A stretch of DNA of 64,000 nt from Dokdonella sp. (GTDB taxonomy: Bacteria > Pseudomonadota > Gammaproteobacteria > Xanthomonadales > Rhodanobacteraceae): the NCBI RefSeq assembly GCF_035511235.1, contig NZ_DATKFQ010000010.1, forward strand, positions 44,074-108,073, in the 5' to 3' direction. The notes beneath the pieces are model-generated. The model did not search any database. It saw nothing but the letters and a program-made list of their open reading frames with translations, and was not told the DNA's origin. The position numbers were made by a program, and so were the translations under genes. The stretch's first letter is position 1, and each line of letters begins with the position of its first letter. Below are positions 1 to 64,000 of this stretch, one piece after another.

Positions 1-2
1 CC

Positions 3-3000
3 AGCGAAGGCGCCTGGTACACGCCACCCGGTGTCGAGCCGGGCTTGCGCCTGATCAACGTGCAGGCGCTCGCATTCGACGGCCGCGACGCGCTGTGGGT
101 CGCCGACGATGCCGGCCTGCGCGCGGTGTCGCCAGGCGACGGCGCGACGCTGCGGCGCGTGAACTCGCCGCAGGTCGACGGCGCGCCCGCCGACATCACC
201 GCACTGCGCGCGACCGCCGACGGCGCGCTGTGGGTCGGCACCACGGCCGGCGTCTGGCGCCTGGCCGCGGGTGCCGGCGAGCTCGAACGCCTGCCCGAGA
301 CGCGCGCCACCTATGCGTTCCACGCCTCCGCCGACGGCACCGTGTACGCGGGCACCGGCGACGGCCTGATCGCGCTGGGCGCCGACGGCTCGACGCGCGG
401 CGTGTGGTCCGGGCGCGACGCGGCGGTACGCGCGATCGGCGAGGACGTGCACGGCCGGCTCTGGCTGGCGGTGTCGGGACAGGGCCTGGTGCTGGTCGAT
501 CCGAAGACCGGCACGGCGCGCCTGCTCGGCCCGAGCCGGGCCCTGCCCGGCTACCTGCCCGACACGACGATCCGCAGCCTCGCGGTCGACCGCTCCGGCC
601 TGCTCTGGATCGGCATGCGCGCGCACGGACTGCTCCGCGTCAATCCGGACGGCGCACCGCTGCCGTACATCGCCGATCTGGACGAATCGCGCGCGTTCGC
701 GCCGACCAACAACATCCGCACGATCCTCGAGGACGGCGACGGCCAGCTCTGGCTCGGCACCGAGGGCGACGGCCTCAAGCGCTACGATCCGCACAGCGGC
801 CGTTTCGCCTACTACCTCAAGCCGCTGCTCGAGTCGCTGCGCCCGCAGACCGGCCTCGCCCGATTGCGCGTGAACCGGCTGGCCGACGCCGGCGACGGAC
901 GCATCCTGGTCGCCAGCGAGTACGGCCTGAGCCTGTTCGATCCGAAGACCGGCAGCGCGACCACGGTGACGCTGGCCGAGGAGACGCGCCGCAAGACGCG
1001 CACGGCCGACGTGCTCTCGGTGCTGCGCGCGACCGACGGCCGGATCTGGTACGGCACGCGCTCGGGCCGCCTCGCCGGCGGCGATCCGGCCACCGGCACC
1101 TGGCAGGTGTTCGACGATCCGGTCGACCCCGCGGCACCGCACGCGCGCAACAGCGTGTTCGCGCTGATCGAGGACCGGCAGGGCCGCATCTGGGCCGGCA
1201 CGCTCGACGGCCTGCGTCTGATCGATCCCGCCAGCGGCCGCGTGCGCGCGTTCCGCTACGTGCCCGGCGATCCGCGCTCGCTGTCCAACAACATCGTGCG
1301 CTCGCTGCTCGAGGATCACGACGGCCGCCTCTGGATCGGCACCCATGGCGGACTGGACCGGCTCGACGCGCTCGGCGAGCAATCGGCGCGCTTCACGCGC
1401 TGGACGCGCGGAAGCGGACTGCCCGACGACACCGTCTACGCGCTGCTCGAGGATCCGCTCGGCCGGGTCTGGCTCAGTACCAACCGCGGCCTGACCTGGT
1501 TCGACCGCGCCAGCACCACGTTCCATACGACCGCGTCCGGAGACGGGCTGCAGGATCTGGAGTTCAACGGCGGCGCCGCGCTGCGCCTGCGCGACGGACG
1601 CATGGCGTTCGGCGGGCTGCGCGGCTTCAACCTGTTCCAGCCGGCCAAGATCACCGCGAGCCGCTACGAGGCGCCGGTCGTGATCACCGGCGTGCGGATC
1701 GGCGCGCAGCCGCGCGTGGACACGATCACCGGTCCGGTCCAGATGCGCCACGAGGACGGCATGGTGCACCTGTCGTTCGCGACGCTGGACTTCGCCGCAT
1801 CGGCGAACCGGCGCCTCAGCTACCGGCTCGAAGGCTTCGACGCCGGCTGGGTCGACGCCGGCGACCAGGGCGAGGCGGTCTATGCCAATCTCGATCCGGG
1901 CCACTACCGCTTCCGCGTGCGCGCAGCCGATCGCCCGGACGGCCGGGCGGCGCCGCAGGCCGAAGCCGATCTGGTCGTCGAGGCGCCGTGGTGGGCCAGC
2001 GACCTGGCCAAGCTGGTCTATGCGCTGAGCGCGGCCGGCCTGATCGCGCTGGCGCTCGCGCTGCGCGCCAGCCGCAACGCGGCGATCCGCCATCATCACC
2101 AGGAGCTGCGCGAGCGCGAGGACCGCCTGCGCATGGTGCTGTGGGGCTCGGGCGACGAGTTCTGGGACTGGAATATCCAGCGCGGCGTGCTGCTGCGGTT
2201 CGGCAGCCGCCTGCTGATGAGCGGCAATCCGCAGGACGAGATTCCGATCGACCAGTGGCAGCAGCAGTCAGTGCATCCGGACGATCTGCAGGGCATGCGC
2301 GAGCGGGTCCGCGCGCATCTGGACGGCGAGACCGAGATCTACGAGTCCGAGCACCGCCTGCGCCGCCGCAGCGGCGAATGGATCTGGGTCATGGCGCGCG
2401 GCAAGGTCGTCGAGCGCGACGCCGCCGGCCGGCCGCTGCGGCTGTGCGGCACCGCGCGCGACATCACGCGCTCGCGCGCCGCCGACCGCGAACGCCGCAT
2501 CGCGCTGGAGGTGATCCGCAGCATGAGCGAGGCGGTCGTCGTGACCGATCTCGAATCGCGCTTCGTCTCGGTCAATCCGGCCTTCACGCAGATGACCGGC
2601 TGGCGCGAGGAAGAGGTCGTCGACCGTCCGACCTCGATCCTCGACTGCAGCCAGCACACGGCCGAGTTCTACGAGGAACTGCGCGCGACGCAGGCGCGCA
2701 CCGGCCACTGGAACGGCGAGCTGTGGCAGCGCCGCAAGGACGGCAGCGAATTCCTGTGCCTGCTGCAGCTCAGCGAGGTCTGCGACGCCGACGGCGTGCG
2801 CACGCATTACGTCGGCGTGCTGACCGACATCACCGACCGCAAGCGCTCCGAGCAGGAGCTGCGCTACCTCGCCAACTACGACATGCTGACCGGCCTGCCG
2901 AACCGCTCGCTGCTGTCCGAGCGGCTCGCGCATGCGATCGTCCGTTCGCGCCGCAGCGGCCGCAAGGTCGCCGTGCTGTTCCTGGATCTGGACCGTTTCA

Positions 3001-4187
3001 AGCACGTCAACGACTCGATGGGCCATGCCGCCGGCGACCGCCTGCTCAAGGCGGCCGGCGCGCGGCTGCGCCGCATCGTGCGCGACAGCGACACCGTCGC
3101 GCGCCACGGCGGCGACGAGTTCACCGTCGTGCTCGACATCGTCGACTTCCACGAGGCCGAGCGCGTCGCGCAGAAGATCATCTCCGCGTTCAGCCAGCCG
3201 CTCGAGCTCGGCAACGGCCAGGACGTCGTGATCTCGCCGTCGATCGGCATCAGCCTGTACCCGGACCACGGGCAGTTCTCGGTGGACCTGCTCAAGTACG
3301 CCGACACCGCGATGTACCAGTCCAAGGAACGCGGCCGCAACACCTACATGTTCTACACCGAGGCGATGGACGCCTCCACGCGGATGCGCGCGACCCTGGT
3401 CGGCGCGCTGCGCAAGGCGATCGAGCGCGGCGAGCTGCACCTGCTCTACCAGCCCAAGCTGTCGCTGCTCGACGACCGCATCACCGGCGTGGAGGCGCTG
3501 CTGCGCTGGAACAGCGAGGAGCTCGGCCTGATCTCGCCGTCGGAGTTCATCCCGATCGCCGAGGAGACCGGCATGATCGTCGAGGTCGGCGAATGGGTGC
3601 TGCGCGAGGCCTGCGCGCAGCTCACGCGCTGGCGCGACGCCGGCATCGAGGATATCGGCATGTCGGTCAACGTCTCGGTGCTGCAGCTGCTGCGCGGCGA
3701 GCTGCCGCAGCGCCTGTGCGACATCCTCGCCGAGTTCGACGTGGCGCCGAACCGCTTCGAGCTGGAACTGACCGAGAGCATGGTCATGGCCAATGCCGAG
3801 CAGTCGATCACGACGCTGCGCCAGCTCAAGACCGTCGGCGTCACGCTGGCGATCGACGACTTCGGCACCGGCTATTCGTCGCTGGCCTACCTGAAGCGGC
3901 TGCCGATCGACACGCTGAAGATCGACAAGGCCTTCGTCGGCGACATCACGACCGATCCGGACGACGAGGCGATCACCGCCACGATCATCAACATGGCGCA
4001 CTCGCTCGGACTGAACGTCGTCGCCGAGGGCGTGGAGTCGGCCGAGCAGATCGAGTACCTGCGCGAGCAGGGCTGCGACGAGGTGCAGGGCCACTGGCTG
4101 TCGTGGCCGCTGACCCAGGATGCCTGTCTGGAATTCCTGCGCGCACGTCCGGCGCGGCGCGGTGTCGAGGCGCCGGGCTGGGGCTGA
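3..4187 (+). CDS. Membrane-anchored c-di-GMP signalling protein (beta-propeller sensor repeats, Y_Y_Y, TM, 2xPAS, GGDEF, EAL); 5'-truncated by the window edge
   Basis: Frame is open from position 3. Repeated GxLWIGTxxG propeller motifs, LDPGHYRFRVRA (Y_Y_Y), TM near WWASDLAKLVY, PAS HPDD motif, intact HGGDEF with RDSD I-site, GVEALLRW and DDFGTGYSS. Confidence 0.92.
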   Translation, partial: SEGAWYTPPGVEPGLRLINVQALAFDGRDALWVADDAGLRAVSPGDGATLRRVNSPQVDGAPADITALRATADGALWVGTTAGVWRLAAGAGELERLPETRATYAFHASADGTVYAGTGDGLIALGADGSTRGVWSGRDAAVRAIGEDVHGRLWLAVSGQGLVLVDPKTGTARLLGPSRALPGYLPDTTIRSLAVDRSGLLWIGMRAHGLLRVNPDGAPLPYIADLDESRAFAPTNNIRTILEDGDGQLWLGTEGDGLKRYDPHSGRFAYYLKPLLESLRPQTGLARLRVNRLADAGDGRILVASEYGLSLFDPKTGSATTVTLAEETRRKTRTADVLSVLRATDGRIWYGTRSGRLAGGDPATGTWQVFDDPVDPAAPHARNSVFALIEDRQGRIWAGTLDGLRLIDPASGRVRAFRYVPGDPRSLSNNIVRSLLEDHDGRLWIGTHGGLDRLDALGEQSARFTRWTRGSGLPDDTVYALLEDPLGRVWLSTNRGLTWFDRASTTFHTTASGDGLQDLEFNGGAALRLRDGRMAFGGLRGFNLFQPAKITASRYEAPVVITGVRIGAQPRVDTITGPVQMRHEDGMVHLSFATLDFAASANRRLSYRLEGFDAGWVDAGDQGEAVYANLDPGHYRFRVRAADRPDGRAAPQAEADLVVEAPWWASDLAKLVYALSAAGLIALALALRASRNAAIRHHHQELREREDRLRMVLWGSGDEFWDWNIQRGVLLRFGSRLLMSGNPQDEIPIDQWQQQSVHPDDLQGMRERVRAHLDGETEIYESEHRLRRRSGEWIWVMARGKVVERDAAGRPLRLCGTARDITRSRAADRERRIALEVIRSMSEAVVVTDLESRFVSVNPAFTQMTGWREEEVVDRPTSILDCSQHTAEFYEELRATQARTGHWNGELWQRRKDGSEFLCLLQLSEVCDADGVRTHYVGVLTDITDRKRSEQELRYLANYDMLTGLPNRSLLSERLAHAIVRSRRSGRKVAVLFLDLDRFKHVNDSMGHAAGDRLLKAAGARLRRIVRDSDTVARHGGDEFTVVLDIVDFHEAERVAQKIISAFSQPLELGNGQDVVISPSIGISLYPDHGQFSVDLLKYADTAMYQSKERGRNTYMFYTEAMDASTRMRATLVGALRKAIERGELHLLYQPKLSLLDDRITGVEALLRWNSEELGLISPSEFIPIAEETGMIVEVGEWVLREACAQLTRWRDAGIEDIGMSVNVSVLQLLRGELPQRLCDILAEFDVAPNRFELELTESMVMANAEQSITTLRQLKTVGVTLAIDDFGTGYSSLAYLKRLPIDTLKIDKAFVGDITTDPDDEAITATIINMAHSLGLNVVAEGVESAEQIEYLREQGCDEVQGHWLSWPLTQDACLEFLRARPARRGVEAPGWG

Positions 4188-4263
4188 CGTCGCAGCGGCC
4201 GGCCGCTGCGGCCGGTCGCCCCGAGACAGCCGCCGCCCGCATTGCACGGGCGGCGGCGGAACC

Positions 4264-6009
4264 TCACTCGAAACCGCTTTCGAAGATCGTGTCGTCCGAC
4301 ACCTCGGGCACGGTCACGCCGTAGGTGCAGCCGCGCGCGCCGCCGGCATTGCCGGAGTTGAACGCGAAGCCGATCTGGTTGACCTGATCGGCCGTATAGC
4401 CCATCGCCGCGGCGGCGTTGATGACCGCCTGCGCGGCCGTCTTCTGGTTGACGCCGCTGCCGGTGGTCATCGACAGGCCGCGCGCGTGCGCACGATCCAT
4501 CGCCTGGCCGCCGATCAGCTCGCGCGCATAGAAGTTGCACGAGGCCCAGTACTGGCCCTGCGCATGGATGCCGCTGCCGATGTTGCCGGGATAGGTGCGG
4601 TTGAGCTGCCAGTTGACGACGCGGCCGGCCCAGAACGGGTTGTGGCCGTCCCAACTGAACATCCAGTAGTACTGCGGGTCCGCCGGCGTCCACTGGCCCG
4701 GGAAATCCGCGCTGTAGGAATGCGCGAAGTAGTCGCCGACGCCCTCGGACAGGCCTTCGGTCTGAGAGATCACGCCGGCCAGCCAGTGATGCAGGCCGTG
4801 GCCGAGCTCGTGCACGATCACGTCGGCGTCCTCGGCGTCGTCGACGCCGCCCTCGCCGAACTGCAGACGGCGCGTCGCCGGCGTATAGCTGGAATTGTCC
4901 TGGCCGCTGAAGCCGTGCGGATCGAAGACCACGGCGGTGTTGCTCGGGCTCGGCACCGCGGTGACGCCGAGCGTCTGGTTCACGTACCGCATGTAGGTAT
5001 CGATGTGGTAGTACGTGTTGACGCCTTCGAACGCGTCCTGGCTGCGCGTGAAGTTGAAGGCGCTCGAGGCCTGCGTCACGCAGTCGCCGGCCGAAGGCGA
5101 GGTCCAGTCCAGGCAGGATGCATAGGTACCGACCAGGCTGTGCACGCCGCCGCTGAAGGTCAGATCGCGCAGCGTCACCGCATGGCGCGCAGCGGTCAGC
5201 TGGGTCGTGTCGGCGTCACCGCCGTCGGTGTAGCCCGGACTGTTGTAGGTGCTGCGCGTATACGACAGCGGATCGGGGTAGAACACCATCGCCGTGCCGT
5301 CGGCGTAGGCGTTGGTGTCCTCGGCGCGCAGGATCTCGCCGGTCTGCGTATCGACCAGCACTTCCCAGGCGCCGTCGAGGCCGACCGCCTGCACGGTGGT
5401 CTGCCAGACGCGGTGCGTGCCGGTCGGGGCGCGGTAGACGACCTCGCGCACGTCCTCGAACAGGATGCGTGCGTCGGCCGCGATGCCGAGGTATGCGCGC
5501 GCGATCGACATCGCGTCCGCGCCGCTGCGGCGCGACACCGTATCGACGGTCTGCAGCCCCCGCTGCGTGCCGTTGGACACGAAGATCACCTTGCCGGCCG
5601 GCGTCACGCTGACCGCCAGCCAGCTGTCGTAGACCGGCAGTCCCTGCGCGGTCTGGTTGAAGCGCACGACCGAGAAGTCGTCGCCCTCGCGCACCTCGTG
5701 CGTGACCAGCGTGTCGAGCTCGGCCTGCTGCAGCCCGAGCACGCCGTGACGCGCGGCCAGGTACTCGCGCGCCATCTGCTCGGGCGCAGCACGCTGCGCG
5801 GTGTACCGAGGCGTGTGGATCGAAAGCGCGGCTCCGTCGCTCAGGTACTGTCCGTCCTCGCGGTCGGCCGGGCGCTCGGCGGCGACGACGCCGCGCGTCA
5901 GCGCCGCGTTCTGCGCGGGAATGTACGGCTGCGCCTGTACGTACCCGGCCGCACAGGCCAGTATGATCGACAAGGACAACGGGCGCAGCGCCCGGGTGGT
6001 TCGGTTCAT
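4264..6009 (-). CDS. Secreted M36/M4-like (fungalysin/thermolysin-type) zinc metallopeptidase with propeptide; C-terminal DTIFESGFE tail
   Basis: Signal peptide, FTP/PepSY-like propeptide, VHELGHGLH (HExxH) and downstream SEGVGDYFA. ATG at 6009 follows a GGGAG RBS. Confidence 0.85.
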   Translation of the reverse strand: MNRTTRALRPLSLSIILACAAGYVQAQPYIPAQNAALTRGVVAAERPADREDGQYLSDGAALSIHTPRYTAQRAAPEQMAREYLAARHGVLGLQQAELDTLVTHEVREGDDFSVVRFNQTAQGLPVYDSWLAVSVTPAGKVIFVSNGTQRGLQTVDTVSRRSGADAMSIARAYLGIAADARILFEDVREVVYRAPTGTHRVWQTTVQAVGLDGAWEVLVDTQTGEILRAEDTNAYADGTAMVFYPDPLSYTRSTYNSPGYTDGGDADTTQLTAARHAVTLRDLTFSGGVHSLVGTYASCLDWTSPSAGDCVTQASSAFNFTRSQDAFEGVNTYYHIDTYMRYVNQTLGVTAVPSPSNTAVVFDPHGFSGQDNSSYTPATRRLQFGEGGVDDAEDADVIVHELGHGLHHWLAGVISQTEGLSEGVGDYFAHSYSADFPGQWTPADPQYYWMFSWDGHNPFWAGRVVNWQLNRTYPGNIGSGIHAQGQYWASCNFYARELIGGQAMDRAHARGLSMTTGSGVNQKTAAQAVINAAAAMGYTADQVNQIGFAFNSGNAGGARGCTYGVTVPEVSDDTIFESGFE

Positions 6010-6158
6010 TCGGTGATCTCCCACAGTGCGTTGGTGTATCGAGTGGCCCCTAGTCGCCGCGACACTCCCTCGGCAACCGGACGATCATAGCCCCGCTGGC
6101 GCTGTGCGGGCGCTGCTGCGACGGCAACGGCACTGGTGTATGATCCGCGCCCCCAAGC

Positions 6159-6182
6159 ATCCATTCATCCGTATAGAAGGAT
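6159..6182 (+). promoter_or_regulatory. Candidate operator in the metK leader (ATCC-N8-GGAT palindrome), downstream of a TATGAT -10-like hexamer at 6139-6144
   Basis: ATCCGTATAGAAGGAT at 6167-6182, with an extra ATCC at 6159. AT-rich patch in GC-rich DNA. Confidence 0.3.
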
Positions 6183-6192
6183 ATTCGCCGCA

Positions 6193-7392
6193 ATGAGCAG
6201 CTACCTGTTCACGTCAGAATCGGTGTCCGAGGGCCATCCGGACAAGGTCGCCGACCAGATCTCCGACGCCGTTCTCGACGCGATCCTGGCCCAGGACAAG
6301 CGCGCCCGCGTCGCCTGCGAAACCCTGGTCAAGACCGGTGTGGCGATCGTCGCCGGCGAAGTCACCACCAGCGCATGGATCGACCTGGAGACGCTGACGC
6401 GCAAGGTCATCCTCGACATCGGTTATGACAGCTCCCAGGTCGGCTTCGACGGCGAGACCTGCGGCGTGCTGAACCTGATCGGCAAGCAGTCGCCCGACAT
6501 CAACCAGGGCGTGGACCGCAAGAAGCCCGAGGAACAGGGCGCCGGCGACCAGGGCCTGATGTTCGGCTACGCGACCAACGAGACCAAGGACTACATGCCC
6601 GCGGCGATCTACTACTCGCACCGTCTGGTCGAGCAGCAGGCCAAGGTGCGCAAGAAGAAGAACTCGCCGCTGCCGTGGCTGCGTCCGGACGCCAAGTCGC
6701 AGGTCACGCTGCGCTACGAGGACGGCAAGGCGGTCGCGATCGACGCGGTGGTGCTGTCGACCCAGCACGATCCGTCGGTCCGGCAAAAGGATCTGGTCGA
6801 GGCCGTGCGCGAGACGATCCTCAAGCCGGTGCTGCCGGCCAAGTGGCTGCACAAGGGCACCAAGTACCACATCAACCCGACCGGCAAGTTCGTGATCGGC
6901 GGCCCGGTCGGCGACTGCGGCCTGACCGGCCGCAAGATCATCGTCGACACCTATGGCGGCTGGGCCCGCCATGGCGGCGGCGCGTTCTCGGGCAAGGATC
7001 CGTCCAAGGTCGACCGCTCGGCCGCCTATGCGGCGCGCTACGTCGCCAAGAACATCGTCGCCGCCGGCATCGCCGACCGCTGCGAGGTGCAGGTCAGCTA
7101 CGCGATCGGCGTGGCCGAGCCGACCTCGATCTCGGTCACGACGTTCGGCACCGGCAAGATCCCCGACGAGAAGATCGAGAAGCTGATCCGCAAGCACTTC
7201 GACCTGCGCCCGTACGGCATCATCAAGATGCTCGACCTGGTGCACCCGATGTACCAGGCAACCGCCAGCTACGGCCACTTCGGCCGCACGCCGTACCAGG
7301 TCACGCTGGCCGACGGCGAGACCTTCACGGCGTTCTCGTGGGAGAAGACCGATCGCGCCGAGGCGCTGCGCGCCGACGCCAAGATCAAGTAA
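6193..7392 (+). CDS. metK: S-adenosylmethionine synthetase
   Basis: [29 protein letters not shown] signatures. Confidence 0.99.
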
Positions 7393-7415
7393 GTCTTCGC
7401 GGCGGCATCGTCGCG

Positions 7416-7450
7416 ACGAAAGAAGGGGCGCCTCGGCGCCCCTTCTTCGT
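7416..7450. terminator. Bidirectional intrinsic terminator between convergent metK and the S9 peptidase
   Basis: ACGAAAGAAGGGGCGCC-TC-GGCGCCCCTTCTTCGT hairpin with A/T-rich flanks. Confidence 0.85.
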
Positions 7451-7552
7451 TTCGGTCCGGGCGATCGCGGCGGCCGGCTGAAACCGACGCCCGCGACCGC
7501 AGCCATGGCGCGCTGCCTGCCGGCGAGGACGCCGGCCGCTGCATCGGCCGCG

Positions 7553-10015
7553 CTACGGCGCCGCCTGCGCGCGCGGCGGCGCGTTCTTGACGTAGCGCTC
7601 GAGCCAGCGGTCGGTCTCGGCCAGCATCTGCAGCACCGACTCGCGCGCGCGGTAGCCGTGGCTCTCGTTCGGCAGCATGACCAGCCGCGCGGTGCCGCCC
7701 AGGCCCTTGATCGCGGCGAACATCCGCTCGCTCTGGATCGGGAACGTGCCGGAGTTGTTGTCCTGCTCGCCGTGGATCAGCAGCAGCGGATCGGCGATGC
7801 GGTCGGCGTAGTTGAACGGCGACATCGCCTGGTAGACCGGCTGCGCCTGCCAGTAGCTGCGCTCCTCGGACTGGAAGCCGAACGGCGTCAGCGTGCGGTT
7901 GTAGGCGCCGCTGCGCGCGATGCCGGCGCGGAACAGCCGCGTATGCGCGAGCAGGTTGGCGGTCATGAACGCGCCGTAGGAATGGCCGCCGACCGCGATG
8001 CGGTCGCGATCGGCGACGCCGCGCCGGACCACCTCGTCGATCGCCGCCTCGGCGCCGGCGACGAGCTGGGTCACGTAGGTGTCGTTGGGCTCGGCTTCGC
8101 CCTCGCCGACGATCGGCATCGACGGATCGTCGAGCACCGCATAGCCGCGCGCGAGGAACGCCTGCGGTCCCCAGTAGCTGATGAAGTTGAAGCGGTACGG
8201 CGAGTCGGTGACCTGGCCGGCCGCGTCGGCCGATTTGAACTCCTGCGGATAGGCCCACATCAGCAGCGGCAGCGGACCGTCGCGGCGCGCATCGTAGCCG
8301 GGCGGCAGATACAGCGTGCCGGTCAGGTCGACGCCGTCCTTGCGCTTGTAGCGGATCTGCTCCTTGCTGACGCCCTTGAGCTGCGGCGTCGGATGCGCGA
8401 AGCGGGTCAGCGCGATCGGTGCGCGGCGGCCGTTGCGCAGCATGTAATTGGCCGGCTCGGTCGGCGACTCGCGCGTCGTCAGCAGGCGTTCGCCGCGATC
8501 GTCGAGCAGTGCCTTGGGCTGCTCGTAGTACGGCGCCTGCGAATGGAACAGCCGCGTCTTGCGGCCGCTGTCCAGATCGAGCCGGTCGACGAACGGCCGG
8601 TCGCCCTCGGGCGATGCGCCCTCGCCGATCAGAAACAAGGCGCGGCCGCCGTCGGCCAGCAGCACGCGTGCGTTGCCGGCGGCGTCGGTGACCGTCACCG
8701 GCATGCCCGGATCGTTGTAGCGGTCCTCGAACGAGCCGTCGCGCAGCAGCTGCGGCGCGGTCTGCGGCGCATCGGGCTTGACCCGCCACAGCTTGATCGC
8801 GCGCGTCTTCCACCAGTACTCGTGGATCAGCGCCAGATCGCCGTCGCCCCAGAGGACGCCGCCGTAGCGCTGCGCCAGCCGCGCCAGCACGACCGGCGCC
8901 TGATCGAACGGCGCCGCCTGCATCAGCACGTGATCGCGAACGGCCGCTTCGCGCGACGGATCGCCGCCGTCCTGGGCCTCGGCCCAGACCAGCGTGGCCG
9001 GCGCATCGGCGCGCCATTCGATCGAGCGCACGCCCTCGCGTTCGGCATCGTTGCCGACCGGCAGGCCCTCGACCAGCGGCAGCGCGGCGATCTCGCGAAT
9101 CAGGCTGCCGTCGCGGCCGAACACCTCGATCCGATGCGGGAAGCTGTCGATCGGCACCAAATACGAGAACGGGCGCTCGACGCGCTGGGCCAGCACGTAG
9201 CGGCCGTCCGGCGAAGGCTCGGCCGACAGCCACGACGCCGGCTCGCCGATGCGCTCGATGCGGCCGTCCAGCGCGATGCGCGCCATCTGCGAACGCAGGT
9301 AGAACTCGAGCAGACGTGCATCGGCCTCGTTGCGCAGCAGGTCCGGATAGGTGCGGATCTGCTTGACGCCGGCGCCGGCCGCGGTCTCCTGTACGGACGG
9401 GCCGGTCGGCGTGCCGTCCGACGGCGGCGGCGCGCCCTGCCCTTCGGGCTGCAGCAGCGCGAACAGGCCGCTGCTGTCGGGCAGCCAGCTGTAGCCGCGT
9501 CCGGCCACGGCGTTGAGTCCGCCGGCGAGCCGGCGCGCGCGGTGCGTGGCGAGCTCGACCACCCACAGCTCGTTGGCGCCGCTGGCGGGGTCGACGTGAT
9601 TGAACGCGAGGTGGCGCTGGTCCGGCGACCACCGCACGCCGGCGATCGCCAGCGGCTTCGGCAGCCCGGCGATGCGGATCTCCTTGCGCGTCTCCAGATC
9701 GAGCAGCCACAGGTCCGAGCCGAACGAGAAGCGGCTCTGCGCATGCGTGCGCGGGTGGATGCGCAGGCCGGCCAGCTTCAGTTCCGGCTGCGCGACGACG
9801 TCGATGCCCGGCAGCGACGGCACCTGCATCAGCGCGGCCAGATCTCGATGCGGGCTCAGGAACAATTGCGGCGGACGCGCCGCGTCGACGATCGCGACCA
9901 GCTCGGCGGCAGGCGTCTCGTAGCGCGGCGGCGCGGCGCTGGGCTGCGCGACGCTCGCCGCGCTCCAGGCCGCCATGGCGGCGATCGCCCATCGGCGCAG
10001 GGGAAATGCAGTCAT
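7553..10015 (-). CDS. Secreted S9 (prolyl oligopeptidase family) serine peptidase, glutamyl-endopeptidase-like
   Basis: Signal peptide MTAFPLRRW, propeller region, GGHSYG nucleophile elbow, HGEQDNNSG (Asp) and ESHGY (His). Confidence 0.9.
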   Translation of the reverse strand: MTAFPLRRWAIAAMAAWSAASVAQPSAAPPRYETPAAELVAIVDAARPPQLFLSPHRDLAALMQVPSLPGIDVVAQPELKLAGLRIHPRTHAQSRFSFGSDLWLLDLETRKEIRIAGLPKPLAIAGVRWSPDQRHLAFNHVDPASGANELWVVELATHRARRLAGGLNAVAGRGYSWLPDSSGLFALLQPEGQGAPPPSDGTPTGPSVQETAAGAGVKQIRTYPDLLRNEADARLLEFYLRSQMARIALDGRIERIGEPASWLSAEPSPDGRYVLAQRVERPFSYLVPIDSFPHRIEVFGRDGSLIREIAALPLVEGLPVGNDAEREGVRSIEWRADAPATLVWAEAQDGGDPSREAAVRDHVLMQAAPFDQAPVVLARLAQRYGGVLWGDGDLALIHEYWWKTRAIKLWRVKPDAPQTAPQLLRDGSFEDRYNDPGMPVTVTDAAGNARVLLADGGRALFLIGEGASPEGDRPFVDRLDLDSGRKTRLFHSQAPYYEQPKALLDDRGERLLTTRESPTEPANYMLRNGRRAPIALTRFAHPTPQLKGVSKEQIRYKRKDGVDLTGTLYLPPGYDARRDGPLPLLMWAYPQEFKSADAAGQVTDSPYRFNFISYWGPQAFLARGYAVLDDPSMPIVGEGEAEPNDTYVTQLVAGAEAAIDEVVRRGVADRDRIAVGGHSYGAFMTANLLAHTRLFRAGIARSGAYNRTLTPFGFQSEERSYWQAQPVYQAMSPFNYADRIADPLLLIHGEQDNNSGTFPIQSERMFAAIKGLGGTARLVMLPNESHGYRARESVLQMLAETDRWLERYVKNAPPRAQAAP

Positions 10016-10152
10016 CGTCGGATCTCCATGGATCGGGCCGTCGGACGGCGGCCGCTCGCGCGCAGCATGGCAGGCCCGCGATGCTGCCGGCCCGTGCCGT
10101 TGGTCGTCCCGGCACCGGTCCACGGCCGGCCGCCATCGGCTACGATCGCGCA

Positions 10153-10779
10153 ATGAACGACTCCGCCAACCGCCGGCCGCTGGCCTCGCGCGGCACGCGC
10201 TGGGCGCAGGCGCTGGCCGGTGCGCTCGCGCGCAGCCCGCTCACGCCGAACCAGATCTCGGTCGCCAGCATCGCCTTCGCGCTCGCCGGTGCCGCGCTGC
10301 TGCTGTGGCGGCCGACGCCGGCCGGCCTCGTGCTGTGCGCGCTGTGCGTGCAGCTGCGCCTGCTGTGCAATCTGCTCGACGGCATGGTCGCGATCGAGGG
10401 CGGCAAGTCCTCGCCGCTCGGCGCGCTCTACAACGAATTTCCGGACCGCATCGCCGACTCGCTGCTGATCGTCGCGCTCGGCTATGCGACCGCGCAGCCG
10501 TGGCTCGGCTGGCTCGGCGCGCTGCTGGCGGCGCTGACCGCCTACATCCGCGTCACCGGCGGCAGCCTCGGCCTGGCCCAGGACTTCCGCGGACCGATGG
10601 CCAAGCCGCACCGCATGGCGGTGCTGACGCTGGCCTGCCTGCTCGGCGCCGCCGAGCTGGCGATGGCCGGCAGCCGCCATGCATTGACGATCGCGGCTGC
10701 GCTGATCGCACTCGGCGCGGCCGTGACCTGCGTGACGCGCACGCGTGCATTGGCGCGCAGCCTGCGCGCCCGCCGCTGA
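10153..10779 (+). CDS. CDP-alcohol phosphatidyltransferase family protein
   Basis: LTPNQIS start and the LLDGMVAIEGG...GALYNEFPDRIAD signature. Hydrophobic. Confidence 0.9.
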   Translation: MNDSANRRPLASRGTRWAQALAGALARSPLTPNQISVASIAFALAGAALLLWRPTPAGLVLCALCVQLRLLCNLLDGMVAIEGGKSSPLGALYNEFPDRIADSLLIVALGYATAQPWLGWLGALLAALTAYIRVTGGSLGLAQDFRGPMAKPHRMAVLTLACLLGAAELAMAGSRHALTIAAALIALGAAVTCVTRTRALARSLRARR

Positions 10780-11023
10780 CGGCGCCGCGCGGCGGACGCA
10801 TGCGCGCGGCCCTCGTCGGGCGACGCCGCGCGTCGATCGACCGCTCCGGCCGTCCGCCGGCGATCCTGTCTGCGGCCGGCAGCGCCGCACTCACCACGCG
10901 CGCGGCGCAAAGACCGCAGCCTCGCCGGGAACGGCCGGCGGCGCATCACGTCCGCCGGCCGCTGCTTACTCGGCGCGCGGCGCGCTGCACGGCACCGCGC
11001 GATTCGACCGACGCGATCCCGCC

Positions 11024-11677
11024 TCAGTCGCGCTCTTCGCGCAGCACTTCGCCGCTGACCGGATCGATCCACAGCTCGACGCGCACGCCGGCCGGATTGA
11101 TCGCGTCGGCCTCCCAGACGCCGTCGTCGAACTCCAGATCGCGGATGTTGCGATAGCCCGCGGCGGTCAGCCGCTCGACGATCTGTGCCGCGGTCAGCGC
11201 ACCGGCGGCCGGGCCGCCCTCGACGCGCTCATCGACCACCTCGCCGGTCCAGGCGTGCACGATCAGGTCGACGCGACGGCCGGCGCCATTGCGGGCCTCG
11301 GCTTCCCAAAAGCCGTCGTCGAGTTCGAGGTCGCGAACGTCGCGGTAGCCTGCCGCGGCCAGACGGTCGCGGATCGCGGCCGCCGTCAACGGCGCGTCGG
11401 CACCGCTGCCGCCGGTCGCCCAGAGCGTGCCGGTTGCGGCGTCCAGTACCAGATCGACGCGAACGCCGTCGGCGCGGGTCGCCTCGGCGGTCCAGTAACC
11501 GTGCGCGAGTCCGAGTTCGTAGACCGCGAAATAGCCGGCCTCGTCGAAACGCAGCAGCGCATCGGGAGCACCGCCGTCGACCGGGCCCTGCGCCGGTTCG
11601 GCGGCGTCTTCGGCCAGTACCGGCGCGGCGGCGCCGGCCAGTGCGAAGGCGAGAACGAGAGACTTGATAGCATGCAT
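11024..11677 (-). CDS. Secreted PepSY-domain protein (3 PepSY-like repeats)
   Basis: Signal peptide, repeated AAGYRxxRDLExDDGxWEAxA...G.RVDL. Confidence 0.85.
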   Translation of the reverse strand: MHAIKSLVLAFALAGAAAPVLAEDAAEPAQGPVDGGAPDALLRFDEAGYFAVYELGLAHGYWTAEATRADGVRVDLVLDAATGTLWATGGSGADAPLTAAAIRDRLAAAGYRDVRDLELDDGFWEAEARNGAGRRVDLIVHAWTGEVVDERVEGGPAAGALTAAQIVERLTAAGYRNIRDLEFDDGVWEADAINPAGVRVELWIDPVSGEVLREERD

Positions 11678-11733
11678 GGGACGGAATCCATCGGAACCGG
11701 CCGATCGCCGGAGGCCGCAGCTTCCCGATCGGC

Positions 11734-11776
11734 GTCTAAACCGGTTTTGACGGCTGCGTTCACAACGCGTTTAGAC
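11734..11776. promoter_or_regulatory. Mirror-image tandem boxes between the divergent PepSY genes; candidate OmpR-family binding sites
   Basis: + strand TTCAC-N6-TTTAG and - strand GTCAA-N6-TTTAG. Together they form a 13-bp inverted repeat (AACsSGTTTAGAC). Confidence 0.5.
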
Positions 11777-11797
11777 CCTCGTCCCGAGCATCGCCGC

Positions 11798-12499
11798 ATG
11801 TTGCGAACCGCCCTCTTCCTGGCGCTCTATGCGCTGACCCCGGCCCAGGCCGGCGAGCACGATGCGATCCGCCGCGCGGTCGAAGCCGGCGAGATCCGCC
11901 CGCTCGCCGAGATCCTCGCCGCGGTGCAGTCGCGTTATCCCGGCCGCATCCTCGACGTGGAGATCGACCGCAGCGGCGACGGCCGCCGCATCTACGACAT
12001 CGAGCTGCTCGACGAGGACGGCCGCAAGCTCGAGATCAGCGTCGATGCCGCCAGCGGCCTGGTGATCGAGCCGCGCGCGGCCGACGACGACGCGCTGATG
12101 CCGCTGGCGCCGATCCTGCGCACGCTGCTCGCGGCGCATCCCGGCAAGATCCTCGACGTCGAGCTCGAGCGCGACCGCGACGACCGCGCGATCTACGAGA
12201 TCGAGCTGCTGACCGCCGACGGCCGCACGCTGGAGCTGGTCGTCGACGCGCGCGACGGCCGCCTGCTCGACGACGGCAGCCACGGCCCGGCCGGCGGCGA
12301 ACCGGTGCGGCCGCTGCCCGACGTGCTCGACGCGCTCGCCGCGCATCACCCCGGCACGATCGTCGAGGTGGAGCTCGAACGTGACCGGCAGGGCCGCCGC
12401 TATTACGAGATCGACATCCGCGGTGCCGACGGCCGCACCGTCGAGCTGCGCGTCGATGCGGTCACCGGTGAGATCCTGCACGAAGGCGAAGCGGACTGA
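11798..12499 (+). CDS. Secreted PepSY-domain protein (3 repeats)
   Basis: Signal peptide, DAIRRAVEAGEIRPLAEIL, three PG.IL.VEL.R...YEIE.....G repeats. Confidence 0.88.
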   Translation: MLRTALFLALYALTPAQAGEHDAIRRAVEAGEIRPLAEILAAVQSRYPGRILDVEIDRSGDGRRIYDIELLDEDGRKLEISVDAASGLVIEPRAADDDALMPLAPILRTLLAAHPGKILDVELERDRDDRAIYEIELLTADGRTLELVVDARDGRLLDDGSHGPAGGEPVRPLPDVLDALAAHHPGTIVEVELERDRQGRRYYEIDIRGADGRTVELRVDAVTGEILHEGEAD

Positions 12500-13173
12500 T
12501 GCGCGTCCTTCTGGTCGAGGACGACGCGATCCTCGCCGGCCGCCTGCGCGAGGTTCTCGAGGAGGCCGGACTGCTGGTCGAGATCGCCGGCGACGGCCGC
12601 CAGGCCGCGTTCCTCGGCTGCACCGAAGACTACGACGCGGCCGTGCTCGACCTCGGCCTGCCGGGCCAGGACGGCATCTCGGTGCTGCACCACTGGCGCG
12701 AGCACGGCCGCGACCTGCCGGTGCTGATCCTGACCGCGCGCGGGCGCTGGAGCGACAAGCTGGCCGGCTTCGGCGCCGGCGCCGACGACTACCTGACCAA
12801 GCCGCTGCATCTGGAGGAGGTCGTGCTGCGCCTGCGCGCGCTGGTGCGGCGCACGCGCGGCCATGCCGATCCGGTGCTGCGCGTGGGCGCGCTCGCGTTC
12901 GACACGCTGTCCTCGCGTTTCACGCTCGACGGCCAGCCGCTGGCGCTGACCGCCCAGGAGCAGCGCATCCTGGCCTATCTGATGCACCGCCCCGATCAGG
13001 TCGTCAGCCGCAGCGAGATCGGCGAGCACGTCTATGCGCGCGATCTGGAACCGGACTCCAATACGGTCGACGTGCTGATCGGCCGGATCCGCCGCAAGCT
13101 TGGCCGGCCGCTGATCCACACCGAGCGTGGACTGGGCTTCCGCCTGAGCGCGCCGGCGCCGCCGTCCGGATGA
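12499..13173 (+). CDS. OmpR/PhoP-family response regulator
   Basis: LLVEDD, LDLGLP, GADDYLTKP, winged-helix SNTVDVLIGRIRRKL. Confidence 0.95.
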   Translation: MRVLLVEDDAILAGRLREVLEEAGLLVEIAGDGRQAAFLGCTEDYDAAVLDLGLPGQDGISVLHHWREHGRDLPVLILTARGRWSDKLAGFGAGADDYLTKPLHLEEVVLRLRALVRRTRGHADPVLRVGALAFDTLSSRFTLDGQPLALTAQEQRILAYLMHRPDQVVSRSEIGEHVYARDLEPDSNTVDVLIGRIRRKLGRPLIHTERGLGFRLSAPAPPSG

Positions 13174-14462
13174 GACGCCCGGGCCTCGGCACGCGGCTGC
13201 TGGCGCTCGGCATCCTGGCCGCCCTGCTGGTCGCCGGCATCGGCGGCTGGCTGCTGCGCGAGAACCTGCATGCGGTGCTGCTGCGCGGCTTCGAACAGCG
13301 CCTGTCCGAACACGCCGACCGCGTCGCCGCGCGCCTGCACGGCGGGGGCGGGCGCCGCATCGTGCACGACGAGCCGCGCGCTGCCGACGAGTTCAGCCGG
13401 ATCTTCTCCGGCTGGTACTGGCAGCTGACGCAGGGCAGCGAACCGCTGCATTCGCGCTCGCTGTGGGATGCGGACCTGAGCGTGCCACCGGCGCCGCCGG
13501 GATCGCTGCTGCGCGTGACCGGTCCGCGCGGCGAGCCGCTGCTCGGCATCGGGCGCGCGATCGAGGTCGAGGCCACGCCGGCCGTGCTGTGGGTGTTCGG
13601 ACCGGCCGAGGAGGTCGACCGCGAGCGGCGCGGCTTCGACCAGCTGCTCGCGAGCACGCTGGCCGGCCTGGTACTGGCGCTGGTCGCGGCGACCTGGATG
13701 CAGGTGCGTATCGGCCTGCATCCGCTGACGCGCCTGCGCGGCGCGGTCGCGGCAGTGCAGAGCGGCCAGGCCGACCGCGTCGGCAGCGGTTTCGGTCCCG
13801 ATCTCGATCCGCTCGCGGTCGAGCTCGACACGGTGCTCGAACGCAATGCGCGGGTGACCGCGCGCGCGCGCAGCCATGCGGCCGATCTGGCCCATGCGCT
13901 CAAGAAGCCGCTGGCGCTGATCGCCGCCGACGCGGCCGCCGGCGGCGAGCCGATCGCGGCCCAGGTGCGCAGCATGAGCCGGCTGATCGACCGTCATCTG
14001 GCGCGCGCCGGCAGCGGCGCCGGTGAACGCCGGCGACTGCCGGTCGCCGCACGCATCGAGGCCCTGATCGAGCTGATGCGGCGCCTGCACGAGACCCGCG
14101 CGCTGCGGTGGCGGCTCGACGCCGACGCCGACGCGCACTGGCGCGGCGAGCCGACCGATCTGGACGAGATGCTCGGCAACCTGCTCGACAACGCCGGCAA
14201 ATGGGCGCGCTCGCGCGTCGAGGTGACGGCGGCGCGCGAGGGCGCGCTGCTGCGCGTGACGATCGACGACGACGGTCCGGGCCTCGCGCCCGACCAGATC
14301 GCACAGGCGAGCCGGCGCGGCCGCCGCTTCGACGAATCGGTCGAGGGATCGGGTCTGGGCCTGGCGATCGCGGCCGACATCGCCGAGACCTACGGCGGCC
14401 GGATCGAACTTCGCGCCGGTCCGCTCGGCGGCCTGCGCGTGAGCCTCGAGCTGCCGGACTGA
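13170..14462 (+). CDS. Sensor histidine kinase (2 TM, HAMP, HisKA, HATPase)
   Basis: ATGA overlap with the regulator. LAHALKKPL H-box, NLLDNAGKW, DDDGPG, GSGLGL. Confidence 0.95.
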   Translation: MRRPGLGTRLLALGILAALLVAGIGGWLLRENLHAVLLRGFEQRLSEHADRVAARLHGGGGRRIVHDEPRAADEFSRIFSGWYWQLTQGSEPLHSRSLWDADLSVPPAPPGSLLRVTGPRGEPLLGIGRAIEVEATPAVLWVFGPAEEVDRERRGFDQLLASTLAGLVLALVAATWMQVRIGLHPLTRLRGAVAAVQSGQADRVGSGFGPDLDPLAVELDTVLERNARVTARARSHAADLAHALKKPLALIAADAAAGGEPIAAQVRSMSRLIDRHLARAGSGAGERRRLPVAARIEALIELMRRLHETRALRWRLDADADAHWRGEPTDLDEMLGNLLDNAGKWARSRVEVTAAREGALLRVTIDDDGPGLAPDQIAQASRRGRRFDESVEGSGLGLAIAADIAETYGGRIELRAGPLGGLRVSLELPD

Positions 14463-14632
14463 AGCGGCCGGCTGCGCCTGCACCATCGGCACGCCGAAGC
14501 GGCGGAACCGGGCGGCCTCGCCTGTCCTGCAACGGTCGATGGCCGGCCGACGTCCTTGTGGACACGCGGACGGGCCGTCATCTCCATCGCTGGCGGCCGC
14601 GATCCGCGCGCCGATCCACCCGAGGTCCGATC

Positions 14633-15178
14633 ATGAACACTCTGCAACGCTTCGCTTTTCTGACGCTCTCGGCGGCCGCCGCGGCGACGGCCGGTCTCAC
14701 CACGGCCGCACCGGCGCCGGCCGCCGCCGATTCACGCATCGAGGTCAGCTGGAACCCGCCCGATGAACTGTCCGAAGTCCGCCAGGCGGTCCGTCCGCAG
14801 CGCCAGCCGCCGATCGAATGGCTCGAGAAGCTTGCCGCCCATCTGCGCCACCGCGCCGACCAGGTCGTGCCGGCCGGCGAGCGGCTCCAGGTCAGGTTCA
14901 CCGATATCAAGCTGGCCGGCGACTACGAGCCCTGGCACGGTCCGCGCTTCGACGAGGTGCGCATCGTCAAGGACATCTATCCGCCGCGCATCGACCTGCA
15001 CTACCGGCTGATCGGCAGCGACGGCGCGACGCTGCGCGAGGGCGATGCCAAGCTGCGCGATCCGGCGTTCCTGAGCCGCAGCAACGCCAATGACAGCGAC
15101 TCGCTACGCTACGAGAAGCGCCTGCTCGACGACTGGCTGCGCCGCGAGTTCGGCGGCCAAGCCGCGCGCGGCCGCTGA
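14633..15178 (+). CDS. DUF3016-family secreted protein
   Basis: Signal peptide, FTDIKLAGDYEPW...VRIVKDIYPPRIDL. Confidence 0.8.
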   Translation: MNTLQRFAFLTLSAAAAATAGLTTAAPAPAAADSRIEVSWNPPDELSEVRQAVRPQRQPPIEWLEKLAAHLRHRADQVVPAGERLQVRFTDIKLAGDYEPWHGPRFDEVRIVKDIYPPRIDLHYRLIGSDGATLREGDAKLRDPAFLSRSNANDSDSLRYEKRLLDDWLRREFGGQAARGR

Positions 15179-15305
15179 CGGCGGGCGCATCGGCGGACTC
15201 GTCACGCCGGGCGAATCGGGACATACTGTGACGGGCCGCACACTCCGGCAAGGGGCCGGAGGGGGCGCTGGGGTGCCCGCCCGTCTTCGATGAGGATTCT
15301 CCCGC

Positions 15306-16796
15306 ATGCGTCCGTCCCCGATCCGTCGCTGGGCGTTCGCCGCCCTGTCCGTCAGCCTGATAGCGGGTGCGGGTGCCGCGCTCGCGGCCTGGTCGTCCGA
15401 CCCGGCCGTGAATCTGGTGATCGCCGACCGCGGCGGCGAGGAGACCCAGGCCAAGATCCTGCCGCGCGCCGACGGCGGCTTCTACGTGAGCTGGTTCGAC
15501 AATAGCGACGGCGGCTACGACGTGCGCCTGCAGCGGCTCGACGCGCAGGGCAACGCGCTGTGGGCGCCGGGCGGCATCCGCGTCGCCGATCGCAGCTACA
15601 GCTCGACGACCGACTACGGCTTCGCGGTCGACGCGGCCGGCGACGCCCTGCTCTCGTTCCAGTGCTGCACCCAGGGCGCCAGCGACGAGCGCATCGTCGT
15701 CGTCAAGATCGACGCCGACGGCGATGCCGCCTGGGGTGCCGGCGGCATCGCGGTCTCGACGCTCGGCGAAGGCGCGGTCGTCTCCTATGTCGCGGCCGGC
15801 GCCGACGGCAGTGCGCTGGCGGCCTGGATGAACGACGCCGGCGAGGGCCGCGTGCAGAAGCTCGACGCCGCCGGCCAGCCGCAATGGGGCGCTACCGGCG
15901 TGACCGTGCCGGGCCCGGCGACCGGCTTCAAGTTCATGGCCGACATCAAGGGAGCCGGCAACGGCGACGCGATCGTCGCCTGGAGCAACCAGTCCGGTTC
16001 CACGCGGATCCTGCGCGCGCAGAAGTTCGCATCGGCCGACGGCGCACCGCTGTGGGGCACCGACGGCGTGCGCGTCGCCGACAGCGGCAACCTGCAGGCC
16101 GGCTACTTCCCGAAAATGATCCCGGATGGCGCCGGCGGCGCGGTGTTCGCGTACTACGACGCCAGCGGCGTCGCGTTCAACGTCCGCGTACAGCACATCG
16201 ACGCCGACGGCGGCCGCCGCTTCGGCGCCGACGGCGTGCTCGCGACCACCGATGCCAGCAAAGGCCACTACAGCCCGAGCGCCACCTACGATCCGGTCAC
16301 CGGCACTACCCACCTGATCTGGATCGACGGCACCACGATCAACCAGCAGAGCTACGACGGCCTCTACGCGCAGCGCATCGACGCCGGCGGCGTGCGGATC
16401 TGGGCCGACGGCGGCCGCGAACTGGTGCCGATGACGATCTCGACCAACGGCGCCAACGCGCTGTCGCAGCTGGTCGCGCTGCCGGCGCCGAACGGCCTGC
16501 TGGCGGCCTGGGTCACCGGCAACACCTCGGTCGCCGCCAATCCGATCACGACGCTGCGGCTGGACGCGGCGGGCGCGGAGGTCTGGCCCCAGCGCGTGTC
16601 GCTGAAGAGCCGCGCCAATCGCACCTCGCGCCTGGCCGGCGCGACCAGCCAGGCCGGCTATGCGGCCTACATCTGGAGCGAGGGCAGCGGCAACGACGCC
16701 GGCAGCCTGGACGTGCTCGCGCAGAACCTCAGCTACGCCGGCGCGCTCGGCCCGACCGATCCGGACCTGCTGTTCGCCGACGGTTTCGAGCCGTGA
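15306..16796 (+). CDS. Secreted repeat (probable beta-propeller) protein of unknown function with C-terminal DLLFADGFEP tail
   Basis: Signal peptide, repeated xQRxDAxGxxxWxxxG units, no catalytic motif recognised. Confidence 0.75.
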   Translation: MRPSPIRRWAFAALSVSLIAGAGAALAAWSSDPAVNLVIADRGGEETQAKILPRADGGFYVSWFDNSDGGYDVRLQRLDAQGNALWAPGGIRVADRSYSSTTDYGFAVDAAGDALLSFQCCTQGASDERIVVVKIDADGDAAWGAGGIAVSTLGEGAVVSYVAAGADGSALAAWMNDAGEGRVQKLDAAGQPQWGATGVTVPGPATGFKFMADIKGAGNGDAIVAWSNQSGSTRILRAQKFASADGAPLWGTDGVRVADSGNLQAGYFPKMIPDGAGGAVFAYYDASGVAFNVRVQHIDADGGRRFGADGVLATTDASKGHYSPSATYDPVTGTTHLIWIDGTTINQQSYDGLYAQRIDAGGVRIWADGGRELVPMTISTNGANALSQLVALPAPNGLLAAWVTGNTSVAANPITTLRLDAAGAEVWPQRVSLKSRANRTSRLAGATSQAGYAAYIWSEGSGNDAGSLDVLAQNLSYAGALGPTDPDLLFADGFEP

Positions 16797-16902
16797 CCGG
16801 CGGCCGGCGGCGGACCGCGCCGGGCCGGTGCTGCGCGGCTTTTGCCATGCGCATCGCCACCCTTTACCCTTGTGACCTCGCTCGCACCACCCTTCCGGAA
16901 GC

Positions 16903-18315
16903 ATGAGCAAGCAACTTGCCCTGGTCATCGACGACGAACGCGACATTCGCGAGCTGCTGACGCTGACGCTCGGCCGCATGGGACTGGTGGTCGACACGGC
17001 GGCCAACGTCGCCGAGGCGCGCCAGCGCCTGTCCGAGAACCGCTACACGCTCTGCTTCACCGACATGCGCCTGCCCGACGGCTCGGGCCAGGACATCGTC
17101 GAGTACGTCGCCGGCCACCATCCGGAGACGCCGATCGCGATGATCACCGCGTACGGCAACGTCGATGCGGCCGTCAACGCGCTCAAGGCCGGCGCGTTCG
17201 ACTTCGTCTCCAAGCCGGTCGACATCAACGTGCTGCGCCGGCTGGTGCAGACCGCGCTCAAGCTCGGCGAGACCAAGCGCGCCGAACAGGTCGCCAGCGG
17301 CAGCAAGCTGATCGGCGAATCGGCGCCGATGCAGGAACTGCGCGCGACGATCGCCAAGATCGCGCGCAGCCAGGCCCCGGTCTACATCGCCGGCGAGTCC
17401 GGCGTCGGCAAGGAGCTGGTCGCGCGCCTGATCCACGAGCTCGGCCCGCGCTCGGCGACGCCGTTCGTGCCGGTCAACTGCGGCGCGATTCCGTCGGAGC
17501 TGATGGAGAGCGAGTTCTTCGGCCACAAGAAAGGCAGCTTCACCGGCGCGCATGCCGACAAGGACGGCCTGTTCCAGGCTGCGCACGGCGGCACGCTGTT
17601 CCTCGACGAGGTCGCCGAGCTGCCGGTGCACATGCAGGTCAAGCTGCTGCGCGTGATCCAGGAAAAGGCGGTGCGTCCGATCGGTGCACGCGCCGAGGTG
17701 CCGGTCGACGTGCGCATCCTGTCGGCCACGCACAAGAACCTCGCGCGCATGGTCGACCTCGGCGCATTCCGTCAGGACCTGTTCTACCGCATCAACGTGA
17801 TCGAGCTGCGCGTGCCGCCGCTGCGCGAGCGCCGCGGCGACATCCCGCTGCTGGCCGCGCGCGTGCTCGAGCGCCTTGCGCGCGACAGCGGCGGACCGCC
17901 GGCGCGCCTCAGCGACGGCGCCACCGCCGCACTGATGACCTACGAGTTTCCCGGCAACGTGCGCGAGCTCGAGAACGTGCTCGAGCGTGCCGTCGCGCTG
18001 TGCGAGGACAATGTCATCGCCGCCGCGGACCTGCGCCTGATTCCGACGCAGAGCGCCGGCAGCATCGCCGACCCGGCACCGGCGGCCCCGACCGAGGCGC
18101 CGCCGCGCGCGGCACCGGCCGCCGCGCCGGCACCGGCGGCGCCGCTGTCGGACTCGGCGTTCAACGACCTGGCCGCCGCGGTCGCCGAGACCGAGCGCGC
18201 CGCAATCATGAAGGCGCTGGAGGCCACGCGCTGGAACCGCACCGCCGCAGCCCGGCATCTGGGCCTGACGCTGCGTCAGCTGCGCTACCGGCTCGAGAAG
18301 CTCGGCATCGAGTGA
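16903..18315 (+). CDS. pilR: Sigma-54-dependent response regulator, PilR-like
   Basis: Receiver DDERDIRELL...TDMRLPDG, Walker A GESGVGKE, GSFTGA loop, FPGNVRELEN, Fis-type HTH LRQLRYRLEKL. Confidence 0.85.
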   Translation: MSKQLALVIDDERDIRELLTLTLGRMGLVVDTAANVAEARQRLSENRYTLCFTDMRLPDGSGQDIVEYVAGHHPETPIAMITAYGNVDAAVNALKAGAFDFVSKPVDINVLRRLVQTALKLGETKRAEQVASGSKLIGESAPMQELRATIAKIARSQAPVYIAGESGVGKELVARLIHELGPRSATPFVPVNCGAIPSELMESEFFGHKKGSFTGAHADKDGLFQAAHGGTLFLDEVAELPVHMQVKLLRVIQEKAVRPIGARAEVPVDVRILSATHKNLARMVDLGAFRQDLFYRINVIELRVPPLRERRGDIPLLAARVLERLARDSGGPPARLSDGATAALMTYEFPGNVRELENVLERAVALCEDNVIAAADLRLIPTQSAGSIADPAPAAPTEAPPRAAPAAAPAPAAPLSDSAFNDLAAAVAETERAAIMKALEATRWNRTAAARHLGLTLRQLRYRLEKLGIE

Positions 18316-18948
18316 CGCGCCGGCAGCGGCCGGTGCCGTCCGGCCCATCCGCTGCCTCCTGACCTGCCGTCCCCGAGCGGCGCCGCCTGACGGCGCGACG
18401 CGTCCAAGCCCCATCGACACGCTGCACGCGATGACGTGCCGCATCCGCACCGAGCCCACGCCCGGCCGGTGCGCGCACCGGCGGCGCGCCGTATGCGACG
18501 CGTATCGCCGCAGCGGACAGCGGCGCGGTCCGGGACGGACCGGACCCATCGCGCGGCGGGTGCGTCGTGCGGGCGGCGCTGCAAGAATCCGCTCGCGCGG
18601 CCGCGCCGGTCTGCGGGGTCGGATCGGTCGGAGCAGTCGTGCCAATCGGCGCTCACCACGACGCACGAGGCCTCACCTGTCCAGGTGCCGCGCTCACGCC
18701 TGTCGTGCCGCTGCGGCGCGCAGCGTTCGCCGGCACGCCCGCGCGGCTTGACGTACTCGGATTCGACGGCCTCGCTGACGGTCCCGACATGCCTGCTCGA
18801 TCGCCGCTGCGATCGACACACACCGGCGCGCTTGCACCGACACCAACGGCATGATCACGCGCTCGGCACGCGCGGCGCTCACCGATTTTCGCGCGCGCGA
18901 TGCGACACCGCGCACGACGCGTCGCCGACGATGCCGGCCTCGGCGTTC

Positions 18949-18987
18949 TTCGGGATTTTTTCCCGAACATCGCAGGAAAAAATCCTG
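18949..18987. promoter_or_regulatory. Paired palindromes (candidate upstream activator sequences) of mxaF
   Basis: CGGGA-TTTTT-TCCCG (18951-18965) and CAGGA-AAAAA-TCCTG (18973-18987), centres 22 bp apart. Confidence 0.7.
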
Positions 18988-19218
18988 ACGCGTCGCGCAT
19001 AAAACCGCAGTTTCTGCCGGGAAAAACGTGAGTTCTCGGATCGACGGCGATCGCGTATGCGGCATCGGCGTGTAGCGAAACTGGCGCAGTCTTGTGCCAC
19101 GGAAGTGGCAACGCGCATCGGTGCGTTCGAGACGATGGCGCAGTCGCGCGATCGCCTGCTCGCGGCGACGATCGCGAAACGGCATCACGTGCGGCCATTT
19201 GCGCGAACGGCCTCGCGG

Positions 19219-19235
19219 TTGGCCCGCTTCCTGCT
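19219..19235 (+). promoter_or_regulatory. Sigma-54 (-24/-12) promoter of the mxa operon
   Basis: TTGGCCCGCTTCCTGCT: GG-N10-GC spacing matches TGGCACG-N4-TTGCW. About 108 bp upstream of the ATG. Confidence 0.65.
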
Positions 19236-19342
19236 CCTCTCATAGCCCGCACCAACCCGTCGAACAACCACGATGCGTGGTCGCAAGCCTCAGCAGAGCG
19301 CTTGTGCAACACGGCATCTCGATCAACACAACCGGAGGGGTC

Positions 19343-21202
19343 ATGAGGAAAGTCCTGTTATCGGCAACGGCATTGGCGACGGCGCTCGCATCGACGCTGG
19401 CGCTGGCCAACGACAAGCTCGTCCAGCTCTCGCAGAGCGAAGAGAACTGGGTGATGACCGGCAAGAACTACAACGCCAACAACTTCAGCAAGGCGACCCA
19501 GATCAACGACAAGAACGTCAAGCAGCTGCGTCCGGCATGGACGTTCTCGACCGGCGTGCTCAACGGCCACGAGGGCACGCCGCTGGTCGTCAACGGCACG
19601 ATGTACATCCACTCGCCGTTCCCGAACCTCACCTTCGCGCTCGATCTTGCGAACCCCACGCGCATCAAGTGGATGGACAAGCCCAAGCAGAACGCGGCCG
19701 CGCGCGCGGTGGCCTGCTGCGACGTCGTCAACCGCGGCCTGGCCTACTGGCCCGGTGACGGCAAGGTGCCGGCGCTGATCTTCAAGACCCAGCTCGACGG
19801 CCACATCGTCGCGCTCAACGCCGAGACCGGCGAGACCTACTGGAAGCTCGAGAACTCCGACATCCGCGTCGGCTCGACGCTGACGATCGCGCCGTACGTG
19901 GTCAAGGACTACGTGATCGTCGGCTCCTCCGGCGCCGAGCTCGGCGTGCGCGGCTATCTGACCGCCTACGACGTCAAGACCGGCGAGCAGAAGTGGCGCG
20001 CCTATGCGACCGGCCCCGACGAGGAGCTGCGCCTGGCCAAGGACTTCAACAGCGCCAATCCGCACTACGGCCAGTTCGGCCTCGGTCTCAAGACCTGGGA
20101 AGGCGAGGCCTGGAAGATCGGCGGCGGCACCAACTGGGGCTGGTACGCGTTCGATCCGGCGACCGACCTGATCTACTTCGGCAGCGGCAACCCGGCGCCG
20201 TGGAACGAGACCATGCGTCCGGGCGACAACAAGTGGACGATGACGATCTGGGGCCGCAACGTCGATACCGGCATGGCCAAGTTCGGCTACCAGAAGACGC
20301 CGCATGACGAATGGGACTACGCCGGCGTCAACGTCATGATGCTGTCCGAGCAGACCGACAAGGCCGGCAAGAAGCGCAAGCTGCTGACCCATCCGGACCG
20401 CAACGGCATCATCTACACGCTGGACCGCGAGAACGGCGATCTGATCTCGGCCGACAAGCTCGACGATACGGTCAACTGGGTCAAGAGCGTGGACCTCAAG
20501 ACCGGCCTGCCGCTGCGCGATCCGGAGTTCGCCACGCGCATGGACCATAACGGCCGCGACATCTGCCCGTCGGCGATGGGCTATCACAACCAGGGCCACG
20601 ACTCCTACAACCCCGACAAGCAGCTGTTCTTCCTCGGCATCAACCACATCTGCATGGACTGGGAGCCGTTCATGCTGCCGTACCGCGCAGGTCAGTTCTT
20701 CGTCGGCGCCACGCTCAACATGTACCCGGGCCCGAAGGGCGATCGCCAGAACTACGAGGGCCTGGGCCAGATCAAGGCCTACAACTCGATCACCGGCGAG
20801 TACAAGTGGGACAAGATGGAGCGCTTCGCGGTCTGGGGCGGCACGCTCGCGACTGCCGGCAACCTGGTGTTCTACGGCACGCTCGACGGCTTCATCAAGG
20901 CGCGCAACGCCGACACCGGCGACCTGCTGTGGAAGTTCAAGCTGCCGTCCGGCGTGATCGGCCATCCGATGACCTATACGCACAAGGGCACGCAGTACGT
21001 CGCGATCTTCTACGGCGTCGGCGGCTGGCCCGGCATCGGCCTGGTGCAGGATCTGGAGGATCCGACGGCCGGTCTCGGCGCGGTCGGCGCGTTCAAGAAG
21101 CTGGCCAACTACACGCAGATGGGCGGCGGCATCATGGTGTTCTCGCTCGACGGCAAGGGTCCGTACGACGACATCAATCTCGGCGAATACGCCAGCAACT
21201 GA
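19343..21202 (+). CDS. mxaF: Ca2+-dependent PQQ methanol dehydrogenase, large subunit
   Basis: [28 protein letters not shown], and DEWDYAGVN (Ala at the position of the lanthanide-binding Asp). GGAGG RBS. Confidence 0.97.
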
Positions 21203-21212
21203 GGCCTCGCGG

Positions 21213-21239
21213 CACGGGGCGTCGCAGTGACGCCCCGTG
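21213..21239 (+). terminator. Stem-loop after mxaF (attenuator or mRNA-stabilising hairpin)
   Basis: CACGGGGCGTC-GCAGT-GACGCCCCGTG perfect 11-bp stem, weak U tract. Confidence 0.6.
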
Positions 21240-21273
21240 TCTTCCGATCCACGCGACGAAACGGGATTCGTGC

Positions 21274-22116
21274 ATGTTCCTACGTGTGTTCCATCGCTTT
21301 TTCCGCGCCGGCGTCTGCGCCGGCGGTCTCGCCCTGGCCTCACTGCCGGCGGCAGCCGCGCCCGAGTCCCTGCGCATCTGCGCCTCGGAGATCGAGGCGC
21401 CCTACTCGTACAAGGACGGCAGCGGCTTCGAGAACCGCATCGCCGAGATCGTCGCCCGCCAGATGGGACGCAAGGCGGACTTCGTCTGGTCGCCGCGCGC
21501 GGCGATCTACCTGGTCCGCGACGGCCTCGACAAGAACGAATGCGACGTCGTCATGGGCCTGGACAGCGGCGACGAGCGCGTGCTGACCACGCGCCCGTAC
21601 TACCGCGCCGGCTACGTGTTCGTGACGCGCGCCGACCGCGACCTCTCGATCGACACCTGGAACGATCCGCGGCTCAAGCAGATGAACTCGATCGCGATGG
21701 GCTATGCCTCGTCGGCCGAGGCGATGATCAAGAAGATCGGCAAGTACGAGGACAACGCCAACTACGTCTACTCGCTGACCGACTTCAAGTCGCGGCGCAA
21801 CCAGTACATCCGCGTCGATCCGGCGCGCATGGTCAACGAGGTCGCGCAGGGCAAGGCCGACCTCGCGATCGCGTTCGCGCCGGAGGTCGCCCGCTACGTC
21901 AAGTCGTCCACGGTGCCGCTGAAGATGCAGCGCGTGCCGGCCGACGACACCGGCAGCGGCGAGCCGATCCCGTTCCAGTTCGACCAGTCGATGGCGGTGC
22001 GCAAGAACGACCGCGCCCTGCTCGACGCGCTCAACGCCGCCCTCGCGGCCGCGGCACCGCAAATCCAGAAAGTGCTCAGTGACGAAGGCATACCGGTCGT
22101 TCCGGCTGCTTCCTGA
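21274..22116 (+). CDS. mxaJ: MxaJ periplasmic binding-protein-like MDH accessory
   Basis: LRICASEIEAPYS...GFENRIA, PYYRAGYVFV. Position directly after mxaF. Confidence 0.93.
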   Translation: MFLRVFHRFFRAGVCAGGLALASLPAAAAPESLRICASEIEAPYSYKDGSGFENRIAEIVARQMGRKADFVWSPRAAIYLVRDGLDKNECDVVMGLDSGDERVLTTRPYYRAGYVFVTRADRDLSIDTWNDPRLKQMNSIAMGYASSAEAMIKKIGKYEDNANYVYSLTDFKSRRNQYIRVDPARMVNEVAQGKADLAIAFAPEVARYVKSSTVPLKMQRVPADDTGSGEPIPFQFDQSMAVRKNDRALLDALNAALAAAAPQIQKVLSDEGIPVVPAAS

Positions 22117-22163
22117 GATCGCTTGTGACCCCAGGCCACCCGGACCACCCAGATAGGTAGACG

Positions 22164-22724
22164 ATGAAGAAAACCCCGCGAATCGCCGGCGTGCTGAGCC
22201 TCGCCGTCCTGTCGTGTGCCGCAGCGGCGGCACAGGCGCAGATCACCTTCCGCAACGTGACCGATGGATCGGCGCTGGACCTGTCCAATGCACGCGAGGA
22301 AGATCGCGACACGCCCGGCGTCAAGCAGTTCCTCGAGACCGGAAGGAACCCTTACAACAGCAAGCCGGCCTGCCTCAAGAAGGGCGAGAACCTGATGCTG
22401 ACGGCCTGTTCGGCCTGCCACGGCCACTATGCCGAGGGCAAGATCGGCCCGTCGCTGACCGACGACTACTGGACCTACCCGGAAGGCAAGACCGACGAGG
22501 GCCTGTTCTCGATCATCTTCGGCGGCGCGCGCGCGCAGATGGGACCGCAGTACCTGTCGCTGACGCTCGACGAGATGCTGCAGGTGATGGCCTGGGTGCG
22601 CCACATCTACCACGGCCCGGCCGAGGCGGCCGACTGGATGAGCGAGGAGGAACGCAAGGCCTATGTACCCTGGTCTCCGGACCAGAAGCTCGAGGTTCCG
22701 GACGGCGCGGTCTGCGCGCCTTGA
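22164..22724 (+). CDS. mxaG: Cytochrome cL
   Basis: CSACHG heme motif, GKIGPSLTDDYWTYP, GGARAQMGPQ. Confidence 0.95.
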   Translation: MKKTPRIAGVLSLAVLSCAAAAAQAQITFRNVTDGSALDLSNAREEDRDTPGVKQFLETGRNPYNSKPACLKKGENLMLTACSACHGHYAEGKIGPSLTDDYWTYPEGKTDEGLFSIIFGGARAQMGPQYLSLTLDEMLQVMAWVRHIYHGPAEAADWMSEEERKAYVPWSPDQKLEVPDGAVCAP

Positions 22725-22732
22725 CGGAGCCT

Positions 22733-22757
22733 GCCGTGCCGAGCCGATCGGCACGGC
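22733..22757 (+). other. Intergenic hairpin after mxaG
   Basis: GCCGTGCCGA-GCCGA-TCGGCACGGC, 10-bp stem. Confidence 0.5.
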
Positions 22758-22828
22758 GCTGCGACGGACGCCGCCGGACGCGCCGGCGGACCCATGATGG
22801 TTCCACTGCACCACACCGAGGAGCGAAG

Positions 22829-23140
22829 ATGAAATCGAACACCGCACGCATGCGCATTCCGCTGTCCCTGCTCGCGATCGGCGTCGCCGCCCTGTGCGGC
22901 GGCCAGGCACTGGCCTACGACGGCACCAAGTGCAAGGAAGCCGGCAACTGCTGGGAGCCCAAGCCGGGCTATCCGGAAAAAGTCGCCGGCTCCAAGTACG
23001 ACCCGAAGCACAATCCGAACGAGCTCAACAAGCAGTCGGTGTCGCTCGCCGCGATGGAGGCGCGCAACGCCCAGCGCGTCGCGAACTTCAAGAAGACCGG
23101 CAAGTTCGAGTACGACGTCGCCAAGCTGCCCAAGCCGTGA
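22829..23140 (+). CDS. mxaI: Methanol dehydrogenase small subunit
   Basis: YDGTKCKEAGNCWEPKPGYPEKVAGSKYDPKH signature. GAGGAG RBS. Confidence 0.97.
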   Translation: MKSNTARMRIPLSLLAIGVAALCGGQALAYDGTKCKEAGNCWEPKPGYPEKVAGSKYDPKHNPNELNKQSVSLAAMEARNAQRVANFKKTGKFEYDVAKLPKP

Positions 23141-23145
23141 CCCGC

Positions 23146-23182
23146 GCGGCCGCCCGACCGCTGTGCCGGCACGGGCGGCCGC
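23146..23182 (+). other. Intergenic hairpin after mxaI
   Basis: GCGGCCGCCCG...CGGGCGGCCGC, 11-bp stem. Confidence 0.5.
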
Positions 23183-23261
23183 CGCGACGCGCCACCGCCG
23201 CCCGCGCAGCCGCGCGGGCGCGCGCTGCCGGGACGACCTCTGCTGCGACGACGACTGCTTC

Positions 23262-24305
23262 GTGAATATCCCATCGGTTTCCGCGTCACCCGCGCCCCCG
23301 GACCTGGACGCCTGGCGCGAACGCGCGCTCGGCTTCGAACGCGAGATCGCACGCGCCGTCGTCGGCCAGGCGCCGGCGCTGCGCCTGCTGACGATCGCGG
23401 TGTTCGCGCGCGGCCATGTGCTGCTCGAGGGCGACGTCGGCGTCGGCAAGACCACGCTGCTGCAGGCCGCCGCGCGCGCGATCGGCGGCGACTACGGCCG
23501 CATCGAGGGCACGATCGACCTGATGCCGGCCGATCTGGTCTATCACACCTCGCTCGACGAGCACGGCCGTCCGCGCGTGGAGCCGGGGCCGGTGCTGCGC
23601 CACGGCGAGCGCCTGGCGGTGTTCTTCTTCAACGAGATCAACCGCGCGCGGCCGCAGGTGCATTCGCTGCTGCTGCGCCTGATGGCCGAGCGCAGCCTGT
23701 CGGCGTTCAATCGCGAATACGCCTTCCCGTATCTGCAGGTATTCGCCGACCGCAACCAGGTCGAGCGCGAGGAAACCTTCGAACTGCCGGCGGCGGCACG
23801 CGACCGCTTCTTCATGGAGATCGCGATCGCCACGCCTGCCGATCCGGACGTGCGCCGCGACCTGATCTTCGATCCGCGCTACCACGACGTCGCGGCGCTG
23901 GTCGAGGCGGTGACGCCGGGCGTGCTCGATCCGGCCCGGCTCGACGCGGTGGCGCGGGCGATCCAGCAGCACGTTCGCGCCAGCGACCGCCTGCAGCGCT
24001 ACGTCGAGGCCCTGTGGACGGCGGTGCGCGATCCGGCGCGCGCCGGCATCGGGATCGCCGACGTCGACACCGAGCGCCTGATCGCCGGCGGCGCCAGTCC
24101 GCGCGGCATGGCCTATCTGGTGCGCGCCGCGCGCGTGCGCGCCTGGCTCGAAGGCCGCGACATGCTGGTGCCCGAGGACCTGCGCGCGGTGTTCTTCGAG
24201 ACCGTCGCGCATCGCATCTTCCTCGCGCCGGTCTACGAAGCGCGCCGCGCGGCGATCCTGCCGGCGCTGTGCCGCGCCGTCTTCGAGACGGTGCCGGTGC
24301 CCTGA
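23262..24305 (+). CDS. mxaR: MoxR-family AAA+ ATPase (start uncertain)
   Basis: EGDVGVGKT, FFNEINRARP, ADRNQVEREETFELP. GTG start chosen at 23262. Confidence 0.92.
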   Translation: MNIPSVSASPAPPDLDAWRERALGFEREIARAVVGQAPALRLLTIAVFARGHVLLEGDVGVGKTTLLQAAARAIGGDYGRIEGTIDLMPADLVYHTSLDEHGRPRVEPGPVLRHGERLAVFFFNEINRARPQVHSLLLRLMAERSLSAFNREYAFPYLQVFADRNQVEREETFELPAAARDRFFMEIAIATPADPDVRRDLIFDPRYHDVAALVEAVTPGVLDPARLDAVARAIQQHVRASDRLQRYVEALWTAVRDPARAGIGIADVDTERLIAGGASPRGMAYLVRAARVRAWLEGRDMLVPEDLRAVFFETVAHRIFLAPVYEARRAAILPALCRAVFETVPVP

Positions 24306-24312
24306 ACGCCGC

Positions 24313-25191
24313 GTGGAATCCGCCGTGAGCGCCGCTGCCCGCACCGCCGACCCGGCGACCGATCAGACGGCGCTGGCCTATGCACTGCGCTGGCGCGTGC
24401 GCAGCCTGCGGCCGGGCGCGCATCGCGGCGCGGATACCGGACCGACCGGCGCGTTCCGCCGGCTCGTGCCGTTCGAGCGCAGTCCCGACGCGCGCCGTCT
24501 CGACCTGCGCGCCAGCCTGCGCGATCCGTTCGGCGGCCTCTACGTGCGCCAGTTCGAGCAGCGCAGCGCCGCCTCGGTGCAGGTCTTGATCGACACATCG
24601 GCGTCGACCGCCTTCGACGCCGGCCACGGCAGCGCGCTGTCGCGCGCGATCGCGCTGACGCGGCAGATCGCCGCTGCGGTCCGCACCTATGGCGATGCGC
24701 TGGGCCTGGTCGCCGGTGCCGCGAGCGCGCGCGCCGAGCGGCCGCCGCTGCGCGAGAGCGCCGATGCCGTGATCGAGGCGCTGCAGCGGCTCGCCCCGCA
24801 AGGCCGCGGCATCGACGCGCTGCTCGATGCGGCGCGTACGCTCGGCACGCGCCGCCGCCTGGTCTTCGTGCTGTCCGATTTCGCGTTCGCGCCGGCGACG
24901 CTCGCCACGCTGCTCGAGGCACTGGCCGCGCACGACGTGGTGCCGGTCCGGTTCGGCCACGAGGCGTGGACGCAGCTGCCGCGCTACGGCCTGGCCGAAC
25001 TCGCCGACCTGGAGACGGGCCGGCGCCGCCTGGTCTGGATCCGGCCCGGCCTGCGCGCGCGCTGGCACGCGGCCGAGGCCGCACACCGCGAGGCAGTCGC
25101 CGCGCTGTGCCGGCGCCATGGGCAGCCGCTGCTCGACCTGCCCAGCGCGCTCGACGTCGAGGCGGTCAGCCGGCATCTGCTGGAGCGATGA
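24313..25191 (+). CDS. mxaS: MxaS (DUF58/vWA-like)
   Basis: PGAHRG, DARRLDLRASLRDP, IDTSAST. Follows mxaR. Confidence 0.88.
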   Translation: MESAVSAAARTADPATDQTALAYALRWRVRSLRPGAHRGADTGPTGAFRRLVPFERSPDARRLDLRASLRDPFGGLYVRQFEQRSAASVQVLIDTSASTAFDAGHGSALSRAIALTRQIAAAVRTYGDALGLVAGAASARAERPPLRESADAVIEALQRLAPQGRGIDALLDAARTLGTRRRLVFVLSDFAFAPATLATLLEALAAHDVVPVRFGHEAWTQLPRYGLAELADLETGRRRLVWIRPGLRARWHAAEAAHREAVAALCRRHGQPLLDLPSALDVEAVSRHLLER

Positions 25192-26123
25192 GCACGATGC
25201 GCACCCTGCTCCTGCCGAACCGCCATGCCCGGCCCGCCCTGCTCTGCCTGCTGATCGCATCCGGTGCGGCCGCCGACGACGGCCCGATCCGCGAAGTGCA
25301 GCCGCTCGACGCGCGCACGGTCGGCTACACGCTCGGCGATCGCGTGCCGCGCAGCGTGCTGCTGCGCGTCGATCGCGACTGGCAGCTGCAGACCGCCGCG
25401 CTGCCGGCGCCGGGGCCGCAGACCTACTGGCTCGAGCTGCGCGCGGTCGACGTGCACGAGCGGCTGGAGCGCGACGCGCGGGTCTACCGCATCGATCTCG
25501 ACTACCAGACCTTCTATGCGCCGATCCAGGCGCTCGAACGCAGCCTGCCGGCGTTCGAGGTGACGGTCGGCCGCGGCGAGCAGACCGCGAGCGCGCGCGT
25601 GCCGCCGTTCCGCTTCACGATGTCGCCGCTGCGCGAGGTCAAGCTCAGCGCCGGCGGCGACCAGCGCGCGCCGTCCATGCTGCGCCCCGACATCGAGCCC
25701 GGCCCGCGCCCGCTGCGGCCGGCGTTCGCCGCGCTGGGCGGCGCGGTCGTCCTGGCCGCCGCATTCGCGCTGGCGCTGGCCTGGCACTACGCGCGCTGGC
25801 CATTCGGACATCGGCCGGCGCGGCCGTTCGCGCAGGCCGCGCGGCGTCTGCGCCGTCCGGCGGACTATCGCGACGCCCTGCTGACCGTGCACCGCGCGTT
25901 CGACGCGACCGCCGGCCGGCGCGTGCTGGCCGAGGACGCCGCCGCGCTGATCGAGGCGCAACCGCGCCTCGCACCGCTGGCGGCCGACATCGCGCGCTTC
26001 TTCGACGCCTCGCGCCGCGCGTTCTTCGGCAGCGGCGAACGCGAGGCGGCCGCGCTGCTGCCGACCGCGGAGCTCGCCGCGCTGGCGCGGCGGCTGGCCG
26101 CGGCCGAACGGAGACCGGCATGA
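25188..26123 (+). CDS. mxaA: MxaA Ca2+-insertion accessory protein
   Basis: GYTLGD, LDYQTFYAP, VHRAFDATAG. ATGA coupling and operon position. Confidence 0.85.
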   Translation: MSTMRTLLLPNRHARPALLCLLIASGAAADDGPIREVQPLDARTVGYTLGDRVPRSVLLRVDRDWQLQTAALPAPGPQTYWLELRAVDVHERLERDARVYRIDLDYQTFYAPIQALERSLPAFEVTVGRGEQTASARVPPFRFTMSPLREVKLSAGGDQRAPSMLRPDIEPGPRPLRPAFAALGGAVVLAAAFALALAWHYARWPFGHRPARPFAQAARRLRRPADYRDALLTVHRAFDATAGRRVLAEDAAALIEAQPRLAPLAADIARFFDASRRAFFGSGEREAAALLPTAELAALARRLAAAERRPA

Positions 26124-27139
26124 ACCCTGCCGGCGACTGGCTGCTGCTGCGGCCGCTGGCGCTGGCGCTGCTGCCGCTGGCGCTGCTGCCGTGGCTGAAC
26201 TCGGGACGCCGCATCTCGGCCTGGCCGTGGTCCGGCACGCTGCCGGTCGATCCGGCCTCGACCGGGCTCGATCGCGCTCTGCGCCTGCTCGCCTCGGCGG
26301 CGATCGCGGCCTTCGTGCTGGCGCTGGCCGGACCGGGCCTGCGCGGCCAGCAGGTCGAGCGCGTCAGCACCGGCGCGCGCGTGGCGATGGTGATCGACCG
26401 CAGCGGCAGCATGAACAGCACGTTCGCCGGCCGCGCACCGGACGGCGGCGAGGAATCCAAGGCCGCCGCCGCGCGCCGTCTGCTCAAGGCGTTCGTGACG
26501 CGCCGCGAACACGACCGCGTCGGCATCGTCGCGTTCTCGACCTCGCCGATGTTCGTGCTGCCGATGACCGATCGCCACGCCGCGGTCCATGCCGCGATCG
26601 ACGCGATCGACCAGCCCGGACTGGCCTATACCGACGTCGCACGCGGCCTGGCGATGGCGTTCGACCTGTTCGACGCGCGCGACCCGATCGCCTCGCAGGC
26701 GATCGTGCTGGTCTCCGACGGCGCGGCCGTGATCGACCGGCGCGTACAGGAGAAGCTGCGCGCGGCGTTCGCGGCGCGGCCGCTGCACCTGTACTGGCTG
26801 TTCCTGCGTACCGAGCGCAGTCCCGGCCTGTTCGAGGCGCCGGCCGATCCGCGCGATGACACGCCGCAGCGCATGCCCGAGCGCCATCTGCACCGGTTCT
26901 TCGAATCGCTCGGCGTGCCGTACCGCGCCTTCGAGGCCGACAGCGCGGCCGAGCTGGCCGCCGCGATCGCGGCGATCGACCAGGCCGAACGCGGCGAGGT
27001 GCGCTGGCTGGAGGCCTTGCCGCAGCGCGACCTGTCGGCGTTCGCGTTCGCGCTGGCCGCACTGGCCTGCCTGCTGCTGGCGATCGCCAAGCGCTTGGAA
27101 GTGCGGATCGGTCCCCCGCTGCCGGTGCTGCGGCCATGA
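26120..27139 (+). CDS. mxaC: MxaC vWA-domain protein
   Basis: DRSGSM MIDAS motif, VLVSDG, LYWLFLR, MPERHLHRFF. Confidence 0.88.
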   Translation: MNPAGDWLLLRPLALALLPLALLPWLNSGRRISAWPWSGTLPVDPASTGLDRALRLLASAAIAAFVLALAGPGLRGQQVERVSTGARVAMVIDRSGSMNSTFAGRAPDGGEESKAAAARRLLKAFVTRREHDRVGIVAFSTSPMFVLPMTDRHAAVHAAIDAIDQPGLAYTDVARGLAMAFDLFDARDPIASQAIVLVSDGAAVIDRRVQEKLRAAFAARPLHLYWLFLRTERSPGLFEAPADPRDDTPQRMPERHLHRFFESLGVPYRAFEADSAAELAAAIAAIDQAERGEVRWLEALPQRDLSAFAFALAALACLLLAIAKRLEVRIGPPLPVLRP

Positions 27140-27714
27140 CGCGCGCACTGCCGACCCGCCTGCGTGCCTGGACGCCGGCCCTGCTCTGGACCGGACTGGC
27201 GCTCGGCCTCGCTGCGGTCGCGGCCAGCGCCGCGCTGCTGCTGCTGCGTCTGCACGACAACCGCCGCATCGCCGCGCTGGCCGAGGGCCGCGACGTCGAG
27301 ATCGGCGAGGACGCCTCGCCCGCGCTGACGTTCGCGCGCGCGCACTACCTGCTCGTGCGCGACCGGCTCGACGACGCGCGCGCACCGACCGAACGCCTCG
27401 CGCACGGCAGCGCCCGGCGGTTCGCGTTCGCGGCGCTCTACGACAAGGGCAATGCGCATCTGCGCCGCGCGCTCGAGATCGTCGACGCGCACCGCTACGA
27501 CGACACGATCGCCCAGGTCAATCTCGCCAAGGAGCACTATCTGCGCGCGCTGCGCCTCGATCCCGGCGACTGGGATGCCAAGTACAACCTCGACGTGGCG
27601 ATGCGGCTGGTCCGCGACTTCCCGGACGGCGAAGCGGAAGGCGACGAGGAACCGCCCGAGCAGCCCGACCGCCTCTGGACCGACCTGCCCGGCCTGCCGC
27701 GAGGCGGACCGTGA
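27136..27714 (+). CDS. mxaK: MxaK TPR-like protein
   Basis: LYDKGNAHLR, ALRLDPGDWDAKYNLD, WTDLPGLPRGGP end. Confidence 0.88.
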   Translation: MTRALPTRLRAWTPALLWTGLALGLAAVAASAALLLLRLHDNRRIAALAEGRDVEIGEDASPALTFARAHYLLVRDRLDDARAPTERLAHGSARRFAFAALYDKGNAHLRRALEIVDAHRYDDTIAQVNLAKEHYLRALRLDPGDWDAKYNLDVAMRLVRDFPDGEAEGDEEPPEQPDRLWTDLPGLPRGGP

Positions 27715-28691
27715 GCGCGCGTGTCGACGGCCGGTTCTGGCTGCTGCTCGGCGCCGCGGTGCTCGGCATTCTCGGCGCCGCCGATCCGCAGGTCGACTAT
27801 CGGCGCCAGCGCCTCGACGCGCTGTTCGTCGTCGACATCACCGGCAGCATGAACGTGCGCGACTACCGCGCCGATGGAGCGCCGCAAAGCCGGCTCGACC
27901 ACGTCAAGACCGCGCTGGCGGCGCTGATCGCCGACATGCCGTGCGGCTCGCGCGCCGGCGTCGGCGTGTTCGCCGAGCGCCGCCCGTTCCTGCTGATCGC
28001 ACCGGTCGAGACCTGCGCGAACTACGCGCCGCTGGCCGGCATGCTGCAACAGCTCGACTGGCGCATGGCCTGGGAAGGCGACAGCTACGTGGCCAGCGGG
28101 CTGTACCAGTCGATCGCGCTCGCCGCCGAGTTCGACACCGACTTGGTGTTCCTCAGCGACGGCCAGGAGGCGCCGCCGCTGCACTGGAGCGGCGCCGCGC
28201 CGTTCGAGGGCGAGCCCGGCGCCGTGCATGGCCTGATCGTCGGCGTCGGCGACGTGATCCCCTCGCCGATTCCGAAATTCGACCGTGACGGCCGCGAGAG
28301 CGGCTTTCTCGGACCCGGCGACGTGGTGCAGGAAAACCGCAGCGGCACGCCGCCGCCGGACGCCGAGCGGCGCGAGGGCTGGCATCCGCGCAACGCGCCA
28401 TGGGGCGCGGCCGCGGCCACCGGCGAGGAGCACCTGTCGGCCGTGCACGAGACGCATCTGCGCGCGCTGGCCGCGGCGACCGGCCTGGGCTACGTACGGC
28501 TGACGCCGGGCCTGCGCCTCGACCGCGCATTGGCGAGCCATGCCGCGCCGCGCGCGGCCGAGGCCCGGCTGCCGCTGGCGCCGTGGTTCGCGGCGACCGC
28601 ACTGATCCTGTTGACGGCAGTCTGGCGGCCCGAACACGCCGGCCGCCGCGTCCTGCCATCGTTTTCGTTTCGACCGAGGAGACCTGCATGA
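27711..28691 (+). CDS. mxaL: MxaL vWA-domain protein
   Basis: VDITGSMNVRD, DWRMAWEGDS, FLSDGQEAPP. Confidence 0.88.
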   Translation: MSARVDGRFWLLLGAAVLGILGAADPQVDYRRQRLDALFVVDITGSMNVRDYRADGAPQSRLDHVKTALAALIADMPCGSRAGVGVFAERRPFLLIAPVETCANYAPLAGMLQQLDWRMAWEGDSYVASGLYQSIALAAEFDTDLVFLSDGQEAPPLHWSGAAPFEGEPGAVHGLIVGVGDVIPSPIPKFDRDGRESGFLGPGDVVQENRSGTPPPDAERREGWHPRNAPWGAAAATGEEHLSAVHETHLRALAAATGLGYVRLTPGLRLDRALASHAAPRAAEARLPLAPWFAATALILLTAVWRPEHAGRRVLPSFSFRPRRPA

Positions 28692-29227
28692 ACCCCCGCT
28701 TCCCCCGTTTCGCGCTGGCCGCCGCATTCGCGGCGGCGCTCACGACCGCACCGGCATGGGCGCACGGCCCGACGCCGCACAAGGCCGAGGAGACCGTGAC
28801 GATCGCGCGGCCGCCGGCCGAGGTCTGGAAGGCCGTCGCCGACTTCGACGCGCTGTCCAGGTGGAATCCCGCGGTCAGCAGCAGCGTCGCCAGCAACGGC
28901 AATACGCCCGGCTCCGAGCGCACCGTCGTGCTCGCCGGCGGCGGCGAACTGATCGACAGCCTCGACACCTACGACGCGGCCGCGATGAGCTACGGCTATC
29001 GCCTCTATCAGGAGAACGTCGAAGCGTTCCCGGTCAGCTACTACACCGCCGAGCTCAGCGTGAAGCCGGCCGACGGCGGCAGCGAGGTCGTCTGGTCGGC
29101 GCGCTACTACCGCGGCGACACGCACAACGACCCGCCGGAAAACCTCAACGACGCAGCCGCGCAGAAGGCGATCGGCGACCTGTTCCGCGCCGGGCTGGAC
29201 AATCTCAAGCGGACGCTCGAGAAATAG
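28688..29227 (+). CDS. mxaD: MxaD (SRPBCC/START-fold periplasmic protein)
   Basis: Signal peptide, AHGPTPHK, VWKAVADF, RYYRGDTHNDPP. Confidence 0.9.
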   Translation: MNPRFPRFALAAAFAAALTTAPAWAHGPTPHKAEETVTIARPPAEVWKAVADFDALSRWNPAVSSSVASNGNTPGSERTVVLAGGGELIDSLDTYDAAAMSYGYRLYQENVEAFPVSYYTAELSVKPADGGSEVVWSARYYRGDTHNDPPENLNDAAAQKAIGDLFRAGLDNLKRTLEK

Positions 29228-29289
29228 ACGCAGCGTGACACAGCCGGGGCGCGCGTCCGCGCTCGCGCCCCGCCGATCCCGCACCGATC

Positions 29290-29331
29290 CAGTATGCGAT
29301 CTCGGCGCGGTCGCGCCGAGGCTGGATACTG
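29290..29331. terminator. Hairpin between convergent mxaD and the anti-sigma-like gene
   Basis: CTCGGCGCG-GT-CGCGCCGAG core with outer CAGTAT/ATACTG arms. Confidence 0.45.
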
Positions 29332-29439
29332 CCCGCCTTCGAGATGCAGCCCCGTCGACGAGACCGGCGCGGCTCGACTCGGAAACGTGGAACGGAAACA
29401 TCGAGCCTGACGGCGGCGGCGGAAGCCGCAGCGATTCGA

Positions 29440-30003
29440 TCAGGTGCCGACCAGCCGTCGTACTGCGCGGTACTCCCGCAGCACACGTCGACGCGACAGG
29501 ACGATCAGCACCCAGGTCGCCAGCAGGCAGGCGCCCGCGACGAGGAGGAGGATCGTGCCCGCCTCATGCCACCGATCGTCCGCGAGCCACCATACGGCGG
29601 CATTGGCGGCGATGGCGTAGACGAACAATACGCCGGCAGCCGCACGGGCGAACCGAAGATCGCGCAGGCTCGTCCTCAACTGGGACAGCCGAAGTCGTGC
29701 GTAGACCTCCGCGGTCTCGGATGCATCCCACGCGCGGCGCCGCGGCGCACGCAGGATAATGGCCCAGGCAATGGGGATGTACAGCGCGAAGAACGGCAGC
29801 GTGAGCCAGTGCGCAGGCCCCATGCTTGCGCTCAGCAGCGAACGGCCGAACAGCAGCACGGCAGCCGCGGTGAGCGCCAGTTCGATGCCGCGACGCACAC
29901 GCAGCCGCATCTTCTGACGACCGACACGCCGGGTCAGATCGCGCTGGCTGGCCGATGGATGTTCGCTTTGCCAGGTGGCCTTGAGCAGATCGTCGAAGTT
30001 CAC
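29440..30003 (-). CDS. Membrane protein, putative anti-sigma factor (about 4 TM)
   Basis: GTG start overlaps the ECF stop. MNFDDLLKATWQ N-terminus followed by hydrophobic helices. Confidence 0.7.
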   Translation of the reverse strand: MNFDDLLKATWQSEHPSASQRDLTRRVGRQKMRLRVRRGIELALTAAAVLLFGRSLLSASMGPAHWLTLPFFALYIPIAWAIILRAPRRRAWDASETAEVYARLRLSQLRTSLRDLRFARAAAGVLFVYAIAANAAVWWLADDRWHEAGTILLLVAGACLLATWVLIVLSRRRVLREYRAVRRLVGT

Positions 30004-30485
30004 GGCGCATGCTCCTTTCCGTACAGGATCTTCAGCCGCGCGCGCGCGCGATTCAGACGGACGCCGACGTTCTCGACGCTGGTTCCCAGCATGGCGGCGA
30101 TCTCCTGGTAGTCGAATCCTTCCAGTTGCAGCATCAGGGGCTGCCGCTGATTGATCGGCAACGTCGCCAGCGCCTGGAACAGCCACTGCCGCTGCGCGGA
30201 GTCGATGCCGGATGCATCCGCCACGTCATGCAGGCTGCCGTCGAAGGACACCTGAATCGGTGCCCTGACTGCGGATCGGACGTGGCTCGCGCCGAGGTTG
30301 TGCGCAATCCGAAGCACGAAAGGCAGCAACATGGCCGGTTCGCGCAGGTGAGGCAGGCTCTCCCAGATCGCGAGCAGCACTTCCTGCAGGAGGTCTTCGC
30401 GCAAGGCCGGGTTGAGCTCGTAACCGCACACCGCACGCCACAGCTGCGGGTGGAAGGTCTGAACCTTGGGCCAGAGTGCGTCCAT
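30000..30485 (-). CDS. ECF RNA polymerase sigma factor
   Basis: REDLLQEVLLAIW (region 2) and LEGFDYQEIAAMLGTSVENVGVRLNRARARL (region 4). Confidence 0.93.
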   Translation of the reverse strand: MDALWPKVQTFHPQLWRAVCGYELNPALREDLLQEVLLAIWESLPHLREPAMLLPFVLRIAHNLGASHVRSAVRAPIQVSFDGSLHDVADASGIDSAQRQWLFQALATLPINQRQPLMLQLEGFDYQEIAAMLGTSVENVGVRLNRARARLKILYGKEHAP

Positions 30486-30530
30486 CGGCGTACTTCAGTG
30501 AACCGTCAAACCATGAGCGACGTCCGACTC

Positions 30531-30561
30531 CCTGAGTCGGCAAATCGCAGCCGTTTCTTAC
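30531..30561 (-). promoter_or_regulatory. ECF-type promoter driving the sigma/anti-sigma pair
   Basis: GTAAG-N17-CGACTCAGG on the - strand. Confidence 0.75.
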
Positions 30562-30585
30562 AACCATACCTTCTCTTTTTTCCAA

Positions 30586-30616
30586 GTAAGAAAACGCCCC
30601 CACGCGGCGACTCAGG
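30586..30616 (+). promoter_or_regulatory. ECF-type promoter driving the amidohydrolase operon
   Basis: GTAAG-N17-CGACTCAGG on the + strand, with the same conserved blocks and spacing as the - strand copy. Confidence 0.75.
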
Positions 30617-30648
30617 AGACCAACCCCACCGACAGGAAGGCAGGACCG

Positions 30649-32097
30649 ATGCAACGCTCGAACCCCGCAGGATCGCTGCTCCGATCCGTCCTGTTGCTTT
30701 CATTGTCTCCCGGGCTGGCCTTTGCATCGTCCGCACCGAACGTGCTGGCCCTCGACAACCTGCGTCTGGTCGACGCCGAGCGCAATCGCGTCGACGCACC
30801 GAGTTGCCTGCGTGTCGAAGGCAGGCGCATCGCGCGGATCGACCAGCCCGGAAAGAAGTCGTGCCTGGACGGCGCCCGCGTCGTCGACCTGCGCGATCGC
30901 TACGTCATGCCGGGACTGATCGACATGCACGCCCACCTCACCCTGGGCCCGATGGAGATCAAGCGCGAACGCGGTCGTGCCGTGATGCAGGCGCTGCCCG
31001 ACGACGAGATCGCCGAGCACAACGCGGCTCGCCTGATCGCGTTCGGCGTCACCACGATCCGCAATCCCGGCGGCGATCTGGCTGCAGCGGCACGTTACAA
31101 GGCCCGCCTGACCGCCGGCGAGCTGACCGGCCCGGAATCCTTCAACGCCGGACCCGTGATCAACAATGCCGATCTCCCCGGCCTGGCGACGGCGGCGCGC
31201 AATCCGGAGGACATGGCGCGTGTCGTGAGTGCGCAGGTCGAGGCCGGCGCCGACTGGATCAAGCTCTACACCGGCCTGTCGCCGGCATTGCTCAAGGCCG
31301 GTGTCGAGGCCGCGCACCGGCACGGCCGGCCGGCGGTCGCACACCTGGAGGCGATCGCCTGGCCGGACGCCCTGGCGACGGGCCTGGACGGCATCGTCCA
31401 TCTGATGCCGCTGAGTCCGGACCTGCTCACGGCGCAAGAGCGCACGGCCTGGCAGGCGACCGCACGCGGCGGCACCTATTCGTTCTTCGAATGGTGGGAG
31501 CATTTCGATCCCGATGGCGCCGGCGCCGATCGCATCGTGACGGCCTTCGAGCGCTACCGCCCGGTGTTCGACGCCACGCTCGTGGCATTCCATGCCGCAT
31601 TCGTGCAGGACCAGGACAACCCCTACAAGGACGACGCGCGCCGCTACGCCCATCCGCGGCTGCTCGCCCACTGGAACGACTGGTTCACCTTCGCCATCGG
31701 CTGGCAGCCGCAGGACTTCGAGCGCGCCCGGGCCGTATGGCCGAAAGTGCAGCGGATGGCGGTGCGGCTGTATGCCACCGGCGCCCGCATGACGATCGGC
31801 ACGGACATGAGCAATCCGTGGATCGCGCCCGGCATCAGCCTGCACCGCGAGTTGCAGCTGCTGGCCGACGCCGGCGTGCCCGCGAACCGCCTGCTGCTCG
31901 CCGCCACGCGCAATGCCGCGCAAGCCCTCGGCGCCGGAGAGCGGCTGGGTCGGGTCGCGCCTGGCTACGAGGCCGACCTGCTGATCCTCGAGGCCAATCC
32001 GCTGGAAGACATCGGCCACACGCGCGCCATTCACGCCGTCGTCGTCGACGGCACGCTCCTGACCGCCCCGACCCTGACCCGCCTCAAAGGACCGTGA
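30649..32097 (+). CDS. Secreted amidohydrolase-family metallo-enzyme
   Basis: Signal peptide, PGLIDMHAH (HxH), ADWIKLY, IGTD, GYEADLLILEANPL. Confidence 0.88.
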   Translation: MQRSNPAGSLLRSVLLLSLSPGLAFASSAPNVLALDNLRLVDAERNRVDAPSCLRVEGRRIARIDQPGKKSCLDGARVVDLRDRYVMPGLIDMHAHLTLGPMEIKRERGRAVMQALPDDEIAEHNAARLIAFGVTTIRNPGGDLAAAARYKARLTAGELTGPESFNAGPVINNADLPGLATAARNPEDMARVVSAQVEAGADWIKLYTGLSPALLKAGVEAAHRHGRPAVAHLEAIAWPDALATGLDGIVHLMPLSPDLLTAQERTAWQATARGGTYSFFEWWEHFDPDGAGADRIVTAFERYRPVFDATLVAFHAAFVQDQDNPYKDDARRYAHPRLLAHWNDWFTFAIGWQPQDFERARAVWPKVQRMAVRLYATGARMTIGTDMSNPWIAPGISLHRELQLLADAGVPANRLLLAATRNAAQALGAGERLGRVAPGYEADLLILEANPLEDIGHTRAIHAVVVDGTLLTAPTLTRLKGP

Positions 32098-32099
32098 AC

Positions 32100-32642
32100 A
32101 TGACTCGCCACATTCGCATCGGCTCCTGCCTGCTCACCGCGGCTCTGACCATCGGCCTGGCCGGCGCCGCTCACGCCGGCTCCGAGGATTGGCAATCCCC
32201 GGAAGCCATCGTCCACGCGCTCTACCAGACGATCTCCGCCGACCCCGGTGCCAGGCGCGACTGGGATCGCTACCGCGCATTGTTCCTCGACGGTGCCAGG
32301 CTGTCGGTGGCGATGAACTCGAAGGTCGGCAGCGGCATTCTGGGCATGGACAGCGAGGAGCTGATCGCACAGACGGAGACCGCATACGCCGCGACCGGCT
32401 TTCACGAAATCCCGCTGGTGACGCGCGTCGAGCGGCACGGACTTCTGGCCTCGGTGATGAGCAGCTTCGAGGTCCGCCTGCGCCTGGCCGACAAGAAGCC
32501 ACTGATGCGCGGTCTGAACCACTTCCAGCTGCTCAATGACGGCGAGCGATGGTGGATCGTCTCCAACGTCGGCACGATCGAAACGCCGACATCCCCTCTC
32601 CCAGCGGATCTGCTGCCGGAGAAGACGGGCGGTGCGAAATGA
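32100..32642 (+). CDS. Secreted NTF2-like (DUF4440/SnoaL-like) protein
   Basis: Signal peptide, IVHALYQTIS...DWDRYRALF, RGLNHFQL...RWWIVS. Confidence 0.7.
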   Translation: MTRHIRIGSCLLTAALTIGLAGAAHAGSEDWQSPEAIVHALYQTISADPGARRDWDRYRALFLDGARLSVAMNSKVGSGILGMDSEELIAQTETAYAATGFHEIPLVTRVERHGLLASVMSSFEVRLRLADKKPLMRGLNHFQLLNDGERWWIVSNVGTIETPTSPLPADLLPEKTGGAK

Positions 32643-32923
32643 GCACGCGGTCCACGGACGAAGTCGTTCGATCGCAGCGAAGGATGCGTCGCGCGCAACG
32701 ATGGATCGTGCTGGCCGGTACGGCATGCGTGCTGTCGTGGATCGCGCTGATCACCGGTCTGCTGATGCAGGTGGACACCGGAATCCGGATCGCCCTGGCG
32801 ACCGCGGCGGCCGTGACCACAGAAGGTACGTTCTGGCTGGCAGCACTGCTGCTCGGCGTGAGCGTTTATCAGGCGCGACAGCGACTCTGGGCAACGCTGA
32901 AACGCAGGTTCGCCGCAAAATGA
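32639..32923 (+). CDS. Small 2-TM membrane protein
   Basis: ATGA coupling, two hydrophobic segments, TEGTFWLAALLLG. Confidence 0.6.
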   Translation: MSTRSTDEVVRSQRRMRRAQRWIVLAGTACVLSWIALITGLLMQVDTGIRIALATAAAVTTEGTFWLAALLLGVSVYQARQRLWATLKRRFAAK

Positions 32924-33066
32924 GCGGGTAGCGGCGGAAGACGACCGAAGCCGGGCACCGGCGACGGACCGTGCAAACCGTGCAGCGAGAGGCGAGCCTC
33001 GATGTCCCCCTGCGCTGCCATCGGGTGAGCGGCGGCCGCCGTCCCGGCACGGCGCCTGCGCCGGGT

Positions 33067-34050
33067 CTATTTGCCGATCACCACGCCCCACGGCAGTTCG
33101 CCGACCGCGATGTCCTTGATCTTCTTGCGCGTGGCCGTGTCGATCACGCTGACGCTGTTGGAGCGGCCGTTGGCGACGTAGAGCTTGCGGCCGTCCGGCG
33201 TCAGCGCCGGGTTCCACGGCCGCTCGCCGACCTTGATCTCGGCGACCGCCTCGCCCTTGGCGACGTCGATCACCGAGACGCTGCCGGCGCCGCCGTTGGA
33301 CGCATAGACGAACGCGCCGTCGGGACTGACGGTCAGGCCGGCGGTGCGCAGCCCGGCCGCGATGCTGCCGGTCTTGCTGCGCGAGGCCAGATCGATCACG
33401 TCGACGACGTTGGCGGTCTCCTGCGCGACGTAGACCCGCGTGGTCTTGGGCAGGAACGCCATGCCGCGCGGGTGGCCGCTGGTCTTGATCACGGCGACCG
33501 AGCGGGCCGCGGCGACGTCGATGACGTCCAGATCGCTGCTGGCCTCGTTGCTGGTCAGCAGCCACTTGCCGTCCGGCGAGAACACGCAGTGCTCGGGATT
33601 GCGCCCCTGCGTGGCGACGTCGGCGCGGATCTTCAGCGTTGCCGCGTCGACCAGCAGGATGTGCTGCGAACCTTCGACGCAGACCGCGAGCGAGGCGCCG
33701 TCCGGCGAGACCGTGACGCCTTCGGCGTCCTCCTCGATCGGCACGCGCGTGCGCACGCTGTCCGAGGCGATGTCGAGCGCGACCAGCGCATTGTGCGCGG
33801 CGTCGATCACGAACAGCGTCTTGCCGCCCGGATCGAGCGCGACCTGCTGCAGGCGCTTGCCGAGCTCGCCCTGCGCGCTCAGCGTGCGTACGACCTCGTC
33901 GCTGCCGGTGTCGATGACCGAGATCGTGCCGCTGCGCTGGTTCGGCACGTAGGCCATCGGCGCCGCGCCGGCGCTCGTGGCGCCGAACGCCGCGGCGAGC
34001 GCGAGCGCGGCGGTCAGCAGACGGCCCGGGCGCAGAAACGATCGAAACAT
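33067..34050 (-). CDS. YVTN-type beta-propeller protein of the kind associated with PQQ dehydrogenase clusters
   Basis: Signal peptide, AYVPNQRSGTISVIDT, repeated SPDG..YV.N...SVSVID, VGELPWGV. GAGGAG RBS. Confidence 0.88.
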   Translation of the reverse strand: MFRSFLRPGRLLTAALALAAAFGATSAGAAPMAYVPNQRSGTISVIDTGSDEVVRTLSAQGELGKRLQQVALDPGGKTLFVIDAAHNALVALDIASDSVRTRVPIEEDAEGVTVSPDGASLAVCVEGSQHILLVDAATLKIRADVATQGRNPEHCVFSPDGKWLLTSNEASSDLDVIDVAAARSVAVIKTSGHPRGMAFLPKTTRVYVAQETANVVDVIDLASRSKTGSIAAGLRTAGLTVSPDGAFVYASNGGAGSVSVIDVAKGEAVAEIKVGERPWNPALTPDGRKLYVANGRSNSVSVIDTATRKKIKDIAVGELPWGVVIGK

Positions 34051-34174
34051 GAGCAATCTCCTCGAGACGGTTCGGGTGCGGCGCGGCATCGGCCGGTGCC
34101 GGCACGCCGCGCGCGAAGAGCGGAGCGACCGCTGCCGGACCGGCACGGCCGCTCCATTCACTGCGGGGCGCCGC

Positions 34175-34732
34175 TCAGTGCTTGCCGACGTCGAGCGGTG
34201 CGTCGGTCGCGTGTTTGGACGCGTCGCCGTACTTCTTCGCCTCGCTGCCGCGCCAGTTGGAGCGGACGAACGTGATGATCTTCCACAGATCGTCGTCGCT
34301 CTTGACGATCGTGCCGAACGGCATCATCGGTCCGACCACGTTCTCCTTGCCGATCCGATGATAGCCGTCCTTCTGCAGCGCGTCGCTGCCTTCGGAGATC
34401 AGGCGGAACAGCGTGTCGTCATCGCCGCCGTAGACCCAGGTCTCGTTGGTCAGCGGCGGACACATGCCGCCGCCGCCGGAGCCGCCGTGGCAGCCGTTGC
34501 AGCTGGCACGCAGGAACAGCTTGCGTCCTTCCTCGACGATGGCCTTGTCCGAATCCTGGTACGGATTCTTGAGCTGTCCCTTCGGCGTGGACTTGATGCG
34601 CTCGAGCGGCGGCATCGTCCCTGCCGCGGGCGCAGCGGCCGGATCGGCGGCCGACGACGTCGCCGGCAGACCGAGCCACACGGCCGCCGCCAGCACCAAC
34701 GAAACACTTGCTGCAACTGCTTTGTTCAACAC
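34175..34732 (-). CDS. xoxG: Monoheme cytochrome c, XoxG-like
   Basis: CNGCHG, GGGMCPPLTN.TWVYGGDDDTLFRL. GTG start with GAGGAG RBS. Located downstream of xoxF/xoxJ. Confidence 0.8.
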   Translation of the reverse strand: MLNKAVAASVSLVLAAAVWLGLPATSSAADPAAAPAAGTMPPLERIKSTPKGQLKNPYQDSDKAIVEEGRKLFLRASCNGCHGGSGGGGMCPPLTNETWVYGGDDDTLFRLISEGSDALQKDGYHRIGKENVVGPMMPFGTIVKSDDDLWKIITFVRSNWRGSEAKKYGDASKHATDAPLDVGKH

Positions 34733-34793
34733 GTACGACTCCTCACTTTCGATTGCCTGGGGTAACACCTGGGAAGGACGCGGTCGCCGCCAC

Positions 34794-36461
34794 TCAGCCA
34801 CGCTGCGCCGGACCGCCTGAACCGCCACCGGATGCGCGCGCGTGCTCGAGCACCTCGACCACGGCGCGGTTGTCGCGTTCGCTGGCGATGCCGAGGGCGG
34901 TGGTGCCGTCCTCGCTGGCCGCGCCGGCGTCGGCACCGTGCTGCAGCAGCAGCCGCACCGAATCGACGCGGTTGGCCGCGGCCGCGATGATCAGCGGCGT
35001 GATGCCGGCCTTGTTCTGCGCGTTGACGTCGGCGCCGCGCTCGACGAGCTTGGCCGCCGCATCGTCCCAGCCGCCGACCAGGGCCAGCATCAACGGCGTG
35101 TAGCCGCCGGCGCCGACGCTGAGATTGGCGTTGGCGCCGGCCGCGAGCAGGGCGGCGACCGCGCCGGAGCGGCCGTGCTGGGCCGCGATGCACAGCGGCG
35201 TCAGCCCCTGCTGGTTGGCGGCCTCGAGCTTGGCGCCCTTCTCGAGCAGCATGCCGACGATCTCCGGACTGTCGCGCCAGGCCGCGTACATCAGCGGCGT
35301 CCAGCCGTCGCGGTCGGCCAGGTTGACGTCGGCGCCGTGCTGGATCAGAAAGCGCGTCAGGTCGTTGTAGCGCGTCTTGACCGCGGTCAGCAGCGGCGTG
35401 TAGCCCTCGTCGTCGCGGGTGTCGACGTCGGCGCCATGCTCGAGCAGGTAACGGACGCGCACGACGTCGCCGGCGGTCGCGGCGTTGGACAGTTCGTCGT
35501 TCGGATCGGCGCCTTCGCTGAGCCAGCGCTTCAACTGGTCGAGGCTGGCGCCGGTGCCGCCGGACGGTGTCGCCATCGAGGCCACTTCGGTCTTCGGCTG
35601 CGCGGCGGCCTGCTGCGCGACCAGCTCGCCGCTGATCACGCATTCGGCGCACTGCACCAGCGGCACGCCGTACTCGTCGAGGATCGCGCGGATCTGGTCC
35701 TTGCGGCTGACCAGCACCTCGTCGAGCTTGTCGCGCAGGCCGCGGTCGCCGCGGCGCACGCCGAGCGCCATCTCGAACTGCAGCGGCGGATCGGTCGCCA
35801 TCAGATTGACCGGCTGCAGCGTGATCGGCGCCTGCTTGATCGTCTTGTACCAGCCGGCGAACGGGCCCCAGATCGCGACCAGATCGAGTTCGCCGTCGAG
35901 CATCCGCTGCACCTGATAGGTCGGCTGGTGCTCGGGCACGGTGGCGCCGTCGTAGCTGATGAAGTGCGTGACGGTGTTGTCCTTGATGCCGTGGTCGGCC
36001 AGCGCCTCGCGCACCGAGGACATCTGGTAGACGCCGATCTTGAGCTTCTTGAGGCGCGGATCGTCGAAGTTCTCGAAGCGCAGCTTGCGGTCCGTGCGCG
36101 AGGCCAGCACGAAGGTGCTGCGGTAGACCGGCCGCGTCGTCAGCACGCGCTCCAGGCCGACCGGCAGGTCGAACATCACGTCGCACATGTTGGCGTCGAG
36201 CGTGCCGCGCATCAGGCCGCGCTCGGTCGACGGACGGAAGTCGTACTGCACGCCGGTGCCGAGCGCCTCGCCGAGCACCTGCGCGATCTTGTTCTGGAAG
36301 CCTTCGCCCTTGTCGTTGGACAACGGCATGTTGCCCGGATCGGCGCAGACGCGCAGCGCGCGAATCTGCGGCGCCTGAGCCTGTGCCGCGCCGGGCGCGA
36401 GCGCGCTCGCAGCGGCGGCAACGGCGAGAGCGCTCGCCAGCGGGATGTGGATCCGGACCAT
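34794..36461 (-). CDS. xoxJ: XoxJ/MxaJ-like periplasmic binding protein fused to about 7 ankyrin repeats
   Basis: LRVCADPGNMPLSNDKGEGFQNKIA N-domain, then repeated G.TPL..A......V..LL..GAD.N units. Confidence 0.85.
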   Translation of the reverse strand: MVRIHIPLASALAVAAAASALAPGAAQAQAPQIRALRVCADPGNMPLSNDKGEGFQNKIAQVLGEALGTGVQYDFRPSTERGLMRGTLDANMCDVMFDLPVGLERVLTTRPVYRSTFVLASRTDRKLRFENFDDPRLKKLKIGVYQMSSVREALADHGIKDNTVTHFISYDGATVPEHQPTYQVQRMLDGELDLVAIWGPFAGWYKTIKQAPITLQPVNLMATDPPLQFEMALGVRRGDRGLRDKLDEVLVSRKDQIRAILDEYGVPLVQCAECVISGELVAQQAAAQPKTEVASMATPSGGTGASLDQLKRWLSEGADPNDELSNAATAGDVVRVRYLLEHGADVDTRDDEGYTPLLTAVKTRYNDLTRFLIQHGADVNLADRDGWTPLMYAAWRDSPEIVGMLLEKGAKLEAANQQGLTPLCIAAQHGRSGAVAALLAAGANANLSVGAGGYTPLMLALVGGWDDAAAKLVERGADVNAQNKAGITPLIIAAAANRVDSVRLLLQHGADAGAASEDGTTALGIASERDNRAVVEVLEHARASGGGSGGPAQRG

Positions 36462-36658
36462 CGGGTGACTCCTCATTGCTTTGTGCGGTACGGGCGCCTG
36501 CCCGCCGGCCGCACGCGTCTGCATCGAACGGCGCAAGCCACGCCTGCGCCCCTTGCTCCGGCGGACTGCGACTTGGGCCGCCACCGGACCGAACGCCGCG
36601 GTCATGTCCGAGGCGACCTTGCGCCTGCCGGATCTGCGGAACAACACGACCTTGGTGG

Positions 36659-36696
36659 TAAAAAAACGAATGCCCGGCGCCTCGTCGGCGCCGGGC
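36659..36696 (-). terminator. Intrinsic terminator directly after xoxF
   Basis: GCCCGGCGCC-N5-GGCGCCGGGC stem followed on the - strand by ATTCGTTTTTTT. Confidence 0.8.
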
Positions 36697-36729
36697 CTTT
36701 CGATCGATCGACTCAACCCGCCAGGTGCA

Positions 36730-38589
36730 TCAGTCGCCCACGCGGAACGTGTAGAGCGTGCCGCCCTGCGGAATCTTGTCGAGGTTGGCCGCCTTGGTCA
36801 TCGCGGTGGCGCCGATCGCGCCGAACTTGTCCTCCAGATCCAGGCCCGCGGTGACCGGCAGGCCGATCCAGCCGCCGATGCCGCTCCACACCGACACGTA
36901 CTGCTTGCCGTTGACCTTGTAGGTGATCGGGTTGCCGATCACGCCGGAGCCGAGCTTGCGCGACCACAGCACCTTGCCGGTCTTGCGGTCGACCGCGCGG
37001 AAGTCGCCGCCGAGGCTGCCGTAGAACGCCAGGCCGCCGTCGGTGATCAGCGCGCCGCCCCAGTTCGGATACGGATCGGGGATCTCCCACACCGTCTCGC
37101 CGGTCAGCACGTTGAACTTCTTGAACTTGCCGGTCACGCCCGGCTTCTCCGGGTACATGTAGACGTTGGCGAACACGTAGACCGTGCCCTGCTGGGTGTG
37201 CGCACGCTCCTGAGGCTCGAGCTCCATGCACCAGTTGTTGGTCGGGCAGTAGGCGACGCCTTCCTCGTTCGGATCGAGCGCGCACGGCTGCTGGTCCTTG
37301 CCGCCCATCGCCGACGGGCAGACCTGCGTGTTCTGCTCGACCGAGAACGGCGAGTGCTCCTTGACCTTGACCGGCTTGCCGGTCTTCATGTCGACCTTCT
37401 CGGCCCAGTTGGCGGTGACGTACTTGTGCGCCTTGAGCAGGGTGCCGTCGACGCGGTCGAGCACGTAGGCGAAGCCGTTGCGGTCGAAGTGCACGAGGAC
37501 CTTGCGCTTCTTGCCGTCGATCGTCCAGTCGGCCAGCATGTTCTCGTTGATGCCGTCGTAGTCCCACTGGTCGAACGGCGTCATCTGGTAGGCCCATACC
37601 GCCTCGCCGGTATCGATCTTGCGCGCGAAGATCGTCATCGACCAGTGGTTGTCCTGGCTGCCGTCGTTGCACTCCTCGTGGGTCTTGTGCTTGCAGCGGA
37701 ACGAAGGACTCCACAGGCCCGGGTTGCCGGTCGCGTGGTAGACCAGCTTGAGCTCCGGGTCATAGCTGTAGAAGCCCCAGCTGGCGCCGCCGCCGCGCTT
37801 CCACTCGTCGCCCGGATAGCCGGTGACGCCCAGATCCTTGCCGCCCTGGCCGTAATGCGGATTGGCCTTGTTGGTGTTCTTGGTCACGCACACGTCCTTG
37901 TCGGGACCGGTGGCGTGGCATTCCCAGAGCTTCTTGCCGTCGGCCAGGTTGTAGGCCGTGAAGCGGCCGCGCGCGGCGAACTCGTCACCGCCGAAGCCGA
38001 TCAGCACCTTGTTCTCGGCGATCAGCGGCGCCGGCGTGATCGTCTCGCCGTTCTCGGGGAACGCGTGCTTGACGACCCACAGCTCCTTGCCGGTCTTGGC
38101 GTCGAGCGCGATCACGAAGCCGTCGAGCGTGCCGAACACGACCTTTCCGTCGGCGTAGGACAGGCCGCGGTTGACCGTGTCGCAGCAGGCGCGCGGCACC
38201 GCCGACTCGTCGCGGTCCTCCTGCTTGACGTACTTCCAGATCGCCTTGGGATTGTCCGGGTCGCTCAAGTCCAGCGCCTGCACGATGTTCGGCCAGCCGC
38301 TGATCAGGTACATCATCGCCTTGCCGCCCTCGGTCACGACGACCGGCTGGCCCTCGTGGCCGCGCAGCGTGCCGCTGGACTGCGACCAGATCATCTGCAG
38401 CTTGCCGACGTTGTCGGTCGAGATGTCCTTGAGCGGGCTGTGCCGCGTCATCGACAGATCGCGGCCGGGCGCCGGCCACTGGTTCGGATCCTTCTGCCGC
38501 TCGATCGTCTCCGGGTTCGCCATCGCGCCCGCACTGACCGCCCCCATGAGCACCGCGGTACACACCATCGCTACTCGTCGAAATTTCAT
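36730..38589 (-). CDS. xoxF: Lanthanide-dependent PQQ methanol dehydrogenase, XoxF1-like
   Basis: [24 protein letters not shown], and WDYDGINE (second Asp = Ln3+ ligand). Clade assignment is by recollection of sequence style only. Confidence 0.92.
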
Positions 38590-38706
38590 TCGTTGCTCTC
38601 CTCATTCGCAGACGGAAGACCCCTGGCAACGGCGATGCCGAAGGCACCTACCCACGGGCCGCGCGCTACCAACCAGCACCTCGTCGATCGTTGCGCGACG
38701 CTTGTT

Positions 38707-38724
38707 AAGCAGCGGATGTGCCAA
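38707..38724 (-). promoter_or_regulatory. Sigma-54 (-24/-12) promoter of xoxF
   Basis: TTGGCACATCCGCTGCTT on the - strand (GG-N10-GC), about 118 bp upstream of the ATG. Confidence 0.75.
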
Positions 38725-38775
38725 GCGCGAAGACGGACATTGCGGCCTGACGATTCAAGGAGTTGCGGACGTGCC

Positions 38776-38816
38776 CGGGAGAATTTCCTGTTGCGTTGCA
38801 ATAGGAATTGCTCCCG
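38776..38816. promoter_or_regulatory. Paired palindromes (candidate upstream activator sequences) of xoxF/azurin
   Basis: CGGGA-GAATT-TCCTG (38776-38790) and TAGGA-ATTGC-TCCCG (38802-38816), centres 26 bp apart. Confidence 0.7.
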
Positions 38817-39082
38817 AAGTGACACACTGGCGTTCAGGCGGAACAGCGGCGGCCGCGGCCGGCCCGAGGCGCCGGAGCCGCCTGCGCCGCGACGCGACCG
38901 ATCGTCGCAGTGCGCACCGCCGACACCGTATTCATGCCGGCCGGCTTATCATGGCCGCGGTCGTCGACGAGTCCGTCATGCCAAGGTCCGGCGCCAGCAT
39001 CCGCTCGCGCACCGGCACCCGCCCGAAGAACGGACATCGACCCACGCAACCTTCCTCCACCGGTTCTCAAGGAGTCACATCC

Positions 39083-39526
39083 ATGTCCAGACTATTGCTC
39101 GCCGCCGGCCTGTTCGCGCTGGCCGCCCCGGTCTTCGCCGCCGAATGCTCGGTCGACATCGCCGGCGACGACATGATGAAGTTCGACAAGACCAGCATCG
39201 AGGTCAGCAAGAGCTGCAAGCAGTTCACGGTCAACCTCAAGCATCCCGGCCAGCTCGCCAAGAACGTGATGGGCCACAACTGGGTGCTGGCCAAGACCTC
39301 CGACGTCCAGGGCGTGGCGACCGACGGCATGTCGGCCGGCCTCGACAAGGACTACATCAAGCCCGGCGATGCCCGCGTGATCGCGCATACCAAGGTGATC
39401 GGCGCCGGCGAGACCGACTCGGTGACGTTCGACGTCTCCAAGCTCGCGGCCGACGGCGACTACACGTTCTTCTGTTCGTTCCCGGGCCACTGGAGCATCA
39501 TGAAGGGCTCGCTGAAGCTGATCTGA
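39083..39526 (+). CDS. azu: Azurin (blue copper protein)
   Basis: [34 protein letters not shown] copper ligands. AAGGAG RBS. Confidence 0.97.
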
Positions 39527-39552
39527 TCGCTTCGACGCGGTACCGATGACAC

Positions 39553-39588
39553 AAGGCGGAGACGGTCGCGAGGCCGCTCCGCCTTTTT
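39553..39588 (+). terminator. Intrinsic terminator after azurin
   Basis: AAGGCGGAG...CTCCGCCTT stem followed by a T run. Confidence 0.8.
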
Positions 39589-39776
39589 CGTGCATCTTCG
39601 CGCACGCTCGGGTGCAGCGATCGGCCGTCGATTCCGTACTCGCAGATTCATGGGTTGCCGCTGCGATGGCTCGCGCCGTGGCGGCCGGCGCCGGTGCCTC
39701 GCCTGCCCTGCACGACCCGGCTCGCTTCAGCGCGAAGAGCAGCCGAAACGGGGATGCTTCCATCGCGTGCGAACCC

Positions 39777-40757
39777 TCAGGTCGAGAGGCTCGCCGCACG
39801 CCAGCGCCGCAGCACCTCGGCGGCGACTTCGCCGGTTTCGGCCAGCGGCCGCTCCGGCGCGCGCGGCGCCTCGTCGAGCGACTGCAGCCAGCCGCCGCGG
39901 CGCAAGGCCTCGTGGAACTGCGCGAACTTGCCGCCGATCGACTCGGGCGCGAAGGTCGCGACCGGCACGCCGGTCGCGGCGGCCTCCGACAGCATGTTGA
40001 CCGAATCGGGCGTGACGACGATGCGGTCGGCCCAGGCCAGCAGGCCCGCATACGGATTCTCGCCATCGGCGTCGCTGTCCCAGAACAGGCCCGGGAATGG
40101 CGCGAAGGCCCGTCGCAGCCACGGGCGCAGCGCGGCCGGCGTACGCCGCGACAGCGTGACCAGGAAGCTGCCGCCGTCGGCGCCGTGACGCGCGGCGAGC
40201 GCGTCGACGAACCGGCGGAAGTAGGCCTCGTCGATACGCTGCGCACCGTTGCCGGCGCCGATCAGCACCGCGACGCGCGGCTGCGGCCACTGCGCGAGCG
40301 CGGCGAAGCGTGCATGCGCCTCGGCCAGCCAGGCCGGGCCGACCGGATGGATCGAGCCGATCGTCCCGATCACGTGCGGGCCGGCGAGTCCATCGTGGCG
40401 CGGCGCGACGACGATGTCGAAATGACCGGGATCGATGCGCGGATCGAGGATCTGCACGGTATAGCAGCGGCCGCCGCTGCGCGCCTTCAGCACACGCAGC
40501 AGCCAGGCCGCGCGACGGCCGCAGCCGATCGCGAGGTCCGGCCACGGCGGTGCGAAGACCGCGCCGTCGAGCGTGCGCAACGCGAGGGCGGCACCGGCGG
40601 CCAGTCGCGGCGCGAACCAGTCCCATGGCGCGCGCAGACCGATCGTCACGACGGCGGCGTCCAGGCCCATCGCCTGCGCCAGCGCCGCGGCCTGGCGCCG
40701 GTTGCCGGCGATGCCGTCGCTGACGACCCAGCAGCGCGCGGAACCGGACGCGCTCAT
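39777..40757 (-). CDS. ELM1/DUF1022-family protein
   Basis: WVVSDGIAGNRRQA, DIVVAPRHDGL, NPYAGLLAWADRIVVTPDSVNMLSEA. Confidence 0.9.
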   Translation of the reverse strand: MSASGSARCWVVSDGIAGNRRQAAALAQAMGLDAAVVTIGLRAPWDWFAPRLAAGAALALRTLDGAVFAPPWPDLAIGCGRRAAWLLRVLKARSGGRCYTVQILDPRIDPGHFDIVVAPRHDGLAGPHVIGTIGSIHPVGPAWLAEAHARFAALAQWPQPRVAVLIGAGNGAQRIDEAYFRRFVDALAARHGADGGSFLVTLSRRTPAALRPWLRRAFAPFPGLFWDSDADGENPYAGLLAWADRIVVTPDSVNMLSEAAATGVPVATFAPESIGGKFAQFHEALRRGGWLQSLDEAPRAPERPLAETGEVAAEVLRRWRAASLST

Positions 40758-41020
40758 CGCAGGTCCACCGGTCGGTCTTGATTGTCCAGCCCCGTGTTCC
40801 AATCTGTTGTTCGCATCGCCGTTTATCATCGCACGGCGTTCGTTCTATCGTGCCGGCCTGGCGAAGTGGCCAGACCGATCCTGGATCCGATCGCGCCTCG
40901 CGCTTGTTTTGGCGCGTTGTGCCGTCAGATCCGGTGACCGGACGGTCGTTCCGACCCGCCACCATCCGCACCCAACTTACCCGGCCCCGCGCCGGACATT
41001 CGTCACCAGGAGGAAACCCG

Positions 41021-41605
41021 ATGCTCCGTCGCACCGTTCTGGCCAGCGTGCTGGCCCTCGTCTCGGCCGGCGCCTTCGCCGCGCCGATCACCTACAAGCT
41101 GGACCCGACCCATACCGACGTGCTGTTCACCTGGAACCATCTCGGCTTCTCGAACCCGACCGGCCATTTCGGCCAGATCGAAGGCACCCTGGTCTACGAC
41201 GAGGCCGATCCGACCCGCGCCTCGGTCGAGGCCACGCTGCCGCTGGCCGGCCTGGACACGCATGTGGCCAAGCTCGACGAGCACCTCAAGAAGGACGAGT
41301 TTCTCGACGCGGCCAAGTACCCGACGATCACGTTCAAGAGCACGAAGGTCGAGGCCGCAGGCAGCGGCAAGCTCAAGGTCACCGGCGATCTGACGCTGCG
41401 CGGCGTGACCAAGCCGGTCGTGCTCGACGTCAAGCTCAACGGTGCCGGTCCGCATCCGATGAAGAAGGTGCCGGCGATCGGCTTCGACGCGACCGCTACG
41501 ATCAAGCGCAGCGAATTCGGCATCGACGCCTACGTGCCGAACATCAGCGACGAGCTCAAGATCAGCATCACGACCGAAGCGCTGGGCCCGAAGCCGGCCG
41601 GCTGA
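41021..41605 (+). CDS. YceI-family periplasmic protein
   Basis: YKLDPTHTDV.F...HLGFS, RDxHL-like KLDEHLK, YPTITFKST, IKRSEFG. Confidence 0.93.
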   Translation: MLRRTVLASVLALVSAGAFAAPITYKLDPTHTDVLFTWNHLGFSNPTGHFGQIEGTLVYDEADPTRASVEATLPLAGLDTHVAKLDEHLKKDEFLDAAKYPTITFKSTKVEAAGSGKLKVTGDLTLRGVTKPVVLDVKLNGAGPHPMKKVPAIGFDATATIKRSEFGIDAYVPNISDELKISITTEALGPKPAG

Positions 41606-41629
41606 TCGTTCCGCCCCGTCGGTACTGCG

Positions 41630-41661
41630 AAAGCCCTGTCGCGCGGCGGCGGGGCTTTTTT
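41630..41661. terminator. Terminator between convergent yceI-like and Yip1 genes
   Basis: AAAGCCCTGTCGC...GCGGCGGGGCTTTTTT. Confidence 0.75.
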
Positions 41662-41668
41662 GTGCGCG

Positions 41669-42931
41669 TCAGCCGCGCTTGACGCCCTGGCTCTTGAGCG
41701 CTTCCAGACCGGCCAGGTCGAGGCTGCCGACCGCCGACTTGAGCTGGTCGATGCTGTCGACGGTGCCCGACACCTCGACCGTGAAACGGTCGCCGAGGAT
41801 GATGCTGTAGGCGCCGTGGCGCGAGCGGCCGTCCCATTTCTCGCTGATCAGACGGCCGTTTTCCTTCCAGGTCTTCTCGTAGCCGTCGCCGGTCTCGCGC
41901 TGGCTCTGCACGTTGGCGAGGCCGGCCAGGCCGAGCAGGCCCTTGGCGCTGCCGACGTCGGTGATCTCCACGTGCAACGCATGGCCGCCGTCGCCGGCAT
42001 AGGTCGCCTTGGCGACCGACATCTGCATGCCCATCGCGCCGTTCTGCTCGGCCGAGAAGCCGGTGCGCTTCCAGCCGCCGAGCGTGTCGGGCAGGAACGG
42101 CCGGAGCGCGTCGGGCGTCAGCGCCTCGACCTGGTCGCCGCCGCCGAGCGCGGCGCCGAGCATCTGGCCGACCGCGGCGGCCTGGGCCTCGGCGTCTCGC
42201 GAGGCCTGCGCCGCTTCCACCTTCTTGCCGGCCGCCTCGACCTTCTGCCCCCAGGCCTGCAGCTGGCCGAGCGCATCGTCCTTGCCGGGCGCGACGACGC
42301 CGGAAGCGCCGAGCTGGCCCTGCATCGCGGCCGCGCTGTAGGCGCCGGCGCCCGAGAAGATCGCCGCGGCCCAGCCGACCACGACCGACAGCACGAGGCC
42401 GAGGATGATCGTCACCGCGGTGTAGCCGCCGGAGCGCTCCTGCGGCACCTTCATCGTATGCGGCAGGCCGAGGTACAGCAGATAGATGCAGTAGACCAGC
42501 GCCGCCAGCGCGGCGAGGATGCCGAGCATCGGAATGATCGCGAGGATGCCGGCGATCCAGCTCGGCGTCCACGAATAGGCAATCACCTTGAGCGCCTGCA
42601 CCTGCGACTTCTCGCCGCCGAAGTTCGGCGCCAGCGCATCGACGATCAGCGACAGCACGTAGATCAGGCCGAGCGACAGGGCATAGACCAGCAGCATCTG
42701 CACCAGGCCGGCGCCGACCGGAATCTTGACCGTGACGTTGACGAACGGCACCGTGGTGCCGATCAGGCTGCTCTGGATGAAGCCGATCACGGCCGGGATC
42801 GCGGCCAGGATCAGGATGTAGTTCTTGTAGAGGCCGGCCACCGTCTCCGGCTCGGCGGCGATCACCGGCCATTCGGTCTTGGGCGTCAGCAGGATGTTCT
42901 TGACGCGCTCGATCAGTTTCGAAAAGTCCAT
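41669..42931 (-). CDS. Yip1-family membrane protein with a C-terminal soluble extension
   Basis: LIERVKNILLTPKTEWPVI, ALKVIAYSWTP, YLLYLGLP. Confidence 0.85.
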   Translation of the reverse strand: MDFSKLIERVKNILLTPKTEWPVIAAEPETVAGLYKNYILILAAIPAVIGFIQSSLIGTTVPFVNVTVKIPVGAGLVQMLLVYALSLGLIYVLSLIVDALAPNFGGEKSQVQALKVIAYSWTPSWIAGILAIIPMLGILAALAALVYCIYLLYLGLPHTMKVPQERSGGYTAVTIILGLVLSVVVGWAAAIFSGAGAYSAAAMQGQLGASGVVAPGKDDALGQLQAWGQKVEAAGKKVEAAQASRDAEAQAAAVGQMLGAALGGGDQVEALTPDALRPFLPDTLGGWKRTGFSAEQNGAMGMQMSVAKATYAGDGGHALHVEITDVGSAKGLLGLAGLANVQSQRETGDGYEKTWKENGRLISEKWDGRSRHGAYSIILGDRFTVEVSGTVDSIDQLKSAVGSLDLAGLEALKSQGVKRG

Positions 42932-43187
42932 AACCCATTCCCCTCGCAGTGAATGAAGGCCGCTTCGCATCGAAGCCGCCGCGGGTGAGGCAGGCGCGGC
43001 CGGGTCGCGGCGAGCTCCCATCGCTCGCGGCCGGCGCGGCGCGGCCATTCTAGGCCAGTCCGGTCACCGCGGCATGTCGGCCATGACGCAGCGGCGACCG
43101 GCACGGCGTCACGCCCGAAACGTGAACAAATCGACGGCGGCGCTGCGATAGAATGCGCGGCCGCTTCACGCCGGAGCCTCCCGCGCC

Positions 43188-43394
43188 ATGCACCGTCCCG
43201 ATCCCGCCGTGTCCGAACGCCAGCCCGCCAACGCTGCCCGCCGCTACGAGGTCACGCGCGCCGAGCTGCCGCTGAGCTGCCCGACCCCGGCGATGTCGCT
43301 GTGGAACTCGCATCCGAAGGTCTATCTGCCGATCGAGGCGGAAGGCCATGCCAAGTGCCCCTACTGCGGCGCCGAATACGTCCTGACCGGTTGA
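43188..43394 (+). CDS. Small CHCC zinc-finger protein (start uncertain)
   Basis: LPLSCP...WNSHPKVYLPI...AKCPYCG. Confidence 0.85.
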   Translation: MHRPDPAVSERQPANAARRYEVTRAELPLSCPTPAMSLWNSHPKVYLPIEAEGHAKCPYCGAEYVLTG

Positions 43395-43401
43395 GGGCCG
43401 T

Positions 43402-44514
43402 TTGTCCGGCCGTCCGCTCACCGTCGTCCAACTGGTACCGGCACTGGAATCGGGCGGCGCCGAACGCTCGACGCTGGAAATCGCCCGGGCCCTGGTCGCT
43501 GCCGGTCATCGCTCGATCGTGATCTCGGCCGGCGGCCGCCTGGTGCCGCAGCTGGTCGCCGAGGGCAGCGAGCACATCGCGCTGCCGATCGGCCGCAAGT
43601 CGCTGCGCACGCTCGGTCTGATCCGCCGGCTGCGCCGGCTGTTCAAGGAGCTGCGGGCGGACATCGTGCACGCGCGCTCGCGGCTGCCGGCCTGGATCGG
43701 CTGGCTCGCACTGCGGCCGCTGCGGCCGCGGCCGCATTTCGTCACGACGATGCACGGGCTCAATTCGCCGGGCCGCTACAGCCAGATCATGGCCCAGGGC
43801 GAGCGCGTGATCTGCGTGTCCAACAGCGTGCGCGACTACGCGCTGCACCACTACCCGGGCACCGATCCGGCGCGCCTGGTGGTGATCCCGCGCGGCGTCG
43901 ACCCGGCCGAGTTTCCGTTCGGCTACCAGCCCGACGACGCCTGGCGCGCGGCGTTCTTCGCCGAATACCCGCAGCTGGCCGGCGCGCCGCTGCTGACCCT
44001 GCCCGGCCGCGGCACGCGGCTGAAGGGCCATGCCGACGCGATCGGCCTGCTCGCCGGCCTCGGCGAGCGCGGCGTCGACGCCCGGCTGCTGCTGCTCGGC
44101 GCGCGCGAGGCCGGGCGCGAGGCCTATCTGGCCGAGCTCGAGGCGCTCGCGCAGTCGCTCGGCGTCGCCGACCGCATCGCGATCACCGCGCCGCGCAGCG
44201 ACGTGCGCGACGTCTTCGCGATCTCGGCGCTGGTGCTGCAGCTGAGCACGCATCCGGAATCGTTCGGGCGTACCGTCGTCGAGGCGCTCTCGCTGTGCCG
44301 GCCGGTGCTCGGCTACGCGCACGGCGGCGTCGGCGAGCTGCTCGCCGAGCTGTATCCGGCCGGCCGCGTCGCGCCCGGCGATCGCGCGCGCCTGGTCGAG
44401 CATGCCGCCGAACTGCTGCGGCTGGCGCCGGCGATTCCGCTGCTCGGCAGCCACCGGCTCAGCGACATGCAGGACAAGACGCTCGCGCTGTACCGCGAAC
44501 TGGCCGGACCGTGA
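43402..44514 (+). CDS. GT4-family glycosyltransferase
   Basis: LESGGAER, VHARSRLPAW, PESFGRTVVEAL. Confidence 0.92.
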   Translation: MSGRPLTVVQLVPALESGGAERSTLEIARALVAAGHRSIVISAGGRLVPQLVAEGSEHIALPIGRKSLRTLGLIRRLRRLFKELRADIVHARSRLPAWIGWLALRPLRPRPHFVTTMHGLNSPGRYSQIMAQGERVICVSNSVRDYALHHYPGTDPARLVVIPRGVDPAEFPFGYQPDDAWRAAFFAEYPQLAGAPLLTLPGRGTRLKGHADAIGLLAGLGERGVDARLLLLGAREAGREAYLAELEALAQSLGVADRIAITAPRSDVRDVFAISALVLQLSTHPESFGRTVVEALSLCRPVLGYAHGGVGELLAELYPAGRVAPGDRARLVEHAAELLRLAPAIPLLGSHRLSDMQDKTLALYRELAGP

Positions 44515-45779
44515 GCGGCCGCGCCGCCGCACGCGCGGACGTGCCGTGGGCCGCGCTGTGCGTCGTGGCGGTGCTCGCGCTGCTGCCGGTCGGCCGCCTG
44601 TCGGAGCTGCCGCTGGCGATCGGCGCGCTCGCCGGTCTGGTGCTGCTGGTGCGCGGCCGGCTCGGCGAGGTGCGCGGCGGCGTGGCACTGGTGCTGGTCG
44701 TGTTCGCGGCGTACTGGCTGGCCGCCGTGCTCTCGGCCGCGGCCGCGGTGCGGCCCGACAAGACGCTGTCGACGGCGGCCGGCCTGCTGCGCTTCGCGCC
44801 GTTCGCGCTGTTTGCGGTCTACGCATTGCGCCGCCCGGCCGATCTGCAACGCGCGACGGTCGCGATCGCGGCGATCGTGTCGCTGTGGGTGATCGACGCC
44901 TGGGTGCAGATGCTGACCGGCTACGGCCTGGCCGGCGCGGCCGAGGCCGAGCGCATCACCGGCATCTTCGGCGCCGACAATGTCAAGTTCGGCCCGGTGC
45001 TGGCGACGCTGTCGCCGTTCGTGCTGATCGTCGCGCGCGAACGCTACGGCCGCCGCGGCCTCGCGGTCGCCGCGCTGGCCGTGCTGGTGCCGGTGCTGCT
45101 GGCCGGTTCGCGCTCGGCCTGGATCGCCTATGCGCTGGTCTGCGCCGTGCTGGCCTGGCGCGAGACGCGGCGCTGGCGGACGTTCGTCGCGCTCGGCGCT
45201 GCGGTGGCGGCGATCGCGGCGATCGCGGTCGCGCTGGCCTGGCAGCTGTCGGACCGTTTCGACGCGCGCATCGACCGCAGCCTGCGCGCGTTCGAGGGCA
45301 CTGGCCAGGCGCTCGACGAGGCCTCGGCCGGACGCCTGGCGATCTGGCAGGCCGCCGTCGCGATGACCGCTGCGCATCCTCTGACCGGCGTCGGCGTACG
45401 CGGTTTCCGCTATGCCTATCCGCAGTACGCCGCGGCGGGCGACCGCTTCGTCGACGCGAGCGGCGAGACCGGCGCGGCGCATGCGCACCAGATCGTGCTC
45501 GAGATCCTCAGCGAGACCGGCGTGATCGGGCTGGCACTGTGGCTGGCCGGCGCCGCAGCCGCGATCCGCGCCTGGCGGCGTGCCGATGCTGCCGCGCGCG
45601 CCCGCGCGCGCCCGGCCGCGCTGGCGCTGCTGGCCGCGACGTTTCCGCTGAACAGCCATCTGGCGTTCTATTCGGCCTGGTGGAGCCTCCTGTTCTGGTG
45701 GCTGCTGGCGCTGTACGCGGCCGCCGTGACGACACCCGCTCCACTCGCCCCTCCCCTCCGACCGTCCTCTCCGCCCTGA
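44511..45779 (+). CDS. O-antigen ligase (Wzy_C/WaaL) family protein
   Basis: Multi-TM, LLAGSRSAW, HPLTGVG...FR, HAHQIVLE. Confidence 0.88.
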   Translation: MSGRAAARADVPWAALCVVAVLALLPVGRLSELPLAIGALAGLVLLVRGRLGEVRGGVALVLVVFAAYWLAAVLSAAAAVRPDKTLSTAAGLLRFAPFALFAVYALRRPADLQRATVAIAAIVSLWVIDAWVQMLTGYGLAGAAEAERITGIFGADNVKFGPVLATLSPFVLIVARERYGRRGLAVAALAVLVPVLLAGSRSAWIAYALVCAVLAWRETRRWRTFVALGAAVAAIAAIAVALAWQLSDRFDARIDRSLRAFEGTGQALDEASAGRLAIWQAAVAMTAAHPLTGVGVRGFRYAYPQYAAAGDRFVDASGETGAAHAHQIVLEILSETGVIGLALWLAGAAAAIRAWRRADAAARARARPAALALLAATFPLNSHLAFYSAWWSLLFWWLLALYAAAVTTPAPLAPPLRPSSPP

Positions 45780-46672
45780 TGAACACCGTGCCGCGCGATT
45801 ACCGTTTCCTGCAACTGGACGTCTTTCCGGCGAGCCGCGGCGGCGGCAATCCGCTCGGCGTCGTCGTCGATGCCGATGACTGGAGCAGCGAACGCATGCA
45901 GGCGTTCGCGTACTGGACCGGTCTGGTCGAGACCACGTTCCTGCTGCGGCCGCGCGCCGCGGCGGCCTCGTATCGCGTGCGCATCTTCACGCCGCAGCGC
46001 GAGATTCCGTTCGCCGGCCATCCGAGCATCGGCAGCGCGCACGCCGCGCTCGACTGCGAGCGTGCGCGTCCCGCCGACGGCGTGCTGCTGCAGGAATGCG
46101 AGGCGGGCCTGCTGCCGATCCGCATCGAGGGCGACGGCGCATCGCGCGACCTGCTGGTGCGTGCGCCGGCCGCGCGGATCCTGCACGAGGGACGCGAGGC
46201 CGATGCGCAGCTGGCCGCCGTGCTCGGCGGCCAGGCGCTCGGTCCGCTGCCGCCGGCCTTCGTCGAGGGCGGCCGGCGCTGGTGGGTCGCCGAGTTCGCG
46301 CACGAGGGTGCGTTGCGCGGCTGGCACCCCGACCACGCCGCGATCGGCGAGCTGGCGCGGCGCAGCGACAGCCTGGGCCTGTGCGCATTCGCGCGCAGCA
46401 CCGCGGCCGGCCACGATCTGGTCGTGCGCGCGTTCCCGGCCGGCGTCGGCATCGTCGAGGATCCGGCCTCCGGCGCCGCCAACGGCCTGATCGCCGCCTA
46501 CATCGCCGCGCGCGAACCGGACGGCGCGTTCGCGCGCGGCTACCGCGTCAGCCAGGGCCGCGAGATCGGCCACGACGCGCGCATCCTGGTGCGCATCGAC
46601 GGCGGCGAGGTCTGGGTCGGCGGCCATACGCAGACGATCGTCGACGGCCGCCTGGCCTGGGACGGCCCGTGA
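45779..46672 (+). CDS. PhzF-family isomerase
   Basis: QLDVF...GGNPLGVV, RIFTPQREIPFAGHPSIG, EDPASGAANG. Confidence 0.92.
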   Translation: MNTVPRDYRFLQLDVFPASRGGGNPLGVVVDADDWSSERMQAFAYWTGLVETTFLLRPRAAAASYRVRIFTPQREIPFAGHPSIGSAHAALDCERARPADGVLLQECEAGLLPIRIEGDGASRDLLVRAPAARILHEGREADAQLAAVLGGQALGPLPPAFVEGGRRWWVAEFAHEGALRGWHPDHAAIGELARRSDSLGLCAFARSTAAGHDLVVRAFPAGVGIVEDPASGAANGLIAAYIAAREPDGAFARGYRVSQGREIGHDARILVRIDGGEVWVGGHTQTIVDGRLAWDGP

Positions 46673-48459
46673 ACGCGCTGCGCGCCCTGGTCTGCGCCGG
46701 GCTGCTGGCGCTGGCACTGGGCGCGCCGGCGTCGAGCGCCGCGGCGTCCGCTGCCGGCGCTGACCTGCGCACGCTCGCCGAGCGATCGGACTTCGTCCGC
46801 ACCGGCCGCTACGACGAGACCATCGCGCTGTGCCGGGCCTTCGCAGAGCGCCATCCGCGCAGCGTGCGCTGCGGTGAGTTCGGCCGCACGCCGGAAGGGC
46901 GGCCGATGCAGGTGCTGATCGTCTCGCGCAGCGGCGCACTCGACGCCGAGGCGGCGCATGCGCGGCGGCTGCCGGTCGTGCTGGTCCAGGGCGGCATCCA
47001 CGCCGGCGAGATCGACGGCAAGGACGCCGGCTTCCTGGCGCTGCGCCAGATGCTCGAGGACGGCGCCGCCGGCGACGCGCTCGACCGGCTGGTGCTGGTC
47101 TTCGTGCCGGTGTTCAACGTCGACGGACACGAACGCTTCGGCCGCTGGAACCGGCCGAACCAGCGCGGACCGGAGGCGATGGGCTGGCGCACGACCGCGC
47201 AGAACCTCAATCTCAACCGCGACTACGCCAAGGCCGATGCGCCGGAGATGCAGGCGATGCTGCGTCTGATCGGCGCCTGGGATCCGATCCTCATCGTCGA
47301 TCTGCACGTCACCGACGGTGCGCAGTTCGAGCACGACGTCTCGATCCAGATCGAACCGCTGCGCGCCGGCGATGCCGCGCTGCGCACGCTCGGCCGCGAA
47401 TTGCAGGCAGGCGTGCTCGAGCGCCTGCGCGAGCAGGGTTCGCTGCCGCTGCCGTTCTATCCCTCGTTCGTCGTCGAGGACGATCCGGCCTCCGGTTTCG
47501 TCGACAACGTCGCGCCGCCGCGTTTCTCACACGGCTATCCGCTGCTGCGCAATCGCTTCGGCATGCTGGTGGAGACCCATTCGTGGAAGCCGTATCCGCA
47601 GCGCGTGCGGATCACCCGCAACACGATCCTCGCGGTGGTCGAGCGCAGCGCGCGCGATGGCGCACGCTGGCGCGCCGCGGCCGACGCGGCCGATGCCGCG
47701 GCGGCCGCGCTCGGCGGCACCGAGATCGCGCTCGACTATGCGGCCAGCGAACGCACGCGCGACATCGCGTTTCGCGGCTACGCCTATACGCGCGAGCCGT
47801 CGGCCCTGTCCGGCGCCTTGGTGACGCGCTACGACGAGACCCGCCCGCAGATCTGGCAGCTGCCGCTGCGCGACGACGTGCAGCCGCGCACGCAGGTGCT
47901 CGCGCCGCGCGGCGGCTACTGGGTGCCGGCCGCCGAGGCGGCCTGGATGCGCGAGAAGCTGGACCTGCACGGCATCGCCTATCGCGTGACGAGCGAGGCG
48001 CGGCACGAGATCGAGGCCGAGGTGTTCGACGCGACCGACGCGACGTTTTCGGCACAGCCGGTCGAGGGCCGGCAGCGGCTCGAGGTCCAGGGCACTTGGC
48101 AGGCGCGACGCGTCGATCTGGCCGCCGGTGCGCTGTTCGTGCCGATCGCGCAGGCCAAGTCGCGTCTGGTCGTCGCGCTGCTCGAACCGGCGGCGCCCGA
48201 TTCGTTCCTGGCCTGGGGCTGGTTCAACCGCGCGTTCGAGCGCAAGGAGTACATGGAGGACTACGTCGCCGAGGAGGTCGGCCGGGAGATGATGCAGGAC
48301 CCGGCGGTCGCCGCTGCGTTCACACGCCGCCTCGCCGAGGATCCGGCATTCGCGCGCGATCCGGCGGCCCGGCTCGAGTTCTTCCATCGCCGCCACGCGT
48401 CCTGGGACTCGCGCTACCGGCGCTACCCGGTCCTGCGCAGCGCGAGCGTGCCGCGCTGA
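46669..48459 (+). CDS. Secreted M14 zinc carboxypeptidase
   Basis: Signal peptide, GGIHAGEIDG, NLNRDY, DLHVTDG. Confidence 0.9.
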   Translation: MNALRALVCAGLLALALGAPASSAAASAAGADLRTLAERSDFVRTGRYDETIALCRAFAERHPRSVRCGEFGRTPEGRPMQVLIVSRSGALDAEAAHARRLPVVLVQGGIHAGEIDGKDAGFLALRQMLEDGAAGDALDRLVLVFVPVFNVDGHERFGRWNRPNQRGPEAMGWRTTAQNLNLNRDYAKADAPEMQAMLRLIGAWDPILIVDLHVTDGAQFEHDVSIQIEPLRAGDAALRTLGRELQAGVLERLREQGSLPLPFYPSFVVEDDPASGFVDNVAPPRFSHGYPLLRNRFGMLVETHSWKPYPQRVRITRNTILAVVERSARDGARWRAAADAADAAAAALGGTEIALDYAASERTRDIAFRGYAYTREPSALSGALVTRYDETRPQIWQLPLRDDVQPRTQVLAPRGGYWVPAAEAAWMREKLDLHGIAYRVTSEARHEIEAEVFDATDATFSAQPVEGRQRLEVQGTWQARRVDLAAGALFVPIAQAKSRLVVALLEPAAPDSFLAWGWFNRAFERKEYMEDYVAEEVGREMMQDPAVAAAFTRRLAEDPAFARDPAARLEFFHRRHASWDSRYRRYPVLRSASVPR

Positions 48460-48474
48460 CGCAACCGGACGCGC

Positions 48475-49536
48475 TCAGCCGGCCGCCGGGTCGGCCAGCA
48501 CGTCGTGCACGAAGCGCAGCTTCTCGATCACCGGCGAGGACAGCACGAACGGATACGCATCGCCGAGACCCAGGCCGCGGTTGAGGTTGTTGAGCAGATA
48601 GGTCAGCGCGAACCAGCCGTCGACGAGCTCGTCGAACGCGGCGCCGATGCGCCGCCCGTCCAGCGCCGGTTCGTCGGCACGGCGCGGCCGCAGCGTCAGT
48701 CCGCAGGCGGCGACGGTCTCGAGCGCATCGGCCATGTGCAGGTAGTGCGCCCAGGTCTCGGCCCAGTCCTCCCACGGATGGGCGCTGGCGTAGGCGCTGA
48801 TGTAGCGGTCCTGCCAGTCGGCCGGCGGTCCGCCGGCATAGTGATCCTGCAACGCCTGGCCGTAGTCGGCGCTCTCGTCGCCGAAGCGGTCGCGGAAGCC
48901 CTCGAGCCACGGCCCGTCGCGGACCAGGCGGTCCCAGTAGTAGTGGCCGATCTCGTGCCGGAAGTGGCCGAGCACGGTGCGGTACGGCTCGTGCAGCTGC
49001 TTGCGGCGGCGCTCGCGTTCGACGTCGTCGGCCTCGGCGATCGCGACCGTGATCACGCCGTCGGCATGACCGGTCATCGCGGCGCCTTCCGACGGATGAT
49101 CGGAATCGGCGCGGAACTCGAACGCCAGGCCGCGCTCGGGATCCTCCTGCTTGCTCAGGATCGGGCAGCGCAGCGCGATCAGGGTCTGCAGCAGCCGCCG
49201 CTTGGCGGCTTCCATGACCTGCCAGGCTTCACGGTTGCCGGGCACCGACAGGTCCGGGATCAGGCGCGTCAGCCGGCACGAGCGGCACAGCGGCTGCGGA
49301 TCGTCGGCGGCGACCGCGGCATTGCAGATGCCGTGCTCCACATCGTTCGCGCAGCGCCGGTAGCGCGCACCCTGCGTAGCCGCAGCCGGACTGGTCCAGG
49401 TGCCGTCGCCGGCGTCGTCGAGCGAGGCGATGATGCCGAGGTCCGGCAGCCAGGCCAGGCGATGGCCGCAGGCCACGCACTGGGTGTTCTCGAAGAACAC
49501 GACCTGGCCGCAGTGGTCGCAGTGGAAGACCTTCAT
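48475..49536 (-). CDS. Zinc-ribbon-containing putative zinc metallopeptidase
   Basis: CDHC...CVAC zinc ribbon, HFRHEIGHYYW, HPWEDWAETWAHYLH. Confidence 0.88.
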   Translation of the reverse strand: MKVFHCDHCGQVVFFENTQCVACGHRLAWLPDLGIIASLDDAGDGTWTSPAAATQGARYRRCANDVEHGICNAAVAADDPQPLCRSCRLTRLIPDLSVPGNREAWQVMEAAKRRLLQTLIALRCPILSKQEDPERGLAFEFRADSDHPSEGAAMTGHADGVITVAIAEADDVERERRRKQLHEPYRTVLGHFRHEIGHYYWDRLVRDGPWLEGFRDRFGDESADYGQALQDHYAGGPPADWQDRYISAYASAHPWEDWAETWAHYLHMADALETVAACGLTLRPRRADEPALDGRRIGAAFDELVDGWFALTYLLNNLNRGLGLGDAYPFVLSSPVIEKLRFVHDVLADPAAG

Positions 49537-49609
49537 CGCCGCTCCCCGCCGACTCGCTGACTGCACATCGCCAGCGGATCCCGCCGCGGCACACGCGCGC
49601 CGGGGCCGC

Positions 49610-49891
49610 TCATGCGAGCAGGTCGGCGTATTCCGGATGGCGCTGCATGAACACGCGCGCGTAGCTGCACGCCGGCACGATGCGCCAGCCGCGGCTGCGC
49701 GCGGTCTCGAACGCCTCGCGCGTCAGCGCCGCGGCGATGCCGCGTCCGCCGACCGGCTCGGGTACGCCGGTATGCGTGATCGTCATGACGGTGCCGGCCA
49801 GGTCGTACTCGAGCACGCAGCGATGGCCTTCGACGTCGGCGACGAAGTGTCGGACCGCTTCCTCGTGAGTGATCGGCAACGGTGCATTCAT
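49610..49891 (-). CDS. Small GNAT (YjdJ-like) acetyltransferase
   Basis: ITHTGVPEPVGGRGIA, IVPACSY. Confidence 0.88.
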   Translation of the reverse strand: MNAPLPITHEEAVRHFVADVEGHRCVLEYDLAGTVMTITHTGVPEPVGGRGIAAALTREAFETARSRGWRIVPACSYARVFMQRHPEYADLLA

Positions 49892-50242
49892 GGCAGGCCT
49901 CCCGGCGGATGAGTCAGGCGCCGATCATAGCGACCGCTCCGTCCGCCTGTTCGAACCGCAGGGAAACCGCCTAGCGGACGACCGCGCGGGGCCCGGAGCA
50001 GGCGCGGTCTCGACGGCAGCTCGCGTCCCATCCGAGCCGGACTCGTGATCGGCCGCGACGAGGCTGCCCGCTCCACGCGCAGCGCCGGGATGCGGTGCCG
50101 CCTTCGAGTTGCGCGGCGGACGACTCAAAAGAAGGGCAACGGAACGGGCTCGACGGCGCCTCGGCGACGCGCCCATCGGGGCCGTCACGGCGCGCGCCGG
50201 CGCCAGGGAGGCGGCGACCGCCCGGCCACGGGATGCGCGGAC

Positions 50243-50274
50243 AAAAAAAGAGGCCTCCCCGAAGGGAGGCCTCT
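50243..50274 (-). terminator. Intrinsic terminator after the large secreted protein
   Basis: AGAGGCCTCCC-N4-GGGAGGCCTCT stem with a 7-T tail on the - strand. Confidence 0.9.
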
Positions 50275-50302
50275 CGACGAAACAGCTTTCGTCAGAACCC
50301 GA

Positions 50303-53152
50303 TCAGTTGGCGCTGCCGACGATCAGGTTGTCCAGCGTCGACCAGAAGAACGGGGCCGAGCCGGGGACCGCTTCCGGCGCGTCGATCGTGAGGCTGGTGA
50401 TCGGTGCGCTGGTCGTGAAGCCGCGGAACGTGCTCGCACCGGTGACGGTGACCGTCTCGACGGTTCCGTCGCTCAGGGTCACGACGACCGGCGTGCCGGT
50501 CGGCGCCACCGAGACGTCGGTCGCCCAGAAGTTGCCGCCGACCGCATTCACCGGCGTGGTGAACGTGATGACGATCTGGTCGCCCGCATTGTCGGTCGAG
50601 ACGATGCCCGGGTCGTTGTACAGACCGCTGACCGCACCGGCCTGCGTGAAGACCGTGTACGAGTAGCCGCTGCCGGAGAACGGCATCGGGCTGTTGACCG
50701 GACCGGTCGGGATGCTGGTGAAGGCTTCCTCGTAGAACGTCGCGCCGATCGCCGCCAGGAACGCGGTGCGGTCGGTGTAGACGGCCGGACCGCTGCCGCC
50801 GCAGCTGCCGTTGGACTCGTCGTCGAAGCCGTTGGCGTAGATGCGATCGCTCGGGCACGGAGCCGTCACGTCGAGCGTCACCGGCACCTGGACCAGCGGA
50901 TTGGCCGCGTCGTTGCTGGCTACGCACAGCGTCGCCGTGTACGACTCGCCGACGGTCAGGCCGGTGGCATCGACGCCGACGCTCACGTCGGTCGAGCTGA
51001 CCGGACCGACCGAGCCGCTGGCCGGCGTCACGCTGAGCCACGGCACGTCGGTCGGCGAATCGCAACCAGCCGGCGGACCGCCCGACGGGCTGACGTTGAC
51101 GACCATCACCAGGTGGAAGTCCGGGAAGCCGATGCCGGCCGTCGGCGTCGGCGTGGTGATCGCGCAGGTGGTCGACGAGATGAACGCGGTATGCGTCTGC
51201 GCCGAGGGGTTGCCGCCCGGGAACAGGCGACCCGAACCGGCCGGCACGCCGTCGACGTGATACTCCACGACGAGATCGACAGCGGAGGTGTCGGCAATGG
51301 TCGCACCGGTGATCGGCACGGTGGTCGTGGTCAGCGTGCCGCCGACGGTACCGGTGCCGGTGCCGATCAGCGTGAGCTGGGCGGTCGGAATCGTGTCGAC
51401 CGCGACGCTGCTCGGGATCGTGTAGACGTTGATCGTGACCGGCATGTTCGGACCGGCTTCGGTCGCGACCGTGACGGTGTTGATCTGCGCGCTGCCGCTG
51501 ATGCTGTGCTCGTCGAAGTAGAAACGGCGCCACCAGCTGTTGTCGGCCGTGCTGCCGGTCGCCACGTCGCCGGAACCGCAACCGACGCCGTTCAGCGCTT
51601 CGGGCGCGTTCGAGGCGGTCTGCGAGATGTCCACGGCGGTGCCGAACGGCGTCTCGACCGAGCGCAGCTCGATCTCGCGGCCGCGCAGCGGGTTCACCTG
51701 GACCGGACCCTTCGGCGAGATCTGCGGCGCCATGCCCGGCACCTTGCCGAACGAGACGTCGCCGATGTCGATCGAGGCGTCACGGCCGCTGCGCGAACGC
51801 AGGACCGACTCGTAGCCGCGCGGCGCCGACGACGTCGGGGCGGTCTCGTCGATCGTGAAGTTCAGCGTACCGCCGCCGTCGTTGGCGATCGTCAGCGGGC
51901 TGCTGCCGGTGGCGTCGGGCGCGACCGAGAAGCTCAGCGAGCCCGGCGTGACGGCGATGACCGGATCGGTCGGCGCGGTGCCCGCGGTGAGCTCGATGGT
52001 GTCGACCCACAGGCCGTTCGGCGCATCGGCGGCGACCGACGAGTCGCTGGCGACGCGCCAGCGCAGCACCACCGACTGACCGGCTGCCGCAAGCGGCAGT
52101 TCGACCGTGGAGGTGGCATAGGCCGGCGTCTGCTCGCCGGTCCAGGCCTGGCGGCCGCCGATCGGGCTGCCCCACGAGGTGCTGATCGTGCCGTTGTAGC
52201 CGCCGGCGGTAAAGCTGCCGCCCGCGGTCACGATATCGGTGAACGCGCCGCCGTTGATCGCGATTTCGAGCACCGCACCGTCGAAGCCGGTCTCGAGGTT
52301 GTACGCGAACCGGAAGTTCAGCACGCCGCCCGTGGCCGGCACGCTGATCGCCGGACTGTCGAGATAGGAGTTGCCGACCGTGACCTGCTCAGGCGCGAAG
52401 GCCGCGTTCGGTGCCGTGTCGACCAGGGTGGTCTGGGTCACGAACGCCACGCCCGAACCGTCGAACGTCGAGGTCCAGTCGGCCGGCAGCGCCGGGGCCG
52501 TGACGTCGTCGAAGTCCCACGCGTCGCCACCGCCGCCACCGCCGGTAACGGTGATCGTGTAGTCCTCGGCCTGGCCGTAACCGGCCGTGTTGCACGGTGT
52601 CGGGAACGTCGGCGGCGTGGTGCCGGTGTACTTCTTCTGCACGCGCAGGCGCGTGTCGCCGGCCAGCGCGGTCGCCGGAACGGCGATCGAACCTACGGCC
52701 TGGACGCCATCGGCGCCGGTGCTGTTGGCCAGCGTGCCGACCTGATAAAGCTCGTCGCCCGCGAACGTGCCGTCCTGGTTCCAGTCGACGTAGGCCATGA
52801 TGGCCGTCGTGAAGTCGCCGTCGGTATTGCCTTCGACCGCGATCGAATAGCTCGCGCCTGGATCCACCGTGCCGGTGACGGCGGTGAAGTCCTGATGCTG
52901 CGGCTGCGTGGCCGGCGAACCGACCGTGGTGGCCGATGCGTTGTCGATGCCGGCGAACAGCACGCGGCTGATCGGCTCGACGTTGTTGGAAAAGGCTTCC
53001 GCGCAATACGGCGCGGGGAAACCGCCGGCCGGCGTAACGGCGCTCAGGGTGGTGAACGGCAATGCCGTCGCCCACCGTGCTTGCTGCACACCCGCGGCTC
53101 CGGCAACGCCGGTCGCGAGGCAGGCAAGAACTGCCAGACTCAATCGCTTCAT
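50303..53152 (-). CDS. Large secreted multi-domain, non-catalytic protein (GEVED, jelly-roll, two Ig/BACON-like domains, internal DRIYANGFD)
   Basis: Signal peptide, WNQDGTF...GDTRLRV...GQAEDY (GEVED), VTPGSLS/WLSVTPASG Ig-like units, Thr/Gly/Ser-rich. Confidence 0.8.
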   Translation of the reverse strand: MKRLSLAVLACLATGVAGAAGVQQARWATALPFTTLSAVTPAGGFPAPYCAEAFSNNVEPISRVLFAGIDNASATTVGSPATQPQHQDFTAVTGTVDPGASYSIAVEGNTDGDFTTAIMAYVDWNQDGTFAGDELYQVGTLANSTGADGVQAVGSIAVPATALAGDTRLRVQKKYTGTTPPTFPTPCNTAGYGQAEDYTITVTGGGGGGDAWDFDDVTAPALPADWTSTFDGSGVAFVTQTTLVDTAPNAAFAPEQVTVGNSYLDSPAISVPATGGVLNFRFAYNLETGFDGAVLEIAINGGAFTDIVTAGGSFTAGGYNGTISTSWGSPIGGRQAWTGEQTPAYATSTVELPLAAAGQSVVLRWRVASDSSVAADAPNGLWVDTIELTAGTAPTDPVIAVTPGSLSFSVAPDATGSSPLTIANDGGGTLNFTIDETAPTSSAPRGYESVLRSRSGRDASIDIGDVSFGKVPGMAPQISPKGPVQVNPLRGREIELRSVETPFGTAVDISQTASNAPEALNGVGCGSGDVATGSTADNSWWRRFYFDEHSISGSAQINTVTVATEAGPNMPVTINVYTIPSSVAVDTIPTAQLTLIGTGTGTVGGTLTTTTVPITGATIADTSAVDLVVEYHVDGVPAGSGRLFPGGNPSAQTHTAFISSTTCAITTPTPTAGIGFPDFHLVMVVNVSPSGGPPAGCDSPTDVPWLSVTPASGSVGPVSSTDVSVGVDATGLTVGESYTATLCVASNDAANPLVQVPVTLDVTAPCPSDRIYANGFDDESNGSCGGSGPAVYTDRTAFLAAIGATFYEEAFTSIPTGPVNSPMPFSGSGYSYTVFTQAGAVSGLYNDPGIVSTDNAGDQIVITFTTPVNAVGGNFWATDVSVAPTGTPVVVTLSDGTVETVTVTGASTFRGFTTSAPITSLTIDAPEAVPGSAPFFWSTLDNLIVGSAN

Positions 53153-53482
53153 GTTGTAACCCCTAGTCGGTTTCGATGATCTCTGCGCACGGGGAAGAGA
53201 CCCGTACGGTTTCGTGAATAGGGCCGTCCAGCCCTGCAACTTTCACAAACGGAATCGAAGAACAGCCTGCACGTAAACCTTCCGCGACATCTCCATTACG
53301 AAAACGTTCACCGACTATATGTCTGGCGTCTGGCCCCGGCAAGCGTTTTGGAGAACCGTGACGGCGCTCACCGACGGAAGCGCACAACGGCGTGGTATTT
53401 AGTTTCAGACGCAACGAAATCCGCTGCGAAAGCGACCGCCGATCGCGGGTCCGCGCGGCTCGCCGCGTCCCTTCGCGCGCGG

Positions 53483-55354
53483 TCAGGGCTCCAGTTCGGC
53501 CCAGCGCGCGTAGGCGGCGTCGAGTTGTCCCTGTAGATCGGCCAGACGCTGATGGTGCGCCGCGACATCGGACGCGGGCTTTCGGTAGAACGCCGGCTCC
53601 GCGGCCGCCGCGGCGAGCGCGGCGACTTCGGTCTCGAGCGACTCGATCCGCGCCGGCAACTGCTCGAGCTCGCGCTGCTCCTTGTAGCTCGGCTTGCGGC
53701 GTTCGGCCGCTGGCCGCGCGGACGGCGCCGGAGACGGCGCGGCGGTCGGCTTGCGGATCTCGGCCGGCGGCGGTGCCGCGCGCTGGCGCAACCAATCGCT
53801 GTAGCCGCCGACGTACTCGCCGACGCGTCCGCCGCCTTCCATGACCAGGGTGGACGTCACGACCTGATCGATGAAGTCGCGATCGTGGCTGACCAGCAGC
53901 AGCGTGCCGGCATAGTCGGCGAGCAGTTCCTCGAGCAGCTCGAGCGTCTCCACGTCCAGATCGTTGGTCGGCTCGTCCATGACCAGCAGGTTCGACGGCT
54001 GCGCGAACAGCCGCGCCAGCAGCAGCCGGTTGCGCTCGCCGCCGGACAGGCGCGTGATCGGCGCGCGCGCGCGCTCGGGCGTGAACAGGAAATCCTGCAG
54101 ATAGCCGAGCACGTGCTTGCGGCGGCCGCCGACCTCGATGAACTCGCGTCCCTCGGCGACGTTGTCGAGCGCGTTCCAGTCCTCGCGCAGGCTAGCGCGG
54201 TACTGGTCGAAATAGGCGATCTGCAGGTTCGACCCGGTCACGATCTCGCCGCTGCGCGGCGCGAGCTGGCCGAGCAGCAGCTTGAGCAGGGTCGTCTTGC
54301 CGCTGCCGTTGGGGCCGATCAGGCCGATCCGGTCGCCGCGCAGAATCGTCGTCGAGAAATTCTCGATCAGATTCTCGGCGCCGTGACCGAACGACACGTC
54401 ACGGGCCTGGATCACCTTGCGCCCGGAGTTCTCGGCCGCGCCGGCCTCCATGCGCACGCGGCCGACCTGCTCGCGGCGCGCGGCGCGCTCGCGGCGCATC
54501 GCCTCGAGCCGGCGCACGCGGCCTTCGTCGCGCGTGCGGCGCGCCTTGATGCCTTGCCGGATCCAGACCTCTTCCTGCGCCAGCAGCTTGTCGAAGCGCG
54601 CCAGCTCCTGCGCCTCGGCGTTGAGGCGCTCCTCGCGGCGGCGCAGATAATTGTCCCAGTCGCCGGGCCAGCTGCTGAGACGGCCGCGGTCGATCTCGAC
54701 GATGCGCGTGGCCAGCGCGCGCAGGAAGCGGCGATCGTGCGTGACGAACACCAGGCTGCCGGACCAGCCGAGCAGGAACCGCTCGAGCCAATCGATCGCC
54801 TCGATATCCAGATGGTTGGTCGGTTCGTCGAGCAGCAGCAGGTCCGGTCCCGCGACCAGCGCGCGTGCCAGCAGCACGCGGCGCTTCATGCCGCCGGACA
54901 GGCGGCCGAAGACCGCCTCGCCGTCGAGGCCTAGCCGGCTCAGTGTCTCCTCGACGCGCCGCTCGACGTCCCAGCCCTGCCCGGCCTCGATGCGCGCCTG
55001 CACGTCGCCGAGCGCGGCCGCGTCCACCTCGTCGGCATGCGCCAGCCGATGGAAGCGCGCCAGCAACGCGCCGATCTCGCCGAAGCCGGCAGCGACCACG
55101 TCGAACACGCTGCCGTCGGTGCCTTCGGGCACCTCCTGCTCGAGACGCGCGATGCGCAGACCGTCCTGGCGGCGCAGGTCGCCGTCGTCGGCCTGAATCT
55201 CGCCGGCGAGCAGGCGCAGCAGGGTCGACTTGCCGACGCCGTTGCGGCCGATCAGCGCGACGCGCTCGCCCGCCTCGATCGAGAAATCGGCCTTGTCGAA
55301 CAGCAGCGGGCCGCCGACGCCGTAGTCGACGGCGTTGAGAGTGATCAATGCCAT
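53483..55354 (-). CDS. uup: ABC-F ATPase Uup
   Basis: Two ABC cassettes (GRNGVGKST and GPNGSGKTT), LSGGMKRR, LSGGERNR, C-terminal SYKEQRELEQLP coiled coil. Confidence 0.92.
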   Translation of the reverse strand: MALITLNAVDYGVGGPLLFDKADFSIEAGERVALIGRNGVGKSTLLRLLAGEIQADDGDLRRQDGLRIARLEQEVPEGTDGSVFDVVAAGFGEIGALLARFHRLAHADEVDAAALGDVQARIEAGQGWDVERRVEETLSRLGLDGEAVFGRLSGGMKRRVLLARALVAGPDLLLLDEPTNHLDIEAIDWLERFLLGWSGSLVFVTHDRRFLRALATRIVEIDRGRLSSWPGDWDNYLRRREERLNAEAQELARFDKLLAQEEVWIRQGIKARRTRDEGRVRRLEAMRRERAARREQVGRVRMEAGAAENSGRKVIQARDVSFGHGAENLIENFSTTILRGDRIGLIGPNGSGKTTLLKLLLGQLAPRSGEIVTGSNLQIAYFDQYRASLREDWNALDNVAEGREFIEVGGRRKHVLGYLQDFLFTPERARAPITRLSGGERNRLLLARLFAQPSNLLVMDEPTNDLDVETLELLEELLADYAGTLLLVSHDRDFIDQVVTSTLVMEGGGRVGEYVGGYSDWLRQRAAPPPAEIRKPTAAPSPAPSARPAAERRKPSYKEQRELEQLPARIESLETEVAALAAAAAEPAFYRKPASDVAAHHQRLADLQGQLDAAYARWAELEP

Positions 55355-55413
55355 GCCGGCATTCTAGGCGTTGCGCGCAGCGGCCGCGCGTACGCCGACG
55401 CGCGCGGTGCCGA

Positions 55414-56973
<1,560 letters not shown>

Positions 56974-57054
56974 CGCCGCATGATACCGGGGCGGCGTGAA
57001 CGTCCCGCCGCCGCTCGGCCGCGGCGCCCGTCGCGGGCACCGCGGCCGTATCGT

Positions 57055-60000
57055 TCAGCGCGTGCGGACCGGGAACGGCTGCCGCTGCGTCGACGGCGGC
57101 GGCTGCCGCTCGAGCGCGGCCAGCGCGACCGCGATCGCGCGATCGAGCTGCGGATCGCGGCCGGCGTTGACCTCGGCCGGCCACTGCTCGACCTCGATGT
57201 CGGGCGGCACGCCGACGTTCTCGATCGCATAGCCGTCCTCGGTGCGGATCGCCAGATTCGGCGCGGTCACCGAGCCGCCGTCCATCAGCGTCGGAAAGCC
57301 GAGGATGCCGACCAGGCCGCCCCAGGTGCGCTTGCCGACGACCGGCCCGAGCTGGAAGCGCTTGAACATCCACGGCAGCAGATCGCCGCCGGAGCCGGCG
57401 GTCTCGTCGGTGATCATGACCTTTGGACCGAAGATCGCGCCGCGCGGGCTGACCAGCTCCTCGCCGTAGCGCAGCGTCCAGTGCGCGATCGGCTGGCGGC
57501 GCAGGATGTCGATGTAGTAGTCGGCGATCAGGCCGCCGCCGTTGAAGCGCTCGTCGACGATGATGCCGGCACGGTCGGACTGCGGATAGAACCAGCGCTT
57601 GAAGCTGGCATGGCCGTTCTCGGCGGTGTCGGGCACGTGCACGTAGGCCAGGCGGCCGCCGCTCTTCTCGGTCACGTAGCGCTGGTTGCGCTCGACCCAG
57701 TCCAGATAGCGCAGGCCGCGCTCCTCGCCGACCGGCACGACGACGACGTCGCGCGCGCCCTTGCCGTCCGGACTCGGACCGACCGTCAGGCGGACCTGGC
57801 GGTCGACGCGGTTCTCGAACGGCGCGTAGACGCTGGCCGGCGCATGCAGCGGCACGCCGTCGACCGCGAGCAGGTATTCGCCGGCCTTGACCTCGACGCC
57901 CGGCGTGCGCAGCGGCGAGCGCAGATCCGGATTCCAGTTGAGGCCGCCGAGCACCTTGGCGAACCGGTAGCGGCCGCTCTCGACCGCATAGTCGGCGCCG
58001 AGCAGGCCGACCGGTACCTTCTTCGGCGCCAGCGGGTAGTCGCCCGGCGTCAGATAGCTGTGGCCGACCGCGAGCTCGCTGAGCATCATGCGGATCACGC
58101 GGTCCAGGTCGGCGCGCGTCGCCAGGTGCGGCAGGAACGTGCGGTACTTCTCGCGCATCGCGTTCCAGTCGGCGCCGTGGTAGTTGGTCGCGTAGAAGTA
58201 GTCGCGGTTGATGCGCCAGGCGTCGTCGAGGATCTGCGCCCATTCGGCGCGCGGGTCGACCGCCACCGAGATCCGGTCCAGCGCCAGCTTGCCCTTGCCC
58301 TGCGGCAGCTCGTCCTTGACCTCGCCGACGAACCAGTCCTGGCCGATCCGCCAGGCGATGCGCTTGCCGTCGCCGGACAGCATGAAGCCTTCGACCTTGC
58401 GCGCCAGCGTCTTGGTCTCGCGCGACTCCAGCGAGTAGCGCTTGAGCTCGGCGGCGCCGCCGAACGCCTCGAACGAGGTGCGGCCGACCGTCTCGAGGAA
58501 GAAGATCTCGCCGCTGGCGCCGACCGCCAGACCGTGCCGCGTCGCCTCGCCGACCGGCAGCGCGACGATGCGGTCGGCGATGCCGTCGGCGTCGATGCGC
58601 ACCACCGGCGGCTTCTTCTCGCCGTCCTTGCCGGCCTTGTCCTTCTTGTCGTCCTTGCCGTCCTCCTTCTCGTCACGCAGCGCGACCTCGTCGCTCTGCG
58701 GCGGTACCGGATTCGGGCCGTCGCGGCGCAGCGTAATCGCGTAGAGACCATGGCGCATCGCATTGTCGATGCTGATCTGCGAAAACCAGTCCTTGAGCGG
58801 GCCGGCGTCGGTCGAGGCCAGCACGTAGAGGAACTCGCCGTTCGGATCGAACACCGGCTGCACCATCTCGGTCAGGCCGTCGGTCAGCTGCAGCGAGCGG
58901 CCGCTCTCGACCGACCAGGCGTACACGGTCTGGATCAGGCCGGCGTTCTGCACCGTATAGGCGAGCCAGCGCGAATCGGGCGACCAGTTGGCGCTCATCA
59001 GGTCCAAGGGCGTGTAGACCGGCTCGGACGCGATCCGCGTCGTGCGGCCGCTGGCCAGCTCGATCACCCACAGCGACTGGCTGTTGTCCTGGTAGGCGAT
59101 GCGCTTGCCGTCCGGCGAGAACAGCGGCGTGTCGTAGTAGCCGGCACCGTCGAGCGCGTAGCGGCGCGGCGTGCCGCTGCCGTCCTGGTCGCCGACGTAC
59201 AGCGCGTACTCGCCGTCGGCGTCGGAGAACCAGGCGATGCGCCTGCCGTCGCGCGACCAGGCCGGCGAATGGTCGTTGGCGCCGGTCGAGCGCGTCAGCT
59301 GGCGCGGATCGCCCTTCTCGGCCGGCACCGTGACGATCTCGCCGCGGTAGTTGAACGCGATGCGCTTCAGATCGGGCGAGGCCGCCGCCTCGCGCACCCA
59401 TTTGAGGTCCGAGACCTGGCGCGGCCGCGTCTCGACCAGGTCCGAGACCACCGACAGGCGGATCGGCGCCACCGCGCCGCTCGCCGTGTCGAGCTGATGC
59501 AGGCGGCCGCCCTGCTCGAACACGATCACGCCGTACGGATCGGCGCTCGGGGCGGTCACCGGAAACCCGCTCAGCGCGGTCAGCGCGGTCGCCTTGGCCG
59601 CAGCGGCGTCGTAGCGGTAGAGATTGAACTCGCCGTCGCGGTCGGAATTGAAGTACAGCGTGTCGCCGATCCACATCGGATCGGTGTCGTTGCTGCCGCC
59701 GGCCGGCTTGGCGACCTCGCGCACCGCCTGGTCGGCGAGGTTCATCAGCCAGATGCGGCTCTGCGTGCCGCCGCGGTAATGCTTCCACTGCCCGAACGCC
59801 TCGGCGTTCGGCGTGTAGGCCAGCGTCCGCCCGTCCGGCGAGAGGGCCGCCTTCGAACCCGACGGCACCGGCAGGCGCTTGGGCACGCCGCCGCCGACCG
59901 GCACCGTGTACAGATAGGTCAGCCGACGCGTGAAGTGGCCTTCCTCGGACTGGAACAGGATCTGGCCGTCCGGCGTGAACCCGCGCACCACGTCGCTGCC

Positions 60001-60321
60001 GGGATGCCAGGTCAGGCGGCGCGCCTCGCCGCCGCCGGCCGGCATCACGTAGACGTCGAGGTTGTCGCCGTAGTTGGCGCTGAAGGCCAGCCACTGGCCG
60101 TCCGGCGAGAAGCGCGGCGCGCTCTCCTGCCCGGCCGCCTGGGTCAGCCGGCGCGCGGTGCCGCCGCTGCGCGAGGCCAGCCACAGATCGTTGTCGTAGG
60201 CGAACGCGATGCGGTCGCCGTGCACGGCCGGCGCCAACAGCATGCGCGTGTCGGCCAGATCGACCGCGTGGACCGAGACGGCGCCGAGCGCCAGCGCGGC
60301 GGCGGAGATTTTCAGCATCAT
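57055..60321 (-). CDS. Tricorn-like S41 protease (two propellers, PDZ, S41 catalytic domain)
   Basis: FAYDNDLW, PRFSPDG repeats, DERFNGGG, AGSGGDLLP, GKRTWGG. Confidence 0.95.
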   Translation of the reverse strand: MMLKISAAALALGAVSVHAVDLADTRMLLAPAVHGDRIAFAYDNDLWLASRSGGTARRLTQAAGQESAPRFSPDGQWLAFSANYGDNLDVYVMPAGGGEARRLTWHPGSDVVRGFTPDGQILFQSEEGHFTRRLTYLYTVPVGGGVPKRLPVPSGSKAALSPDGRTLAYTPNAEAFGQWKHYRGGTQSRIWLMNLADQAVREVAKPAGGSNDTDPMWIGDTLYFNSDRDGEFNLYRYDAAAAKATALTALSGFPVTAPSADPYGVIVFEQGGRLHQLDTASGAVAPIRLSVVSDLVETRPRQVSDLKWVREAAASPDLKRIAFNYRGEIVTVPAEKGDPRQLTRSTGANDHSPAWSRDGRRIAWFSDADGEYALYVGDQDGSGTPRRYALDGAGYYDTPLFSPDGKRIAYQDNSQSLWVIELASGRTTRIASEPVYTPLDLMSANWSPDSRWLAYTVQNAGLIQTVYAWSVESGRSLQLTDGLTEMVQPVFDPNGEFLYVLASTDAGPLKDWFSQISIDNAMRHGLYAITLRRDGPNPVPPQSDEVALRDEKEDGKDDKKDKAGKDGEKKPPVVRIDADGIADRIVALPVGEATRHGLAVGASGEIFFLETVGRTSFEAFGGAAELKRYSLESRETKTLARKVEGFMLSGDGKRIAWRIGQDWFVGEVKDELPQGKGKLALDRISVAVDPRAEWAQILDDAWRINRDYFYATNYHGADWNAMREKYRTFLPHLATRADLDRVIRMMLSELAVGHSYLTPGDYPLAPKKVPVGLLGADYAVESGRYRFAKVLGGLNWNPDLRSPLRTPGVEVKAGEYLLAVDGVPLHAPASVYAPFENRVDRQVRLTVGPSPDGKGARDVVVVPVGEERGLRYLDWVERNQRYVTEKSGGRLAYVHVPDTAENGHASFKRWFYPQSDRAGIIVDERFNGGGLIADYYIDILRRQPIAHWTLRYGEELVSPRGAIFGPKVMITDETAGSGGDLLPWMFKRFQLGPVVGKRTWGGLVGILGFPTLMDGGSVTAPNLAIRTEDGYAIENVGVPPDIEVEQWPAEVNAGRDPQLDRAIAVALAALERQPPPSTQRQPFPVRTR

Positions 60322-60568
60322 GCGGCGGCAACTCCTCTGCGGGGCGGTCGCGACGGCGACCGCGATGTCGGGAATGAATCGAGCATAACGCGCGCATCAC
60401 CGCCCTGACCCGTGACGAAAGCCCTGCCGGCAGTGCCGGCGCGAACGGCGTAAGATGCCGATGCCCCAAACGTTCCGCGCGACTGGCCCGGCCCGATCCT
60501 GTCGCCGTTTCGCTCCCCTCCACGTCCGCCGTCGGGCGTGCCGATCCTTCGCCGAGGGAGCCGTACCG

Positions 60569-61252
60569 ATGCCCGGCTACACCACCCGCCAGTTCGCCGT
60601 CCGCCTGGGCGGCCATCGCTATCGCATCCGCGCGCTGAGCGATCTGCAGCAGTTCGCCGACCCCGGCGGCGAGGCGGAGCGCGCCGGCATCTCGAGCGCG
60701 CAATGGAGCCTGTTCGGTCAGGTCTGGCCGGCCGGACGCGCGCTGGCCGAGGCGATGGCCGGGGCCGACGTCGCCGGCAAGCGCATCCTCGAGATCGGCT
60801 GCGGACTGGGCCTGTCCAGCCTGGTGCTCCAGCATCGCCGTGCCGACGTGGTCGCCAGCGACCATCATCCGCTGGCGCGCGCCTTCCTCGACCGCAACGC
60901 CCGGCTCAACGCGCTGGCGCCGATCGTCTATCGCGATCTGCCGTGGTCGCTGCCCGATGCCACGCTCGGCCGCTTCGACCTGATCATCGGCAGCGACATC
61001 CTCTACGAGCGCGGCCAGGCCGCCCAGCTCGGCGCACTGATGCGGCGCCACGCGCGGTCCGATGCCCAGGTGCTGATCACCGATCCCGGGCGCGGCCACA
61101 GCGGCGGCCTCAGCCGCCTGCTCGTCGAACAGGGCTACCGCCTCGACGAGACCTTCCATACGTTCACCTCGGGCGAAGCCGCGCCGTTCCGCGGCCGCAC
61201 GCTGAGCTACGTGCGCGGCAGCGCGATCTCGGCCATGGGCGGCATCCGATGA
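60569..61252 (+). CDS. Class I SAM-dependent methyltransferase (family-16-like)
   Basis: WSLFGQVWPAG, ILEIGCGLGL, IIGSDILYE. Confidence 0.88.
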   Translation: MPGYTTRQFAVRLGGHRYRIRALSDLQQFADPGGEAERAGISSAQWSLFGQVWPAGRALAEAMAGADVAGKRILEIGCGLGLSSLVLQHRRADVVASDHHPLARAFLDRNARLNALAPIVYRDLPWSLPDATLGRFDLIIGSDILYERGQAAQLGALMRRHARSDAQVLITDPGRGHSGGLSRLLVEQGYRLDETFHTFTSGEAAPFRGRTLSYVRGSAISAMGGIR

Positions 61253-61584
61253 GCGAGGACCGCACGCTGGACGACACCGAGATCGACCCGACCGTCTCGT
61301 GCACGGCCTGCGACGCGGTGTGCTGCCGGCTGACCGTCGTCGTGCTGCCGGGCGACCGCGTGCCCGGCCATCTGCTCGCGCACGATCCGAAAGGCCTGAC
61401 GGTGATGGCCCGCGGCGAGGACGGCTGGTGCGCCGCGCTCGATCCCGTGCACATGTGCTGCAGCATCTATGCGCAGCGCCCGGCGATCTGCCGCAAGTTC
61501 GCGATGGGCAGCGCGTACTGCCGCGCCGAGCGCGAGCGCTACGCGCAAGGCCACGACGCCCTTCAGGTGCGCGTGATCGACTGA
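61249..61584 (+). CDS. YkgJ-family cysteine-cluster protein
   Basis: CTACDAVCC, CAAL...CCSIYAQRPAICRKF. Confidence 0.88.
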   Translation: MSEDRTLDDTEIDPTVSCTACDAVCCRLTVVVLPGDRVPGHLLAHDPKGLTVMARGEDGWCAALDPVHMCCSIYAQRPAICRKFAMGSAYCRAERERYAQGHDALQVRVID

Positions 61585-61684
61585 GTGGCGCGCCGTGAGC
61601 GCGCCTGACTGAAACCGATACTTGCATCGATCGTGAAAACGGTCGTTCAATCGCCTGGCGGACCAGAACGTAAGTTCCGGTTCC

Positions 61685-62293
61685 ATGAGCCAGGAGAAGC
61701 GTGAATTTTCCGAGCGCCTGCGCGCAGGCATGCGCGCCCGCGGCATGGCCGAGCGCCCGTCGGTGCTCGAGCGCGAGTTCAACGCCAGCTACTGGGGCCG
61801 CTCGGTCAGCTTCCAGGCGGTATCGCGCTGGATGGGCGGCAAGTCGATTCCGACCCAGGACAAGCTGCAGGTGCTGGCCGATCTGCTGCACATGGAGCCG
61901 CAGGTGCTGCGCTTCGGCGACCGGGCGTCGCGCCGCTCGCGCATCGAGGAGCGCGCGCTGCCGTCGTGGCTGGCGGCCGCCGACCGTCAGGATCGCGCGG
62001 CGATCGAGGCCTTCCTCGGCCTGCCGGCGAGCCAGCGCAAGCTGGCGCGCGAACTGATCATCGCGCTGGCCAAGGCGCCGCATCCGCTGCGCGCCGCTAT
62101 ACTCGCCGCCCGCCGCCGGCTGCCGCCGCCGGCTCTCTTCCTCCGGCATCCCGATGAACGTCAAAGACAGCAACGGCACCCCACTGACCGACGGCGACTC
62201 GGTCCTCGTCATCAAGGACCTCAAGGTCAAGGGCAGCTCGGTCACGCTCAAGCGCGGCACCCTGATCCGCAACATCCGGCTGACCGACGATGA
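61685..62293 (+). CDS. XRE-like transcriptional regulator; conserved part ends near 62075 and the ORF runs on into the next gene
   Basis: FSERL...SVSFQAVSRWMGGKSIPTQDKLQVLA HTH. The tail is low-information and overlaps the next CDS by 140 bp. Confidence 0.7.
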   Translation: MSQEKREFSERLRAGMRARGMAERPSVLEREFNASYWGRSVSFQAVSRWMGGKSIPTQDKLQVLADLLHMEPQVLRFGDRASRRSRIEERALPSWLAAADRQDRAAIEAFLGLPASQRKLARELIIALAKAPHPLRAAILAARRRLPPPALFLRHPDERQRQQRHPTDRRRLGPRHQGPQGQGQLGHAQARHPDPQHPADRR

Positions 62294-62366
62294 AGACCTG
62301 ATCGAATGCAACGCCGACAAGGTCAAGGGTCTGGTGCTGCGCACCGAGTTCCTCAAGAAGGCCTGA
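62154..62366 (+). CDS. PhnA/YjdM-like small protein (C-terminal domain only)
   Basis: [42 protein letters not shown] -10-like at 62098-62103. Confidence 0.9.
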
Positions 62367-62574
62367 GTCATCGCCGCATCGGCGGCATGCGCCGGCCGGC
62401 CGCTCGGCGTTCGCGAGCGGCGATGACGGCCAGCCGCCGTTGCGCGCGCATCGGCGTTCGCAGCCGGCGCGCACCGCGCGGATCGCGGGCCGCCAAGGCC
62501 GGCGCGGCGGCGCCTCGCCGCGGCGGTCCCGTCGATGCGAGAATCGACGCCCCGCCCCCAGATCCGACGCTCCG

Positions 62575-63501
<927 letters not shown>

Positions 63502-63570
63502 CCTCGTCGCCGGCGGCGACGAAGCCGCCGCGCTGCCGCGGCGCGTCGACGCCGCGGCAGCGCGCTCGCG

Positions 63571-64000
63571 TCACCAGCGCGTCGGCTTCGGATTGCGTTC
63601 GTCGAAGTCGCGCTGATGCCAGTACGGGTAGATCGGCGTGCGCTGGCTGGCCGCGTCGAGCGCGGCGACATGCGCCGGATCGAGCGTCCAGCCGAGTGCG
63701 CCGAGGTTCTGCTTGAGCTGCTCCTCGTTGCGCGCGCCGATCACGACGTTGGCGACGCTCGGCCGCTGCAGCAGCCAATTCAGCGCGATCTGCGGCACGC
63801 TCCTGCCGGTCTCGCGCGCGACCGCGTCGAGCGCGTCGACCACCGTGTAGAGGTATTCGTCGTCGACCTGCGGACCGCCCTTGTCGCCGCCGGCGCCGAT
63901 GCGTCCGCCGCTCGCGGCCTGGCCGCGCCGGATCTTGCCGGTCAGGCGGCCCCAGCCGAGCGGGCTCCAGACCATCGTGCCGAGGCCCTCCTCGAGCGCC
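63571..64000 (-). CDS. Aldo/keto reductase, C-terminal part (5' end lies outside the window)
   Basis: VWSPLGWGRLTGK, QIALNWLL, IGARNEEQLKQNL. Confidence 0.9.
   Translation of the reverse strand, partial: ALEEGLGTMVWSPLGWGRLTGKIRRGQAASGGRIGAGGDKGGPQVDDEYLYTVVDALDAVARETGRSVPQIALNWLLQRPSVANVVIGARNEEQLKQNLGALGWTLDPAHVAALDAASQRTPIYPYWHQRDFDERNPKPTRW

Follow-up and report, generated by a model that had tools for sequence, protein, structure and literature searches.

Sigma-54-type elements and paired palindromes at the mxaF and xoxF promoters of Dokdonella sp.: candidate operators of a LuxR-type response regulator

The window analysed here is the whole stretch of 64 000 nucleotides of Dokdonella sp. 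DNA to which the positions in table 1 refer; the genome has 4.29 Mb and a GC content of 70%. The window carries, in opposite orientations, the mxa operon with the Ca-dependent methanol dehydrogenase (MDH) gene mxaF, and the lanthanide-type MDH gene xoxF with its companion genes. A gene for a PilR-type sigma-54 activator adjoins mxaF.

Table 1. Features of the mxaF and xoxF loci and of the regulatory locus on contig C17.
Feature	Position	Strand	Remarks
PilR-type sigma-54 activator	16903-18315	+	REC, AAA+ with GSFTGA, HTH_8
distal mxaF palindrome CGGGATTTTTTCCCG	18951-18965		centre ~-288 from predicted start; proposed operator of LuxR-type regulator
proximal mxaF palindrome CAGGAAAAAATCCTG	18973-18987		centre ~-266, 22 bp from the distal one
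two TGGCGCAGTC boxes	19082-19091, 19136-19145	+	80-140 bp upstream of the -24 box
inverted repeat TGCCAC-N4-GTGGCA	within 19082-19145	+	80-140 bp upstream of the -24 box
mxaF sigma-54-type -24/-12 element TGGCCCGCTTCCTGCT	19220-19235	+	GG 19221-22, GC 19233-34; predicted start ~19246
mxaF, Ca-dependent MDH large subunit	19343-21202	+	Pfam PQQ, TIGR03075, Ca-type DYA signature
rest of mxa operon	21237-29227	+	includes further accessory genes
mxaJ	21237-22082	+	tblastn MxaJ matches
mxaG, cytochrome c	22164-22724	+	
mxaI	22829-23140	+	
mxaR (MoxR)	~23163-24305	+	
mxaS (DUF58)	24313-25191	+	
mxaD-like	28400-29227	+	
xoxG, cytochrome c	34175-34936	-	downstream of xoxF
xoxJ-like protein fused to ankyrin repeats	34794-36716	-	downstream of xoxF
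xoxF, lanthanide-type MDH	36730-38589	-	DYD signature
xoxF sigma-54-type -24/-12 element TGGCACATCCGCTGCT	38708-38723	-	predicted start ~38697
proximal xoxF palindrome CAGGAAATTCTCCCG	38776-38790		sequence as on the - strand; centre ~-86; position conserved in 5/5 genomes
distal xoxF palindrome CGGGAGCAATTCCTA	38802-38816		sequence as on the - strand; centre ~-112, 26 bp from the proximal one
LuxR/NarL-type response regulator	C17:65425-66078		outside the window; REC + LuxR/GerE HTH
NarX-like kinase, HisKA_3-type	C17:66149 to ~67530		adjacent to the regulator; UhpB/NarQ-type NCBIfam matches

Both MDH genes are preceded by a GG-N10-GC element and a pair of palindromes, at the places given in a preliminary description of this DNA. 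The centre spacing of 22 bp at mxaF and 26 bp at xoxF reported there is also correct, and the palindromes are arranged differently at the two genes. In TGGCCCGCTTCCTGCT at mxaF and TGGCACATCCGCTGCT at xoxF, GG and GC stand 10 nt apart within a TGGCAC-N5-TTGCW-like element; the ATG codons, at 19343 and 38589, lie 109 and 120 nt past the respective GC. A crude sigma-54 score finds 530 equally scoring sites in the genome, and the match alone is thus weak evidence. The two elements are invariant or near-invariant across five Dokdonella genomes: at mxaF the block CTGGCCCGCTTCCTGCTCTTC is unchanged in all five while its flanks have diverged, and at xoxF the sequence TTGGCACA[T/A]CC[G/A]CTGCTTA is conserved. 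A near-identical element is present upstream of mxaF in another family (L183), and homologous TTGGCAC-N5-CTGCA promoters occur at xoxF in two more distant clades. Contig C28 carries an rpoN ORF whose RpoN box is perfect, and the genome has eight genes for enhancer-binding proteins (EBPs), seven of them with a GAFTGA-type motif. Judged by conservation across the five genomes, the sigma-54-type core promoters proposed earlier for mxaF and xoxF appear well supported.

The four MDH palindromes all fit the symmetric pattern YRGGA-N5-TCCYR. There are 50 matches to this pattern in the genome; only two pairs lie 60 bp or less apart, and these are the pairs at the mxaF and xoxF promoters. When the genome is scanned with a PWM, the top seven matches are the MDH, regulator, TonB and porin sites on which the matrix was itself trained, CGGGATTTTTTCCCG ranking first. 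An untrained match lies upstream of an RND operon and is conserved in two further genomes (G001 and G014). The consensus is CRGGAA-N3-TTCCYG, often followed by ..CGCATCGCA. Dokdonella genomes without the system also contain the bare 13-mer RGGA-W5-TCCY, in 0-6 copies, most of them within genes and coding for Asp-Phe-Phe; specificity therefore lies in intergenic context, pairing and flanks, not in the 13-mer alone. In all five Dokdonella genomes with MDH genes, both the palindromes and the GG-N10-GC elements are conserved; this, together with the genome scan, bears out the earlier view that mxaF and xoxF share one promoter architecture. The palindromes appear to mark a small regulon composed of mxaF, xoxF, a porin gene, the RND efflux operon, a TonB receptor gene and the regulator's own genes.

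The palindrome centres at mxaF lie 263 and 241 bp upstream of GG. The distal one stands at -288/-289 in either Dokdonella subgroup; the second palindrome is found at about -98 instead in G002 and G020, and Sphaerotilus has tandem palindromes with the same 22-bp layout. At xoxF the near edge of the proximal palindrome is 53 bp from the -24 box, and the distal one occupies the site of a repeat, GTGTTCC-N6-GGAACAC, known from sister clades. In these clades, which encode an EBP in the xoxF island, the xoxF promoter is of the sigma-54 type, with this repeat and an IHF-like site, and the palindrome is absent.

The preliminary description took paired palindromes upstream of a -24/-12 promoter as the hallmark of EBPs. 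This does not hold here: the same palindrome precedes the regulator gene, the TonB receptor, the RND operon and, in G020, a PedE-like alcohol dehydrogenase gene, where the -24/-12 element is absent. In relatives, several promoters of the regulon lack that element, and the palindrome lies at about -42, before a -10-like box. The regulator's own gene is preceded by an invariant 30-bp block that includes the palindrome and is followed by sigma-70-like elements. At the kinase/TonB node the palindrome is kept down to about 60% regulator identity; with about 31 bp between it and a conserved TAACGT box, its position there is of class II, and the arrangement is the same in Ideonella and Sphaerotilus. 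The formaldehyde dehydrogenase gene (fdh) of the genome under study has a sigma-54 site without a palindrome.

No MxaB/MxaY-type regulator is encoded in the window, as had been noted, but homologues are present elsewhere in the genome, on contig C17; to speak of a new lanthanide-switch circuit is therefore an overstatement. The C17 regulator has NarL/UhpA/GacA-type NCBIfam matches, and its true orthologues (82-97% identity) are restricted to the five genomes with MDH genes. The regulator gene of G002 and G020 lies 2.8 kb from mxaF in one island, Dokdonella sp. MW10 has MxaB/MxaY-type homologues 2.8 kb from mxaF, and in other clades the regulator is syntenic with xoxF-fdh. Co-occurrence with MDH genes alone is not decisive, because three AcoR-type EBPs are equally restricted; nor is the bare palindrome confined to genomes that have the regulator.

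The C17 regulator is 42% identical, over its full length, to EraR, encoded at the exaA locus of Azospirillum brasilense Sp7, and the C17 kinase is 31% identical to the kinase at the Azospirillum exaA-eraSR locus. Its identity to a regulator in MxaB position, divergent from mxaF, in L184 is 39%, and the intergenic region between mxaF and that regulator gene contains two such palindromes. The placement in the MxaB/PedR2/EraR family is based on comparison with EraR and the L184 regulator. The operator is shared as well: the identical 15-mer CGGGATTTTTTCCCG is found in the exaA-eraS intergenic region of A. brasilense Sp7, and also in A. lipoferum, and the Dokdonella regulator promoter carries the invariant site. 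We assume that the mapped binding site of EraR is this palindrome. EraR-RpoN serves as a positive two-hybrid control in PMC12826043.

On the basis of these comparisons, we estimate a probability of about 0.65 that the palindromes are operators of a two-component LuxR/NarL-type regulator of the MxaB/PedR2/EraR (ExaE) family, and that the MDH genes are transcribed from AAA+-dependent sigma-54 promoters. That one dimeric factor recognizes the palindromes at both MDH promoters, as first suggested in the preliminary description, is very probable. The regulator dimer would bind six promoters: those of mxaF, xoxF, its own gene, the kinase/TonB-receptor node, the porin and the RND efflux operon. Sigma-54 core promoters are proposed for mxaF, xoxF, the porin and fdh, so that an AAA+ activator would also be needed for opening. 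The best candidate ATPase is an AcoR-type protein encoded on contig C38, the orthologue of which lies in the xoxF island of related bacteria. The Dokdonella MDH promoters contain nothing that significantly matches the inverted repeat which this EBP presumably binds, and for this reason the protein stays a candidate only. A possible EBP site, no more than a lead, is formed by the TGGCGCAGTC boxes and the inverted repeat TGCCAC-N4-GTGGCA upstream of mxaF: fdh has the box ahead of its sigma-54 site as well, but of the 15 copies in the genome 11 are inside genes. By analogy with PedR2 and MxaB, the kinase would be active without lanthanides, and the phosphorylated regulator would favour mxaF and disfavour xoxF; the palindrome positions (-266/-288 at mxaF versus -86/-112 at xoxF) might give the opposite outcomes. 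This regulator family controls PQQ alcohol dehydrogenases, and the Dokdonella circuit is most likely a variant of a known metal switch, to be grouped with MxaY/MxaB, PedS2/PedR2 and EraS/EraR.

A more specific scenario, which we consider rather unlikely, is that the LuxR-type regulator took over the enhancer position at sigma-54 promoters. Its operators would replace the ancestral EBP repeat at about -110 of xoxF, and the regulator would either tether an AcoR-type ATPase that has no DNA site of its own or contact sigma-54 directly. Direct contact has been claimed for EraR. If true, this would be a case of hybrid activation, in which sigma-54 transcription of the Ca-type and the Ln-type MDH genes alike would get its promoter specificity from a response regulator that is not an AAA+ protein.

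The palindromes could also be UAS of an EBP, an MDH-linked AcoR-type protein such as that on C38, which would activate mxaF, xoxF and the porin gene and repress the sigma-70 promoters that the sites overlap. Three sigma-54-type promoters have them upstream, at distances compatible with an EBP; the AcoR-type EBPs are limited to the same five genomes, the C38-type EBP gene of related islands has a palindrome about 58 bp ahead of it, and the distal xoxF palindrome has the position of the sister-clade repeat. However, those sister clades use that repeat and no palindrome with an EBP whose recognition helix is nearly identical to Dokdonella's, and in several taxa the palindrome has a class II position at promoters that are not of the sigma-54 type; it is found at loci encoding only a kinase and a LuxR regulator, and not at the fdh sigma-54 site. 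The sites are not confined to sigma-54 promoters, as the four loci listed above show, and they do not covary with an EBP: the PilR-type one belongs to the genus core, and C38-type islands carry a different xoxF repeat. This reading is decidedly improbable. Still less probable is that the PilR-like activator was co-opted for the MDH genes through the palindromes or nearby GTGTC-type boxes. Its gene adjoins mxaF in the studied genome (G000), G001 and G014, the GSFTGA motif is intact and GTG[T/C]CAC boxes lie upstream of mxaF and xoxF; PilR sites of P. aeruginosa contain (C/G)TGTC. Yet the gene is core to the genus and order regardless of MDH genes and is present in nearly all genus genomes; in G002 and G020, which have the same promoters, it is part of a canonical pilS-pilR-pilin-pilB cluster far from mxaF (3.8 Mb in G020), and the studied genome has kept pilS and pilB. 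It is probably a bystander, a core pilus regulator moved there by rearrangement.

The GG-N10-GC blocks might instead be leader elements, transcription starting at sigma-70-type regulator-dependent promoters just past the palindromes and giving long leaders. Promoters that depend on the palindrome and are not of the sigma-54 type appear to serve the other regulon members and most other organisms with MxaF; taken by itself, the sigma-54 match is not significant, and the leaders contain further conserved blocks. This is nevertheless unlikely: the blocks match the -24/-12 spacing and consensus exactly, at two genes and in three clades; the sister clades add an IHF-like site, an upstream inverted repeat and an island EBP; no sigma-70 consensus promoter was found upstream of mxaF or xoxF; and there are published sigma-54 precedents for exaA (PMC6115532) and xoxF (PMC9988556).

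The preferred reading, LuxR-type operators at sigma-54 promoters, has its closest parallel in EraS/EraR (ExaD/ExaE-type), which control exaA in A. brasilense Sp7 (Singh et al. 2017, J Bacteriol 199:e00035-17, as cited in PMC6115532 and PMC12826043). According to these sources, a LuxR-type regulator and a kinase likewise stand beside a PQQ alcohol dehydrogenase with sigma-54-dependent expression; the protein identities and the shared intergenic palindrome are given above. Azospirillum has one alcohol dehydrogenase gene with one palindrome, whereas Dokdonella has two MDHs of opposite metal dependence with one pair each. In the studied genome the regulator is, in addition, unlinked from the MDH genes, and genes for a TonB receptor, an RND system and a porin belong to its regulon.

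The rare-earth switch PedS2/PedR2 of Pseudomonas putida KT2440 (PMC6115532) also consists of a kinase and a LuxR-type regulator, with inverse control of Ca- and Ln-dependent PQQ dehydrogenases, and its neighbourhood includes a porin and an aldehyde dehydrogenase (PMC12997753). Instead of MxaF and XoxF it targets two ethanol dehydrogenases, PedE and PedH, and neither an operator nor a sigma-54 link is described in PMC6115532 or PMC12997753. In the MxaY/MxaB switch of Methylomicrobium buryatense, MxaB raises mxa and lowers xoxF expression, and mxaB is lanthanide-regulated and divergent from mxaF (PMC5018670). The L184 regulator, compared with the Dokdonella one above, has the MxaB position; unlike in Dokdonella, the L184 mxaF gene had no visible sigma-54-like element ahead of it, and MxaB is an orphan regulator (PMC5018670), whereas the Dokdonella regulator has an adjacent kinase. 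The lanthanome of Methylobacillus flagellatus includes sigma-54 regulators and a predicted sigma-54 promoter at xoxF (PMC9988556). EBPs lie there beside xoxF and beside a TonB receptor, together with a La-induced CusA-like RND system and a PepSY protein, and the same gene cast is found in Dokdonella. No LuxR-type operator is described in that study (PMC9988556), and the M. flagellatus EBP adjoins xoxF, whereas the syntenic EBP type of Dokdonella, on C38, is unlinked.

MxaF and XoxF are confined, within the genus, to five genomes: G000, the genome studied here (4.29 Mb, 70.4% GC), and G001, G014, G002 and G020, the last being Dokdonella sp. MW10 and G001 a Dokdonella MAG. The window spans C10:44074-108073 of G000. 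MxaF carries the DYA signature of the calcium type and XoxF the DYD signature of the lanthanide type. Read directly, the sequence has the four palindromes (YRGGA-N5-TCCYR) and two GG-N10-GC elements of the methanol dehydrogenase (MDH) promoters exactly at the positions assigned to them in the preliminary description. The palindrome has 50 matches in the genome, and the only pairs no more than 60 bp apart (n = 2) are those of the mxaF and xoxF promoters. For the sigma-54-type element, 530 sites of this GC-rich genome score equally well, and a match by itself was therefore rejected as evidence.

Coordinates of the genes and sites discussed (positions without a contig or genome name refer to the window; C10, C17 and C20 are contigs of G000)
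Feature	Position	Strand	Context
mxaF palindromes	18951-18965, 18973-18987		upstream of mxaF
Conserved block	19298-19316		mxaF leader; GCGCTTGTGCA[A/G]CACGGCA
mxaF	19343-21202	+	first gene of the mxaFJGIRS... operon
xoxF	36730-38589	-	first gene of the xoxF / xoxJ-ankyrin fusion / xoxG operon
Conserved blocks	38590-38690		xoxF leader; GCGCAACGATCG and GCATCGCCGTTGCC.GGGGTC
xoxF palindromes	38776-38790, 38802-38816		upstream of xoxF
Palindrome, A/T-rich spacer	C10:6832-6846		~52 bp before RND efflux operon; 37 kb before window start
LuxR/NarL-type response regulator gene	C17:65425-66078		two palindromes with A/T-rich spacer upstream
Palindrome, A/T-rich spacer	C17:67557		between NarX-like kinase and TonB-dependent receptor
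Palindrome, A/T-rich spacer	C20:109417		~263 bp upstream of the sigma-54-type promoter of a porin gene adjoining aldehyde dehydrogenase
Site at the glutathione-dependent formaldehyde dehydrogenase gene	C17:63348; G020:884757		sigma-54-type element TGGCACGGCCAGTGCT, identical in both genomes
Sites at the aldehyde dehydrogenase gene	C20:111189-111400; G020:2506728-2506900		strong sigma-54-type site TGGCACGTTCCCTGCT

When the upstream regions of the five genomes are aligned, the mxaF core element CTGGCCCGCTTCCTGCTCTTC stands out as an invariant island in diverged sequence, and the xoxF core element TTGGCACA[T/A]CC[G/A]CTGCTTA as a conserved island amid diverged flanks; both are kept in all five. 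No sigma-70 consensus promoter was found upstream of mxaF or xoxF, and rpoN is encoded in the genome. The alignments establish conserved core promoters of predicted sigma-54 type at both MDH genes, and this part of the earlier interpretation stands. The xoxF palindromes hold the same positions, about -86 and -112, in each of the five genomes. Of the mxaF pair, the distal palindrome is at about -288 throughout, and the second is found at -266 in G000, G001 and G014 and at about -98 in G002 and G020.

Several other explanations of these regions were discarded. A structured xoxF leader or known RNA element was rejected, as the MDH promoter and leader regions have no Rfam match and the fold of the xoxF leader is of ordinary stability (z-score 0.72). 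The palindromes are not terminators, the scan matches being artefacts of T/A runs with 5-bp stems. Absence of the palindrome from regulator-less genomes failed as a negative control, because the bare 13-mer occurs there too, mostly as coding Asp-Phe-Phe words and also in hairpins. The TGGCGCAGTC box, common to the upstream regions of mxaF and fdh, was considered as a site for an enhancer-binding protein (EBP); 11 of its 15 copies are coding words, and it is retained as a lead only.

The palindrome is also present at the regulator, kinase, TonB receptor, porin and RND efflux loci listed in the table. The weight matrix used for the palindrome is partly circular, as it was trained on regulon sites; the match at the RND operon (outer-membrane factor, MFP and CusA-like pump) comes from outside the training set and lies inside a 38-bp block kept in G001 and G014. 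In Dokdonella sp. MW10 (G020), a further palindrome is found ~70 bp before a gene for a PedE-like ADH, where there is no space for a -24/-12 element. There, everything is gathered in one island, in the order xoxF operon, mxa operon and, divergently, fdh, VOC, regulator, kinase and TonB receptors, with a palindrome at every intergenic node and a separate sigma-54 site for fdh. No palindrome was found upstream of the sigma-54-type element of the formaldehyde dehydrogenase gene in G000.

The palindromes had been read as EBP sites. Immediately before mxaF lies the gene for a PilR-like EBP (16903-18315), an activator of the NtrC class. This protein is present in nearly all genomes of the genus (77-98% identity), and its gene in G020 lies within pilS-pilR-pilin-pilB, 3.8 Mb away from mxaF; the simplest reading is a pilus regulator whose gene a rearrangement has placed next to mxaF. 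For the LuxR-type regulator, true orthologues are confined to the five MDH genomes. The palindrome upstream of its gene is invariant together with its flank, over 30 bp in all, and sigma-70-like hexamers follow. Three AcoR-type EBPs show the same phyletic restriction, and more distant loci were therefore compared. Where the regulator is 59-65% identical, the synteny xoxF...fdh-regulator-kinase-palindrome-TonB is kept, and a conserved TAACGT box follows the centre of the palindrome at ~31 bp, which puts the palindrome at the class II position of a predicted sigma-70-type promoter. Several distant xoxF islands encode an orthologue of the AcoR-type EBP C38 of Dokdonella (66-67% identity). Their xoxF sigma-54 promoter comprises TTGGCAC-N5-CTGCA, an IHF-like site and the repeat GTGTTCC-N6-GGAACAC ~110 bp upstream, and no palindrome is found upstream of xoxF. 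As the EBPs of these islands and of Dokdonella have almost the same recognition helix, the palindrome should belong to another protein. The LuxR-type regulator, whose recognition helix is conserved in all clades, is the only other regulator encoded in these islands. The palindromes are thus not supported as EBP sites.

The architecture of these xoxF promoters is highly conserved in clade A (L079, L081, L082 and L085) and clade B (L077, L080 and L088), which represent other Rhodanobacteraceae and uncultured gammaproteobacteria with a C38-type EBP in the island; GTTGCGNCGCAAC, the IHF-like ATCAATCGATTG and a leader starting with GCGCATCGCAG are also conserved. Searched for at the Dokdonella MDH promoters, the clade A/B repeat gave no significant match, the best match being the aldehyde dehydrogenase promoter. 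Upstream of that gene, which adjoins the divergent AcoR-type EBP gene C20b, there is a perfect inverted repeat, TGTCGCA-N3-TGCGACA; being conserved between G000 and G020, it is probably the site of C20b itself.

In G000, the regulatory pil genes no longer form one cluster: pilS and pilB are on other contigs (C12:23913-25514, C14:32432-32920), and pilR is preceded by a gene for a secreted 496-aa protein (15306-16796) instead of pilS. Within the 1-kb pilR-mxaF intergenic region, ~630 bp (18316-18950) have neither a clear coding frame nor an Rfam match. Upstream of the mxa region, the stretch 10745-15178 encodes a secreted protein with three PepSY domains (10745-12499), an OmpR-type regulator (12499-13173), a histidine kinase (~13170-14462) and a DUF3016 protein; LanP, a lanthanide-binding component of the M. 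flagellatus lanthanome, is also a PepSY protein (PMC9988556). Downstream of xoxF, the xoxJ-like gene (34794-36716, minus strand) encodes multiple ankyrin repeats (Pfam Ank families) in its C-terminal half. Genes absent from the existing annotation tables were called with a GC3 filter.

Transcription from sigma-54 promoters is currently understood to require an AAA+ activator. At the MDH promoters, the best candidate on comparative grounds would be C38, though its expected site is missing there; C38 might act without a strong site, another EBP might act, or the regulator itself might serve as the promoter tether. We propose that a dimer of the LuxR-type regulator binds each palindrome, that its phosphorylation state would report lanthanide availability through the kinase, and that the metal would be handled by the co-regulated TonB receptor and RND pump. 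Binding would have opposite outcomes at mxaF (far upstream, or at -98 in MW10) and at xoxF (-86/-112), where the palindromes occupy the place of the EBP repeat in the sister clades. These natural variants, with a palindrome shifted from -266 to -98 and an EBP site replaced by palindromes, should be useful for studying the interplay of LuxR-type regulators and sigma-54, and MW10 has a complete genome and is apparently a cultured strain.

Plasmid p3 of A. brasilense Sp7 shows the published exaA-eraSR arrangement, with a PQQ-ADH gene and a kinase-regulator pair in divergent orientation. Between them lies CGGGATTTTTTCCCG, which matches the distal mxaF palindrome of Dokdonella exactly and is found also in A. 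lipoferum 4B; the regulators of A. brasilense and Dokdonella are 42% identical over their full length and the kinases 31%. A guessed A. brasilense -24/-12 element, TGGAAC-N5-AAGCG, was dropped because A. lipoferum does not share it. As summarized in PMC6115532, which cites Singh et al. 2017, exaA is sigma-54-dependent and also depends on interaction with a regulator of the LuxR type that shares 45% identity with PedR2; EraR-RpoN served as positive control in a two-hybrid assay (PMC12826043). Sphaerotilus has a palindrome pair with the 22 bp spacing of Dokdonella mxaF and GTCGCATCG between, then a TAGACT box at class II distance and a PQQ-ADH gene, and in Ideonella, where the kinase-regulator pair is divergent from a TonB receptor gene, GGGAAGTTTTCCC precedes a TTAGCG box. 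Palindromes lie upstream of mxaF in six of the nine other genomes of the class with a true MxaF, and only one of the nine, from a different family (locus L183, G389), has a sigma-54-like element, TGGCCCGCTACTTGCT, ~281 bp upstream of mxaF and nearly the same as that of Dokdonella, with no palindrome within 600 bp upstream. At another locus (L184), a regulator 39% identical to that of Dokdonella is divergent from mxaF, the position of mxaB in M. buryatense (PMC5018670). Weak regulator matches in Methylobacterium, Bradyrhizobium and Methylococcaceae MAG loci (34-41%) were uninformative, with no MDH linkage within 10 kb.

Phylogeny, synteny and an identical site, all properties of the sequences, tie a dedicated palindrome regulon to the EraR/PedR2/MxaB family. 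The observation behind the lanthanide-switch circuit proposed earlier is confirmed and its interpretation partly supported; the circuit is best read as a variant of this known kind. PedR2~P activates pedE and represses pedH (PMC6115532); MxaB, under lanthanide control via MxaY, raises mxa and lowers xoxF expression (PMC5018670). No operator motif for PedR2 or MxaB is described in the literature examined. The palindrome is a concrete, testable candidate operator for the family running the calcium/lanthanide switch, one sequence at PQQ dehydrogenase loci across Alpha-, Beta- and Gammaproteobacteria, and the classical mxaF operon would join exaA and xoxF among the genes with sigma-54 involvement. 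The La3+-responsive components of M. flagellatus include sigma-54 regulators, a TonB receptor, a CusA-like RND system and a PepSY protein (PMC9988556); the palindrome-bearing RND operon parallels that La-induced RND system, and the compact regulon of two dehydrogenases, TonB receptor, RND pump and porin resembles the experimentally defined Methylobacillus lanthanome.

Follow-up and report, generated by a model that had tools for sequence, protein, structure and literature searches.

The closest described counterparts of the locus reported here are the mxaFJGIRSACKLD(EHB) operons of Hyphomicrobiales such as Methylorubrum extorquens, Hyphomicrobium, Ancylobacter, Xanthobacter and Methylopila, which encode calcium-dependent methanol dehydrogenase (MDH). 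In model methylotrophs the accessory genes mxaRSACKLD are required for calcium insertion and maturation, and the mxa genes of M. extorquens have a sigma-70 promoter under MxbDM/MxcQE/MxaB control. Ancylobacter and Xanthobacter are Calvin-cycle methylotrophs. Together with Paracoccus denitrificans they represent an autotrophic route in which MDH is followed by glutathione-dependent FlhA and FghA, and formate is converted to CO2 that enters the Calvin cycle. Among lanthanide-type enzymes, the XoxF1 of Methylacidimicrobium thermophilum AP8 (7O6Z) is a kinetically characterised methanol dehydrogenase (PMC8546591). The XoxF1 of Dokdonella koreensis DS-123 (ANB17083.1), which shares both genus and enzyme clade with the protein described below, has been detected in a metaproteome; that report classes the organism as a non-methanotrophic heterotroph and notes XoxF alone, with the mxa, pqq and cbb context undiscussed (PMC8999231).

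We analysed a window of 64,000 nucleotides (the whole stretch of DNA under study) from a genome of Dokdonella, a genus of the Rhodanobacteraceae (Xanthomonadales). Named relatives of this genome are a MAG of Dokdonella sp. and Dokdonella sp. MW10, for which the chromosome is closed. Here, a member of a group without known methanol use carries genes for both types of MDH. A preliminary description had reported a calcium-type mxa operon together with a lanthanide-type xoxF cluster in a lineage not regarded as methylotrophic. Both are intact, and the literature searched contains no description of methylotrophy or mxa genes in Dokdonella apart from the D. koreensis XoxF1. When all the evidence below is taken jointly, the region is likely to be a genuine, long-resident methanol-oxidation island of a Dokdonella sublineage. 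All 11 mxa genes occupy window positions 19343-29227 in canonical order and without internal stops:

19343-21202, + strand: mxaF, Ca/PQQ MDH large subunit; 619 aa, signal peptide, vicinal Cys-Cys, DYAG; TIGR03075, 681 bits
21274-22116, + strand: mxaJ; TIGR03870 MoxJ equivalog, 357 bits (cut-off 258)
22164-22724, + strand: mxaG, cytochrome cL; TIGR03872 equivalog, 203 bits (cut-off 148)
22829-23140, + strand: mxaI, MDH small subunit; PF02315, 151 bits
23262-24305, + strand: mxaR, MoxR ATPase; Pfam AAA_3
24313-25191, + strand: mxaS; Pfam DUF58
25188-26123, + strand: mxaA; colinear homologues
26120-27139, + strand: mxaC, VWA protein
27136-27714, + strand: mxaK; colinear homologues
27711-28691, + strand: mxaL, VWA protein
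28688-29227, + strand: mxaD, SRPBCC protein; Polyketide_cyc2

Intergenic gaps of 7-121 nt separate the genes from mxaF to mxaS, and each of the junctions S/A, A/C, C/K, K/L and L/D is a 4-nt overlap. VWA_2 is among the Pfam matches of the accessory genes, and the profile search matched no library family to MxaA or MxaK. Homologues of all 11 proteins are encoded in colinear order from mxaF onwards in six named methylotrophs, and MxaR-S-A-C-K-L-D are 33-71% identical to theirs. The MxaF active-site stretch reads DEWDYAGVN, the CC, the E of GAELGVRG and the N are kept, and its best solved relatives are the MDH large subunits 9ism, 1h4i and 1w6s (about 1200 bits each). The complete Ca/PQQ MDH system is encoded, comprising MxaFI, cytochrome cL (MxaG), MxaJ and the maturation proteins MxaRSACKLD. 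The Hyphomicrobiales operons share its 11 genes and their order, the calcium-type DYAG active site, MxaI and cytochrome cL; identity is 79-83% for MxaF and 33-79% for the other ten proteins. Unlike those operons, this one resides in a gammaproteobacterium of the order Xanthomonadales, has no mxaE/H/B or mxaW beside it and converges directly on a xoxF1 cluster. The latter lies on the opposite strand (33067-38589) and begins with xoxF, followed by xoxJ, xoxG and a YVTN propeller gene:

36730-38589, - strand: xoxF, lanthanide-type PQQ MDH of the XoxF1 clade; DYDG; TIGR03075, 566 bits
34794-36476, - strand: xoxJ with C-terminal ankyrin repeats, 560 aa; TIGR03871, 250 bits (cut-off 212); Ank_2, 170 bits
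34175-34732, - strand: xoxG, c-type cytochrome with CNGCH haem motif; PF00034, PF13442; weak MoxG match (TIGR03872)
33067-34050, - strand: YVTN beta-propeller protein, last xox gene; TIGR02276 repeats
39083-39526, + strand: azurin, divergent from xoxF; TIGR02695 equivalog, 205 bits

The XoxF active-site stretch reads DQWDYDGIN, and 7o6z is the closest relative of known structure (890 bits, residues 11-617), with which it shares the DYDG lanthanide motif and an aligned insertion region. The cluster encodes a lanthanide-type XoxF1 together with a dedicated XoxJ, XoxG and propeller protein. The setting differs from that of the AP8 enzyme in its proteobacterial host, in the XoxJ-ankyrin fusion, XoxG, YVTN propeller and azurin alongside, and in the full Ca-MDH that is co-resident. 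The propeller protein scores 174 bits against TIGR03866 ('PQQ-dependent catabolism-associated beta-propeller'), under the cut-off of 287. The xoxJ noted in the preliminary description is present, but as a fusion to ankyrin repeats, an architecture that is widespread in public data. Position 39526, given there as the end of the cluster, is the stop of azurin and belongs to no xox gene. Azurin, a possible periplasmic electron carrier, adjoins xoxF in G025, G541 and G190 and marks where the island ends on the right. An ELM1-like gene (39777-40829) follows and opens a block that is conserved in genomes without mxa, and azurin was not found in the genomes that have this block and lack mxa.

The sequences upstream of mxaF and xoxF carry conserved elements that suggest joint control:

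16903-18315, + strand: NtrC-family sigma-54 activator with receiver, AAA+ and HTH_8 domains; Pfam Sigma54_activat (230 bits), Response_reg, HTH_8
18953-18987, no strand assigned: paired RGGA-N5-TCCY palindromes GGGATTTTTTCCC and AGGAAAAAATCCT, candidate activator-binding sites
19220-19235, + strand: sigma-54-type -24/-12 promoter TGGCCCGCTTCCTGCT, 123 nt before the mxaF ATG
38708-38723, - strand: sigma-54-type promoter TGGCACATCCGCTGCT, 134 nt before the xoxF ATG, with 15/16 consensus matches

The promoter TGGCCCGCTTCCTGCT is identical at -123 to -125 in all six Dokdonella mxaF loci, and the xoxF site is kept at -130 to -135 in G025, G048 and G541. The palindromes lie at -391 and -369 relative to the ATG of mxaF and are retained in every Dokdonella mxaF upstream region, and a similar pair precedes xoxF at -226 and -200. 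These sites and palindromes persist despite DNA divergence of about 20%. Another Xanthomonadales genome, G257, carries TGGCCCGCGGCATGCT at about -129 from mxaF, whereas only 3 of 84 non-Xanthomonadales regions have an equal-scoring site upstream of mxaF, none of them at the Dokdonella position. The activator lies directly upstream of mxaF in G025, G541 and G190 (93-98% identity), and G257 likewise has a bacterial enhancer-binding protein (bEBP, the sigma-54 activator class) upstream of mxaF; G048 and G101 have no activator gene next to mxaF or the island. The genome encodes rpoN. Transcription of mxaF and of xoxF is predicted to start at these conserved sigma-54 promoters, each preceded by a palindrome pair, and the adjacent NtrC-type protein is a candidate regulator that probably drives both, a link we infer from adjacency and motif conservation only. 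Such control would differ from the MxbDM/MxcQE/MxaB circuit and sigma-70 promoter of the model alphaproteobacteria.

The preliminary description had proposed a search for pqq and for genes of formaldehyde oxidation or assimilation, and genes expected to accompany methanol oxidation are found elsewhere in the genome. A separate locus holds pqqABCDE, including the pqqA peptide (PqqE, TIGR02109, 505 bits). Among Dokdonella genomes, pqqC occurs in 5/6 of those with mxa and in 0/31 others; the exception is G541, a MAG that is 99% complete. The glutathione-dependent formaldehyde dehydrogenase FrmA (FlhA; 724 bits) and the S-formylglutathione hydrolase FghA (TIGR02821, 421 bits) are present, and frmA is the divergent neighbour of mxaF in G048 and G101. 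Contig C38 carries cbbR/cbbLSX-fbp-prk-tkt-fba-rpe, with a form I RuBisCO (NF003252, 785 bits) and equivalog matches for CbbX and PRK. The H4MPT marker Mch was found in 0/37 Dokdonella genomes, and the RuMP marker HPS gave no match above cut-off. MxaFI/XoxF, PQQ synthesis, FrmA (FlhA), FghA and cbbLSX-prk with cbbR match the module set of Paracoccus, Xanthobacter and Ancylobacter, although the host is of a different class and its route is a predicted one.

In the proposed scheme, MxaFI when only calcium is available, or XoxF1 when lanthanides are, would oxidise methanol to formaldehyde in the periplasm. Electrons would pass through MxaG or XoxG, and perhaps also azurin, to the respiratory chain. 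Formaldehyde would proceed via S-hydroxymethylglutathione and formate to CO2, and any methanol carbon that is assimilated would enter by the Calvin cycle, the route of the three autotrophs named above. Because complete, host-adapted genes for both MDH types co-occur with those for the cofactor, formaldehyde oxidation and CO2 fixation, this Dokdonella probably lives partly on methanol. The dual-metal methanol oxidiser proposed in the preliminary description gains strength from these partners and stands as a genomic prediction.

The island is rare, in line with the earlier impression that mxa is unusual in this order. MxaI is present in 6/37 Dokdonella species genomes, in 5/201 genomes of the family (1/30 sampled genera, with no island in the other genera) and in 4/401 Xanthomonadales genomes (2/99 sampled genera). 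XoxF1 occurs in exactly the same six Dokdonella genomes. The mxa-xox arrangement recurs in G025 (one contig, 4.45 Mb) and G048 (MW10), whose chromosomes are both closed, and in the MAG G541 on a contig of 2.1 Mb; G025 is 98% identical to the window in XoxF and 96% in MxaF. An assembly or binning artefact, in which a methylotroph contig was misjoined to or misbinned with a Xanthomonadales genome, is hardly credible, despite the draft state of the genome (45 contigs) and a mislabelled MAG among its close relatives. The chimera considered in the preliminary description is rejected, as far as sequence comparison allows, by the same island and flanks in two closed chromosomes and the 2.1-Mb contig; GC and codon usage are also uniform, and the right-flank synteny block is kept in 9/9 Dokdonella genomes inspected. 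Recent transfer from an alphaproteobacterial methylotroph such as Ancylobacter, with the genes as passengers not yet integrated in host physiology, is very unlikely. It would fit the best non-Xanthomonadales MxaF matches, all from Hyphomicrobiales (79-83%, versus 70-76% for other Gammaproteobacteria), and an Ancylobacter MAG that shares its sample of origin with the related MAG QFPO01. However, identity to any alphaproteobacterium peaks at 83%, and MxaF of Dokdonella and G257 form a Xanthomonadales-specific clade spanning two families (99/92; 100% of bootstrap trees). Its inner topology matches that of the marker tree with roughly proportional path-length pairs (0.006/0.12, 0.049/0.42 and 0.11/1.14), so that the island diverges in step with its hosts. 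The promoters are lineage-specific sigma-54 sites, and both gene sets are fully adapted to host codon usage: the mxa genes have a GC of 0.705 (genome, 0.706), a GC3 of 0.914 (genome reference, 0.889 +/- 0.038) and a distance to mean codon usage inside the genome's distribution. The old acquisition previously suggested from codon style is upheld by these values and by the MxaF divergence. In an AU test, a topology that unites all MxaF sequences from Gammaproteobacteria is not rejected (p = 0.27), and an alphaproteobacterial origin of the Xanthomonadales MxaF is not statistically established. Two separate clades of Dokdonella have the island at different places in the chromosome, which implies that gain, loss or relocation took place at least twice, in no case recently.

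Other functions for a long-resident island were also weighed. The dehydrogenases might act mainly on ethanol, other alcohols or, for XoxF1, formaldehyde, as a general periplasmic alcohol-oxidation module. XoxF enzymes do oxidise formaldehyde and other alcohols in vitro, and a third PQQ alcohol dehydrogenase besides MxaF and XoxF points to wider quinoprotein use in this genome. We nevertheless consider this improbable, since MxaF shares 80-83% identity with characterised methanol dehydrogenases and is accompanied by MxaI, the small subunit specific to MDH, and by cytochrome cL, and XoxF most resembles the kinetically characterised XoxF1 methanol dehydrogenase. A more serious, though still doubtful, alternative is that methanol supplies energy and formaldehyde is removed, while the cbb genes serve a lithotrophic or formate-based life and no methanol carbon is assimilated. 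FrmA and glutathione-linked formaldehyde oxidation are core to Dokdonella with or without mxa. Form I RuBisCO is also found in two genomes without mxa (G550 and G553), so the cbb operon is not specific to methanol; against this, it occurs in 6/6 mxa genomes versus 2/31 without. The closest named MxaF organisms, Ancylobacter and Xanthobacter, fix CO2 by the Calvin cycle, and a crude, weak motif search of this genome found neither NiFe-hydrogenase nor SoxY motifs. Published accounts present the isolates of Dokdonella as ordinary heterotrophic aerobes (PMC8999231) and one MAG of the genus as a putative sulfide oxidiser (PMC8906906), both of which would suit a life without methanol-carbon assimilation.

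The operon converges on xoxF as first described, but that account did not mention a cassette in the 3.8-kb gap between mxaD and the xox genes:

29440-30003, - strand: putative anti-sigma factor
30000-30485, - strand: ECF sigma factor; NCBIfam sigma70-ECF
30649-32097, + strand: secreted amidohydrolase; NCBIfam amidohydrolase

The cassette region (29440-32097) is present in G190. Its genes are unmatched in G541, where mxaD and the YVTN gene nevertheless lie about 2.4 kb apart, and it is missing from G025 and G048, in which mxaD adjoins the YVTN gene directly. The ECF sigma/amidohydrolase cassette lies outside the methanol system.

As judged from its genes and their order, the window holds a standard mxa plus xoxF1 apparatus for methanol oxidation, placed in an unexpected lineage and preceded by a predicted sigma-54 promoter design that is specific to that lineage. 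The features of the island are as follows.

Features of the mxa/xox island in the window
near 18953-18987: paired RGGA-N5-TCCY palindromes upstream of the mxaF promoter
19220-19235: sigma-54-type -24/-12 element of mxaF, TGGCCCGCTTCCTGCT
19343-29227 (+): mxaF-J-G-I-R-S-A-C-K-L-D, 11 genes
29228-33066: cassette between mxaD and the xox cluster, with genes for an ECF sigma factor, a putative anti-sigma factor and a secreted amidohydrolase
34794-36476 (-): xoxJ with ankyrin repeats
36730-38589 (-): xoxF
38708-38723: sigma-54-type -24/-12 element of xoxF, TGGCACATCCGCTGCT
near 38789-38827: paired RGGA-N5-TCCY palindromes upstream of the xoxF promoter
39083-39526 (+): azurin gene, divergent from xoxF

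Given the 70% G+C content of the window, third-position GC served to select the real genes, and family libraries served to verify them. The 11 mxa genes lie on one strand, and the last five junctions of the operon are 4-nt overlaps. MxaF, a protein of 619 aa with a signal peptide, carries a vicinal cysteine pair (ACCDVVNRG) and the motif DEWDYAGVN, in which alanine (DYA) occupies the position of the aspartate found in lanthanide enzymes. The protein scores 681 bits against TIGR03075, and its best solved relatives are large subunits of methanol dehydrogenase (MDH). MxaI matches PF02315 with 151 bits across profile positions 3-87 of 87, and both MxaJ (TIGR03870) and the cytochrome cL MxaG (TIGR03872) exceed their equivalog cut-offs. 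The accessory genes mxaRSACKLD stand in canonical order, and the expected AAA_3, DUF58, VWA and SRPBCC domains were found across MxaR, S, C, L and D. MxaA and MxaK match no library model and are identified by colinearity with named methylotrophs. Homologues of all 11 proteins (33-83% identity) are colinear downstream of mxaF in six such genomes (Methylorubrum, Hyphomicrobium, Ancylobacter, Methylopila, Xanthobacter and Methylosinus). These family matches, motifs and colinear homologues confirm the 11-gene operon with a DYAG-type MxaF that was proposed in the preliminary description. Together with the genes for PQQ synthesis, the set corresponds to an MxaFI-type Ca/PQQ methanol dehydrogenase, and methanol oxidation with calcium is predicted.

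On the opposite strand lies xoxF (566 bits against TIGR03075), which encodes the motif DQWDYDGIN; downstream of it come xoxJ, xoxG and a gene for a YVTN propeller protein. The extra aspartate (DYD) coordinates the lanthanide in XoxF-type PQQ alcohol dehydrogenases. Judged by scores against solved structures, the protein is closest to characterised XoxF1 (7o6z, 890 bits) and not to XoxF2, XoxF5, MxaF or ExaF/PedH (4mae, 585; 6dam, 499; 6oc5, 493; PedH 6zcw, 278). Methylacidimicrobium thermophilum is the source of the XoxF1 in 7O6Z (PMC8546591). The product of xoxJ exceeds the TIGR03871 cut-off, and xoxG encodes a c-type cytochrome with a weak MoxG match.

The convergence of mxa on xoxF, xoxJ and xoxG and the DYDG motif stand as first described, with two amendments: a 3.8-kb cassette separates the two halves, and XoxJ is a fusion with about 250 aa of ankyrin repeats. 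A total of 4945 database proteins match the fusion protein at E<=1e-20, mostly annotated as 'quinoprotein dehydrogenase-associated ABC transporter substrate-binding protein', and the best 120 of these are all 537-586 aa long and all carry Ank domains. The fusion is thus found well beyond this genome, and its function is not known to have been studied. The cassette has a GC3 of 0.83-0.86, below that of its neighbours. It recurs in one other mxa-bearing Dokdonella genome (G190) and is missing from two more (G025 and G048, the latter being Dokdonella sp. MW10), where mxaD abuts the YVTN gene. Azurin is restricted to the island-bearing clade of the window, and might serve as an alternative electron acceptor downstream of XoxG.

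A chimeric contig or a binning error could in principle place such genes in a host to which they do not belong. However, mxaD also converges on YVTN-xoxG-xoxJ-xoxF in related Dokdonella genomes, closed chromosomes included, and this synteny speaks against either error strongly enough to reject both, within the limits of what comparing sequences can show. A scan of species-representative genomes for MxaF returned the closed chromosome of MW10 (93%) and a 2.1-Mb contig of a Dokdonella sp. MAG (99%). The ELM1-like/YceI/GT4 block to the right of the island is kept in every Dokdonella genome inspected. The codon style, first called host-like by eye, proves to be so: the mxa genes have a GC of 0.705 (genome, 0.706) and a GC3 of 0.914 (genome reference, 0.889 +/- 0.038), and their codon usage falls inside the distribution of the genome.

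Could mxa operons simply be common in Rhodanobacteraceae? Surveys for MxaI (PF02315, with 0 false positives in 14 control genomes) rule this out at the level of genus, family and order. MxaI occurs in 6/37 Dokdonella species genomes and in five of 201 sampled family genomes, all five from Dokdonella (1/30 genera). Across the order it was found in 4/401 sampled genomes representing only 2 of 99 genera, which bears out the view that the system is unusual in Xanthomonadales; the second genus is a single genome from another family (G257). Among 400 sampled genomes of the class, 14 were positive. XoxF1 (at least 92% identity) is present in exactly the six mxa-bearing Dokdonella genomes. The MxaF scan also returned two records with other titles, 'Rhodanobacter denitrificans' (a MAG, QFPO01000019.1) and 'Lysobacteraceae bacterium PS02065' (JASCPI010000052.1). 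Both were placed in the genus of the window and carry an island of the Dokdonella type, so that the names they bear seem to be outdated or wrong.

The MxaF proteins of Dokdonella and G257 group as one clade, supported at 97 in a quick tree; a careful tree gives this clade 99/92, and it recurs in 100% of the bootstrap trees. Dokdonella MxaF is 85.7% identical to that of G257, 79-83% to those of Hyphomicrobiales and 70.6-76.3% to those of other Gammaproteobacteria, a group that here includes former Betaproteobacteria. In the maximum-likelihood tree, the Xanthomonadales clade falls within a group of Hyphomicrobiales clades, with a support of just 43-52, and monophyly of all gammaproteobacterial MxaF is not rejected by an AU test (p = 0.27). 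An alphaproteobacterial donor is therefore a plausible reading that the trees do not prove.

Within Dokdonella, the MxaF topology ((window, G190, G541), G025), (G048, G101), in which G541 is a further mxa-bearing Dokdonella genome and G101 is PS02065, agrees with a core tree of three linked markers (ELM1, YceI and GT4), and path lengths in the two trees scale together. DNA identity in the mxaI region falls from 92-93% in the nearest species to 85% in G025 and about 80% in MW10. This divergence in step with species markers, along with the host-like codons, upholds the old acquisition that was first suggested. A single acquisition with no later change in the genus does not fit the data. The three-marker tree separates the mxa-bearing species into two clades with species lacking mxa between them, and therefore at least two changes are required; in addition, each clade has its own island site. 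In the clade of the window the island lies beside the ELM1-like gene, whereas its neighbour in MW10 and PS02065 is frmA, with the ELM1-like gene 1.16 Mb off. The data point to old residence with patchy retention, or to old movement within the genus, and not to recent import. The right border of the island, between azurin and the ELM1-like gene, is clear. The gene that ancestrally stood to the left of the ELM1-like gene is here on another contig of the draft genome (C13), which places the island at a synteny breakpoint, and comparison of Dokdonella flanks recovered no clean empty site.

Genes for PQQ synthesis and formaldehyde oxidation, for which a search had been proposed, are in the genome. 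They include the pqqA peptide, pqqC (340 bits) and the PqqE equivalog (505 bits), as well as the GSH-dependent formaldehyde dehydrogenase FrmA (TIGR02818, 724 bits) and the S-formylglutathione hydrolase FghA (TIGR02821, 421 bits). The pqqABCDE operon is cut by a contig break, with pqqA and the N-terminus of pqqB at the start of contig C39 and the C-terminus of pqqB, pqqC and pqqD/E at the end of contig C25. In the genus, pqqC is found at a locus distant from mxa in five of the six mxa-bearing genomes and in none of the 31 others. The exception, G541, is a 99%-complete MAG without a pqqC match, possibly owing to a similar assembly break. FrmA is core to Dokdonella (29/29 high-quality genomes). 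In the clade of MW10 and PS02065, frmA is the divergent neighbour of mxaF (7589-11854 of the MW10 locus; contig C69 of PS02065), and methanol oxidation is thus physically linked there to GSH-dependent formaldehyde oxidation.

For carbon assimilation, contig C38 carries a cbbR/cbbL-S-X-fbp-prk-tkt-fba-rpe operon whose RuBisCO (NF003252, 785 bits), PRK (NF011997, 504 bits) and CbbX (TIGR02880, 502 bits) all score above cut-off. All six mxa-bearing Dokdonella genomes have form I RuBisCO, as do two others (G550 and G553), which lack mxa, xoxF1 and pqqC; autotrophy in the genus is thus not limited to putative methanol users. The H4MPT and RuMP routes were looked for as alternatives. The H4MPT marker Mch (PF02289) occurs in 0/37 Dokdonella genomes, with archaeal controls positive, and the RuMP marker HPS (TIGR03128) gave nothing above cut-off, the best score in this genome being 27.8 bits against 200. 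A crude motif search for formate dehydrogenase gave no interpretable match. The genomic context predicts Calvin-cycle methylotrophy, with growth on methanol and RuBisCO-dependent assimilation as expected traits. The combination of MDH, PQQ, FrmA/FghA and cbb modules follows the logic established for autotrophic methylotrophy in Paracoccus and Xanthobacter. Gene content, rarity and pathway genes thus support the overall interpretation in the preliminary description, that of a dual-metal methanol oxidiser in a lineage not regarded as methylotrophic.

In 6/6 Dokdonella loci, mxaF is preceded at 123-125 nt by the element TGGCCCGCTTCCTGCT, and a variant is found in G257. Upstream of xoxF, TGGCACATCCGCTGCT (in MW10, TGGCACAACCACTGCT) occurs at 130-135 nt in all four loci examined. 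When 84 mxaF upstream regions of other taxa were scored, eight reached an equal score, five of these within the start of the coding region and none at the Dokdonella position. Both Dokdonella clades keep the palindrome pairs, whose motif has a background frequency of 0.25 per kb in the window. The combined design of element and palindromes is partly kept in G257 and is essentially lacking before mxaF in the 84 other taxa. A search for long k-mers common to the mxaF and xoxF upstream regions gave nothing convincing. In four Dokdonella genomes, the gene immediately before mxaF encodes an NtrC-family activator (16903-18315 in the window), a gene for a bacterial enhancer-binding protein (bEBP, the sigma-54 activator class) takes this place in G257, and rpoN is present in the genome. 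From this adjacency and conservation, we infer that an NtrC-type activator acts on the mxaF and xoxF promoters. Model methylotrophs use a lanthanide switch that involves MxbDM, MxcQE and XoxF sensing. In contrast, the Dokdonella island has a predicted sigma-54/bEBP design, which suggests that mxaF and xoxF are co-regulated by one bEBP instead of by the canonical switch. If so, the lanthanide-switch circuit would be unlike the model scheme and, since both genes carry the same conserved promoter design, would offer a tractable non-canonical case of the choice between calcium and lanthanide enzymes.

No paper found by full-text searching describes methylotrophy, mxa genes or the activity of methanol dehydrogenase in Dokdonella or in any of the Xanthomonadales. 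One metaproteome study includes the XoxF1 of D. koreensis DS-123 in its list and describes the bacterium as a non-methanotrophic heterotroph (PMC8999231), and a methane-community study reports that its Xanthomonadales MAGs were without methylotrophy functions (PMC7589939). In a reactor supplied with acetate plus methanol, Dokdonella is reported to have risen to 17% (PMC8313272), which is circumstantial only. The genes are already visible in public genome records, so it is the interpretation and not the sequence that is new. We tentatively raise the possibility, with considerable doubt as to the whole, that this Dokdonella sublineage comprises the first methylotrophs of the Xanthomonadales, which would use GSH-linked oxidation together with the Calvin cycle to grow autotrophically on methanol, with mxaF and xoxF1 under one sigma-54/bEBP design. 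The prediction is directly testable because cultured strains with closed genomes exist (MW10 and probably D. koreensis DS-123). Confirmation would add an order, and a common genus of soil and activated sludge, to the known methanol users, and would bear on mxaF/xoxF amplicon and metagenome surveys and on methanol-dosed wastewater processes in which Dokdonella may grow abundant.

The genome also encodes a third PQQ alcohol dehydrogenase (contig C20, within 24000-33000; 575 aa; TIGR03075, 519 bits), whose motif DSWDWAG marks it as Ca-type. Its neighbours encode a Rieske-type protein, an aldehyde dehydrogenase and an AcoR-like sigma-54 activator, and this is a separate quinoprotein alcohol-oxidation locus.
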